Positions 1 to 64,000 are shown, counted from the stretch's first letter. The stretch: 64,000 bases of DNA from Hypanus sabinus (GCF_030144855.1 NC_082727.1:36394001-36458000); one strand, 5' to 3'. A program made the numbers and translations. The notes: generated from the letters alone by a model not told the origin.

Positions 1-109
1 GATGCAGAAAGGAGAAAAGAGAGCATATGACCACCAATTCAGGATCAATTGTCTTAAATTTCTGAAAGAAGGTGTTGTCGCCAATTAACTGGACACTTGT
101 TCCTCAGTC

Positions 110-386
110 GCCATGGTAGCATAGTGGTTAGCACAGCTGGGGCATCGGAGTTCAGAGTTTCATTCTGATGCCGTGTATAAGCAGTTTTTCCATTCCTCCT
201 CGTGAATACGTGAGTTTCCTCCGGATGCTCCGCTTTTCCTCCCTCATTTCAAAGTCAAACCTGTTAGCAGCCTGATTTGCCATTGTAAACTGTCCTGATA
301 TTACACTAGGGTTATATAGGTGTGTTGTTGGTTGATGAGTCTCATTGGGCCAGTAGCAGCTGTTCCATGCTGTATGTCTAAATAAA
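110..386 (+). mobile_element. tRNA-derived V-SINE (HE1-like); copies at 19017-19293, 27872-28146, 48478-48765, 63580-63853 (+) and ~32715-33000, 39110-39390, 56955-57205 (-)
   Basis: A-box TAGCATAGTGG, B-box-like sequence, V-domain gtttcctccggatgctccgcttttcctccc, AATAAA tail. Confidence 0.75.
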
Positions 387-534
387 ATGTAATTATACTT
401 CATTTACTTGTGCACAAGGAGAAGAGTGTGTCTCCTGTCACCACACTGTTCTGACGTCTGAACAGAGGAATGTCATTTTTAAACATAATTGACTAGCAGG
501 TACAGATGTTGATTATTCCTGGTGGTGAAATGTT

Positions 535-1045
535 TTAATTCTGATTCCCACTCTCATTCTGACATCTCAGTCCATGTTCTCCTCTTGAGGCCACCCTCAG
601 GATGGAGGAGCAACACCTTACATTCCGTCTGGGCAGCCTCCAACCTGATGGCATGAATATCAATTTCTCCTTTTGGGAGAAAAATATTCCCAGCAACTTC
701 CTTCTTCTTCTATTACACAGTCTGGCCTCTTACCTTTTCTCACCTTACTATCACTTCCCCCTGGGTCCCTTCCACCTCCCCTTTCTCCTCGGAACCACTC
801 TCCTCTCCTGTCCGGTTCCTTCTGCAACAGCCCTTTATCATTCCCACCTTCCTGGATTCACTGATCACCTTTTAACTGTTCCCCCTCCAACTCCACCAAC
901 ATTTTTTTAAATCTGGTGTCTTCCCCCTTCCATTCCAGTCCTGAAGAATGGTCTCGGCCTGAAACACTGTCTCTTTATTCTTTTCCATGGATGCTGTCTG
1001 ATCTGTTGAGTTCCTCCAGCCTCTTATGTGTGTTGATTTGTTGAA
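535..1045 (+). mobile_element. Penelope-like 3' end/terminal repeat (paralogs at 19440-19945 and 28295-28560)
   Basis: EEQHLTFRLGSLQPDGMNINFS, a pyrimidine-rich UTR and a hammerhead-like motif at 936-970. Confidence 0.7.
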
Positions 1046-2204
1046 GCTGTGTATGTTTGAACTTCTTACTTGCAAAATCAGTAACCACGCACAATACAGG
1101 TGCTTAACGTCAATAGAAAATACCATCTAACAATTGATAATATTTCAAATTTAGTAACATTATATTTCTTCGTTGGTGTGTGCTCATTAAACACTTCTGT
1201 TAAATTCTTACCTTATGTCTGCCAGCCAAAATGGCTCCATTTCTCAACAGCGAAAAAGGAAGCTACATTATCAGTTACCTTTCTTGCCGAAGCTGTCTGC
1301 GCCTATCTACAATCTATCTGTGCCTGGACATGCTGTCCATCCTTGCCTTGCCTCCACTTCCACAAAGGGGCAGGCTGTTGTCGGTTTACAAGCCACACAA
1401 GGACTGATCGGAAAGTGCTGAGAGCTCAGCCGTACTTTGATCATTTTCAATATAATGCACACCGTGCTCTGCCAGTCACCACTTAGAAATGTTATGTTTC
1501 ATATTTCATGTTTCTGTTTAGCTCCTTATGATGAAGAAGGCCATTCACCCCATTGAATTAACACTGACACCAAACTCTCCCATCAGACTTTATTCCCCTC
1601 TGACCCTTCTCTCTAACACGTTCATTCATCTCTCTTTGATTCATTCACCTTCCAAAAGTTATGCTGGAGACAATTTACAACAAACAAATAAATAATCAAT
1701 TGAAGGAAACTGGAGCACACGACCACACTGCTGCAATGCCAGCCCTTAACACTCCTTGCAGGTAGGTAGGAGCTATGGGGATGTGGTAGATTGACACAGA
1801 CCCAAGGGGACCAGGCTCAGTCAATGAGCTGAAGTGGTATACTTGTCTGAAGAGCCACAAACACCATGTCTATAGCACTAAAGTTGACAAGGGTTCTGTA
1901 TTTTGTCCATAAGAGTCTCCGGGGGCAGGGCCTCATATCATTGGACCAAACCAATGTTTTAAAGAGACATGGCCAGCAATTGAAAGCACTCAGTATAACT
2001 GTGAGTCTCTCTGCCCATAACACACCAGTCACTGCAGCTCTTCAGCAAACCTTCAGAAACTCGCATCAGAAAACGTCGGAAATTCTGTGGGACTGTGTAA
2101 TTTCCACATACTGGTGCCATCTCAGTCAGGGGAAATAAAAAGGAAGAAGTTCAAAGTGAGTAAAAATATGATGAAGATAATAATGGACAATTGCCTAAAA
2201 TTTG

Positions 2205-3515
2205 AGTAACACACAGAAAATGCTAGAAGAACTCAGCAGGGTAGACAACAGCTATGGAAAAAAGTACAGTCGACATTCCAGGCTGAGTCCTTTCGACAGC
2301 ACTGGATAAAAAAATGAGGAGAAGATTTAATATGTGGGGGAGGGACAAGAGAAACACAAGGTGAGAGGTGAAACTGGGAAGAGGAGGGGCAAAGTAATGT
2401 GCTGGGAAGTTGATTGGTGAACGTGATACAGGGCTGGAGATTTGGAAATCTGATATGTGGGGATAGGAGGCCATAGAAGAAAGTAAAGGGGTGAGGAGTA
2501 TCAGAGGGAACTGACAGGCAGGGAGGTATGATGAGAGAAGGAAAGGGGGAAGGGACTGGTGACGGAGAGGGTTGTAGGGGAGATCATTACCAGAAGTTCA
2601 AGAAATTGATGCTCATGCCATCAAGTTGGAGGTTACCCAGACAGAATATGTGTTCTGCCTCCAACCAGAGTGTGGCCTCATCACCACAGTAGCGGAGGCC
2701 ATTGATTGACATATTGGAATGGGAATGGGAAATGGCATTAAAATAGGGGGATGCTGGGAGATCCCACTTCTTCTGGTGGTTGGAGCGTAGGTGCTTGGTG
2801 AAAAGGTCTCTCGATTTACGTCGTGCCTCAGTGATATAAACGAGCCCACAGTGGGAGCACTGGACACTAGAATGACCCCAGCAGACTCACAGATGAAGTA
2901 TCGCCTCACCTGTAAGGACTCTGTGGGGCCCTGAATGGTAGAGAGGGAGGAGATGCAGGGGCAGGTGTGGCATTGTTCTGCTTGAAAGGATAGTGATATG
3001 AGGGAGATTAGTGGGGAGGGATGAATAGACAAGGAGTCAAGTAGGGTTTGTACACTGTGGAAAGCAGAAAGTAGGGATGAGGGAAAGATTTGACTGGTGG
3101 TGGGATCTCGATAGAGATGGTTGAAATTCCATTGAATTATGTGTTGAATGCAGAAGCTGGTTGGATAGTAGGTGAGGACAAGAGGAACTCTAACCCTGGT
3201 AGGGTGGCGGGAGGATGGGGTATGAGCAGATATGTGGGAAATCGAAGAGACGAGGTTGAGGGCGACGTTGATGGTGGAGGAAGTGAAGCCACTTTCTTTG
3301 ATAAAGGAGGACATCTCCTTCGTTACAGAATGAAAAGCCTCAGCCTGAGAGCAGATGCAGTGGAGATGGAGGAATTGAGTGAAGGGATGGTGTTTTGACA
3401 AGTTATAGGGTGGCAAGAGTGTTAGTCCAGGTAACTGTGAGAGTCTATAGATTTATCATAGATAAGTCGTCTCCAGAGATAGAGATGGTGAGATTGAGAA
3501 AGGGGAGGGAGGCAG
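2205..3515 (-). mobile_element. Penelope-like element 3' portion (GIY-YIG region plus terminal repeat)
   Basis: RVPLVLTYYP and FICESAGVI remnants followed by the common terminal repeat. Confidence 0.75.
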
Positions 3516-4761
3516 CAGAATTATAATAGACAATTGATTAACTGTCTCAAATTTGGATCCTCCTCTTCTGCAATAATGGCATCTGGTCCAGGGCTCTCCC
3601 ACTCTTGGAAACATCCCCTCCTGGTCCATGGTTTCTGGGCCTTTCAATACTCAATTGTTTTCAGTGGGATTCTCCCTGCATCCAAACTCCAGCACGTACA
3701 GGCCCAGATCCATTAGAAACTTCTCATATATTAACCCTTTCATTCCTGGTATAAATAAATCCCCTCTGAACACTCTCCAATGCCAGTGCATCTATTCCTA
3801 GACATGCGGTTCAAAGCTGCTCACAATATTCCGGATACATTCTGACCGTTGCCCTAGAAGGACTCAGCATCACATCATTGCTTTTATATTCAAACTAGGA
3901 TTCCCAAGTCCCTTTGCATCTCTAATTTCTGAAGTTGCTCCCCGTTTAGTGTGGGCAGGTCACTCAGCAAATTACAGCATTCAGGGCATGGATTTTGAAT
4001 GAACCCTAAGATGCCTGGCCTCAGAAAAACCTGGCGAGTGGTGCAACCATTTGGTGTGGGCAGAGGTCACCCTAACACCTTACAGCATTCAGGGCATGGA
4101 ATGTTTGCTAGTTTGATTATACTCTGCCACCCTTTCTAGAACAGGAGGCCGAAGTTGGGGTTCCTGGGGCCTAAGATCTCAATCAACTGCAAGCAGAAAT
4201 GAACCAGGGCAAGAGAGATTTGGCTGGTCTCCACCCGGAAGGTGGAATCCAAGGCAAACTGAAGGAGAAAACAGGGACCCACCTTGCAGCCTGGGCAAAA
4301 TGTCTGGCTGTCCACTCAGGCCTTGTCTCTCTGGGAGGAGCCTAGAAATTTGGGACCCAAGTAAATTGCACCTTTCAAAGTCCTCAAGAAAGTAAACCTG
4401 GTGCTGTACAGCTCCCCAAGACCATGAAGATCAATCACACTCTCCACATCTCTCAATTAAAATCTGACTACACCAGCCCCAGAGGAGTAGATTTAAAAGG
4501 TGGGGGGAGGAGAGAGAAGGCCACTGGGTGGGAGGTGAAACCTGGAAGGGGAGGGATGAAGTAAAGAGCTGGGAAGCTGATTGGTGAGATGAGGTAAGAG
4601 AAGGAAAAGTGGATGGGAAATGGAGAAGTGGCAGAAATGTTGGGGAGAATTACCAGAAAATTGAGAAATCGATGGAGGCCACCCAATCAGAATATAAGGT
4701 GTTATTTCTGCAATCTAAGTGTGTCTATATCATGACAACGGAGGAGGCCATGGGTGGACAT

Positions 4762-5440
4762 CAAGTCAAGTCAAGTCAAGTTTATTGTCATTTCAACCAC
4801 AGACTGCTGGTACAGTACACAATAAAAACAAAGTGATGTTCCTCCAGGACCATGGTGCTACATGAAACAACACAAAACTACACTAGACTATGTGAGACAG
4901 CACAAGGCGACACTAGACTACATAAAACAACATAAAAACTACAGTCCTGCACAGGACTACATAAAGTGCACAAAACAGTGCAGGGCAGTACAATAATTAA
5001 TAAACAAGACAATAGGCATAGTAAAGGACAAATTACAATATAATAATAAGTTATGTAGATGTCAGTCTAGACTCTTGATATTGAGGAGTCTGATGGCTTG
5101 GGGGAAGAAACTGTTGCACAGTCTGGTCGTGAGAGCCTGAACGCTTCGGTACCTTTTGCCAGATGGCAGGAGGGAGAAGAGTTTGTGTGAGGGGTGCATG
5201 GTGTCCTTCACACTGTTAGCTTTGTGTGTGCAGCATGAGGTGTAAATATCTGTCATGGCGGGAAGAGAGACCCTGATGATCTTCTCAGCTGACCTCACTA
5301 TCCGCTGCAGGCTCTTGCGATCAGAGATGGTGCAATTTCCGAACCAGGCACTGATGCAGCTGCTCAGGATGCTTTCAGTACATCCTCTGTAGAATGTGGA
5401 GAGGATGGTGGGGGGGGGGTGCGGTGGGAGATGGATTTCA
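4762..5440 (-). mobile_element. Rex1/Babar-type LINE 3' fragment (paralog at 22390-23095)
   Basis: LFSLLPSGKRYRS...NSFFPQAIRLLN C-terminus and an (acttg)n tail. Confidence 0.75.
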
Positions 5441-5920
5441 CAGAAAGTAGAGACATACGGGAATTGGAATGGGCAGTGGAATTAAAATGGCTGGTCACTG
5501 GAAGATCCCGCATGTTCTGGCAGACAGAGCGTAAGCGCTCGGCGAATCAGCGTCCCAATCTGTGTCGGGTCTCACTGATGTACAGGTGGCCACACTGGGA
5601 GCACCCAACACAGTAATCAAACTTAAAAGACTCACAGGTGAAATGTCGGCTCACCTGGAAGGACGGTTTAGGAGTGATGGGGTGTGTGGGGTTTCAGCTA
5701 CAACAATCTTGTTGATTCATTCTCGATTTCAGCTTAGAGACCTGCAAAGCTGTATCCAAGAAACCAGGGGCCCTTGCTGGTTCTGAGAACATCACTGCTA
5801 CTAATGTCTCTGTCTTCCTTCCACAGAACTCTGGGAAGGGGAAAAGCAGGGAAACACAAATAGTTAAAAGACAGTCTGCAATGACTGACAGGTATGCTAA
5901 GTAGGCAGAGAAAAGATCAG

Positions 5921-6219
5921 CCAATCAGGTTGGGTCTGGTGGGCAAAGTGTTTTATTACTTATGCTCTGCTAGCCTTCCTTGTTACTGGATCCAGGCAGC
6001 TCTGCATCAGCCTGCATTGTTGTTTCAGTGGCATCACTTCTTGGAAAATATTGCTTTCATTTTCTGGAATGAATTTCTATTCACCATCAGGAAATTGCTG
6101 TCAATCTGTTCGAGCAGGAAATCAGAACAGGACAAACTTCTCCATCGACTCAACATTAAAAGTCCATCTGAAGCTGTGAAAGAAATTCAAAACATGTTCC
6201 TTCAAAAGAACGTAATGAG
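5921..6219 (+). promoter_or_regulatory. Type I interferon-responsive promoter plus exon 1, copy A
   Basis: CCAAT at 5921, perfect GAS TTCTTGGAA at 6038-6046, ISRE GCTTTCATTTTCT at 6053-6065, second IRF-like site at 6072-6082, ATGAG|GTACAG at 6215-6219. Confidence 0.75.
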
Positions 6220-7014
6220 GTACAGAGCACTGTAAACTAAAATTTATTTTTTAATATGTTGTATTAATTTAAGTGTTTAAATTTATTTTTTAACCATTGC
6301 ACAGAAGCTTGATTATGGAAGTGTGCCGAATGTATTGCTGTAAATGTACCTGGTGCACAGTGTTGGTGTTGTGCGTTCATAGGCACATCATTAAAGGCAG
6401 ATCAGGCTGTGTGTGTCGAAAGTAAAGCAGAGTTATTATTTCAGGCCAATAAGCTTTCATTGCAGAAATTATCTCCCAATTGAACAGGTTACAGCCCAGT
6501 CACTTGTTTCAACAACTTCAAACAAATGATCATATCCACTACTTACTGCTGTTACTTAGACATTGAGTATCTGCAACACTCTCTGTACCATTTTGGATGC
6601 TCAGCAGAACCAAGACTGATGAGAGTCAAACATCAGACAATCTCAGCGTCACACAGACAAAAATAGGCCCTTGGCCCAACATTAAGTTGCTGCTTCATGA
6701 TTGGCCGATTGGATATTTGCATTAATGAGCAGGTGTACAGGTGTGTGCCTATCATTTTGGTTAGTCGGATCACTTGGCTGTACTCCTGCTTCCTGCACGC
6801 TGACAGAGCTTAAGGTGACTTGCATGTTCTCTGATAAAACATTTTACTGATGGACAGGCTGAGCATTTCCAGGTTTTCAAAGCCATATTAAAAAAAAATC
6901 TTTAAAAGGCAAATTTTGTACAGTCAGTAAATCTGCTGTTTATTGGATTGCAGGTCAGACCTGCATCAAGTGATCTGAGATGGAATTCATGATTATGTTT
7001 TTTCTCTCTTGCAG

Positions 7015-7800
7015 CAACACACCGGGAGATTTATTGAAAGAGAAGCTCGTTCCAGCTGCAGTGTCACTTCACATGGAGGCAACAGAAGGAAACGATTGAC
7101 TTGGAAGATGTGATTTACAGATTGCAAGATTCTAACCATATGAATTTGAAGTATAAAGAGCAGTTCTACAACCAACTCGCTTTTGTACATTGTCTACAAT
7201 GCAATTGTGAGGAAGCAATTCAAAATTTAAAGGAAACTGAAAAGATTCTGAGGGAGAACCACAAAGATGAATTTGAAAGAAGAAGATCAGCACCTATGGA
7301 AACTTTGCCTGGGTGCATTACCACATGGGACAACTGACCGAGGCCCAGTCCTATCTCGACAAGCTGGAGATGATCTGTAAACCGCTCAGTGATGGCCCTC
7401 GCTATACAGCAATGACACCCGAGGTATACGGGGAGAAGGGATGGACATTGTTGAGTTCTGCTGCTGAATACTACGAGAAGGCAAAAGAATGATTTGAGAG
7501 GGCTCCAGAGGAAGATTCTGATAATGTAGAATGGATTATGGGCTATATGACTGCTCATTATCATCTGGAAACTATTTCTGGTGTTTCAGAGAATCAGGAC
7601 CGAAGTCAGCCAGTGAAGTATCCATGACGGGTGCTGGAGTTTGACCCAGATGACACAGTGACCATAGTTATGTTGGCCCTAAAGCTGCAGAACTTCAATG
7701 AAGCAGAGAAAGAAAATGGATTAGATGAAGAAGCATTGAGGAAGACCCAGATCTGCCATATGTGCTTCACTATACTGTGAAGTTTTACCGAATAACATGA
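7015..7800 (+). pseudogene. IFIT exon-2 pseudogene A (frameshifted, 3'-truncated, chimeric)
   Basis: Acceptor at 7013-7014. A +1 insertion near 7051 leads to TGA near 7097, there is a 1-nt deletion near 7286 and nonsense codons near 7490 and 7625. Homology ends after the PYVLxY region. Confidence 0.9.
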
Positions 7801-9099
7801 GCTTTCAATATCGCATATTAAATATGACTGTGGAAAGTCTTTCCTCAATCATTTCTCACTATTAGAGTTGACTGGTATTTTGTGCAATACATCAATAGAA
7901 ACACATTTACTTCATGTCTCATTGGTGATCTTCTGAAGGCTTTGTGATGAATATTGTGACCATACAGTCTACAGTATTTGCTTCTCCTATCAGTTCTCTC
8001 GTTTCCACCTGAGTTGAAGTGACATTATTCAGGCACATCAGATGCTATGGCTAGATCAGTAGCACTAGCATGCAAACACAACTGTAAGTTTCCAGTCCAT
8101 GGGTCCAATTTAAGCTGCTGTTGATTGTAAGTCGAACAATTATGACCCAATTACGTGGAATGTTCTATATTCCAGTTTAAATTTGTGATTGATTACTATA
8201 AACTTCTCTTACACTTTTACATTATTTGCTCTCAATAATAACATTCTAACAAATTTTAGTATGTATGCAAAAATATTAAGGGTGAAGTCTCTGCAACTTG
8301 CAGTAGAGTCTACATGCCACATTTATATTGGTTTCCCTGCCATACTAATGAATTAAAGCTTCATGCAATTTACAGTGAAAAAGCACATGTAAGAACCAGT
8401 CTTCATTTCTTCATGTGAGTTGCAAATTGAAAGCAGTAAATTGACAATTAAAGCACCCTTTTTACCCTCTGTGGAGCATAGGCTGCCGGTAGACAAAGTG
8501 ACATGGTTTCCAAAATGGTGACTGTGAGACATTTGCCTATGCGTCAGCCAGAAGTTAAAACAATGGGGTTGTGTTAATCGGCCTGCAGCAATCCAGGCAG
8601 CTATGGGCTTAAACACATGAGAGCTCCACACATGCTGGAAATCCAGGTCAGCACACACAAAGTGCTGCAGGAATTTAACAGGTCAGGCAGCATCTATGGA
8701 AATGAATAAACAGTTGATTTTTCAAGCAGAGACATTTTATGATTACCCCCCCAACTTCACGACTCACTATGGGTTAAGTAATTTGCCCCATTGTAAATAG
8801 GCTCAAGTAAAGTTGCAATTAGCAAAGATATTTGCACATTCAGAATTTTTCCACTGCAGATATGTAATTCAAAGGAAGTATTGTCAACCCAAAATATTGA
8901 TGTAACTGACGTAATTGTATCTGTTGAAACTGTAATCAAACACCACTGTTACGTTTGAGCTTAAGGGTATAAAAATATTCTGTATTGGGTTTGTGAAACC
9001 CTACCGAGATTGACTCCAGAATGATTCCAGCTTGTTGTGCTGAACAAAGACTTTTATATCACCAGCTTCAGTGTTTCTATGGTCACTTTGATCACAGTC

Positions 9100-10435
9100 A
9101 CAATCGTGCCCTCTTGTCCGTGACTCCCCTACTATAGGAAACGTTCCCTCTACATCCGATCCATCCAGACCTTTCAGTATTCGATAGGTTTCAATGAGAT
9201 TCCCCTACCTCATCAACTAAACTGCAGAGGGTAGAGGCCCAGGGCCATCAAAAGCTCCACATACGTTAACCTTTTATTCCTTGAATTATTCTCATGAACC
9301 TCTTTTGGAGACTCTCCAATGCCGGAATATCTTTTCATAGATGAATGGCAGAATACTGCTCACAGTTCCCCAAGTGTGGTCTGACCAATGCTTTATGAAA
9401 GCATCAGCATTACGTACAGTACTTGCTTTAACATTTTAGTCCCCTTGAAATGAATATTAACATTGCATCTGCCTTCCTCACTACCATCTCAACCTGCAAG
9501 TTAACCTTTAGGGAATCCTACACAAGGGCTCCCAAGTCCCTTTACTACTCAGATTTTTGAATTTCTCCCCACTTAGAAAATAGTATACATGACCATAACT
9601 TCCCTACACTATATTCCATCTGCTACTTCTTCGTCCATTCTTCCAATCTGTCTAAGTTCTTCTACAAACTCCCTGCTTCCTTACAACAATCTGCCCCACT
9701 GCCTATCTCCAGACTGTCTGCAAACATGGCCACAAGGCCATCAATTCTGTCATCAAATCATTGACATATTCTGTGAAAAGAACACTACTATTCATTGGCA
9801 CCCAACCAGAAAAGGCCTGATTTATTCCCAATCTTTGCCTCTTTCCAGTCAGCCAATATTATGTATCTCCATGCTAGAATCTTTCCTGTAAGACCATGGT
9901 TTCTTATCTTTTTAAGCAGCCTCATGTGCAGTACCTTGTCAAAGGACTTCTGAAAAATCAAGTAAACAATATACACTGATTTTGTCTATCCTGCCTGTTT
10001 TTTCTTCAAAGAATTCCAACAGAAGTAAGTTGTGAAGTAAGTTTTCCCCTTAAGGAAACCATGCTGACTTTGACCTATTTCATCATGCGCCTTCAAGTAC
10101 ACCGAAACATCAGCATTAATAATGGACTCCAACATCTTCCCAACCACTGAGGTCAGGCTAACTGGCTTATAATTTCTGTGCTTTTGCCACCCTTCATTCT
10201 TAAAGAGTGCAATGATATTTTTAATTTTCCAGTCCTCCAGAACTAATCAAGAATCCAGTGATTCTTGAAAGATCAGAACTAAGGCCTACACTATTGCTTC
10301 ATCTAGTTCTCTAAGAGCCCTGGAGCGTAGTCCACCTTGTCCAGGTGACTATCTATCTCCAGACCTTCCAGCTTCTCAAGAACCTTCTCATTCGTAATAG
10401 CAAATAGACTCATTTCTGCCCCCTGAGACTCTCAA
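9100..10435 (-). mobile_element. Decayed CR1 LINE
   Basis: VYLIFQKSFDKVLH remnant; similar to other CR1 pieces at 3535-3950, 14780-15290, 35090-35480, 41450-42240 and 54460-54940. Confidence 0.75.
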
Positions 10436-10459
10436 CGTGGAATCTTCTTCATGACACAA

Positions 10460-10639
10460 ACAATTTCCAAGGAGAAAAGTTCTGGTTTCGTCAGCTTTGC
10501 TTTTGTTATCCACAATGAGACAAATATTTTGGTAGATTTTAGCTCCACCTAGAAACTAAATAAACAACTAGAACAACGCCTTGCAGAGTTACTCAGCTAA
10601 CCAGCCACCTGAGGTGCAGTTGGAATTCTGCACAGCATC
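10460..10639 (+). promoter_or_regulatory. Putative type III promoter/5'UTR for gene 1
   Basis: Unique sequence between a CR1 fragment and the exon-1 candidate. Contains weak GAS/IRF-like motifs (tttccaagga, ggtttcgtc, agctttgcttttg) and TAAATA near 10557. Confidence 0.3.
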
Positions 10640-10644
10640 ATGAG
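10640..10644 (+). CDS. Candidate coding exon 1 (ATGAG) of IFIT gene 1
   Basis: catcATGAG|GTGAGT: consensus donor with the same catcATGAG context as the exon 1s at 43940 and 59706. It is the nearest ATGAG|GT I found upstream of 16765, giving intron 10645-16764. Confidence 0.6.
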
Positions 10645-11767
10645 GTGAGTCACATCTTCACTTTACAGAATGTTTACCAATGCTAGGAGATTTGACAGCC
10701 ACATTCGCATGGATATCTGGATCAGGTAGATTTAATGTGACCTGTTTCTGGATATTGAGGCATCCAGAAAAGGTGCCAGTGGTCATTCAGCATAAGGATT
10801 TTGGATCTGATCCCAGGTTTGTGATCTGGGAACTTTAACCTGATGCTGGGATCAGAGACCACTGGAGTGGGATGATCCCACAGTATGTGAGCACTCAGTT
10901 TGATATCCCAGGATGTGATAATAATTTGAAACAAGGTCTGTGGTGCTAAGTCACTTAAGGATAGGGAGCTGATTGGGAGTGAGGAAACCAAAAATTACAC
11001 GAAGGAGCATATCCTCCCAATAGATGACATGATTTTTAAGTTCCGCAGTGGGGAACTGACTTTTCCCAGTCAGATGCATTCAGGGAAATGCAGGAACGGT
11101 GACTGAGAGACTAAAGTTTACAACTGTCACTGAGAGGTATAGTGAGCTGAGCAGATGGGGATTAAATGCTGAAAAGGATCATTGGCAAAAAGGTGAGTGA
11201 GAAAAACTGAGGAAACTGGAGTGTGCTTTCAAAAATATGGATACTGGTGAAAGAGCAGAGAAATCCAGGGAAATTATGACACACGGCCGACAAATAACTG
11301 ACGTGACAAACAGAAACATAGCCTTAACCTCAAGGGATGTTGGAATCTATATTTGCTGTGCTACTTCTGTTTAAATCTCTCAATAATTTACTATGGTTGA
11401 ATTCTCAGGTTTATTCTGGGCACGATATTTTAAACAACAGACTCTGAGCTTGGAGACTCTTTCGAATGAGGCTGGTCTTGAAAGCACTAATTCTGAAGAC
11501 AGGTTATGTAGAAAGGCTGATACTTACCTAGATGTTGGCGATTACAGTAAAAGATTTGATAAGGTCCACGGAGAAATCACTCTGCCTGACCTGTTGAGTT
11601 TCTCTAGCACTTTGTGTGTGTTATTCTGCAGAATGTCATGTGTCATGAAAGCACATTCTTTATCTGAACACTTCCTGTCAAAACATCTGGCACTCACGGG
11701 ACAGCAATTTAGTTGTTGGAGGTAATACACACAGAATGCTGGAGGATCTCTGCAGATGAAACAGTAA

Positions 11768-13533
11768 ATCCTCTTGAAGATCAGAGTGATCGGCTATATA
11801 TGAAGCCAAAAGAAAAGGGAGAGATATTAAATGGGCTTTTTGCATCTTTATTTACTAAGTAAACTGGAATGGAGTCTATGGAAACAAGGCAAACAAGTAG
11901 GGAGGTCATGGAATTTATACAGATTAAAGAGGAGGAGGTGCTTGCTGTCTTGAGGGAAATCAGAATAGATAATTCCCTAGGACCTGACAGGGTATTCCCT
12001 TGGACCTTGAAGGAGAGTAGTGTTGAAATTGCAGGGGCCTTGGCAGAAATATTTAAAATGTCGATATCCACGGGTCTGGTGCCAGAGGATTGGAGGATAG
12101 CTCATGTAGTTCCGTTGTTTAAAAAAGACTCAAACATTAAGCCGGGAAATTATAGGCCGGTAAGTTTGATATCGGTAGTAGGTAAATTATTGGAAGGAAT
12201 ACTAAGAGATAGGATTTACAAGTATTTGGATAGACAGGTACTTATTAGAAAAAGTCAGCATGGCTTTGTGTGTGGTAGGTCATGTTTAACCTATCAGAGT
12301 TTTTTGAGGAAGTTACCAGGAAAGTGGATGAAGGGAAGACAGTGGATGTTGTCTACATGGACTTTAGTAAGGCCTTTGACATGGTCCCGCATGGGAGGTT
12401 AGTTAGGAAGATTCAGTCGCTAGGTTTACATGGTGAGGTAGTAAATTGGATTAGACATTGGCTCAGTGGGAGAAGCCAGAGAGTGGTAGTGGAGGATTGC
12501 TACTCTGAGTGGAGGCCTGTGACTAGTGGTGTGCCACAGGGATCAGTGCTGGGTCCATTGTTATTTGTCATCTATATCAATGATCTGGATGATAATGTGG
12601 CAAATTGGATCAGCAAATTTGCTGATGATACAAAGATTGAAGGTGTAGTGGACAGTGAGGAAGGTTTTCAAAGCTTGCAGAGGGATTTGGACCAGTTGGA
12701 GGAATGAGCTGAAAAATGGCAGATGGAATTTAATGCGGACAAGTGTGAGGTATTGCACTTCGGAAGATCAATCCAAGGTAGAACATACAAGGTAAATGGT
12801 AGGACACTGAGGAGCGCAGTAGGACAGAGGGATCTGGGAGTACAGATACATAATTCCCTAAAAGTGGTGTCACAGGTGGATAGGGTTGTAAAGCGAGCTT
12901 TTGGTACATTGGCCTTTATAAATCAAAGTATTGAGTATAAGAGTTGGAATGTAATGGTGAGGTTGTATAAGACATTGGTGAGACCGAATTTGTATTGTGT
13001 GCCGTATTGGTCACCTAATTACAAGAAGGATATTAATAAGTTTGAAAGAGTGCAAAGAAGGTTTACAAGGATGTTGCCGGGACTTGAGAAACTGAGTTAC
13101 AGAGAAAGGTTGAATAGGTTAGGACTTTATTCCCTGGAGCGTAGAAGAATGAGGGGTGATTTGATAGAGGTATATAAAATTATGATGGGTATAGATAGAA
13201 TGAATGCAAGCAGGCTTTTCCCACTGAGGCGAGGGGAGAAATAACCCAGAGGTCATGGGTTAAGGGTGAAGGGGGAATAGTTTAAAGGAAATATGGGGGG
13301 GGGGGGCTTCTTCATGCAGAGAGTGGTGGGAGTGTGGAATGAGCTACCAGATGAAGTGGTGATTGCGGGCTCACTTTTGAAATTTACGAAAAACTTGGAC
13401 AGGTATCTGGATGAGAGGGGTTTGGAAGGATATGGCCCGGGTGCAGGTCAGTGTGAATAGGCAGAAAATAGTTTGGCACAGCCAAGGAGGGCCAAAGGGC
13501 CTATTTCTGTGCTGTAATATTCTATGGCTCTAT
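11768..13533 (+). mobile_element. CR1-clade LINE, 5'-truncated ORF2 (RT), few lesions
   Basis: ORFs with [36 protein letters not shown] and a CR1-type tail (attctatggctctat). Frameshift near 12290, stop at 12705. Inserted within a Penelope-type terminal repeat. Confidence 0.92.
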
Positions 13534-13705
13534 AGTTGATGTTTTGGACCAAAACCCTTCATCAGGAGTCCTGATGTAAACAGGAAGGGAGCCATTTCAG
13601 GAAGGAAGGGATGCTGGAAATCAAAGGAATGTGCACAAAATACTGGAGGAACTCAGCAGGTCAGGCAGCATCTATGGAAAGGAGTAAACAGTCGATGTTT
13701 CAGAC

Positions 13706-15180
13706 TGAGGCTATGAAGACAGACCCTGCTGCTATGCTCCCTGATCGCTAATGTGCTGAACTGATAAGTGAGGCTTTGGACCTCCTCCAGGCTGCTCCAG
13801 GGTTCGAATTTGTGGACTCATTTTGGTTTAGAATGTTGTCGTTTGCTTGAATTATTTAATAATGAGTTTTTTTTTATTTTCTTGCACATCGGTTGTTCGT
13901 CTTTTATTGTTTTTCTTTAATTGATTTCTTTTGGGTTTCTTGCTTTGTGGGTATTCAAAATTCCAAGGCATAGAAAACAAGGGACAGTGCCGGTGAAAAT
14001 GATCAATGTGGATGCGTACTTCATGGTTAGCATGGACAAGGTACACAGAATCTCCTAAAACTCCTCTCCATGCCTCGATGACATTCAGCAGTTCAAACTA
14101 CATTCACTTCAACTTCTAGCTCTGAATTTAAAATTATCACCTGGTAATTGTGAAATTAAAATTTCCTTGTAGTACCGCATAACTCGTGCACGGAATTTGC
14201 GGGTCACAATATGGCCTCCTCCGCGACATAAACATCAGGTAAGTGAAGCTGACAAATTCCTTGAAGAGGCAGTATTCACCCTTTCTGTGGAGAGAACCAA
14301 GCTGGCACCCACAGTACCTCTGAATCCTGCACGAGAAACATATTATGATTTACATCAAACTTAAAGGAAAATACAAATTTTTGATTTAAATAAAAAGACA
14401 CTCACTGTTCATAACCGCCCAGTGAACATATGTCCCACTCCACTAAGTCAGGAATCTAGACACCCACCCTTATTCCATACTACTGGACTCCAATTGCCCC
14501 TTTGTTACCTCTCTTCTCAAACTGTCTCTACCTATCCTCCAATCTCCACCTGAAACCTTCCCCATACCATTCCATCTGTCCACCATCCCCTTCCTCACCT
14601 GGTTTCACCTACCATCTGCCAAACCCTATCGCACTCCTCCCACTCCCCTCTTTATACTGGCTCTTTCTCAGTGCTGATGAAGGGCCTCAGTCTGAAATGA
14701 CAACTATCCCTCTGCCTCCACAGATGTTTCTTCACCCTCTCAGTTGCTCCAACTGGTTATTATTTGTTGTAGTTTCTTACCAGCCTCTGAGTGATGAAGT
14801 GAAGAAGTTCCCCCTCATGTTCCCCTTAAACATTTCACTTTCACCCTTAACCCATGTCCTCTTGTTCAAGTCTCACCCATCATCAGTGAAAAAAGCCTGC
14901 TTGCATTTACCCCATCTATAACCCTGACAATTTTATAAACCTCTATCAGATCTTCCTTAACTCTCCAATGCTCCAGGGAATAAAGTCCTAACATAGTCAA
15001 CATATAATTCAGATCTTCAAGACCATGCAAAAACCTTGGAAATTTTCTCTGTACTCTTTCAATTTTATTGATATTGTTCCTGTTGGTAGGTGATCAGAAC
15101 TGCACATAATATTCTAAATTATCCCTCACCAACGTCTTAGGCAACTTCTACAGAACATCTCAACTCCTGAATTCAGTGCT
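13706..15180. repeat. Block duplicated in inverted orientation at 50126-51558
   Basis: Reverse-complement match that includes non-repeat sequence (gggacagtgc...aatgatcaatgtggatgcgtactt); ORF 14502(+) mirrors ORFs 50365/50604(-). Confidence 0.88.
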
Positions 15181-16764
15181 TTCATTTATGAAGGCTAATG
15201 TGCCAAAAGCTCTCTTTATAATCTTATTCAACTGTGACAGCTCTTACAAGGGACAATGAATCTGTATTCTCAGATCCCTCTGCTGTACCGTTCATGTGAC
15301 AGTCCTACTTTTTAGAACTTGCAAAGGGCCTGTTCTCATTCAAGGTTCAAAGTTCAATGTGAGTGTTATTGTCAAAGTACATTTATGTTGTTATATTCAC
15401 CCGAGATTCATTTTTGTGGGCATACTCAATAAATCAGTAGAATCAAAATTATAACATAATCAATGAAAGACCACCCTACTAGGGTGCTCAACCAGAGTGT
15501 AGAAGACAAAAAACTTTGCACATATAAAAAAAGGAAATAAATAAACAAACAAACAAACAAATAAATAGATAGTTAGATAGATAACATCGAGGATCTGAGA
15601 TGAAGAGCATTTGAAAGTGGGTCTAATGGCTGTAGGTACATTGCCATAATGGGCCAAGTGAAGTTGAGTGAAGTTTTCCCCATTGGATCAACAGTCTGAT
15701 GTGACTGTGTGGGTTTCCACCGGATGCTCAACTCTCCTCCTACATTATACGGGTTAGGGTGAGTGTGCACGTTGATGCTGGAAACATGGTGACAAACTTG
15801 TCGGCTGCACTGCACAATTCTTCTTCATCTGATATATAGTCAAACAAGGCATTTTGCTGTACATTTTCATGCACCTGATAAGAAAGCTAATCATTAATCC
15901 TCAATTCTTTCAAAATAGGAAGTGATTCAGCTCTGCCATAAACGACATTGTAGATTTGAGCTCTTCGAGTGCATTCAGTACTGAGGTAATACACCAGAGG
16001 AACATGCTACTCTAAACTGTCATAATTTCCAGCCCCTAGCGGCTTTCAGGACAGAATGGAGGAGCTGCATCCACGGTGCGGCAAATTCATCTCCTTTGGG
16101 AGGAAGCAGGAAGCAGAGTTGATCTCAGACTAGGGTTAAAGGTCGGCACAACATGTTCTATGTTCTGTGCTGGTCTATTTTCTTCAGAAATGTGCAGCAG
16201 GATCAGGGGACGTTGCTCATGCAATTGTTCTGTGAACTGGTCTGGTAACTCGTAAATTGCCAGACTTCAGTGGGCTTCACAAAACAGCTTTATCTCACTA
16301 ATGTTATTGAAGTTCTCAATCTTCTAGACATTGAGTCTGAGTACTGGTGGCTGTCTGGGGAAAAGCACCACTTCTCTGTACCGAGATCTGGAGCTATGCT
16401 CAGTCTGCTGGCAAAAAAATGAAAGTCTGCAATAGTGGGAGAGCTCAACGTCTGGTAATAAAACCAAGTCCAGCATCAGTGTAACAAAGCAACAGATCAA
16501 CTGCCTTGGCTGTTCAGGAGACACATTTCCATCTTCATCACATGAATCAATTCTTCATATTGGGTTACTGATCTGAAACATTCTCCTTCCTCAGGTGCAG
16601 ACTGAAGTCTGAGCATTTCCAGGGTTTCAATGCCATAATTATAAAAATTCTTTAAACAACAGCTTTCACACAGTTAGTAAATCTGCTATTCATGGGATTG
16701 CTGGTCAGACCTGCATCAAGTGATCTGAGATGGAATTCATGATTATGTTTTTTCTCTCTTGCAG

Positions 16765-18199
16765 CAACACACCGGGAGATTTATTGAAAGAGAAGCTCGA
16801 TCAGCTGCAGTGTCACTTCACATGGAGGCCACAGAAGGAAATTATTGACGTGGAAGATGTGATGTTCAAATTGCAAGATTCTATTGATATGAATTTGAAG
16901 TATAAAGAGCAGTCCTACAACCAACTCGCTTTTTTAAATTGCCTGCAGGGCAATTGTGAGGAAGCAATTCAAAATTTAAAGGAAGCTGAAAAGATTCTGA
17001 AGGAGAACCATAAAGATGAATTTGAAAGAAGAAGCATCATCACCTATGGAAACTTTGCCTGGGTGCATTACCACATGGGACAACTGACCGAGGCCCAGTC
17101 CTATCTCGACAAGCTGGAGATGACCTGTAAACCGCTCAGTGATGGCCCTCGCTATACAGCAATGATACCCGAGGTGTACGGGGAGAAGGGATGGTCATTG
17201 TTGAGTTCTGGTGGTGAATACTATGAGGAGGCAAAGGAATGCTTTGCAAAGGCTCTGGAGCAAGATCCTGACAACACGGAGTGGATAATGGGATATGCAA
17301 CCGCACTTTCTCGTCTGGAATCAATATCTGGAACCCCAGAGAGTCGGGATCAGAGTCAGTCAGTGAAGCATTTCCAACGAGTATTGGTGCTTGATCCAGA
17401 TGATGCTGTGGCCATGGTGCTGTTGGCTCTAAAACTGCAGAGGTTAGGGCAAAATGAGGAAGCAAATGAATTAGTTGAACAAGCATTGCAGAAGAACTCT
17501 GATCTTCCATATGTGCTTCGCTATGCTGCAAAATATTATAGACAAAAGAGTTCTGTGGAGAAAGCAATCGAGCTCTTGAACAAAGCATTAGAATTAACTC
17601 CACTCTCTGGTTTCTTACACCACCAACTTGGATTGTGCTACAGAAGTAAGCTGAAATACACTCGTTGCAGATATCCTCGCAATCCTGAATTTCAGCAGAA
17701 CCGAGAGTTGATTAATCTGTGCAAGTATCATTTTGAAAAGGCTTTTGAATACCGTCCAAGGTCATTTATTAGAGCTAAACTGGACTTTGCAGACATCTGC
17801 ATCGAAAATGGGGAGTATTCTAGAGCAGAGGAGACTTACCGTAGATTGGTGGAGTTAGTGGACATTCGTCCAGAGAATATGCAGAGCATTTGTCTGGAAG
17901 CTGGGTTATTTGAACTGTACCAGAAAAGATCCGAAACAAATGCTGTTCGCCTCTTCCTGAAAGGAGTGAAAATTGAATATAACTCAAGAGAACGGGAAAA
18001 ATGTCGCAAGAAATTGGTGGAGTGGGCAGATAGGAAACTTAGAGTTAATGCAAATGACAGCAAGGCTCTTGGTGTCAAAGCATTATTATATCAGCTGGAT
18101 GGGAACATGGGTGGTGCAACTGAATACTTTGAGAAGGCCTTGGAGTTTGATCCTGGCAATGAGGAATATGTGAGTGCTCTTTCTCAATTGCACATCTGA
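16765..18199 (+). CDS. IFIT5-like: IFIT-family protein (IFIT5/IFIT1-like), coding exon 2 of gene 1; 479 aa when spliced
   Basis: Intact ORF 16730-18199 with IFIT hallmarks LQCHFTW, YGNFAWVHYH, EKGW, PYVLRYAAKYY, FLHHQLGLCY and C-terminal FEKALEFDP. Acceptor ttttttctctcttgcag ends at 16764, and ATGAG+C gives M-S-N-T-P, the canonical IFIT two-exon layout. Confidence 0.95.
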
Positions 18200-18607
18200 G
18201 CACCACTGGGATGATTAAAAGATGCATTTCCATCTGATCTGAGGATCGGTTTGATGGGGTGTTGCTGTACTAGTTATATCCTTTCAGCACCTTCTCTTAC
18301 TCATTAGTGTTCGATTGTAACTGTACCCAATTATTCTGTTTCTTTTATAAAAATACTAATTTCTCAAGTACCCTGAGCAATCTGAATTCAGTTATGCTTC
18401 TCTAGACTTTGGAAAGATGGGATGTGGATATTGTAGCAAGTGGAGTTAAATGAGAAACCAAACATTTTTCCACATTGATTTGTTTGACCTATTAACCATT
18501 GAATTTATTTTACTTTTCACATATGTTCTGTTGTATTAGTGTAAATCTGGAATGATTTTTTTGGGTGTGACTGAATCTTAAGGGTCTTGGTAAAATATCC
18601 TCTGGTA

Positions 18608-18613
18608 ATTAAA
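18608..18613 (+). terminator. Candidate polyadenylation signal ATTAAA (paralogous sites at 27278-27283 and 62986-62991)
   Basis: Positionally conserved in all three 3' flanks and followed by a GT-rich tract. Confidence 0.45.
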
Positions 18614-20536
18614 GCTTCAAAGCCGAGGTTGGTCTTGTGTTGACACAATCAAAGGAAAGCAAGCAACAAATTCTTAACAGCATGATACAAACCTGCTGAA
18701 TGTGGTGGAGGAGTGTCCTGGAAGAGGAATGATGGGCAAGTTACAGTCGAGGGGATCTGTGGATTATTCTTGGATTTCAAAAATTTTTGAATGAGAAAAA
18801 GGAATTAAGTTTTTACTCATAATTACTAACGGAGCAACACATTAGTTATAGCTTAAGTGAGCTATTGTCCCATAAAATTTGCAGAGTTAGGGAGAATGAG
18901 AAGGGAGATGCAGAAAGGAGAAAAGAGAGCATATGACCAGCTGCTCGGATCAATCATCTGAAATTTCAAAGAGAGAAGGTCATCACCAGTTAACTGGACA
19001 CTTTTTCCTCAGTCACTACAGTAGCATAGTGGTTAGCACAGCTGGGGCATCGGAGTTCAGAGTTTCGTTCTGATGTCGTGAGTAAGCAGTTTTTCCGTTC
19101 CTCCTCGTGAGTATGTGAGTTTCCTTCAGATGCACCGCTTTTTCCTTCCACATTCCAAAGTCAAACCTGTTAGCAGGCTGATTTGTCATTGTAAACTGTC
19201 TGGATATTGCGCTAGGATTATATAGGTGTGTTGTTGGGTGGTGAGTCTCATTGGGCCAGTTTGGGCTGTTCCATGCTGTATGTCTAAATAAAATATAATT
19301 AAACTTCATTTACTTGTGCACAAAGAGAAGAGTGTGTCTCCTGTCACCACACTGTTCTGAAGTCTGAACAGAGGAATGTCCTTTTTATACAGAATTGACC
19401 AGCAGGTACAGATGTTGACTATTCCTGTTGGCGAAACATTTTAATTCTGATTCCCATTCTCATTCTGACATCTCAGTCCATGTTCTCCTCTTGAGGCCAC
19501 CCTGAGGATGGAGGAGCAACACCTTACATTCCGTCTGGGCAGCCTCCAAACTGATGGCATGAATATCAATTTTTCCATCGGGGGAGGAAAAGATTCACAC
19601 CCACTTCCCTCTTCTTCTATTCCCCACTCTGGCCTCTTACCTCTTCTCAGCTCTCTATCACTTCCCCCTGGGTCCCTTCCTCCTCCACTTTCTCTTCTGG
19701 TCCACTCTCCTATCTGATCGGGTTCCTTCCTCTCCAGCTCTTTATCTTTCCTACCTTTCTGGTATCACATTCACGAAACACCTTCTAACTGTTCCTCCTC
19801 CCTCCCAAACCTTGGTTATGATCTGGCTTTTCCCCCCTTTCCTTTCCAGTCATGAAGAAGGGTCTCAGTCAGAAACATTGACTGTTTATGCATTTCCATG
19901 GATGCTGCCTGACCTGCAGAGTTCCTCCAGCATTTTATGTGTGTTGATTTCATGAAGCTGTGTGTGTTTATATTTCTTACTTGCAAAATCAGTAATCATT
20001 CGCAGTACAGAGCTTGAAAGTCAATAAAAATATTACCTAACAATTGACAATACTTTGAAATTACTAACACAATTATTCCTTAGTTGGTGTGTGCTCCTTG
20101 AATACTTCTGTTAAATTCCTACCTCATCTCTGCCAGCCCAAATGGATCCAGTTCTCAGCAGTGAAAAAGGAAGCTACATTATCAGTTACCTTTCTTGCCG
20201 AAGCTGTCTGCGCCTATCTACAATCTATCTGTGCCTGGACATGCTGTCCATCCTTGCCTTGCCTCCACTTCCACAAAGGGGCAGGCTGTTGTCGGTTTAC
20301 AAGCCACACAAGGACTGATCGGAAAGTGCTGAGAGCTCAGCCGTACTTTGATCATTTTCAATATAATGCACACCGTGCTCTGCCAGTCACCACTTAGAAA
20401 TGTTGTGTTTCATATTTCATGTTTCTGTTTAGCTCCTTATGAAGAAGGCCAATCACCCCATTGAATTGATGCTGACACCAAACTCTCCCAACAGATTTAT
20501 ATCCCTCTGACACTTCTCTCTAACACGTTCGTTCAT

Positions 20537-21478
20537 GCTTTGTCCTCAGTAGACACTACCAGCCTCCTTCCCCCTTTGATCCCATCTCTCATCCGTGCCG
20601 GGTCTTTACCATTCCCTCTGATCTTCAACTCTCTGAGGCAGAGCGCTCTGTCCTCAGTAAGGGCCTCAGCTTTGTCCCCCTTTGCCCACACCTCAGCAAT
20701 GATGCTGAACTCGTCTTCTGCCGACTCCGTCTCCGAGCTTACTTCTTTGATAAGGACTGTCCTACCCCAAGCGAACACCCCTTCTCCCGTCTTCAACCCT
20801 CCTCCTCTTCGTGGGCACCCCGCTCTGGTCTTCTGCCTGCTATGGATCTCTTTATTGGTAATTACTGACGGGACATCAACCGTCTTGACTTCACCACACC
20901 CTGTTCCAATTCCAACCTCACTTCTTCCGAACGCTCTGCTCTCTGCTCCCTCCACATCAAACCCAACCTCACTATAAAACCCACCGATAAGGGGGGAGCT
21001 GTTGTTGTCTGGTGTACTGACCTCTACCTGGCCGAGGCACAGCAACAAGTCTCTGATACCTCCTCTTATTTACCCCTTGATCATGACCCCACAAAAGAGC
21101 ACCAGGCCACTGTCTCCTATACCATCACCAGTCTTATCAGCTCTGAGAATCTCCCATCCACTGCCACCTACCTCATAGTTCCCACACCTGTCACTTCCCG
21201 TTTCTACCTCCTACCCAAGATCCACAAACCTGCCTGTCCAGGTAGATCTATTGTCTCAGCTTGCTCCTGCCCCACCAAACTCATTTCTGCATACCTTGAC
21301 ACTATTTTATCCCCCCTTGTTCAAACTCTTCCCACCTATGTTCACTTCTCATGCCTTGAATTTTTTCAAAGATTTTAAGTTCCCTGGCCCCCACCGCCTT
21401 ATTTTCACCATGGACGTTCAGTCCCTATATACCTCCATCCCCAACCCGGACGGTCTCAAAGCTCTTCACTTCTTTCCA
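20537..21478 (+). mobile_element. Penelope-like element RT N-terminal fragment
   Basis: Encodes TIKPTDKGGAVVV, FYLLPKIHKP and FTMDVQSLYTSIP. Confidence 0.8.
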
Positions 21479-21589
21479 TTCTGACAGTTGCTGTAGAAGG
21501 ACTCAGCATCACATCATTGCTTTTATATCCAAACTAGGATTCCCAAGTCCCTTGGCATCTGATTTCTGAAGTTGCTCTCCATTTAGAAA

Positions 21590-22095
21590 ATAGCCAGACT
21601 AAACGGGTCAACCAAGATTTGGAACAAACCCTAAGATACCTGGTCTCAGAAAAACCTGACGACTGATGCGACCAATTGATGTGAGCAGAGGTCACCCAAA
21701 TACCTTACAGCATTCAGGGCAGGGGACATCACTGTTCAACTGCTAGTTTGGTTATAATTCGTCACCCTTTCTAGAACAGGAGGCCGAAGTTGAGGTTCCT
21801 CGAGCCTAAGATTTCATCCAATTCTGCAAGCAGAAATGAACCTGGGCAAGAGAGATTTGGCTGGTCACTACTCGGAAGGTGGAATCCAAGGCAAACTGAA
21901 GGAGAAGACAGGGACCCACTTTGCAGCCTGCGCAAAATGTCTGGCTGTTCACTCAGGCCTTGTCTCTCTGGGAGGAGTCTAGAAATTTGGCATACAAGTT
22001 CATTGCATCTTTCAAAGTCCTCAAAAAAGTAAACCTGGTGCTGTACAGCTCCCCAAGATAACGAAGATCAATCCACATCGATAAATTAAAACCTG
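21590..22095 (+). mobile_element. Ty3/Gypsy integrase fragment (paralogs at ~3985-4465 and 28680-29185)
   Basis: Encodes QTKRVNQDLEQTLRYLVSE. The paralogs end in a QLPKTMKI.HT.HIS.LK-type integrase C-terminus. Confidence 0.7.
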
Positions 22096-23540
22096 TCTAC
22101 ACCAGCCCCAGAGGAGTAGATTTAAAAGGTGGGAGGAGGGGAGAGAAAGCCACTGGGTGAGAGGTGAAACCTGGAAGGGGAGGGATGAAGTAAAGAGCTG
22201 GGAAGCTGATTGGTGAGATGAGGTAAGAGAAGGAAAAGGCGATGGGAAATGGAGAAGTGGGGGAAACGTTGGGGAGAATTACCAGAAAATTGAGAAATTG
22301 ATGGAGGCCAGCCAATCAGAATATAAGATATTATTCCTGTAATCTAAGTGTGTCTTTATCATGACAACAGAGGAGGCCATGGATGGACATCAAGTCAAGC
22401 CAAGTCAAGTTTATTGTCATTTCAACCATTGATTGCTGGTACAGTACACAGTAAAAACAAAGTGATGTTTCTCCAGGACCCTGGTGCTACATGAAACAAC
22501 ACAAAACTACACTAGACTATGTGAGACAGCACAAGGCGACACTAGACTACATAAAACAACATAAAAACTCCACTAGACTACAGACCTGCACAGGACTACA
22601 TAAAGTGCACAAAACAGTGCAGGGCAGTACAATAATTAATAAACAAGACAATAGGCACAGTAGAGGACAAATTACAATATAATAATAAATTATGGAGATG
22701 TCAGTCCAGGCTCTGGGTATTGAGGAGTCTGATGGCTTGGGAGAAGAAACTGTTGCACAGTCTGGTCGTGAGAGCCCGAATGCTTTGGTACCTTTTGCTA
22801 GATGACAACGAGGAGAAGAGTTTGTGTGAGGGGTGTGTGGGGTCCTTCACAATGCTGTTAGCTTTGCGGTAGCAGCGTGTGGTGTAGGTGTCTGTAATAG
22901 CAGGAAGAGAGACCCCGATGATCTTCTCAGCTGACCTCACTATCTGCTGCAGGGTATTGTGATCCAGGACGGTGCAATTCCCAAACCAGGCAGTGATGCA
23001 GCTGCTCAGGATGCTCTCGATACATCCTCTGTAGAATGTGGTGAGGATGGGAGGTGGGAGATGGACTTTGCTCAGCCTTCGTAGAAAGTAGAGACATATG
23101 GGAAGTGGAATTAAAATGGCTGGCTACAGGAAAATCCCGCATGTTCTGGCAGACAGAGCGTAATACTCAGTGAATCAGTCTCCCAATCTGTGTTGGGTCT
23201 CACCGATGTACAGGTGGCCACAGTGGGAGCACCCAACATAGTAAACAAACTTAAAAGACTCACAGGTGAAGTGTCGGCTCACCTGGAAGTATAGTTTAGG
23301 GTTGTGTGGGGTTTAAGCTACAACCACCTTCTTCATTCAGTCCAGATTTCAACTTGGAGACCTGCAAAGCTGTATCCATGAAACCAGAAGCCCTTGCTGG
23401 CTCTGAGAACATCACTGTTACTAATGTCTCTGTCTTCCTTCCACAGAACTCTGGGAAGGGGAAAAGCAGGGAAACACAAATAGTTAAAAGGCAGTCTGCA
23501 ATGACTGACAGGTATGCCAAGTAGGCAGAGAAACGATCAA

Positions 23541-23831
23541 CCAATCATGTTTGGTCTGGTGGGCAAAGTGATTTATTACTTATGCTCTGCTAGCCTTCCT
23601 TGTTATTGGATCCAGGCAGCTCTGCATCAGCCTGTATAGTTGTTTCAGTGACATCACTTCTTGGAAAATACTGCTTTCATTTTCTAGGATAAGTTTCTAT
23701 TCAGCATCAGGGAGTTGCAGTCAATCTGTTCGAGCAGGAAATCAGAACATCGGACACCCTGCACCATTGATATTAAAGGTCCATCGGAAGCTGTGAAAGA
23801 CGTTCAAGGAATTTTCTTTCAAAAGAACATA
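23541..23831 (+). promoter_or_regulatory. Type I interferon-responsive promoter, copy B (gene 2)
   Basis: CCAAT at 23541, GAS TTCTTGGAA at 23658-23666, ISRE at 23673-23685, AGTTTCTATTC at 23692-23702. Confidence 0.8.
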
Positions 23832-23836
23832 ATGAG
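23832..23836 (+). CDS. Coding exon 1 (ATGAG) of IFIT gene 2 (type I module)
   Basis: ataATGAG|GTAGTG downstream of a CCAAT/GAS/ISRE promoter; phase compatible with the acceptor at 25484. Confidence 0.75.
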
Positions 23837-24577
23837 GTAGTGAGCACTGTAAATTAAATTTTTTTTTTAATTTACTGTATTAACTTAGGTATTTAAATTT
23901 ATTTTTTAACCATTGCACAGAAGCTTGATTATGGAAGTATGCTGAATGCATTGCTATAACTGTATTTAGTGCACTATGTTGGTGTTGCGCATTCATGGGC
24001 ACATCATTAAAGGCAGATCAGGCTGCTTGTGTCGAAAGTAAAGCAGAGTTATTATTTCAGGTCAATAAGCTTTCATTGCAAAAAATGATCTCCCAGTTAA
24101 ACAGATTACAGCCCAGTCACTTGTTTCAACAACTTCACACAAAAAAGCATATCCAGTGCTTTCTGTTGTTATTTAGACGTTAAGTATCTGCAACACTCTC
24201 TGTACCATTTTGGATGCTCAGCAGTACCAAGACTGGTGAGAGTCAAACATCAGACAATCTCAGCGTCATACAGACAAAAATAGGCCTTTTGCCCATCATT
24301 AAGGTGCTGCTTCATAATTGGCCGATCAGCTATTTGCATTAACGAGCGGGTGTACAGGTGTACATAATAGAGTGTACAACTTGATGAATAGGGTAATAAT
24401 GTACATATAAAATAAAAGTAACTTCCATTTGGGCTAGGTATATGTACAACTTGAAATTTATTCACGTGCTGTTTATAGTTTGGTGAATACAGTAACTATC
24501 GGCTTTGTTACAAGAAATGATGTGAAAAAATGATTATGTATGAAGTGATGAATTTCATGAATTTTCTTCACTTGCAG

Positions 24578-25205
24578 CAACACACAAAGAGATTTGTTGA
24601 AAGAGAAGCTCGATCAGCTTCAGTGTCACTTCACGTGAGACCCTCAGAAGGGAACCATTGACTTGAAAGATGTGACGTACAGACTGCGAGATGCTATAAA
24701 TCTCGGTGTGAAATATCAAGCCACGTGATGTGTCACAACCAAATCGCTTTCATAAATTGTCTGCAGGGTAACAATAAAGAAGCCATTCAGAGCTTCAATG
24801 AAACTCTCGCTATCCTGCATTTTGCCAGAAAGCAAAGTTGTTTAATCAATGTAAATATCACTTTGGAAAGGCATTTGAGCATCGTCCAATATCAGCTATT
24901 GAACCACAACTGAATTTTGCATTTATAAATGTAAGAAATGGAGAGTATTCCAAAACAAAAAGATCTACAGTACTCTTTTGAAATTAGATGATATTCATCC
25001 AGAAAATTTGCACAGAATACAGTACGTCTACATGTGGGACATTTGAATTATACCAGAGAGGATGTAAATCAAATGCCATCAGCCTGTTCCGTAATGCACT
25101 GACAGTTGAATATGATTCAAATGAATAGAAGAAAGTGTCATGATAAATTGGAGATGAGGACTGACAAAAACCTTTGCAAGGATCCACATGATAGTAAGGC
25201 TCTGG
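24578..25205 (+). pseudogene. Internally deleted IFIT exon-2 pseudogene B inside the gene 2 intron
   Basis: Own acceptor ttttcttcacttgcag (AG 24576-24577), then NTQRDLLKEKLDQLQCHFT-stop (TGA 24636-24638). About 0.7 kb internal deletion near 24805; ends at a DSKAL-like sequence. Confidence 0.9.
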
Positions 25206-25484
25206 AATAAGGAATTCCTATCATTTTGGTTAGTCGGATCACTTGACTGTACTCTTGCTTCCTGCACACTGACAGAGCCTAAGGTGACTTGCATGTTCTC
25301 TGATAAAACATTTTACTGATGGACAGGCTGAGCATTTCCAGGTTTTCAATACCATAATTAAAAAAAATACTTTAGAAGGCAACTTCTATACAGTCAGTAA
25401 ATCTGCTTTTTCTGGGATTGCAGGTCAGACCTGCATCAAGTGATCTGAGATGGAATTCATGATTCCGTTTTTTCTCTCTTGCAG

Positions 25485-26919
25485 CAACACACCGGGAGAT
25501 TTATTGAAAGAGAAGCTCGATCAGCTGCAGTGTCACTTCACATGGAGGCCACAGAAAGAAACTATTGATGTGGAAGATGTGAAGGACAGATTGCAAGATT
25601 CTAACCATATGAATTTGAAGTATAAAGATCAGTCCTACAACCAACTCGCTTTTGTAAACTGTCTGCAGGGCAATTATTTGGAAGCAATTCAAAATTTAAA
25701 GGAAGCTGAAAAAATTCAGAGGGAGAACCACAAAGATGAATATGAAAGAAGAAGCATCATCACCTATGGAAACTTTGCCTGGGTGCATTACCACATGGGA
25801 CAGCTGACCAAGTCCCAGTCCTATCTCGACAAGCTGGAGATGATCTGTAAACCGCTCAGTGATGGCCCTCGCTATACAGCAATGATACCCGAGGTGTACG
25901 GGGAGAAGGGATGGTCATTGATGAGTTCTGCTGGTGAATACTATGAGGAGGCAAAGGAATGCCTTGCAAAGGCTCTGGAGCAAGACCCTGACAACACTGA
26001 GTGGATAATGGGATATGCAACCGCACTTTCTCGTCTGGAATCAATGTCTGGAACCCCAGAGAGTCGTGATCAGAGTCAGTCAGTGAAGTATTTCGGACGA
26101 GTACTGGAGCTTGATCCAGATGATACTGTGGCCATGGTGCTGTTGGCTCTAAAACTGCAGAGGTTAGGGCAAAATGAGGAAGCAAATGAATTAGTTGAAC
26201 AAGCATTGCAGAAGAACTCTAATCTTGCATATGTGCTTCGCTATGCTGCAAAATATTATAGACAACGGGGATTTGTGGAGAGGGCAATTGAGCTCTTGAA
26301 ACAAGCATTAGAATTAACTCCACACTCTGGTTTCTTACACCACCAACTTGGATTGTGCTACAGAAGTAAGCTGAAATACACTCACAGCAGATATCCTCGC
26401 AATCCTGAATTTCAGCAGAAAGCTGAGTTGATCAATCTATGCAAATATCACTTTGAAAAGTCTTTTGAACACCGTCAAAGGTCAGCTATTAAACCGCAAC
26501 TGGTCTTTGCAGACATCTGCATAACAAGTGGGGAGTATTCCAGAGCAGAGGAGACTTACCGTAGATTGGTGGAGTTAGTGGACATTCGTCCAGAGAATAT
26601 GCAGAGCATTTGTCTGGAAGCTGGGTTATTTGAACTGCACCAGAAAAAATCTGAAACAAATGCTGTTTGCCTCTTCCTGAAAGGAGTAAAAATTGAATAT
26701 AACTCAGAAGAACGGGAAAAATGTCGCACAAATTTGGAGAAGTGGGCAGTTAGGAAACTTATAGTTAATGCAAATGACAGCAAGGCTCTTGGTGTCAAAG
26801 CATTACTGTATCAGCTGGATGGGAACAAGGATAAAGCGACTGAATACTTTGAGAAGGCCTTGGAGTTTGATCCTGGCAATGAGGAATATGTGAGTGCTCT
26901 TTCTCAATTACACATCTGA
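25485..26919 (+). CDS. IFIT5-like: IFIT-family protein, coding exon 2 of gene 2; 479 aa spliced
   Basis: Intact ORF 25450-26919 with the same IFIT motifs; acceptor AG at 25483-25484. About 60 amino-acid differences from gene 1 by manual count. Confidence 0.95.
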
Positions 26920-29408
26920 GCACCACTGGTTTCTTTAAAAGATATATTTCCATCTGATCTCAGGATAGGTTTAGTGGGCTGTTGCTTTAATATTATTGTG
27001 TTTCTTTTAAAAATATTATTTCCTCAAGTACCCTGAGCAAACCAAATTCAATTGTGCTTCTCTGGACTCTGGAAAGATGGGATTTGGGAAACTGCAGCAA
27101 GTGGTGTCAAATGAGAAATCAAGCATTTTTCCTCATTGGTTTGTTTGACCTATTAACCATTGAATGTATTTTCATTTTCACGTATTCTGATGCATAATTG
27201 TAATTCTGGAATGATTTTTGAAGTGCGATTGTATCTTATGAATCATTATAAAATATACTCTTAAGCTATGTCTATTAATTAAACCTTCAAAGCCAACGTT
27301 GGGTCCTGTCTTGACACAATCAAAGGAACGCTAGCAACAAATCCTTAACAGCACGATTCCAAGCTGCTGAGTGTGGTGGAGGAATTGTTTGGAAGGCGGA
27401 ATGACTGGCGAGTGGCAGTGGAGGGGTTTGGGAATAGTTCATGGAAATTCAAAAAGATAATATTTTCAACAAAAAAAGGATTAGATTTGTCATTCATAAT
27501 AATCAACCAAGGACAATGTAACTGCAAAACTCCAAACAAGATTGTGTGTGACAATGGAATGAGAAGATAGAATGGTATAGTTCAAGGATCATGCCTCTGA
27601 TATAGTGATAGCCAGAAGACATTCCTGTCATGTGCATGGGCTTGGCTGCTGATAAGGAGATAACCCTGTAAGTAGACAATGGAAATCAGATATGGTTATA
27701 GATTAAGTGAACTATTGTCCCATAAAGTTTTCAGGGATGGGGAAGAATGAGAAGGAAGATGCAGAAAAGAGAAAAAAGAGCATATGACCACCAGTTCGGG
27801 ATCCATCCTCTGAAATTTCAAAGAGAGAAGGTGTCGTCGGCAATTATCTGGACACTTGTTCCTCAGTCCCCATGGTAGCATAGTGGTTAGCACAGCTGGG
27901 GCATCAGAGTTCAGAGTTTCATTCTGATGTCGTGTATAAGTAGTTTTTCCATTCCTCCTCGTGAATACATGAGTTTCCTCCGGATGCTCCGCTTTTCCTC
28001 CCTCATTCCAAAGACAAACCTGTTAGCAGGCTGATTTGTCATTGTAAACTGTCCTGATATCACACTAGGGTTATAAAGGTGTGTTATTGGGTGGTGAGTC
28101 TCATTGGGCCAGTAGGGGCTGTTCCATGCTGTATGTCTAAATAAAATATAATTATACTTCATTTACTTGTGCACAAGGAGAAGAGTGTGTCTCCTGTCAC
28201 CACACTGTTCTGAAGTCTGAACAGAGGAATGTCATTTTTATACAGAATTGACTGGCAGGTACAGATGTTGACCATTCTTGGTGGTGAAACATTTTAATTC
28301 TGATTCCCATTCACATTCTGACATCTCAGTCCATGTTCTCCTCTTGAGGCCACCCTCAGGATGGAGGAACAACAGCTTATATTCTGTCTGGGCAGCCTCC
28401 AAACTGATGGCATGAATATCAATTTCTCCTTCTGGTGAGAAAAAATTCCCACCCCCTTCCCTCTTCTTCTATTATCCACTCTGGCCTCTTACCACTTCTC
28501 ACCTCTCTATCACTTCCCCCGGGTCCCTTCCTACTCCCCATTCTCCTCTGGTCTACTCTGACCATTCTGACCATTGCCCTAGAAAGACTCTGCATCACAT
28601 CATTGCTTGTATATCCAAAATAGGATTCCCAAGTCCCATTGAATCCGATTTCTGATTTCTGAAGTCCCATTTGGAAAATAGACAGACTAAGCAGTTCAAC
28701 CAAGATTTGGAAAAAACCCTAAGATGCCTGGCCTCAGAAAAACCTGACGACTGATGCGACCAATTGATGTGAGCAGAGGTCACCCAAACACCTTACAACA
28801 TCCAGGGCAGGGGACATCACTGTTCAACTGCTAGTTTGGTTATACTCCGCCACTCTTTCTAGAACAGGAGGCTGAAGTTGGGGTTCCTGGGGCCAAAGAT
28901 CTCATCCAACACTGCAAGCAGAAATGGACCAGGGCCAGAGAGATTTGGCTGGTCTCTACCCGGAAGGTGGAATCCAAGGCAAACTGAAGAAGACGGTCCT
29001 GCTTTGCAGTGTGGGCAAAATGTCTGGCTGTCCACGGAGGACTTGCTTCTCCAGTAGGAATCTAGAAATTTGGCACCCAAGTTCACTGCACATTTCAACG
29101 TCCTCAAGGAAGTAAACCTGCTGCTGTACAGCTCCCCAAGACCATGAAGATCAGTCACACTTTCCACATCTCTAAATTAAAACCTGTCTGCACCAGCCCC
29201 GAAGGAGTAGATTTAAAAGGTAGGGGCAGGGGAGAGAAGGCCACCGGGTGAGAGGTGAAACTTGGAAGGGAAGGGATGAAGTAAAGAGCTGGGAAGCTGA
29301 TTGCTGAGATGAAGTATAAATAAAAGGGAAAAGGGGATGGGAAATGGAGAAGGAGGTGAGGGTGGGGCATTGTTGGGGGGCATTGTACTGAACACAGTAA
29401 CTTAGGCA

Positions 29409-29428
29409 TATATATATATATAATATAC

Positions 29429-29486
<58 letters not shown>
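29409..29486. repeat. (TA)n(GA)n compound microsatellite
   Basis: Read directly; a shorter (GA)n lies at 35577-35604 in the duplicate. Confidence 0.95.
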
Positions 29487-29489
<3 letters not shown>

Positions 29490-30983
29490 TGGAGTTATTT
29501 GATGAACAATCGATGTTATCGTTTCTCTGCAGACTGTTTACTTTTTACAAGGACACACACACACACAGAGACACATAGCTAGAGTTAAGATGGATTCGGT
29601 CAATGGAAGGCACAAGTAGCAAATCATTGTTGGAGTAATTTTGTATGTCCTGGAACTGGATAAGTGGCTATCACGTTGTGTGTGATTGGGGTAACTTTGT
29701 GGAATTTACTGGTGTGTCGGCCCTTGCCTGGGTGGTGGCTCCCTTGAAGATGGTCCCCTTTATGATAAGTTACTGTTGGTAATAATACATATGTGAATCC
29801 TGTTTGAGTATGCTGTGACCACCACTTTGAGATGTCCCGTAGCTGTATCGGGTGTGGTACCACTTGGTTTGAAAGTATTTTCATTGAACATCACCGTCGG
29901 TGATACTTCATGTGTGGAGTGGAACAACTTTGGAGAGAAAACCTACTGCAATTGTTATTTAGTATTGCTGTCGTGGAATCTGTGGAATATTGTAATTGCT
30001 TTCTCACAACACTCGCCTTTGGATTGCAAACATCTCGCATTAATTAACCTGTGCATCTGAACGGAACTTTTCTAACATACCATCGTAAGAGTGGAACTAT
30101 TGCCGCCTGAGCTTGAATGAGCTTGGAAACTTTATTTTTTACACCTATAGATGTATAATACCTTTAACTCTTGATTTACCTGGTTTAAGTTACTATATGA
30201 CATAGTCACTAATAAAATAGTGTTTTGTTAACAGCAAAACCAGACTCCAGCTGTGTTCTGTTGCTGCTGATACTTTGACAGGGTTGTGTGTACCTGACAA
30301 GGGCACTGAATGGTAGTGAGTGAGGAGGTGCAGGTGCAGGTGTAGCACTTGCAAGGTTAAGTGCCAGGAAGGAGACCAGTGGGGAGGGACGAATAGACAA
30401 GGGATTCGAGTAGGGAGTGATCCCTGCGGAAAGAGGAAGGTGACTGGAGGGAAAGATGTGCTTGGTGGTGGGATCACGTTGGAGGTGGCAAATCTCTGGT
30501 AGGGTGTCAGGAGAATGGGGTAAGTGCAGACGTGCAGCATGTACTCACAAACGAATCTCTGGATCCAGCAGCTGCTGCATCAGCACACACTGTAGTCTCT
30601 GGTCCCCAAAGGCAACAAAATTCAGCTGTACAGTGCTATTATTCATTCATGCAGTGGAATTATTTGAGGACAAATATGATTTATTCCAGGTTAAATCAAT
30701 TTTATTTCATAACCTTAAAAATATTGTGCTATGCAATGGAATTTCTAGGCACATGAACAATAAAGACAAGCCATTTTTTTCAGAACTGCTGTCTGTCACA
30801 CATTAACTACACTCATGAGGTCAATGTAGGTCTTACTGCACTGTGTTGAGGTACTATGGACTGCCTCTGTCACTTCACTACACTGTCCTCTAGGGGGCGA
30901 TACACTACCCTCTGGGGTGATGGGGTGTGTGCGGTTTAATGTAGAACAATCTCGTTCATCCAGTCCAGATTTCAACTTAGATC

Positions 30984-31289
30984 AGCCAATCAGGTTGTGT
31001 CTGCTAGGCCAAGTTATTTATTTCTGTTGTTATCCCACCCTGCCTTTGTTGTTGGATACTGAGAGCTCTGCATCAGTCTTCATTGTTGTTTCAATGACAT
31101 CATTGCTTAGAAAAAGCAGGTTTCGTGTTCTGGGATAAGTTTCGATTCACCATCAGGAAGGTGCAGATAATCTGTTAGAGCAGGAAATCAGAATGTAGGG
31201 TACCCTTCTCCATCAACTCAGCATTAAAAGTCCTTCTGAAACAGTGAAAGAAATTCAAAGAACATTCTTTCTGAAGAATGTAATGTGTT
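30984..31289 (+). promoter_or_regulatory. Type I promoter/exon 1, copy C, donor destroyed
   Basis: Homologous to copies A and B. GAS is lost, IRF-like AGTTTCGATTC remains at 31138-31148, and exon 1 reads ATGTG|TTACAG (31283-31289). Confidence 0.6.
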
Positions 31290-31998
31290 ACAGAACTCCG
31301 TAAATTGAATTGTATTTTTAAATATTTTTATTCATTTCTGTATTTAAATTTATTTTTTAACCATGCAAAGAAACTTGATTATGTAAACATGCTGAATGCA
31401 TTAATATAACTGTACCTGGAGCACAGTATTGGGGTTGTGCATTCATAGGAACATTATTAAAGGCAGATCAGGCTGTTTCTGTCGAAAGTAAAGCAGAGTT
31501 ATTATTTCAGGCCAATAAGTCTTAAATGCAATAAATTATTTCTCATTTAAACAGATTATAGCCCAGTCACTTGTTTCAACAACTTCAGACAAAATAAGCA
31601 TATCCAGTACTTTCTGCTGTTATTTCGACATCTGGTGTCTTCAACACTTTCTGTACCATTTTGGATGCTTAGCAGTACCTACTGGTGAGAGTCAGACATC
31701 AGACAATCTCAGCGCCACACAGACAAAAATAGGCCTTTGGCTCATCATTGAGTTGCTGTCACGTGATTGGCCGATCGCATATTTGCATTAACGAGCAGGT
31801 GTACAACTTCATGTATAGAGTAATAATGTAAATATAAAATAAAAGTAACTTCCATTTGGGGTCTGTATATGTACAACTTGAAATTTATTCATAAGTTGTT
31901 TAAAGTTTGGTGGACTCTCGGCTTTGTTACAAGTAATGATGTGAAGAAAAATGATCATGTATGAAGTGATGAATTTCATGAATTTTCTTCACTTGCAG

Positions 31999-32420
31999 CA
32001 ACACTCAAAAAGAATTGTTGGAAGAGAATCACAATCAGCTTCACTGTCACTTCACGTGGGGCCCTCAGAAGGGAACCATTGACTTGGAAGATGTGATGTA
32101 CAGATTGCAAGATGCTAAAAATCTCGGTGTGAAATATCAAGCCACGTATCACAACTAAATCACTTTCATAAGTTGCCTGCAGGGAAACAATAAACAAGCC
32201 ATTCAGAACTTCAATGAAACTCTCGCCATCCTACATTTTGCCAGAAAGCAAAGTTGTTTCATCAATGTAAATATCACTTTGGAAAGGCATTTGAGCAATG
32301 TCTAATATCAGCTATTGAACCACTACTGGATTTTGCAGTTATAAGTGTAAGAAATGGAGAGCATTCCAACGTAAAGGAGATCTACAGTAATCTTTTGAAA
32401 TTAGATGATATTCATCCAGT
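31999..32420 (+). pseudogene. Internally deleted IFIT exon-2 pseudogene C
   Basis: Acceptor AG at 31997-31998, CHFTWGPQK motif, TAA at 32156-32158, same deletion junction as B; truncated after DDIHP. Confidence 0.9.
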
Positions 32421-33499
32421 AAATCTTTCCTAAATGTTCAATAAACCTGAAATTTGTAAATATACTTTCTTTACAATATACTTAGTGTACAATCTGTTAC
32501 TTATTGCCAATGGCGAAGTGCATGGGGACAGTATTTACACAGTATACTCTCAGGTTGGGGTGTGGGTGATCTCTACATCCTGGCTCTCCCAGTCTGGTGG
32601 GACCCAAGTCCTAGATGTATGGAGTTGGAGAGAGGTGGTTTTCTCACTGCTGAATACATTGACTTGTTAGTGAGAGGCTAACCAGTCATGTTTCCAGAAA
32701 AGTACGCACAAGCAGGGTTTCTTTTATTTCAAGATACAGTGCAAAACAGGCCCTTCCAGGAAATGAGCCACACTGCCCAACAAACGCTTATTTAAAACAG
32801 GCCAAATCACAGAGCAACTTAAAATGACCAATTAATCCACGAACTGTGTGTCTTTGGACACTGGGAGAAGACTGGAGCACCTGGAGGAAACTTTGGAGAG
32901 AATATACAAACTCCTTACAGGTGCTGCCAGAATTGAATCCGAACCCCAAACGGCCCGAACTGTAGTAGTGTCACACAAACTGTGTCACTACCATAGCAAA
33001 CATTTATGAATGTCTGGTTTTGAAATAGAAACTTTGTTATTATGATTCCTGGTCTCTGTGCTTCATTGAAGATTACTCACTCCAGTATTCAGAAACAAAA
33101 GTGGGTTTTGAGGATATAAGTTTAAAGAAACCAACTCTGAAAATCACGATGAGTCTTCGTATGAGATTCCTTCACTGCAGGTGACACGAAGGTCGGTGGT
33201 GTTATGGAGAGCGCAGAAGTGAAAGGCGCTTACTGACCATTCAGGAGGCAATAGGATGCGTGTGTACTTGTTTGAGAGAACGTATAGTGTATGTAAGTGT
33301 GTTTGTGTTATTTAAGATTAAGTTTGAATCTTTAACGTAACACACTTTTATACAACAGGCATCGTAAGCTCAGTGGCACAGAAGTGGAAGATTGCAGAGT
33401 ACACACCATGTGAATTTGAGTATGTACTGTTTAATTTTTATCCATTCCACATATTCTGATTCATATGGGAATTAGTTTGGAGATTTTTGAGGGAGAGGT

Positions 33500-35020
33500 T
33501 ACACCAGGTTGGGATGCAACATGTTGAAGTCAGACAATGACAGGTTGAGAATCCTGATGACACAAGCCAGACCTTCACCCTGGTTACTATCATTCACAAG
33601 TCTTTCATCAAGGGGAATAACGGAGCATTTTGTATGCACTGACCTCACTTCAAATTGCTTGCAGAAATTCAGAATATTCTCGCACAACCTTGAGAAATGA
33701 TTGAGGTTCACCAGGTCACCTAAAATATAAAAGGCGTCATAAAAGTGAAATGCCTGAGGAATCAGTGGGACAGAATAGCCCAGGGAGAGAGGGATGATAC
33801 ACAGACAACTGGTGGGAAAAACAGTTACGAGGAGAGATATTGATGCTTTAAGGTTGAACTGAGGCAGTGACAGGGGGAGGTGAGAGTAACTGGGGAATGA
33901 TAATGCCCATGGTTCAGAGAGCTGATGAGCCTGCCATGGATTATTCAGAGCATAAATATCAAGCATATGAGGAACACTCCAGTTGGAAAATCCAGGGATG
34001 GCTGATCCAGTCTCCATGAAAATGCAGAATGAAGGCCTGAGCTCAACCCACCAGGAAGTTTTAGTTTTGGGGACAGTTGTGGGATCGAACTATTCCACCC
34101 GAGAGATAAATCAGAGGAGGAGGAAAATAGGTCATTAAGTGGCTGTAGTGGATGTAGCTGCTATGAAGCCACAGTGGACATGCTTTCTGTGCCAGCAAAT
34201 AGGGCACCTGGCAAGGGATTGCCCAATTAGACATAGATTGGTAAAGGTGATGGCACAGTATGTTACAGCTATGGCCTATCAGGGGCATAAGAGAAATATG
34301 TGAAAGTCACTCACAAAAACAAGCAGCAGTGCCTTCTCTGTCTGACCAGATTAGTATCCAGGTCAGACAAATAGCTGGTGACTTCATCCATTGTTAATAC
34401 TGGTCACCCACGGATGTACACAAGCTTTGTACACACGGATGTACACAAGGTTTCTTTGTATACTAACAATGAGATATGCCTGTGGACACAGGGTTACCAG
34501 TGAATAACTGATCCAGCTTTGCCAGTGGCTGGAGAGATGATTTACATTACGAGTGTAGAGGTGAATGAATGAGGGCAGAGAGAAGGGAGCCTCACTTACT
34601 TGAGATTGAGGGAACACAGTGATACGAGCACGGATAACTGGTTCCGTTAAATTGAATGTGATCTGTTTTCTGAAATTCAGACAACTGGAAAAGGCAACTG
34701 TGACCATGTGGCATACGGATTTTTGATCTGATCCCAGGTTTGCGATCTGGGAACTTTACCTTGATCCTGGGATCGGAGACCACTGGAGTGGGATGATCCC
34801 ACAGTATGTGAGCACTCAGTTTGATATCCCAGGATGTGATAATAACTGGAATCAAATCCTGTGGTGCTCAGTCATTTAAGAATAGGAAGCTGATTGGGAG
34901 TGAGGAAAGCAAGAATTACATAAATGAGTTTGTCCTCCAAACAGATGACATGATTTCTGAGTTTCGCTGTGGGGAACTAACTTTTCCCAGCCGGTTGCAT
35001 TTAGTGAACAGTGACTGATA
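33500..35020 (+). mobile_element. Decayed LTR-retrotransposon gag/protease region (duplicate at ~39895-41385, partial at ~10700-11110)
   Basis: CCHC zinc knuckle CFLCQQIGHLARDC at 34181-34222, followed by a possible degenerate protease motif. Boundaries are uncertain. Confidence 0.5.
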
Positions 35021-35488
35021 TAATAAAGTTTACAGCTGTTGCGAAGGGGTATATAGTTGTGAGATGAGCTGATAAGACCATAAAACCATAAAACATAGGA
35101 ATAGAATTAGGCCATTTGACCCATCAAGTCTGCTCCGTCATTCAATTATGGTTGCTGCCTTTCTCCACCCAACGACCTGCTCTCCACAGTTGTCTGTGGT
35201 AACAATTTCCACAAACTTACTACCCTCTGGCTAAAGAATTTACTCCACATCTCTGTTTTAAATGATTGCCTCTCTATCCTGAGGCTGTGCATGCTTGTCC
35301 TAGACTCCCCCATCATGAGAAAAACCCTTTCGATGTCTATTCTGTTCAGGCCTTCCAACATTCAAAAGTTTTCAATCAGATACCACCCATCCTTCTAAAT
35401 TCCAGGGATTACAGGCTCATAGCCATCAACTGTTCCTCATATGATAACTCTTTCATTCCCAGAATTATCCTTGTAAACCTGTTTGGGA

Positions 35489-36672
35489 TGTTACGTACCC
35501 CTAGAGTTCAGATTTTCAGTGGACTGTAAATTTAAGCCGCCAGAAGAATGACTTTTGGACACTGATTGAGCTGCTCGAGAGAGAGAGAGAGAGAGAGAGA
35601 GAGATGTGGAGTTATTTGATGGACAATCGATGTTATGGTTTCTCTGCAGACTGTTTACTTTTTACAAGGACACAAAGACACACACACAGACACACACAGC
35701 TAGAGTCAAGATGGATTTAGTCAATGGAAGGCACCAGTGAGTCGGTCACTGGTTTCATCTTTCACTAGCCCAGACGGGGTGAGTTGAGATCAATCCTGAG
35801 TATTGATAAATGACTTTCTCCAAGTAGCCCGTGTGGGTGAGTTTCTTTCCATTCGGCTACAGAGGTGTGATTGTCACTTAGTTAATCCACAGGAGTGGGT
35901 TCTCTGGTAAGCGGAAAGCCTTTGTGAATACCACGTGTCTGTTTACCATTTGTCTGGGTGTGGTACTTCACTGAAGAAAGGCACCCCTGTGGCAAATCAC
36001 TGATGGAGTAACTTTGTATGTCATGGAACTGGAAAAGTGGCTATCACGTTGTGTGTGATTGGGGTAACTTTGTGGAATTTACTGGTCTGTCGGCCCTTGC
36101 CTGGGTGGTGGCTCCCTTGAAGATGGTCCCCTTTATGATAAGTTACTGTTGGTGACAATACATACGTGAATCCTGTTTGAGTATGCTGTGACCACCACTT
36201 TGAGATGTCCCGTAGCTGTATCGGGTGTGGTACCACTTGGTTTGAAAGTATTTTCATTGAACATCACTGTCGGTGATACTTCGTGTGTGGAGTGGAACAA
36301 CTTTGGAGATAAAACCTACTGCAATTGTTATTTAGTATTGCTGTCGTGGAATCTGTGGAAAATCGTAATTGCTTTCTCACAACACTCGCCTTTGGATTGC
36401 AAACATCTCGCAATAATTAACCTGTGCATCTGAATGGAACTTTTCTAACATACCATCGTAAGACTGGAACTATTGCCGCCTGAGCTTGAATGAGCTTGGA
36501 AACATTATTTTTTACACCTATAGATGTATAATACCTTTAACACTTGATTTACCTGGTTTGAGTTACTATATGACGTAGTCACTAATAAAATAGTGTTTTG
36601 TTAACAGCAAAACCAGACTCCAGCTGTGTTCTGTTGCTGCTGATACTTTGACAGGGTTGTGTGTACCTGACA
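35489..36672 (+). mobile_element. Solo LTR (~1.18 kb); 5'-truncated, internally deleted duplicate at ~29447-30299
   Basis: Starts TGTTACGTAC, ends GTACCTGACA (TG...CA, imperfect inverted ends), with AATAAA near the 3' end. It interrupts a Penelope-like fragment (ctgtttggg...gggcactgaatgg). Confidence 0.75.
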
Positions 36673-37380
36673 AGGGCACTGAATGGTAGTGAGTGAGGAG
36701 GTGCAGGTGCAGGTGTAGCACTTGCAAGGATAAGTGCCAGGAAGGAGACCAGTGGGGAGGGACGAATAGACAAGGGATTCGCGTAGGGAGTGATCCCAGC
36801 GGAAAGAGGAAGGTGAGTGGAGGGAAAGAGGAAGGTGAGTGGAGGGAAAGATGTGCTTGGTGGTGGGATAACGTTGGAGGTGGCGAATCTCTGGTAGGGT
36901 GTCAGGATAATGGGGTAAGTGTAGACGTAAAGCATGACCTCACAAACGAATCTCTGGATCCAGAAGCTGCTGCATCAGCACACACTGTAGTCCCTGGACC
37001 CCAAAGGCAACAAAATTCAGCTGTGCAGTGCCGTTATTCATTCATGCAGTGGAATTATTTGAGGACAAATATGATTTATTCCAGGTTAAATCAATTTTAT
37101 TTCATAACCTTAAAAGCATTGTGCTATGCAATGGAATTTCTAGGCACATGAATGATAGAGACAAGCCAAGTTTTCTCAGAACTGCTGTTTGTCACACATT
37201 AACTACACTCATGAGGTCAATGTAGGTCTTACTGCACTGTGTTGAGGTACTATGGACTGCATCTGTCACCTCACTACACTGTCCTCTAGGGGGCGATACA
37301 CTACCCTCTGGGGTGATGGGGTGTGTGCGATTCAATGTAGAACAATCTCGTTCATCCAGTCCAGATTTCAACTTAGATCA

Positions 37381-37685
37381 GCCAATCAGGTTGTGTCTGC
37401 TAGGCCCAGTTATTTATTACTGTTGTTATCCCACCCTGCCTTTGTTGTTGGATACTGAGAGCTCTGCATCAGTCTTCATTGTTGTTTCAATAACATCATT
37501 TGTTTGAAAAAGCTGGTTTCGTGTTCTGGGATAAGTTTCGATTCACCATCAGGAAGGTGCAGATAATCTGTTAGAGCAGGAAATCAGAACGTAGGGTACC
37601 CTTCTCCATCAACTCAGCATTAAAAGTCCATCTGAGACAGTGAAAGAAATTCAAAGAACATTCTTTCTGAAGAACATAATGTGTT
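37381..37685 (+). promoter_or_regulatory. Type I promoter/exon 1, copy D, donor destroyed
   Basis: Duplicate of copy C; AGTTTCGATTC at 37534-37544; ATGTG|TT at 37679-37685. Confidence 0.6.
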
Positions 37686-38393
37686 ACAGAACACTGTAAA
37701 TTGAATTGTATTTTTAAATATTTTTATTCATTTCTGTATTTAAATTTATTTTTTAACCATGCAAGGAAACTTGATTATGTAAACATGCCGAATGCATTAT
37801 TATAACTGTACCTGGTGCACAGTGTTGATGTTGTGCATTCATAGGCACATTATTAAAGGCAGATCAGGCTGCTTCTGTTGAAAGTAAAGCAGAGTTATTA
37901 TTTCAGGCCAATAAGTCTTAATTGCAAGAAATTATTTCTCATTTAAACAGATTATAGCCCAGTCACTTGCTTCAACAACTTCAGATAAAATAAGCATATC
38001 CAGTATTTACTGCTGTTATTTAGATGTCTGGTGTCTTTAACATTTTCTGTACCATTTTGGATGCTTGGCAATACCTACTGGTGAGAGTCAGACATCAGAC
38101 AATCTCAGCACCACACAGACAAAAATAGGCCTTTGGCTCATCATTGAGTTGCTGCCACGTGATTGGCCGATCGCATATTTGCATTAACGAGCAAGTGTAC
38201 AACTTGATGTATACGGTAATAATGTAAATATAAAATAAAAGTAACTTCCATTTGGGGTCTGTATATGTACAACTTGAAATTTATTCATGTGTTGTTTAAA
38301 GTTTGGTGGACTCTCGGCTTTACTACAAGTAATGATGTGAAAAAAATGGTCATGTATGAAGTGATGAATTTCGTGAATTTTCTTCACTTGCAG

Positions 38394-38818
38394 CAACACA
38401 CAAAGAGATTTGTTGAAAGAGAAGCTCGATCAGCTTCAGTGTCACTTCACGTGGGGCCCTCAGAAGGGAACCATTGACTTGAAAGATGTGATGTACAGAT
38501 TGCAAGATGCTAGAAATCTCGGTGTGAAATATCAAGCCACGTATCTCAACTAAATCACTTTCATAAGTTGTCTGCAGGGAGACAATAAAGAAGCCATTCG
38601 GAACTTCAATGAAACTCCCGCCATCCTGTATTTTGCCAGAAAGCAAAGTTGTTTAATCAATGTAAATATCACTTTGGAAAGGCATTTGAGCATCGTCCAA
38701 TATCAGCTATTGAACCACAAGGGGGTTTTGCAGTTAAAAGTGTAAGAAATGGAGAGTATTCCAACGTGAAGGAGATCTACAGTAATCTTTTGAAATTAGA
38801 TGATATTCAACCAGTAAA
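38394..38818 (+). pseudogene. Internally deleted IFIT exon-2 pseudogene D
   Basis: Tandem duplicate of C; acceptor AG at 38392-38393; shared TAA at 38551-38553. Confidence 0.9.
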
Positions 38819-41800
38819 TCTTTCCTAAATGTTCAATAAACCTGAAATTTGTAAATATACTTTCTTTACAATATACTTAGTGTACAATCTGTTACTTATT
38901 GCCGATGGCGAAGTGCATTGGGACAGTATTTACACAGTATAATCTCAGGTTGGGGTGTGGGTGATCTCTACATCCTGGCTCTCCCAGTCTGGTGGGACCC
39001 AAGTCCTAGATGTATGGAGTTGGAGAGAGGTGGTTTTCTCACTGCTGAATACATTGACTTGTTAGTGAGAGACTAACCAGTCATGTTTCTAGAAAAGTAC
39101 GCACAAACAGGGTTTCTTTTATTTCAAGATACAGTGCAAAACAGGCCCTTCCAGGAAATGAGCCACACTGCCCAACAAGCACTGATTTAAAACAGACCAA
39201 ATCACAGAGCAACTTAAAAAGACCAATTAACCCACGAACTGTGTGTCTTTGGACAGTGGGAGAAAACTGGAACACCTGGAGGAAACTCGGAGAGAATATA
39301 CAATCTCCTTGCAGGTGCTGCCAGAATTGAATCCGAACTCCAAACGGCCCAAACTGTAATAGTGTCACACAACCTGTGCACTACCATAGCAAACATTTAT
39401 GAATGTCTGATTTTGTAATAGTAACTTTGTTATTATGATTCCTGGTCTCTGTGCTTCATTGAAGATTACTCACTCCAGTATTCAGAAACAAAAGTGGGTT
39501 TTGGGGATTTAAGTCTAAAGAAATCAACTCTGAAAATCACGATGAGTCTTCGTATGCGATTCCTTCACTGCAGGTGACAGGAAGGTCGGTGGTGTTATGG
39601 AGAGTGCAGAAGTGAAAGGCGCTTACTGACCATTCAGGATACAAGAGGATGCGCGTGTACTTGTTTGAGAGAATGTATAGTGTTTGTAAGTGTGTTTGTG
39701 TTATTTAAGATTAAGTTTGAATCTTTAATGTAACACACTTTTATACAACAGGCATCGTAATTTCAGTGGCACAGAAGTGGAAGATTGCAAAGTACATACC
39801 ATATGTTTTTAAGTATGAACTGTTTAATTTTTATCCATTCCACATATTCTGATTCATATGGGAATTAGTTTGGAGATTTTTGAGGGAGAGGTTACACCAT
39901 GTTGGGATGGAACATGTTGAAGTCAGACAATGACAGGTTGAGAATCCTGATGACAAGAGCCAGACCTTCACCCTGGTTACTATCATTCACAAGTCTTTCA
40001 TCAAGGGGAATAACGGAGCATTTTGTATGCACTGACCTCACTTCAAATTGCTTGCAGAAATTCAGAATATTCTCGCACAACCTTGAGAAATGATTGAGGT
40101 TCACCAGGTCACCTAAAATATAAAAGGCGTCATAAAAGTGAAATGCCTGAGGAATCAGTGGGACAGAATAGCCCAGGGAGAGAGGGATGATACACAGACA
40201 ACTGGTGGGAAAAACAGTTATGAGGAGAGATATTGATGCTTTAAGGTTGAACTGAGGCAGTGACAGGGGGAGGTGAGAGTAACTGGGGAATGATAATGCC
40301 TGTGGTTCAGAGAGCTGATGAGCCTGCCATGGATTATGCAGAGCATAAATATGAAGCATATGAGGAACACTCCGGTTGGAAAATCTAGGGATGGCTGATC
40401 CAGCCAACATGAAAATGCAGAATGAAGGCCTGAGCTCAACCCACCAGGAAATTTTAGTTTTGGGGACAGTTGTGGGATCAAACTATTCCACCCGAGAGAT
40501 AAATCAGAGGAGGAGGAAAATAGGTCGTTAAGTGGGTGTAGAGGATGTAGCTGCTATGAAGACACAGTGAACATGCTTTCTGTGCCAGCAAATAGGGCAC
40601 CTGGCAAGGGAGTCCCCAAATAGACATAGACTGGTAAATGTGATGTCACAGTATGTTACAGCTATGGCCTATCAGGGGCATAAGAGAAATATGTGAAAGT
40701 CATCCACAAAAACAACCAGCAGTGCCTTCTCTGTCTGACCAGATTAGTATCCAGGTCAGACAAATAGCTGGTGACTGCATCCATTGTTAATACTGGTCAC
40801 CCACGGATGTACACAAGGTTTCTTTGTATACTAGCAATGTGATATGCCTGTGGACACAGGGTTACCAGTGAATAACTGATCCAGCTTTGCCAGTGGCTGG
40901 AGAGATGATTTACATTACGAGTGTGGAGGTGAATGAATGAGGGCAGAGAGAAGGGAGCCTCACTTGCTTGAGATTGAGGGATCGCAGTGATGCGAGCACG
41001 GATAACTGGATCCGTTAAATTGAATGTGATCTGTTTCCAGACTTTCAGACAACTGGAAAAGGCAACTGTGATCATGTGGCATACGGACTTTGGATCTGAT
41101 CCCAGGTTTGCGATCTGGGAACTTTAGCTTGATCCTGGGATCAGAGACCACTGGAGTGGGATGATCCCACAGTATGTGAGCACTCAGTTTGATATCCCAG
41201 GATGTGATAATAACTGGAATCAAATCCAGTGGTGCCCAGTGATTTAAGAATAGGGAGCTGATTGGGAGTGAGGAAAGCAAGAATTACAAGAAGGAGTTTG
41301 TCCTCCGAACAGATGACATGATTTCTGAGTTTCGCTGTGGGGAACTAACTTTTCCCAGCCGGTTTCATTTAGCGAACAGTGACTGATATAATAAAGTTTA
41401 CAGCTGTTCCGAAGGGGTATATAGTTGTGAGATGAGCCGATAAGACCATAAAACCATAAAACATAGGAACAGAATTATGCCATTTGACCTATCAAGTCTG
41501 CTCCGTCATTCAATTATGGTTGCTGCCTTTTTCCACCCAACGACCTGGTCTCCACAGTTGTCTGTGGGAACAATTTCCACAAACTCACTACCCTCTGGCT
41601 AAAGAATTTACTCCACATCTCTGTTTTAAATTAAAGCCCCTCTATCCTGAGGCTGTGCATGCTTGTCCTAGACTCCTCCATCATGAGAAAAACCCTTTCG
41701 ATGTCTACTCTGTTCAGGCCTTCCAACATTGAAAAGTTTTCAATCAGATACCACCCATCCTTCTAAATTCCAGGGATTACAGGCTCTGAGCCATCAACTG

Positions 41801-42699
41801 TTCCTCATATGATAACCCTTTCATTCCCAGAATTATCCTTGTAAACCTCCTCTGAACCCTCTTCAATGCCAGCACATCTTATCTTAGATAAGGAGACAAA
41901 ACTGTTCAGAATGTTCAGGGTGAGGCCACATTCACGCTTTACAAAGCCTCTGCTTCACATCGCTACTCGTATATTCTGTATCTCATTAAATGAATGCCAG
42001 TAATGTATTTGCCTTCCTCACCACCAACTCAACCTGCATGTTAACCTTAAGGGTGTTTTGCACAGATCCTTTTGCATCCCAGATTTTTGGATCTTCTCCT
42101 CATTTAGGATATAGTCTGCACTTTTATTTCTTCTACCAAAGTGCATGACACTGTATTTTGCAATATTGTATTTCATTTGCCACCTCCTTGCCTATTCTCC
42201 TAATCTGTCTAAATCCTGTAACATTCCTGTTTTCTCAAAAGATTAACTGGGTAACAAAGGCTAGTTAGATTACCATCTGTTTTTGGCAATATGCCAGAAC
42301 CCCAAACTCAACGAAGAAATTGTCATTTGGGAAAGCTTTTAATGCAACTAAGCCAATCAGAAGGAAATATATGTTTGGCAAATTTGCCTACCATACAACT
42401 AGTGGCTGATTATGAACAAGCAATCACAAAACTGCACAATGTTGTCTGTTTACAAAAAACGGCCATCCCAATGCTTTTCAAATTGCAGTCAATGACTTTA
42501 ACCAGGCCTGTTTGAAGAAAACCCTGCCCAGATTTCTCTAGCAAGTAACCTTTTGCACCAGAAGTTCCAAACACTAGACCACTGCTACACTACAATTAGG
42601 ATTGCCTATCATTTCTTGCTAAAAGCACGTTTTGGGAAGTCAGATCATTTGGCTGTACTCCGACTACCTGCATACCGACAGAGTTTAAGGTGACCTGCA

Positions 42700-44065
42700 T
42701 GGACTCTGATAATACATTTTACTTTGAACCTCAGAGTTCTGAGGATTAACAAGCAGAGATAATTGAAAGGAAATGTATTTAGATTTCCGGAAGGTATTCA
42801 ATGCAGTGTCTGTAAACTGTGTAGTTTACTGTACTGTGGTGGATAACGCTCAGTTCATCACAGGAAAAGACCATCCCAGCACTGAGCTTATCCACAGAAA
42901 CTACTGTCATAAGAAAGTAGCCTCCCCCATCAAGGTCCACCACCATCTAGGACATGCAATCTTCTCACTACTGCCATCGGGAAGGAGGTACAGGAGCCTT
43001 AGGTCCCACACTACCAGGTTCAAAAACAGTTATTGCTCTTCAACCATTAGGCTCCTTGCAGTAACACCGTGCAAGAGGAATGTAGATGTCAATTTTTTAA
43101 GACAGTGAACAAGTGAGACGAGACCTAGACTAGATCTTCCTGGACTGGGCATTGTGGCAATGAGAAAAAATAAGTAATAATCTTTTTCCTGTTTGGGCTG
43201 TTTAGAGGGTAGCCATAACAGATTAGAATTCTTCATTAATGTGTTGTGTGAAGTCACAGAATGAAATCAAGGGTGTGAATCTGAACAAATAAAATTATGA
43301 GGACCCAATTGATTGGCAAATGATTCAATGAGTTGATCGTTGTATGACGTTTGAGGAATGAACTGCAACAATATTTCACTTGTGATTGGAACAAAAATAC
43401 GTTAGAACAGAAGGGTGAACCGTGTGAGGGAAATTCAACACAGTATCAGACCAAAAAAAAGCAGCAGCTTGGGGATTGGAGCAGTTTAGACTTCAGCCAA
43501 GGAGGGCAGAAAGATTGATTCAAAGTGGTAAAATGAATTGTGAGAGTAAACCGGCAGGGGACATAAAATTGATGGTAGATATGGAGAAGTAAAATAAGAT
43601 AGTAATCAGAATTGTAGTAGATAGTTTACAATCAGAAACAGGGAAAATTATAATTAGTTGAAAGAGAATGCTCAGAACAACCCATTGCACTGGCATTTTG
43701 CTAACACAAATTATTTCAATGGTTGAGCAATGTTTATTCAGGAAATGTTTCCAAATTGCTTTTCATTGCCTTAGTGTTATCAATCGGCTTTGAATTTGAG
43801 TTTCTACGGACAATCAGGAAGTAATGGACAGTATAAGCGGGTGTCAGGTCGAACATCAGATGCAACAACGGAGACTCAGCAGAAGAAGAACCGCACAAAC
43901 TGAGAAAGAGCACAAATTGCTTTCCATCCAACGAACATCATGAGGTAAAGGACGTTTCCTTGCAGTTTATCTTTATGTACAGATTATTATAGAGTACGTG
44001 GTTTATGAAAATTAGTGAATCATAACCTTTGAAATACCCAGAATGGACAACGACTGTCCTGACAG
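42700..44065 (+). repeat. Collapsed paralog of 52630-52980 joined to 58800-59840
   Basis: ORF 42773 matches ORF 52696; from ~43059 the sequence matches 58800 onward. Confidence 0.8.
43740..43939 (+). promoter_or_regulatory. Type II promoter/5'UTR paralog, partly degenerate
   Basis: Homologous to 59500-59705. ISRE-like site altered to AGTTTCTACGG (43799-43809); TATAAG at 43832. Confidence 0.5.
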
Positions 44066-44292
44066 AGCTGTATTTCAACAGAGCTGAGTTGATCAATCAG
44101 TTCAAATATCACTTTGAAAGGCAGAGGAATTCAAGAAACAGCAATGCCTTTGGTATTCTTGGGATGGTGCACCAGCTGGCTGGCGAGAAGGTTGAGGCTA
44201 CTGAATCGTTTGAAAAGGCCTTGGAATCTGATCCTGGCAATGAAGAGTATCTCAATTCTCTTTCTGAATTACACCGTTCTACTGGGCTCTAG
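43940..44292 (+). pseudogene. Collapsed IFIT copy: exon 1 plus C-terminal fragment (possible 71-aa mini-IFIT)
   Basis: ATGAG|GTAAAG at 43940-43950. 44082-44292 encodes AELINQFKYHFE fused in frame to NSNAFGILGMVHQLAGEKVEATESFEKALESDPGNEEYLNSLSELH. Confidence 0.75.
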
Positions 44293-44439
44293 ATATCCAA
44301 ACAGATCCAGGTGTACTGTGCCTGTGGAAAGGTCTTTCCCCACCCACTTCTCACTATTAGAGTTGACTATGCAGAGAAGTTTTACAGAGAACAGGGAAAT
44401 GTTGATACAACAATATTGCTATTGTCTTTCTTTCTTTTA

Positions 44440-47400
44440 TCTATCTTTTTACTGATTTATGAAAAAAATGTGTATATACGAACAACAGGAGAATATCTCT
44501 GGTATATATGTCAATAGCAGTACATACAGAAGGTAAAATAAACATGATCAGAATCATTCATAGTGTCGATCTACAAAGTATAAATTTGATATAGAATGTT
44601 TAATTCTCCTCTTAACAATTTACGAAGTAAATACTATTAGAAATTCTTATATAAATGAAAAAAAAACACTATTTTAAACAGAAAAAAAAGGACTGGGCAG
44701 TCCATCCTGAGAGAGAAACCAAGAGAAGAGAGATTCTCCGATCAAATCCAAGGTTCTGAATAAAAAACAGCTGGAAGTGAATCAGTACAAAAATCAGATC
44801 ACATGAAAATATTGAATAAACATTTGCCAGATTTCTTCAGATTTAAAGGATGTATCCAATGTCCGACTTCTTATTTGCTCTAGACTTAAAGAGGACCTGA
44901 TAGAGGAAAGCCAATAAAAGGCGGTAGGAGGGTTAGGGTCCTTCCATTTAAGTAAAATGGCTTTCCTAGCCAATAAGGTTGCAAAGGCTCTGATCTGCTG
45001 AGCGGGAGCAGGAGTATATCTTGCTTCCGATGGAATAATCCCAATAATAGCTGTAAATAAGTTTGGTTGTAAATCCAGATTCAGCACTTTAGATAAGGTT
45101 TTAAAAACATCTTTCCAAATATTCTCCAACTTTATGCAAGACCAAAATATATGAATTAAAGTGGCCACCTGAATATTACATCTATTACAAATAAGATTAA
45201 TATTGGGAAAAATAAGGGCTGGTTTATCCTTCGACATATGTGCCCAATGCACTACCCTGAACTGTATCAAGGAATGATGGGCACAAGTAGATGAACTGTA
45301 TACCAGATGGAAAGTTTTACTCCATTGATTATCTAAAAGTAACTCTTGAAATTCCAATTCTGAGGCAGCTATAATTTTATTGTTAGATATCATTTGTAAA
45401 TTGAATAACCATTTATAAATTGTAGCTATTCATCTTTTTTGGAGTGCTTTAACCTGGAAGAGGATATTTATTATATTAGATGGATTAGCGGAGAGATAAT
45501 TTGGAAGCAAAGTACATAAAAAATTTCTAATTGGTAAATATCTTAAAAAGTGTATATTGGATAAATCAAATTTATCTGGTAGCTGAGTAAAAAACATTAA
45601 ACAATCCCCTATAAACAAATCCAAAAAAGTTATTATACTTTTGGTTTTCCAAATTAAAAAACCCTGATCTACAATTGACGGTTTAACAAAAATAGTTATG
45701 ATATATTTTACTACAAAGGACAAAATGATTTATTTCAAAAAATCTATGAAACTGAAACCAAATTCTTGATGTATGTTTAATAATACGATTAAGGTCTTGT
45801 CTACCAAACTTAGAGAGCAGAAAAGGAAGAGGAGCTCCCAGTAAACAGGCCGATGAATACACCTTCACTGAATTTTTCTCCAATTCCACACATAAAGGAC
45901 AGTCACATATGTCTGAATAATGAATACAACAGGTAATATATTGAATATTAATTGCCCACTAGTACAGTCTAAGATTTGGCAAAGTCATACCACCATCCTT
46001 TTTTAATTTCTGCAATAAAGGTTTACACAATCTAGGATTTTTATTGTTCCAAATACAGGATAAAATTATAGAGTCTATCCAGTCAAAAACCATTTAGGAA
46101 CAAATGAAGGAACTGCTTGAAATTATATATATATATATATATAAAAGAATTTTGGTAGAACTATCATTTTAATAGCATTAATTCGACCAAATAATGATAG
46201 CGTCATAGGAGACCATTTAGAAAGTGTTTGTTGGGTATAATCAATTAATGGGAGAAAATTATATTTATACAGATCTTTAAAATTCTTATTAACTTTAATA
46301 CCAAGATAAGTAAATTGATTTTTAGCAATACTAAAATGTAATTCCTCATACTGATACAAATGATAATTAATAGGAAATAACTCACTTTTGTATAAATTTA
46401 ACTTATATCCAGAAAAACTACTAAATTCAGAGACTATGGATAACATAGAAGGAATAGATTTCTTAGGATCTGAAATGTAGACTAATAAGTTATCTGCATA
46501 CAATGAAACCTTATGCATTTTATCCCATTTCTTAATATCCCGAATACTATTGGAATTCTGAAGAGCAATAGCAAGAAGTTCTACAGCCAAGTTAAATAAC
46601 AAAGGACTACAAGGATAGCTCTGCCGGGTACCTCTGTACAGTCTAAAATAGGGAGATTTTTGATTGTTAGTCATAACTGCAGCCATAACACAAATACTTT
46701 ATTTTCACCAAACAATTGATACTAGAGCGTACAATCATCAGTGATAGTTGTTTCTGTGCTTTGCACTCCGTGAAGTATAAATCGAAGTAAATACAATAAA
46801 AATTTAAATTATAAATCATAATTAAAAAATAGAAAAGGGAAAGTAAGGACAAATTTCTTCAACTTTCTCAGGAAGTAAAGGCTCTGGTGGAGCTTGATAG
46901 ATCAATTTAAACCAGGAAATGAAAGCCGGACCAGAATTAAATCTTTCTAGTTTCAAATAAATAAAATCACTCCACTCTATCAAAGGCTTTCTCTGTGACA
47001 AGGTAAACAACACATTCAGGTTCTTTGGATGGAGAGGAAAAATAATATTCAATAATCTCAGAATATTAAAGTATGAATATGTATTCTTAATAAATCTAGT
47101 TTGATCATTAGATATAATTTTAAATAAAAATTCTCAATCCTAATAGCCAGAATTTTAGAAAGAATTTTGGAATCCATATTTAGTAAAGAAATTGATCTAG
47201 GGTCTCGGCTCGAAACGTCGACATCACTTCTCCCTATAAATGCTGCCTAGCCTGCTGTGTTCTACCAGCATTTTGTGTGTGTTGTTGTTTGAATTTCCAG
47301 CATCTGCAGATTTCCTCGTGTTTGGTCTATAAGAGTCACATTCAGATAAATCTTTTACTTTTTTAGGAATTAGTGAAATTACTGCCTCATAAAAAGTTTT

Positions 47401-48300
47401 CAGGAGAGTCACAGAGGATATAGAATCAGTGAAAACTTAATATAAATGAGGTGTAAGTATCTCAGTAAAAGTCTTTAAAAATTCCACTGTATATCCATCT
47501 GGTCCCAGAGCCTTGAAGAGAGGATATAGCCCTTGTTATTTCCTCTTGTTTAATAGGTGCAGCTAATGTATTCATATCTTGAGTAGAAATTTTAGGTATA
47601 TTCAGCTTTTGTAAAGTAAAAATCCAGAAATACCTTATTAATTTCCTGACCATCTGAAGTTTCAATTCTATCAGCTCTTCGTATTTTCACAATCTGTTTC
47701 TAGCCATATCTGCTTTTAATTGATCAACCAACAATTTCCTGACTTACCACCAAGTATGTAAAATCAACTTTCAGATTTGAGAAGTTGCTGCTCAATGGGA
47801 TAGGTCAAAAGCAAATCATGCTGTGGTTGAAATTCCACCCTTTCTTTACAGAGATCTTCATTAGGTGTTACTGTATAAACTTTTTTCTATTTCTTTAATC
47901 CTGTTAGTAATCATTAACAGTTCTGCTTCGGTTTTCCTTCTTAAACCTACTGAATATGAAATTATCTGTCCCCTGAGAAAAGATTTCCTTGTATCCCAAG
48001 TAATCAAATTTGATACTCCATCCATTGTATTTAATTCAATAAATAAAGAAATTTGTTCTTTAATAAAGCTTACAAAAGCTAAGTCCTGTAATAAAGTAGT
48101 ATTAAATCTCCACTGAGAAGAATTTAAAATGTAATCAGGAAATCTAAATGTTAACTTCATGGGAGCGTGGTCCGACAATGTGATGACATCATACATGCAA
48201 TCGGCAACAAAAGGCCCCAATTGCATGTCTAGCAAAAAATAATCAATTCTTGAGTATTTATGATATATATGTGAAAACAAAGAAAAGCCCCTATCATATG
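44440..48300 (-). mobile_element. Decayed L1-clade LINE ORF2
   Basis: Endonuclease end (YSRIDYFL, SDHAP), RT (RGTRQ..PLLF, SLYADNLLVY) and C-terminal CxxC...HIFWSC. Interrupted by an insert at 47199-47323. Confidence 0.9.
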
Positions 48301-49149
48301 GAGATGATAACTAATCCAATTTCATCCGATTCACAGCAGATTCTGGTCTATCATACCTATGAATACATGACCTCATTGAAAATATAATGCTTTAGAAGTA
48401 TTTGAATACATGTAAATTCCTAACAGCAGTGGGACTCAACAGCATCTCTTTTTCTCAATTGGACTGTAACAAAAGAGGGTGACACAGTAGTGTAGTGGTC
48501 AGCACAACCCTTCATAGTATAGGTGGCCCAGGTTCAGTAACTACTGCAGTGTGTAACGAGTTTGTACGCTTTCCCTTTTGCTGAGTGTGTTTCTTCCGAG
48601 TGCTTCGGTTCTCTCCTGCTCTCTAAAGACGTACCGGTTGGTAGGTTAAACGGTCATTGTACGTTGTCCCCGATTAGGCTAGTGTTAAATCAGGAGACAC
48701 AGGGCAGTGTGGCTTAAATGGCCAGAAGGGCCTATTCCTCATGGTATCTCAATAAATAAATAAATATTTTGTGTTATGTTTCATCATATTGTATCAACAA
48801 AAACTCTCCACTTTGAACACCGATTTCTCTTGATTTTCTGGAACTTTTTGTAATATCTGTTGTTAATACTTCAACTGAAACAGCCTTTGTTTAATGTATT
48901 CAATATGAAAATGCCACCACATGCAGAAAGTCAGTGAAACCCCGATTTGCCCAACGTACCGATGAACAGAAGAACACTTAATGAGAGGTTATTCTCCTTT
49001 ATCTTCCAGGTACAAGCCATCTGCTTTTTCCAAGGGACTTACAGCTAAAGATTCACTTTCATTTTGTATATATACCTTCCCTCATCAGCATTGTTAACAA
49101 GATGTAACACCAGAGAATAACAAAAAGACCTACTTACAACGTTTCATTC

Positions 49150-50125
49150 ACTGTGCTGGGATGGTGCTTTACAGAATCAGTGCAGATGGAGTGAGCAATT
49201 CAGAGACATGAGTCGGGGCAGTGGAGTTCTCATGGCCTCGGTGCGAGGCTGGATCGCTCTGGGCGCCAAGCTGATTTGAAGAGCTTGAGAGCGGTTTCAG
49301 ACTGGGTGAGAAAATCTGGGACTGGAGTGAGCCTCTCAAAACACTTCATCACTGTGAATGTAAGTGCCACTGGGAGATAGACATTTAGACAGGTTAGCAC
49401 ACTCTTCTTGGGCGGTATGATTGAAGACTGCTTGAAGCAGGTGGTACCACACACTGCTGGAGGGAAAGATTGAAGATAGTCGTGAATACACCCACAAGTC
49501 CGATGGCACAAGTCTTCAGTACTTGGACAGGTACACCATGCAGATCGGATGTTTCTTCCTGGATTCACTCTCTTGAAGGCTCTTGGGGGTGTGTGATGGT
49601 TCCTCGCTGTTCTGGTGGTGAAAGTGAGCATAGAAGGCATTGAGCTAATCTGGAAGCGAAACTCTGTTGTCCCCCATGATGAAATGTTTAACTTTGTTGG
49701 AGGTTGTGGCACTCAAACCCTGCCACAGCTGTTGAGCATTCCTCATTGATTCCAGTCTAGTCTGGAATCCCCACTTTTCCCCAGAGATGGTTTTGCAGAG
49801 GGCTTCTGATTGGTGAAAACCCAGAAAAATTTTGTGGGGGCACACTCATCCACACCTGCTATAATAAAGTGTGTAACAACCTTGGTGTAATCATTCAGGT
49901 CCTCAGATGAATTCTTGAACGGGGCCCAGTCCATGAATTTAAGATATCCTGCAACCATTCCTCAGCCACCCTAGACAACCACTTAGTTGTCTTGATATCT
50001 GGAGTCTTGCCCTTTAGGCTCTGCTTGTAGCCGGAAGTTGGAGTACAGCCAAATGATCCGACTTATGAAAATGCATTCTGGGAAGGAATGATAGGGATTC
50101 CTTATCATAGTGTAACAGGAGATAC
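49150..50125 (-). mobile_element. Rex1/Babar-type LINE fragment
   Basis: CLNVYLPVALTFTVMKCFERL remnant. Confidence 0.65.
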
Positions 50126-51859
50126 AAGTACTGAATTCAGGAGTTGAGATGTTCTGTAGAAGTTCTATAAGACGTTGGTAAGGGCTAATTTAGAATATTA
50201 TCTGCAGTTCTGATCACCTACCAACAGGAACAATATCAATACAATTGTAAGAGGACAGAGAAAATTTTGATGCGTCTTGAAGATCTGAGTTATAGGGAAA
50301 TATTGAATCGGTTAGGACTTTATTCCCTGGAGCATTGGAAAATTAAGGGAGATTTGATAGAGGTTTAAAAAATTATGAGGGATATAGATGGGGTAAATGC
50401 AAGCAGGCTTTTTTCACTGATGATGGGTGAGACTTGAACAAGAGGACATGGGTTAAGGGTGAAAGGTGAAATGTTTAAGGGGAACATGAGGGGGAAATTC
50501 TTCATTTCATCACTCAGAGGCTGGTAAGAATCTACAACAACTAATAACCAGTTGGAGCAACTGAGAGGGTGAAGAAACATCTGTGGAGGCAGAGGGATAG
50601 TTGTCATTTCAAACTGAGGCCCTTTATCAGCACTGAGAAAGAGCCAGTATAAAGAGGGGAGGGGGAGTAGAGAGATAGGGTTTGGCAGATGTTAGGTGAA
50701 ACCAGGTGAGGAAGGGGGTAGTGGACAGATGGAACAAAATGCAGGAGGTCTTGGGTGGAGCTGGGAGGATAGGTAGAGACAGTTTGAGAGAGAGGTAACA
50801 AAGGGGCAATTGGAGTCCAGTAGTATGGAGAAAGGGTGGGTGTCTAGATTCAAGACTTAGTGGAGTGGGACATATCTTCCCTTATTGGTTATGAACCAGG
50901 AGTGTCTTTTTTATTTAAATAAAGAACTTGTATTTTCCTTTAAGTTGATGTAAATTAGAATGTTTCTCATGCAGCATTCAGAGGTACCGTGGGTGCCAAC
51001 TTGGCTCTATCCACAGAAAGGGTGAGGGCTGCCTCTTATAGAAATTCGTCAGCTTCACGTGCCAGACATTGGTTTCACGGAGGAGGCCACACTGTGCAGT
51101 AGTACAAGGAAATTAGTTTCACCAGGATAAGGGGATAACTTGAAAGTCGGAACTAGAAGTTGAAGTGAACGTAGTTGGAACTGCTGAATGTTATCAAGGC
51201 ACAGAGAAGAGTTTGAGGAGCTTCTGTGTATCTTGTCCATGCTAACCTTAAAGTACGCATCCACATTGATCATTTCACAAGCACTGTCCCTAATTTTCTC
51301 TGCCTTGGAATTTCGAGTACCGACAAAACAATAAACCCAAAAGAACCCAATTAAAGAAAATGAAATAAAAGAGGAGCATCCAATGTGCTAGAGAATAAAT
51401 AACACAAATCGTGAAAACAATTGAAGCAAACAACAACATTCCAAACCGAACTGAGTCCTCAGATCCAAACACTGGAGCAGCCTGGTGTAGGCCCGAAGCC
51501 TCGCTCAGCATATTAGCAGACACGCAGCATAGCAGCAGGGCCTGGCTTCATAGCCTCATTGCCATGGAGAGGGGAGTGACCATTGCCAGAGAGCAACTGA
51601 AATCTGCTCTCACCTTGCATCCCAACAACCTGCCTTTTCAGTCCATCCGGGCCAGCAATAAAATTGAGCAAACAATGGAGCACCAAAAGGCTCTGACACC
51701 CTGGAGAGAGTGAATATCGAGGAGAATGAGTGAAATCAGCCTTCTATCTGAACCAGCATTCAAATTGAATATACAGTAGATTATAACTCACACTAGAAAC
51801 TGGCCACAGCAAAGGGCTTGGGCCTAGCACACAGACCAGCGGCTGGTGTTGAAGCATCT

Positions 51860-53270
51860 CAGCTCCTGTCTCTCACTCAAAGTTAATAAGTCCAAGAAAC
51901 TGATTGTCAACTTCAGGAGAGAAAAACAAGAGGTCCATGAGCTAGAAATTATCGAAGGATTTGAGTTGGAGAGAGCTGGTAACTTTAAATTCCTGGGTGT
52001 CACTATCTCAGGAGATCTTTCCTGGACCCATCATATGAATATTACTGCAAAGAAAGCACAACAGTACCTCTACTTCCACAGGAGTCTGCGGAGGTCTGGT
52101 GTGTCTTTGAAGACCTTCGAAACTTCTATCGATGTGTGGTGGAAAGTGTGCTGACTGGCTGCATTATGGCCTGGTATGGGAACACCGATGCCATTGAGTG
52201 TGAAATACTACAAAGGTGGTGGATTTGGCCCAGTACACCCTGAGTAAAATCTTCCCAGCTATTGAGCGCATCTGCATGAAACATTACTGTAGAAAAGCAG
52301 CCAACTTCATCAAAGACCCTGACACCCTGGCCATGACTTTTGCTGCTGCCATTACGTAGAAGGTACAAGTGCCTCGGGTTTCACACCAGCAGTTTGAACA
52401 ACAGTTACTACTCCTCAACCATCAGGCTCTTGAACAACAGAGGATAACTCCACTCATTTAAGAACTCTGTTATATTGTTGTTTCATGCTCTTTATTTATT
52501 GCTATTTATTTATACCGGCATTTGCACAGTTTATAGTTGCTGATGTTTACAGTGATTGTTCTATAGATTTGATAATTCTGAGAGCAGAAAAAGAACCTCA
52601 GGTTTGTGTGTGGTGACATGTACATACAATGATAATATATTTTACTTTGAACCTCGGAGTTCTGAGGATTAACAAGCAGAGTTAATTGAAAGGAAATGTA
52701 TTTAGATTTCCAGAAGGTATTCAATGTGGTGTCTGTAAACTGTGTAGTTTACTGTTCTGTGATGGATACTCCTCAGTTCATCACAGGAAAAGACCTCCCC
52801 ACCAATGAGCTTATCCACAGAAACCACTGCCATAAGAAAGTAGCCTCCCCCATCAAGGTCCACCACCATCCAAGCCATGCAATCTTCTCACTGCTGCCAT
52901 CGGGAAGGGGGTACAGGAGCCTTAGGTCCCACACTACCAGGTTCAAAAACAGTTATTGCCCTTCAACCATCAGGCTCCTGAACCAGTGTGGATAACTTCA
53001 TTCACCTGAACTCTGAACTGATTCCACAACCTACGGACTCACTCAGTCAAAGTCAAAGACTCTACAACTCATGTTCTCAGTATGTATCTATTTATTTAAT
53101 GACTGAGCACTTGCACTAATTGCCCCCTTTGGCAAATTGGTTGTTTTCCTTGTCTTTGTGTAGCTTTTCATTGATTTCATTGTTACCGTGAATGCCTGCA
53201 AGAAAATGACTCTCAGGGTCGTACATGACAACATATACATACTCTGACAATAAAATTACTTTGAATTTTG
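51860..53270 (+). mobile_element. Two Rex1/Babar-type LINE 3' fragments
   Basis: FKFLGVTISGDLSW and LLPSGRGYRSLRSHTTRFKNSY; tails ending aataaa..tactttgaa. Confidence 0.7.
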
Positions 53271-55719
53271 AAAATTAATCAACAAGTGTGCAAATTAAGA
53301 TCTTACTATACTGGGGAACCTGTTGTTGTGAATTATATAACAGTAATTGAACAGATGGCAGAGATCGAGTGATTTGTTCTTTATCAGCCTGAAGAGACCG
53401 AACTAGTGCAAAGCTCCAAGAATCAGTCCTTGGTCCTCAATTAGTCACCATCTTGCATGATGAGTTGGAGGACTATCACACTGTGGGTTATTCAAGTTTG
53501 CCCTTTTCGAGGGAAGACAATCTTCAGGGAGGCTTCTCAGAAGCTGTGACAGAATTTAGCTCATTTCTTGTAAGAAACAATAATGGTAACCAGCCAGCGC
53601 AATGAAGATGCATATGCCATTTGCCTTTTCAGTGGGGTGAGGTCACACCTGGAGTGTGGTACTCAACTTGGCATCTTTATGAAAAGTTAGACTAAACTTG
53701 ATGGGAGCCCAGAAGAGATTCAATAAGCTAATTCACGCAATGCAAGATTTGCTTGATCATGAAAGGCAACAGAAATTGGAAATAAATATTCTTTGGTGCT
53801 TAGAAGAATGGGCGGAGACCCTATTTAAAAATCCAGGATCCTGGGGGAACGTGATGAGATGCTTCCACAAGCTGAGTAGTGACATAGTTATAAGTTAAAG
53901 AGGCAGTCAAATAAAACCAGTGCATAGAAATATCTTCTTGCAAAGTTTGGTAAATCATCTTGCACTGAGTTTCTGGGGGAATTAAAGACAGCTTGTTTAC
54001 ATTGTTTTACCCTCATCGATGATGTGGCACCAGCTGCAATTTTGCTTGTGTTGACATGAAACACCTTGTAGAGATCTAAATGTAGCAATTCTGCAGTGAA
54101 ACAAGCTGGAATGCAGTTGTGCTGGTCTTACTGGAAATGGAACAAAACAGACCAAATTCCTCAAATTCATTTTCCAATGCTCTGTCGATTCAATCTCCAA
54201 TATTATCAACGCCCAGTCACATTGAGTGAACAATTTCACAACTGAGGATCTACTTGAGGGTTTTCACTGGCCAGCAATGATATTGAGGGATGGGGCCACC
54301 CTCTTACAGGTAAAATGGCCCTGTGCAGTGTACGGTCTTGAGGAGCACCTGACAGATGGAATGCCATTGAATGGCTGAGTTTAGAACTATCAAAATGTGG
54401 TGTTTTAGACATATAATCCACATTTTCATAAACTTGGAAGATACTTCCATACAGAATGGGTAACCATGAAGCTGAGAATGAAAGGGTTGACATATGAGGA
54501 GCATTTTATAGCTTGGCCTGTATACATTGCAGTTATGAGGTACGGGGGGGGGGGGGGTTTCTCATTAAAATCTATTGTATATTGACAGGAGTATAGGAGA
54601 GAATGTGGAGAGGATGTTTTCAAAAGTGGGACAGTCTAGGATCGGAGGGCACAGCCCCAGAATACAAGGATTTCCCTTTAAAACTGAGATGAAGAGGAAT
54701 ATAATAAGACAAAGTTGGTAAATCTGAGGAATTCATTGCCGCAGCTGTGAAGCCCAAGTCATTGGGTATTTTTAAAGCAGTGTTTGATAGTTTCTTTTTC
54801 AGTAAGGATTTTAAAGGTTGCAGGAAGAAGGCAGGAGAATAGAGACAAGAGAGGTAATACATCAGCCATGAGTAAACATCAGAGTAGACTGGACAGGCAG
54901 AACAGTCCAATTCATCTCCCATACCCTATGATCTTAAGGTAATGAACTGAAAACATGGTCAATGAAACGGAGAGTAGTGTGAGGTTGTGAAAATGGTTGG
55001 CTGTAGCTCAGTCTCAGTCTATTGGGAAATACAAAAACTACGGACAACAGTCCAAAATGCATGGTTTGCTCACTCAGGATGTCATGGTTTCCTATTGCAC
55101 TCGGTGGGTGAAATAAAACTTGACAATCCTCATTCCATCATTGTTCTGCCAACCTGACTCTTCACCATCTTCCCACTCCAATTATAGATCTGACAGTCAC
55201 TCAAAGCCGTTGACACCAACCACATGCCATTTGAGAATTGCCATGAATCACACCACCACCCATCAACTTCCTGTACTGACACTCCTTTACCCAAATATCA
55301 GTCCCATCTCTGATGTTCCTTTTTCGTCCAGAGTCCAGTATACCCATCCTGGTCCCATCCTAACATCCTTTCGTGTCCTTGGCCACCAACCTCCAAACAA
55401 TCTGAACTCCTCTAACAATTGTATCTCTCCCCACCCTGGACATTCTCCTTGAGGCATTGCTACCGGTCGTTACAATGTAAGCCTTTCATTTGAATGTCAT
55501 ACATCAGAATTTATGCACACCTGAACAGATGCCATTGGGTCAGATTCTTCAAACTCACAGCCTGCAATTTCTGCCCACCCCTTTAATCTGAGCAGGATTC
55601 AGACTACTATCTGACCAATCTCCTTTCACTGCAAGCCCTCCCATGAAACTCAGTGAATTGTGTCTTTCAAACATATATGAGCATTGAATGCTGAGGTCCT
55701 GCCCAATGTGTGCTGTCTC

Positions 55720-56140
55720 ATGTTCCATCAACACAGGCCTGACATTGGCCAGGGGTGGAATGTCTACTTCAACCAGGATGATGGAAGACTCCCTCTACAG
55801 ATAGAACTGACAACACTTACCCACCAGATGCTCTAGGGCAGGGAACAGGACAGAGAAAATCCACCACATCTGTACACTACAATCAGTTATTCAGAAGCAA
55901 ACACTGTCACCTCTGCCTTTAACTGATGCCATTGTCTCGGACATGCAGTGGAAGGTGAAGTCCTTCGAATGAAAGACCATGTCCAGAGTGCCAGAGGTGA
56001 GCCATCTTTCTGTGAAGCACAGTACACAGCAGTCTCTGATGTACTCCAACCTTGCTCTGAGTTTCTCAATCTTATTTTCCAAATTGTGAACATTAGCCAG
56101 GAGGATGGTGGGTTTGGTAGGGCCCCATGTTACCTGAAAC
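55720..56140 (-). mobile_element. Rex1/Babar endonuclease-region fragment
   Basis: PTILLANVHNLENKIEKLRARL..CCVLCFTE.WL. Confidence 0.6.
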
Positions 56141-57799
56141 TCATCCAGGCTGGAGTGTTTTCTTAAAGGGAAACTACACTCACTATCCCAGTGGTCTGCA
56201 GACAAGCCTTCTGATTTTGAAGATCAGATTTTACAAACCTCTAATAAGAATGTTGCTTATGGAAATACCACCAGATGTGATTGTAGATTCCAGCTGTGGT
56301 AGTCCTAATTGGGAATATTTCATGTTCCATACAGAGCTGCACAGACACATTTTGCCACTCTCCAGCACCATGTTACCAACCAAGAGCATCATCTGGCTGG
56401 ACATCCAACTTTGTCTGAACACAGGAGCCCAGATGTCCACATTCATCATTCCTGTCAACATAAACAAGTGCACCACTTTTCACTAAACACTTGCAGAAAA
56501 TTTTAACTGAATCTCATTCATACATTCCAGCTGCTGCCAACGTTATGATTTTCTGAATTTTATCTGGTCAACTGGCAATTGAAACAGGGAGAGCACAGTA
56601 GAAATTTGCTATTGCTGTATTTGACCAGAAAGATCATTCACTGAGACCAGGTGTGGAGGGACAGCTGGATCCCCTGGAGGAGAAGGAAACAAAAGGTTAG
56701 ACCTGGATCAGAGCTTCAGAGGGACAACTGAGCAACACCGTGAGACAATTCACCGTCTCCAACACAATGTCCCCACTAAGCCACAAGTGAGAGTCCTCTT
56801 TAAATAAAGATAGACTGCAGGAAACTTTTTCCAGCCACAATTAACTTGACAAAATTAAATCAAAAGCACAAGGGCTTAACAGCTCTAGTTAAGATATTGA
56901 TTAGTAAATACAGATGCTCGAAAACCCAGGAAGGCAACCTGCAGGACTCAGGACAATTTCATTTAGGAATACTGCGTGGAATCGGCCTTTCCAGCCCTTT
57001 GAGTCTCACTGTCCAGCAGCTCACAATTTAACACTAGCCTAATCACAGCACAATTTACAATGAACAATTACCCTACTAACTTGTGTGTCTTTGGATGTTT
57101 GGAGGAAATTGGAGCAGCCGGAGAAAACCGACTCATTACACAGGGATGACGTTAAAAGTCCTTACAGGGACGCCAGGATTGAACTCCAAACTTTGTAATG
57201 CTGTCGTACTAATGATATTTTGTGCAGAGATGGAGGTCCAGCATTCTGTTGTGCAGAAATGGAGACACAGAAACAAAGTGTGCGACAACTATAAGGTTGA
57301 AAACAATCTTTCTCATTCAAATTGCCAATGAGAGGTAACAGTGTTCCAGGTTATTTTGCTTTCTGAAAGAACTGTTTCATCAGGTGATTTTAACATCTCT
57401 TTTTGGTACAAGTTGTATCATTCATACATTCTCACTCAATCTAACAACCAGTGAGGCCAGAACAAATCATTCTCTGGAGTGTTTTAGTTACAGCTTTTGG
57501 AAAGACTGGGAGTTTATTTTCTATTTAATTAGTCTAATGGGATACTACTTCACAAATCTTCAGGAAATAACTCCAGAGATTTAACATTTTGAAGTGCAAG
57601 AGATTCAGGAAAAAAAGTATAGGAATACTTAGTAATCATAGACTTTTACCCATTACTGCTATGCTGCTATTTAAGGGGGTCTTACAATAGTGCCTCTGAT
57701 TTCTACATTAGATATCAGTCCAGTGGGTATGGCGAAAGCACACAGCAAAAGGTAAATACCCTTGCTTAATGGTACTGGACCATGGCATAAAAAGTTTGG

Positions 57800-58170
57800 A
57801 ATCCGCTGACCTAGATGATGTGAAATACAGATTACAAGATTCAAGAAAGATTGATGGGAAAATCAAGACCAGCCTCGCAGCCAATTTGATTTTGTGAACT
57901 ACTTGCAAAGCAACTATGAAGAAGCAGTTCAACATTTAGAGAAAGCAAAAGAGGCTCTGAGAAAGAACCACATAGATGGATGGGAAAGAATAAATATTAA
58001 TTCCTATGGAGACTATGCCTGGATGTATTACCACTTAGGACAACTGACTGAGACCCAATCCTGCATCTACACTCTGGAGATAATTTGCAAAGCGCTTTCA
58101 CTCTACAGCAATGATAGCTGATGTGCAGGGGAAATGGGATTGTCATTGTTGACTTCTACTGCTAAACATA
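57800..58170 (+). pseudogene. Old divergent IFIT N-terminal fragment
   Basis: DLDDVKYRLQDS ... NYEEAVQHLEKAKE ... SYGDYAWMYYHLGQLTETQS, with frameshifts; no clear acceptor. Confidence 0.85.
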
Positions 58171-59499
58171 ACCACTTATATTGTAAGGTCAACACTCCAT
58201 CTTACTGTACGAGGGATCCATTCAAGAGCCTGATAACAGCAGGATAGAGCTACCGTTGAGCATGGTTTAACATGCTTTCAGGTGTTTGTGTCTTCTGCCG
58301 AGAGGGAGAGGAGAGAAGGAAGATCATCCGGAGGGGATTATGCTGGCTGCTTTACTGAGGTAGTGACAAGTGTAGACCAAGTCCACAAGGAGGAGGCATG
58401 TTAACATGATATGCTGAGCTGTGTCCAGAACTGCATTTCCTTGTGGTCTCGTGCAGAGCAGTTGCCAGAAGAGGCTGTGATATGGCCCGATACAATGATG
58501 TCAATGGTACATCAATAAAATTCAGTCAGAGTGCCAGATTTATTTTGCACTTGTGAGCTTTCTCAAGTGTGGTGTCAACATGATTGTACCAGGAATGTAC
58601 AAAGTGAATGTTCCACTGTAAATTATCCTCAGTTGGCTGAATGTTGTGTTGGGTATTCGTCAACATTTACCTGTAAGGATATCAATGCCACTTGAAAATT
58701 GCAGACAGCATGACATTTTTACACACAATGATGATATGCAGGGAGAAATTGGAAACCATGTTTCAGAACAGTGCAAATGTAACCACAAGTTATATACAGC
58801 AGTAATACTGTGGATAAGGAATACATGGATGCAATTTTTTTAAGGCAAATAACAGATGAGATGGGATCTAGACAGGATTGAGACTAGATTGTCATGTAGT
58901 GGGTATTGTGCCAATGAGAAAGAATAATTAACAATTCTGTCCTGTATGGGCTGTTTAAGGAGTGGCCATAACAGATTAGTATTCATCATTTATATGCTGG
59001 GTGAAGTCACAGTATGAAATCAAGGGTGTGAATCTGAACAAATGAAATTATGAGGACCCAATTGATTGGCAAACTATTCAATGGGTTGATCATGAATGGG
59101 CACTGTATGATGATAAAGAATGAACTGCAACAATGATTCATTCCTGATTGGCACGAAAAGACGTAAGGAATGAAGGGTCAACCCTGTGAAGGAAATTCAG
59201 CACAGAATTAGACCCACAAAAAGCAGCAGTTTTGAGAATTGGGATTAGAGTTCAGCCAAGGAGGAAAGAAAGATTGATTAACAGATGTAAGATGTAGTAT
59301 GAGAGTAAACAGGCAGGAAACATTAAACTAATAGTAAATATGGAAAAGTGAAAGAGGATAATGACCAGGATTGCAGACTGCATACAATTACACAAAGAAA
59401 AAATTATAAATAATTGAACAAGGATGCTCAGAGTGACACACTACACAGGCATTCTGGTGAGGTGTAGACTATTTCTATGACAAATCAATGCTTATATTG

Positions 59500-59705
59500 G
59501 CATGCAGGAAATACTTCTAAATTCTTTTAATTGCTTCAGTGTTATTTATAGACATTGAATTCCAGTTTCTATTCACATTGATGAAGTAATGGATAGTATA
59601 AAGGGTTGTCAGGTTGAACATCCAACGCAACATCGTAGGCGCAGCAGAAGAAGAACTGCACAAACTGAGTGAGGAGCGCAAAGTGCTTTCAATCCAGCTA
59701 ACATC
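59500..59705 (+). promoter_or_regulatory. Type II promoter/5'UTR (gene 3)
   Basis: ISRE-like AGTTTCTATTC at 59564-59574 and TATAAA at 59597-59602, about 105 bp before the ATG. Confidence 0.7.
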
Positions 59706-59710
59706 ATGAG
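59706..59710 (+). CDS. Coding exon 1 (ATGAG) of IFIT gene 3 (type II module)
   Basis: catcATGAG|GTAAAG downstream of an ISRE-like site and TATAAA; intron 59711-61192. Confidence 0.8.
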
Positions 59711-61192
59711 GTAAAGAATATTTCCTTGCAGTCCATCTTTATGTACAGATTATTATACAGCAGGTTGTTTATCAAAAATAGTGGATCATAATGCAATAAC
59801 TTTGAAATACCCAAAGTGAACATACACTGGCTAACAGGGTAGTTGAATGATGAGACTGTAGTAGGGTGATCCCTACGTTACTCTGCAGTGCTTTACTATT
59901 ATTTTTTGTTATTAACATCCAATACAATGGCTCTAAACACAAGATTTGCATTGGATTCCTGATTTTTGAAGAGCCTTCTGTTCTGTCTGATCACCAGATC
60001 CAAGAGTAAGTTCAAGTGATCATAAATAATCCTTACACACGGTATTCCTTAACTCCTTAACATTCTCTCTATGTATGAGAATTTCCTTTGGGTTCACAGG
60101 AATCAGCTGCAAGTCATGTAGTTGCAGCAAATTTATGAGATGTTCCTCCTAAATTCCAATGATGTACGGGTTAGGGTGAGTGTGCACGTTGATGTGGGAC
60201 ACACTTGTCACCTGCCCTGATAAATTCTTTCTGATCTGATATGATGCCAAATGATGCATTTCACTGTTTGTTTTGATGTACGTGTGACAAAGACAGCTAA
60301 TCTTTAATCTTCGAATCTTTAAACGTAGGAGGTGATTCAGTTCTGCCATACACTATATCTATGTAGATTTGAGCACGTTGGAGCCTACGGGGTGCATTCA
60401 GTACTGAGGTAATACACCAGAGGAACATGCTACTCTAAACTGTCATAATTTCCAGCCCCTAGTGGCTTTCAGGACAGAATGGAGGAGCTGCATCCACGGT
60501 GCGGCAAATTCATCTCCTTTGGGAGGAAGCAGTAAGCAGAGTTGATCTCAGAGTAGGGTTAAAGGTCGGCACAACATGTTCTATGTTCTATGTTGGTCTA
60601 TGCTCTTTCAGAAATGTTCAGCAGGATCGGGGTACGTTGCTCATGCAATTGCTCTGTGATCTGATCTGGTAACTCGTAAATTGCCAGACTTCAGTGAGCT
60701 TCACAATACAGCTTTATCTCACTAATGTTATTGAAGTTCTCAATCTTCTAGACATTGACTCTGAGTACTGGTGGCTGTCTGGGGGAAAGCACCACTTCTC
60801 TGTACTGAGATTTGGAGCTACGCTCAGGCTGCTGGCAAAAAAACAAAAGTCTGCAATAGTGGGAGAGCTCAACGTCTGGTAATAAAACCAAGTCCAGCAT
60901 CAGTGTAACAAAGCAACAGATCAGCTGCCTTGGCTGTTCAGGAGACACATTTCCATCTTCATCACATGAATCAATTCTTCATATTGGGTTACTGATCTGA
61001 AACATTCTCCTTCCTCAGGTGCAGACTGACAGGCTGAGCATTTCAGGTTTTCAATATCATAATTATAAAAAAAACTTCATCAAAAGGCAGTTTTCACACA
61101 GTTAGTAAGTCTGCTATTCACGGGATTGCAGGTCAGACCTGCATCAAGTGATCTGAGATGGAATTCATGATTCCGTTTTTTCTCTCTTGCAG

Positions 61193-62627
61193 CAACACAC
61201 CGGGAGATTTATTGAAAGAGAAGCTCGATCAGCTGCAGTGTCACTTCACATGGAGGCCACAGAAGGAAACTGTTGATGTGGAAGATGTGAAGCTCAAATT
61301 GCAAGATTCTATCAATATGAATATGAAGTATAAAGCGCAATCCTACAACCAACTTGCTTTTTTAAACTCTCTGCAGGGCAATTATGAGGAAGCAATTCAA
61401 AATTTAAAGGAGGCTGAAAAGATTCTGATGGAGAACCACAAAGATGAATATGAAAGAAGAAGCATCATCACCTATGGAAACTTTGCCTGGGTGCATTACC
61501 ACATGGGACAGCTGACCGAGGCCCAGTCCTATCTCGACAAGCTGGAGATGATCTGTAAACTGCTCAGTGATGGCCCTCGCTATACAGCAATGATACCCGA
61601 GGTGTACGGGGAGAAGGGATGGTCATTGTTGGGTTCTGCTGGTGAATACTATGAGGAGGCAAAGGAATGCTTTGCAAAGGCTCTGGAGCAAGATCCTGAC
61701 AACACTGAGTGGATAATGGGATATGCAACCGCACTTTCTCGTCTGGAATCACTTTCTGGAACCCCAGAGAGTCGTGATCAGAGTCGGTCAGTGAAGTATT
61801 TCCGACGAGTACTGGAGCTTGATCCAGATGATGCTGTGGCCATGGTGCTGTTGGCTCTAAAACTGCAGAGGTTAGGGCAAAATGAGGAAGCAAATGTATT
61901 AGTTGAACAAGCATTGCAGAGGAACTCTAATCTTCCATATGTGCTTCGCTATGCTGCAAAATATTATAGAAAAAAGAGTTCTGTGGCGAAAGCAATCAAG
62001 CTCTTGAAACAAGCATTAGAATTAACTCCACACTCTGGTTTCTTACACCACCAACTTGGATTGTGCTACAGAAGTAAGCTGAACTACACTCGTTGCAGAT
62101 ATCCTCGCAATCCTGAATTTCAGCAGAACCCAGTGATGATCAATCTGTGCAAGTATCATCTTGAAAAGGCTTTTGATCACCGTCGAAGGTCATTTATTAA
62201 AGCACAACTGGACTTTGCAGACATCTGCAGAACAAATGGGGAATATTCCAGAGCAGAGGAGACTTACCGTAGATTGGTGGAGTTAGTGGACATTCGTCCA
62301 GAGAATATGCAGAGCATTTGCCTGGAAGCTGGGTTATTTGAACTGTACCAGAAAAAATCTGAAACAAATGCTGTTCGCCTCTTCCTGAAAGGAGTGAAAA
62401 TTGAATATAACTCAGAAGAACGGGAAAAATGTCGCATGAATCTGGAGAAGTGGGCAGGTAGTAAACTTAGAGTTAATGCAAATGACAGCAAGGCTCTTGG
62501 TGTCAAAGCATTTCTGTATCAGTTGGATGGGAACACGGATAAAGCGACTGAATACTTTGAGAAGGCCTTGGAGTTTGATCCTGGCAATGAGGAATATGTG
62601 AGTGCTCTTTCTCAATTACACATCTGA
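61193..62627 (+). CDS. IFIT5-like: IFIT-family protein, coding exon 2 of gene 3; 479 aa spliced
   Basis: Intact ORF 61158-62627 with IFIT motifs; acceptor AG at 61191-61192. Confidence 0.95.
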
Positions 62628-64000
62628 GCACCACTGGTTTCTTTAAAAGATATATTTTCATCTGATCTCAGGATAGGTTTAGTGGGCTGTTGCTTTAATA
62701 TTATTGTGTTTCTTTTAAAAATATTATTTCCTCAAGTACCCTGAGCAAACCAAATTCAATTGTGCTTCTCTGGACTCTGGAAAGATGGGATTTGGGAAAC
62801 TGCAGCAAGTGGTGTCAAATGAGAAATCAAGCATTTTTCCTCATTGGTTTGTTTGACCTATTAACCATTGAATGTATTTTCATTTTCACGTATTCTGATG
62901 CATAATTGTAATTCTGGAATGATTTTTCAAGTGCGATTGTATCTTATGAATCATTATAAAATATACTCTTAAGCTATGTCTATTAATTAAACCTTCAAAG
63001 CCAATGTTGGGTCCTGTCTTGACACAATCAAAGGAACGCTAGCAACAAATCCTTAACAGCACGATTCCAAGCTGCTGAGTGTGGTGGAGGAATTGCTTGG
63101 AAGGTGGAATGACTGGCGAGTGGCAGTGGAGGGGTTTGGGAATAGTTCATGGAAATTCAAAAAGATAATATTTTCAACAAAAAAAGGATTAGATTTGTCA
63201 TTCATAATAATCAACCAAGGACAATGTAACTGCAAAACTCCAAACAAGATTGTGTGTGACAATGGAATGAAAAGATGGAATGGTATAGTTCAAGGATCAT
63301 GCCTCTGATATAGTGATAGCCAGAAGACATTCCTGTCATGTGCATGGGCTTGGCTGCTGATAAGGAGATAACCCTGTAAGTAGACAATGGAAATCAGATA
63401 TGGTTATAGATTAAGTGAGCTATTGTCCCATAAAGTTATCAGGGGTGGGGAAGAATGAGAAGGAAGATGCAGAAAAGAGAAAAGAGAGCATATGACCATC
63501 AGCTCGGGATCCATCCTCTGAAATTTCAAAGAGAGAAGGTGTCGTCACCAATTAACTGGACACTTGTTCCTCAGTCACCACGGTAGCATAGTGGTTAGCA
63601 CAGCTGGGGTATCAGAGTTCAGAGTTTCATTCTGATTCCGTGTATAAGCAGTTTTTCCATTCCTCCTCGTGAATACGTGAGTTTCCTCTGGATGCTCCGC
63701 TTTTCCTCCCGCATTCTAAAGTCAAACCTGATAGCAGGCTGATTTGTCATTGTAAAATGTCCTGATATCACAGTAAGGTTATATAGGTGTGTTGTTGGGT
63801 GGTGTGACTCATTGGGCCAGTAGGGGCTGTTCCATGCTGTATGTCTAAATAAAATATAATTATACTTCATTTACTTGTGCACAAGGAGAGGAGTGTGTCT
63901 CCTGTCACCACACTGTTCTGACGTCTGAACAGAGGAATGTCATTTTTATACAGAATTGACTGGCAGGTACAGATGTTGACCATTCCCGGTGGTGAAACGT

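What the first reader, a model, noticed from the sequence alone, without database searches (positions are those of the whole stretch)
10640..62627. Three closely similar IFIT coding cassettes plugged into three unrelated promoter/exon-1 modules
Seen: the exon-2 cassettes share their acceptor region and about 87% protein identity (gene 1 vs gene 2, manual count). Their nearest ATGAG|GT exons lie in non-homologous modules: 10640 (unique, weak motifs), 23832 (CCAAT+GAS+ISRE) and 59706 (ISRE-like+TATA). Known: IFIT exon 1 contributes only ATG plus 2 nt, so any exon 1 is phase-compatible with any exon 2. Inference: the cluster diversifies regulation by swapping a single-exon coding cassette between promoters, which could give STAT/GAS-responsive versus IRF-only versus weakly inducible copies.
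Basis: partly seen in the sequence, partly recalled or inferred. Interest (0 to 1): 0.75.

Follow-up and report, generated by a model that had tools for sequence, protein, structure and literature searches.

The report
Stingray IFIT array, shuffled first exons
Three near-identical antiviral IFIT coding exons in an Atlantic stingray gene array sit behind different upstream start-exon modules, because deletions and duplications removed the normal promoter from two of them. Which replacement first exons are really used remains untested.

Summary
The window is Hypanus sabinus CM057995.1:36394001-36458000, part of an IFIT1-like tandem array of at least 650 kb.

**Confirmed**
- There are three intact 477-codon exon-2 cassettes, 87.6-89% identical in protein.
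- Their acceptors are near-identical.
- ATGAG|GT stands at 10640, 23832 and 59706.

**"Three unrelated modules" is only partly right**
- Modules 2 (type A) and 3 (type B) are remote homologues. Profile searches match in both directions, and both carry AGTTTCTATTCA about 140 nt before the ATG.
- Only the 10640 module (M1) matches neither.
- B is the native promoter/exon 1, conserved as far as Mobula. Only g3 keeps it.
- g2 lost B through a deletion. It now lies behind the promoter of a dead paralogue, whose stop-carrying exon with an intact acceptor sits in between.
- g1 lost B before the Hypanus/Hemitrygon split, yet stayed under purifying selection (pN/pS 0.35).

- RefSeq starts g1 at 6194, in a second A copy.
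- The H. akajei orthologue starts at the M1 equivalent.
- g2 is modelled from an intronic ATG.
- g3 has no protein on record.

**Limits**
- Regulatory diversification is untested.
- First readers noted similar promoter re-wiring in neighbouring windows of this genome; those notes are unchecked.

The parts
16765..18199 (+). g1 exon 2 (477 codons plus stop). It equals residues 9-486 of RefSeq XP_059804091.1 (P0003).
25485..26919 (+). g2 exon 2. RefSeq models it as a 489-aa single-exon CDS from the intronic ATG at 25450 (P0128).
61193..62627 (+). g3 exon 2. The ORF is intact, but no protein model is on record.
59407..59765 (+). Type-B module, the native promoter and exon 1 of g3. ISRE-like AGTTTCTATTCA at 59564-59575, TATAAA at 59597-59602, exon 1 ATGAG at 59706-59710, donor GTAAAG.
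   Evidence: B-type exon 1 is used in the models of paralogue P0009 and of Mobula P0014.
60479..60531 (+). Type-C alternative first exon inside g3 intron 1 (MEELHPRCGKFISFGRK...). The donor CA|GTAAGC is intact here.
16056..16108 (+). Type-C copy in g1 intron 1. The donor position reads GG, which is the ancestral state, so it is not a splice donor.
23533..23887 (+). Type-A module upstream of g2. CCAAT at 23541, TTCTTGGAA at 23658, ISRE-like at 23674-23684, AGTTTCTATTCA at 23692-23703, ATGAG|GTAGTG at 23832.
24578..25228 (+). Dead A-type IFIT exon (psi) between the A exon 1 and g2 exon 2. Its acceptor is intact, it has a TGA within the CHFTW motif, and it has an internal deletion (aa 90 to 317).
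25224..25321 (+). Junction in g2. A remnant of the spacer that normally lies upstream of a B module (82% to 42630-42723) abuts intron position -163. The B module and most of intron 1 are deleted.
5913..6272 (+). Type-A copy A0, 86% identical to the 23832 module. The CDS start of the RefSeq g1 model is at 6194, and ATGAG|GTACAG is at 6215.
7015..7815 (+). psi0, a truncated and frameshifted g-type exon 2 behind A0. It has the same acceptor as the cassettes, and its first 35 nt are identical to g1 exon 2.
10552..10644 (+). GAAACT plus the TATA-like TAAATAAA at 10552-10564, and ATGAG|GTGAGT at 10640. It is orthologous to exon 1 of the H. akajei model XP_072882915.1.
15748..16764 (+). The part of g1 intron 1 that is shared with g3 (60165-61192, 92%). 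Homology stops at 15748, and no B module lies upstream.
43651..43998 (+). Second type-B copy (B2; ATGAG|GT at 43940). It is followed only by a C-terminal IFIT remnant at 44128-44274.
30979..31338 (+). Dead type-A copy. The donor is lost (ATGTGTT). Its psi exon lies at 31985-32427.
37375..37734 (+). Dead type-A copy. The donor is lost (ATGTGTT). Its psi exon lies at 38377-38822.

Best explanation
The window is a stretch of a birth-and-death tandem array of IFIT1-like genes in the Atlantic stingray.

**The native gene unit**, conserved as far as Mobula, reads in order:
- a type-B promoter with an ISRE-like element and a TATA box;
- a 5-nt coding exon 1;
- an intron of about 1.5 kb;
- a 1.43-kb exon 2.

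**What each cassette has now**
- g3 still has the native unit.
- g2 lost it through a deletion that fused a spacer remnant to intron position -163. This leaves g2 1.65 kb behind the promoter and exon 1 (type A) of an older, now dead paralogue. That paralogue's stop-carrying exon, with an intact acceptor, lies in between.
- g1 lost B, and in comparison with the paralogous P0006 unit another distal first exon too. This happened before the Hypanus/Hemitrygon split. g1 now has only heterologous candidates upstream: M1 at 10640 and the A0 copy at 6194-6219.

**Why the cassettes look alike.** Exon 2 and its last ~160 intron bases are kept similar across the array by duplication and gene conversion, while the 5' modules lie outside that shared block.

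**How the modules relate.** A and B descend from the same ancestral IFIT promoter/exon 1. M1 is unrelated to both.

**Shown here:** the homologies, the break-points, the public gene models, and purifying selection on B-less g1.

**Inferred:** which first exon each cassette uses in vivo, and any regulatory consequence.
For: **Identity of the locus**
- L001 positions 3808-32006 equal window 1-28199 at 100%.

**The canonical B - C - exon 2 unit**
- It is seen in L002, L003, L005, L006 and L007.
- All 7 B copies keep ATGAG|GTAAAG, including the two Mobula copies.
- In the window the B profile gives strong hits only at 43651-43998 and 59407-59765.

**Break-points**
- g1/g3 homology starts at 15748/60165. 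g2/g3 homology starts at 25322/61028.
- g2 positions 25224-25317 and psi0 positions 6755-6848 match spacer 42630-42723 at 82-84%.

**A and B are remote homologues**
- The A profile scores 15-29 on 5 of 7 B copies, against a maximum of 6.4 in 2100 shuffles.
- The B profile scores 19.6 on 23637-23839, against a maximum of 11.5 in 2400 shuffles.
- AGTTTCTATTCA with up to 1 mismatch occurs 5 times, all in A or B modules. The expected count is 0.73.

**g1 and its orthologue**
- The H. akajei locus is colinear with the window (93.8% over 9.4 kb) and also lacks B.
- pN/pS between g1 and that orthologue is 0.35, Fisher p 5e-6.

**Gene models**
- P0003 starts at window 6194.
- P0007 starts at the orthologue of 10640.
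- P0128 is g2, read from 25450.

**Gene conversion**
- The nearest paralogue changes along each cassette.
- g2 and g3 are 94.2% identical in the CDS but 97.2% in the 3' flank.
Against: - First-exon usage therefore rests only on automated gene models.
- Those models disagree between species for g1. They may be ab initio, or they may be misled by junction reads that cannot tell psi0 from g1, since the first 35 nt are identical.
- M1 is no better conserved than the surrounding intron, quantile 0.12-0.38.
- g3, the supposedly canonical gene, has no protein on record.
- pN/pS between g2 and g3 is 0.74 and not significantly below 1, p 0.21. One of the two may be unconstrained.
- The A-B homology is weak for the 59706 copy itself (score 3.7) and holds by transitivity through the other B copies.
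Confidence: 0.65

Rival explanations
1. The three modules at 10640, 23832 and 59706 are the first exons actually used, and selection has kept them to give three differently regulated copies: GAS/STAT-responsive, IRF-only and weakly inducible.
For: - All three have an intact ATGAG|GT with A at -3.
- The H. akajei model uses the M1 orthologue.
- Among A copies, only those followed by a g-type exon 2 keep the donor GT.
- B-less g1 is under purifying selection.
- The GAS-like and ISRE-like motifs of A are shared by A0 and by the H. akajei orthologues.
Against: - The H. sabinus RefSeq models use 6194 for g1 and an intronic ATG for g2.
- A strong decoy acceptor followed by a stop lies between 23836 and 25485.
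- The motifs are short and frequent. TTCNNNGAA occurs 35 times.
- A and B share the same ISRE-like element, so an 'IRF-only versus GAS' split is not evident.
- M1 shows no extra conservation.
Confidence: 0.2
2. g1 is transcribed from the A0 copy (exon 1 at 6194-6219), as RefSeq models it. In that case g1 and g2 use homologous A-type modules, and only two module types serve the three cassettes.
For: - The CDS of XP_059804091.1 starts at window 6194 and joins exon 2 at 16765.
- A0 is 86% identical to the 23832 module, with the same motifs.
- A 26-nt coding exon 10.5 kb upstream is unlikely to be chosen without RNA support.
Against: - The psi0 acceptor at 7015 has the same sequence, is 9.7 kb nearer, and shares its first 35 nt with g1 exon 2. 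Short junction reads could therefore have been assigned to the wrong exon 2.
- The orthologue's model uses M1 instead.
Confidence: 0.35
3. g2, and possibly g3, are promoter-poor or silent copies on the way to becoming pseudogenes. Their ORFs look intact because the copies are young and are repeatedly overwritten by gene conversion from live paralogues.
For: - pN/pS between g2 and g3 is 0.74 and not significant.
- There is no spliced RefSeq model for g2 and no protein at all for g3.
- The window holds six dead IFIT fragments, so decay is common here.
- Conversion tracts form a mosaic along the cassettes.
Against: - The g2/g3 pair has 83 substitutions in 1435 nt but no indel and no stop.
- g3 has a complete B module with TATA, the ISRE-like element and an intact donor.
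Confidence: 0.25
4. The cassette is autonomous for translation. An in-frame ATG lies 35 nt before the acceptor (16730, 25450, 61158). Any transcript that reads into exon 2 without splicing would therefore make full-length IFIT with 12 extra residues, so the upstream exon 1 would not matter.
For: - The ATG and the open frame are kept in all ten copies examined, including Mobula.
- RefSeq models g2 (P0128) and another paralogue (P0129) in this way.
Against: - This is the usual result when a gene predictor extends an ORF for lack of a spliced first exon.
- The ATG lies inside the perfectly conserved polypyrimidine/acceptor region, so its conservation is explained by splicing.
- No promoter-like motif is visible in 25100-25450.
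Confidence: 0.1

Closest known systems
Vertebrate IFIT gene clusters (Liu et al. 2013, PMC3688568)
   Same: - TPR-only IFIT1/5-like proteins.
- Two-exon genes in which exon 1 carries the ATG plus 2 nt.
- ISRE-type elements close to a TATA box.
- Lineage-specific tandem expansion.
   Different: - The array here is much larger, at least 650 kb on one chromosome.
- Two of the three intact cassettes lack the native promoter/exon 1 and lie behind heterologous or paralogous 5' modules.
- The ISRE-like element is imperfect (TGAATAGAAACT).
Recurrent gene conversion between IFIT1 and IFIT1B in mammals (Daugherty et al. 2016, PMC4887208)
   Same: Paralogous IFIT coding exons are partly homogenised, which produces mosaic ancestry along the gene.
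   Different: - Many paralogues exchange segments along the whole exon here, not only the 5' part.
- The shared block ends about 160 nt into intron 1, so the promoters are not homogenised.
Chimeric genes and promoter capture by deletion or unequal crossing-over in tandem arrays (general principle, from my own knowledge)
   Same: Break-points in an intron place an intact downstream coding exon under the nearest upstream first exon of a neighbouring, dead, paralogue.
   Different: Use of the captured promoter is not demonstrated here. For g2 a decoy exon with a stop codon intervenes.

Membership tests
IFIT family (IFIT1/IFIT5-like) | Protein of about 470-490 aa built of TPR repeats, with significant similarity to solved IFIT structures | tested here: met
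   E 8.7e-109 to IFIT1 (5w5h) and 5.8e-104 to IFIT5 (3zgq). Multiple TPR Pfam families match.
IFIT family (IFIT1/IFIT5-like) | Two-exon gene in which exon 1 contributes the ATG plus 2 nt | tested here: inconclusive
   The acceptor phase fits in all three cassettes. g3 has a B-type ATGAG|GT that is homologous to the exon 1 used in the P0009 and Mobula models. For g1 and g2 the first exon is unresolved.
IFIT family (IFIT1/IFIT5-like) | ISRE within about 200 bp of the TATA box or transcription start | tested here: inconclusive
   Only imperfect ISRE/IRF-E-like sites were found: 59564 (22 nt before the TATA box) and 23674 and 23692 in A. The only two strict GAAANNGAAACT sites in the window lie elsewhere, at 33022 and 54789.
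IFIT family (IFIT1/IFIT5-like) | Induction by interferon or viral stimuli | not testable with these tools
Promoter capture / chimeric gene by rearrangement in a tandem array | Break-point inside the intron, separating the coding exon from its native promoter | tested here: met
   g2: a spacer remnant is fused to intron position -163. g1: homology to the native intron stops at -1017 and no B module lies upstream.
Promoter capture / chimeric gene by rearrangement in a tandem array | Transcripts that join the foreign first exon to the coding exon | not testable with these tools
   Only automated gene models are available. They support 6219>16765 in H. sabinus and the M1 orthologue in H. akajei. 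None supports 23836>25485.
Concerted evolution by gene conversion | Mosaic nearest-paralogue pattern along the coding exon | tested here: met
   The nearest paralogue changes along each cassette: for g2 mainly P0006 and P0011, for g3 among g1, P0009, P0011 and P0006. The CDS is more diverged than the 3' flank in the g2/g3 pair.

The most novel reading that the evidence does not exclude
In batoid IFIT arrays the exon-2 cassette may be a truly portable unit. It carries its own acceptor and a conserved in-frame ATG 35 nt upstream. Copies that lose the native interferon-type promoter could then be kept by selection under quite different first exons:
- the dead paralogue's A promoter;
- the TATA-bearing M1;
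- a GC-rich distal exon of the P0006 type.

This would give constitutive, tissue-specific and inducible IFIT1-like proteins from one array.
Probability: 0.2. Interest if true: 0.6.

Novelty: new member of a known kind. Interest (0 to 1): 0.35.

Why it matters
If the B-less cassettes are really expressed from foreign first exons, the stingray array would be a natural example of an antiviral effector family diversifying its regulation through structural turnover of promoters rather than through point changes. It would also show that automated annotation of such arrays is unreliable, since identical acceptors and identical first 35-66 nt of exon 2 make junction reads ambiguous. As it stands, this is a well-resolved description of an ordinary birth-and-death ISG array, with one solid non-trivial point: g1 has been maintained by selection without its native promoter.

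Tried and rejected
- **Transcript-derived protein fragments.** A search with the first 120 residues of g3 found none from this species.
- **Joined products.** I did not search the spliced exon 1 + exon 2 products. Only exon-2 translations were used, by reference.
- **Pairwise alignment of the three modules.** Smith-Waterman found nothing. Only profiles built from all copies revealed the A-B relation.
- **Constraint on M1.** Sliding identity against H. akajei gave no signal.
- **Strict motifs.** Strict ISRE and GAS consensus scans gave no hit in any of the three modules.
- **Promoter before the intronic ATG of g2.** Nothing convincing was seen.
- **g3 ORF product.** An exact look-up found it is not on record.
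- **Rejected: M1 as a relic of a B- or A-type exon 1.** There are no profile hits.
- **Rejected: type C as a shared first exon of g1 and g3.** The donor is GG in g1.


Full report
**Identity of the locus**

Locus L001 was fetched through the NCBI protein P0003. Its positions 3808-32006 match window 1-28199 at 100%. The window is therefore Hypanus sabinus (Atlantic stingray), assembly GCA_030144855.1, CM057995.1:36394001-36458000. A second locus, L008, confirms the offset. IFIT1-like paralogues lie from 36.33 Mb (L002) to 36.98 Mb (L003) on the same chromosome. The window is thus a slice of a tandem array of at least 650 kb.

**The observation**

Three 489-codon ORFs lie at 16730-18199, 25450-26919 and 61158-62627. 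From the acceptors at 16765, 25485 and 61193 each encodes 477 residues.
- Protein identity is 87.6-89.0% and nucleotide identity 93-94%.
- The 40 nt before the acceptor are almost identical.
- ATGAG|GT stands at 10640, 23832 and 59706.

The proteins are IFIT1/IFIT5-like, E 9e-109 to PDB 5w5h, and are made of TPR repeats.

However, ATGAGGT is a common word. There are 16 copies in the window against 12.7 +/- 3.6 in shuffles, roughly one per 10 kb per strand.

**What else is in the window**

A self-comparison and a tblastn search with g1 show six further IFIT fragments:

| Fragment | Coordinates | Residues covered |
|---|---|---|
| psi0 | 6980-7747 | aa 1-256, frameshifted |
| psi (between module 2 and g2) | 24561-25228 | aa 7-90 plus 317-453 |
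| psi copy | 31985-32427 | same internal deletion |
| psi copy | 38377-38822 | same internal deletion |
| C-terminal remnant | 44128-44274 | aa 440-488 |
| fragment upstream of B | 57864-58169 | aa 59-164 |

Profiles built from all copies place the 5' modules as follows.
- Type-A modules lie at 5913-6272, 23533-23887, 30979-31338 and 37375-37734.
- Type-B modules lie at 43651-43998 and 59407-59765.

**The native unit**

The same order is found in paralogous loci of H. sabinus (L002, L003, L006, L007) and in Mobula hypostoma (L005). It runs: B module with ATGAG|GTAAAG, about 770 nt, a conserved stretch that I call C, about 660 nt, then exon 2.
- All seven B copies keep the start codon and the donor. 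Five keep the TATA box: the copy at 43940 has only TATAA and the L002 copy has lost it. All seven keep the ISRE-like core, though only two (59706 and one Mobula copy) carry the full 12-mer.
- RefSeq models of P0009 and of Mobula P0014 begin exactly at a B-type ATGAG.
- g3 has this complete unit.
- g3 also has a derived GT at 60532. This turns C into a possible alternative first exon, as used in the model of paralogue P0011. In g1 and most other copies that position reads GG.

**How g2 lost B**

Homology between g2 and g3 begins only 163 nt before the acceptor, at 25322/61028. Immediately upstream, 25224-25317 matches spacer 42630-42723 at 82%. In the native arrangement that spacer lies about 335 nt before a B module.
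- A deletion therefore removed B and most of intron 1.
- The same junction is present in psi0, so it predates the duplication that produced the 3838-7815 and 21477-26248 units.
- What remains upstream of g2 is a type-A promoter and exon 1 with that gene's own dead exon. This exon has an intact acceptor at 24577|24578, a TGA inside the CHFTW motif and an internal deletion. These facts agree with note s1-228362.

**How g1 lost B**

g1 shares 1017 nt of intron with g3 (92% identity), and the homology then stops. No B profile hit lies upstream.
- The segments 7825-11175 and 13704-15544 recur in the P0006 locus L007. There they are followed by a GC-rich first exon (METVSSRPS), a B module, C and exon 2. 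This suggests that g1 lacks about 9 kb which in that unit carries both first exons.
- The H. akajei locus L004 is colinear with window 3909-26262, at 93.8% over 9.4 kb, and also lacks B. The loss therefore predates the split of the two species.
- Even so, pN/pS between g1 and its orthologue is 0.35, Fisher p 5e-6. A cassette without its native promoter has stayed under purifying selection, which implies that it is expressed from something else.

**Are the modules unrelated?**

Pairwise, they are: the Smith-Waterman z-scores are at most 2.3. With profiles, A and B are not unrelated.
- The A profile aligns colinearly over about 190 nt (proximal promoter plus exon 1) to B copies, with E 4.6e-8 in L005 and 1.5e-5 at window 43797-43978.
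- The B profile hits 23637-23839 (E 3.6e-5) and 6020-6226.
- No score from 2100 and 2400 dinucleotide shuffles reaches the top real scores.
- The 12-mer AGTTTCTATTCA occurs exactly twice, 140 and 142 nt before the two ATGs.
- With one mismatch it occurs five times, always in A or B modules, against 0.73 expected.

A and B are thus diverged versions of one ancestral IFIT promoter/exon 1. This fits the roughly 75% identity between the psi exons and the g-type exon 2. M1 matches neither profile.

**Which first exons are used?**

I also left out any search with joined exon 1 + exon 2 products, and used only exon-2 translations by reference. Public gene models give mixed signals.

- **g1.** H. sabinus XP_059804091.1 (P0003) matches g1 exon 2 at 100%, and its CDS starts at window 6194, in the A0 copy. 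Its N-terminus MFLQKNVMS is the translation of 6194-6219 plus the first base of exon 2. The orthologous H. akajei model XP_072882915.1 (P0007) instead starts at the exact counterpart of 10640, and its gene span is 7571 nt against 7560 nt in the window.
- **g2.** It is modelled as a 489-aa single-exon CDS from the in-frame intronic ATG at 25450. This is the typical result when no spliced first exon is supported.
- **g3.** No protein model was found.

There are caveats on the g1 evidence.
- The psi0 acceptor at 7015 is identical to that of g1, and the first 35 nt of the two exons are the same. Short junction reads from A0 could therefore have been credited to the wrong exon.
- M1 has a perfect donor (GTGAGT).
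- Its TATA box is intact (TATATAAA) in the two H. akajei copies and in a second H. sabinus copy, but is weakened to TAAATAAA in the window.
- M1 is no better conserved than the surrounding intron.

**Why the cassettes look alike**

The nearest paralogue changes along each cassette. g2 and g3 are 97.2% identical in 1371 nt of 3' flank but only 94.2% in the CDS, with no indel in the CDS. This mosaic points to gene conversion among many paralogues, as described for mammalian IFIT1/IFIT1B (PMC4887208). pN/pS among the three cassettes is 0.57-0.74, and the g2/g3 value is not significantly below 1.

**Verdict**

- **Structure.** The structural observation stands and is more than chance. It reflects loss of the native promoter by deletion, in an array that also contains an older dead paralogue series. 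It does not reflect cassettes being plugged into unrelated promoters.
- **Count of module kinds.** 'Three unrelated modules' should read 'two diverged homologous kinds plus one unrelated candidate'. For g1 a second, A-type candidate is the one the species' own annotation uses.
- **Regulation.** Regulatory diversification is plausible but untested. RefSeq models in the family use A, B, C, M1, a GC-rich distal exon and the intronic ATG.
- **Known background.** The two-exon IFIT structure with a 5-nt coding exon 1 and ISRE-bearing promoters is established (PMC3688568).
- **Classification.** I file this as a new member of a known kind of system, of moderate interest.
- **Most useful single fact.** g1 has been conserved without its native promoter.

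Noticed in passing
window 29616-35480 and 35989-41848: A 5.9-kb tandem duplication (94.8% identity). Each copy carries a dead type-A module (donor mutated to ATGTGTT) and an internally deleted IFIT exon.
   Followed up: partly
window 43940-44274: A type-B2 exon 1 with intact ATGAG|GT is followed after about 190 nt by only the last ~49 codons of an IFIT exon 2. This is the 'mini-IFIT' of note s1-228336. The rest of the exon is deleted.
   Followed up: partly
window 16730, 25450, 61158 (and 6980): An in-frame ATG lies 35 nt before the acceptor (MEFMI.FFLSCS). It is kept in all ten copies examined, including Mobula. RefSeq uses it for the 489-aa models P0128 and P0129.
   Followed up: partly
window 25485-28290 versus 61193-63998: The coding exon of g2/g3 is more diverged (5.8%) than the 1.37-kb 3' flank (2.8%). 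This points to conversion from other paralogues or to diversifying selection.
   Followed up: partly
window 11869-13244 (+): A frameshifted LINE reverse-transcriptase ORF series lies inside the long stretch between M1 and g1 exon 2. The segment 13706-15181 is an inverted copy of 50126-51558.
   Followed up: no
L007 10001-10028 (H. sabinus, about 49 kb beyond the window end): A GC-rich distal first exon (METVSSRPS) is joined to a cryptic acceptor 13 nt inside exon 2, skipping a B-type exon 1. The same N-terminus appears in models from H. akajei and two Mobula species.
   Followed up: partly
L005 8136 and 10001 (Mobula hypostoma): Two tandem B-type first exons lie 1.9 kb apart. Both are listed as 5-nt coding starts of 479-aa products, so one cassette appears to have two alternative first exons.
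   Followed up: no
window 57864-58169: An isolated IFIT fragment (aa 59-164, about 43% identity) lies 1.5 kb upstream of the B module of g3. The P0006 locus has the same arrangement.
   Followed up: no
L006 10001-10237 and 21923-23371: RefSeq model P0023 joins an exon just upstream of a dead A core and a short psi mini-exon to a g-type exon 2 11 kb away, in frame. Chimeric A-psi-g models recur in this array.
   Followed up: partly
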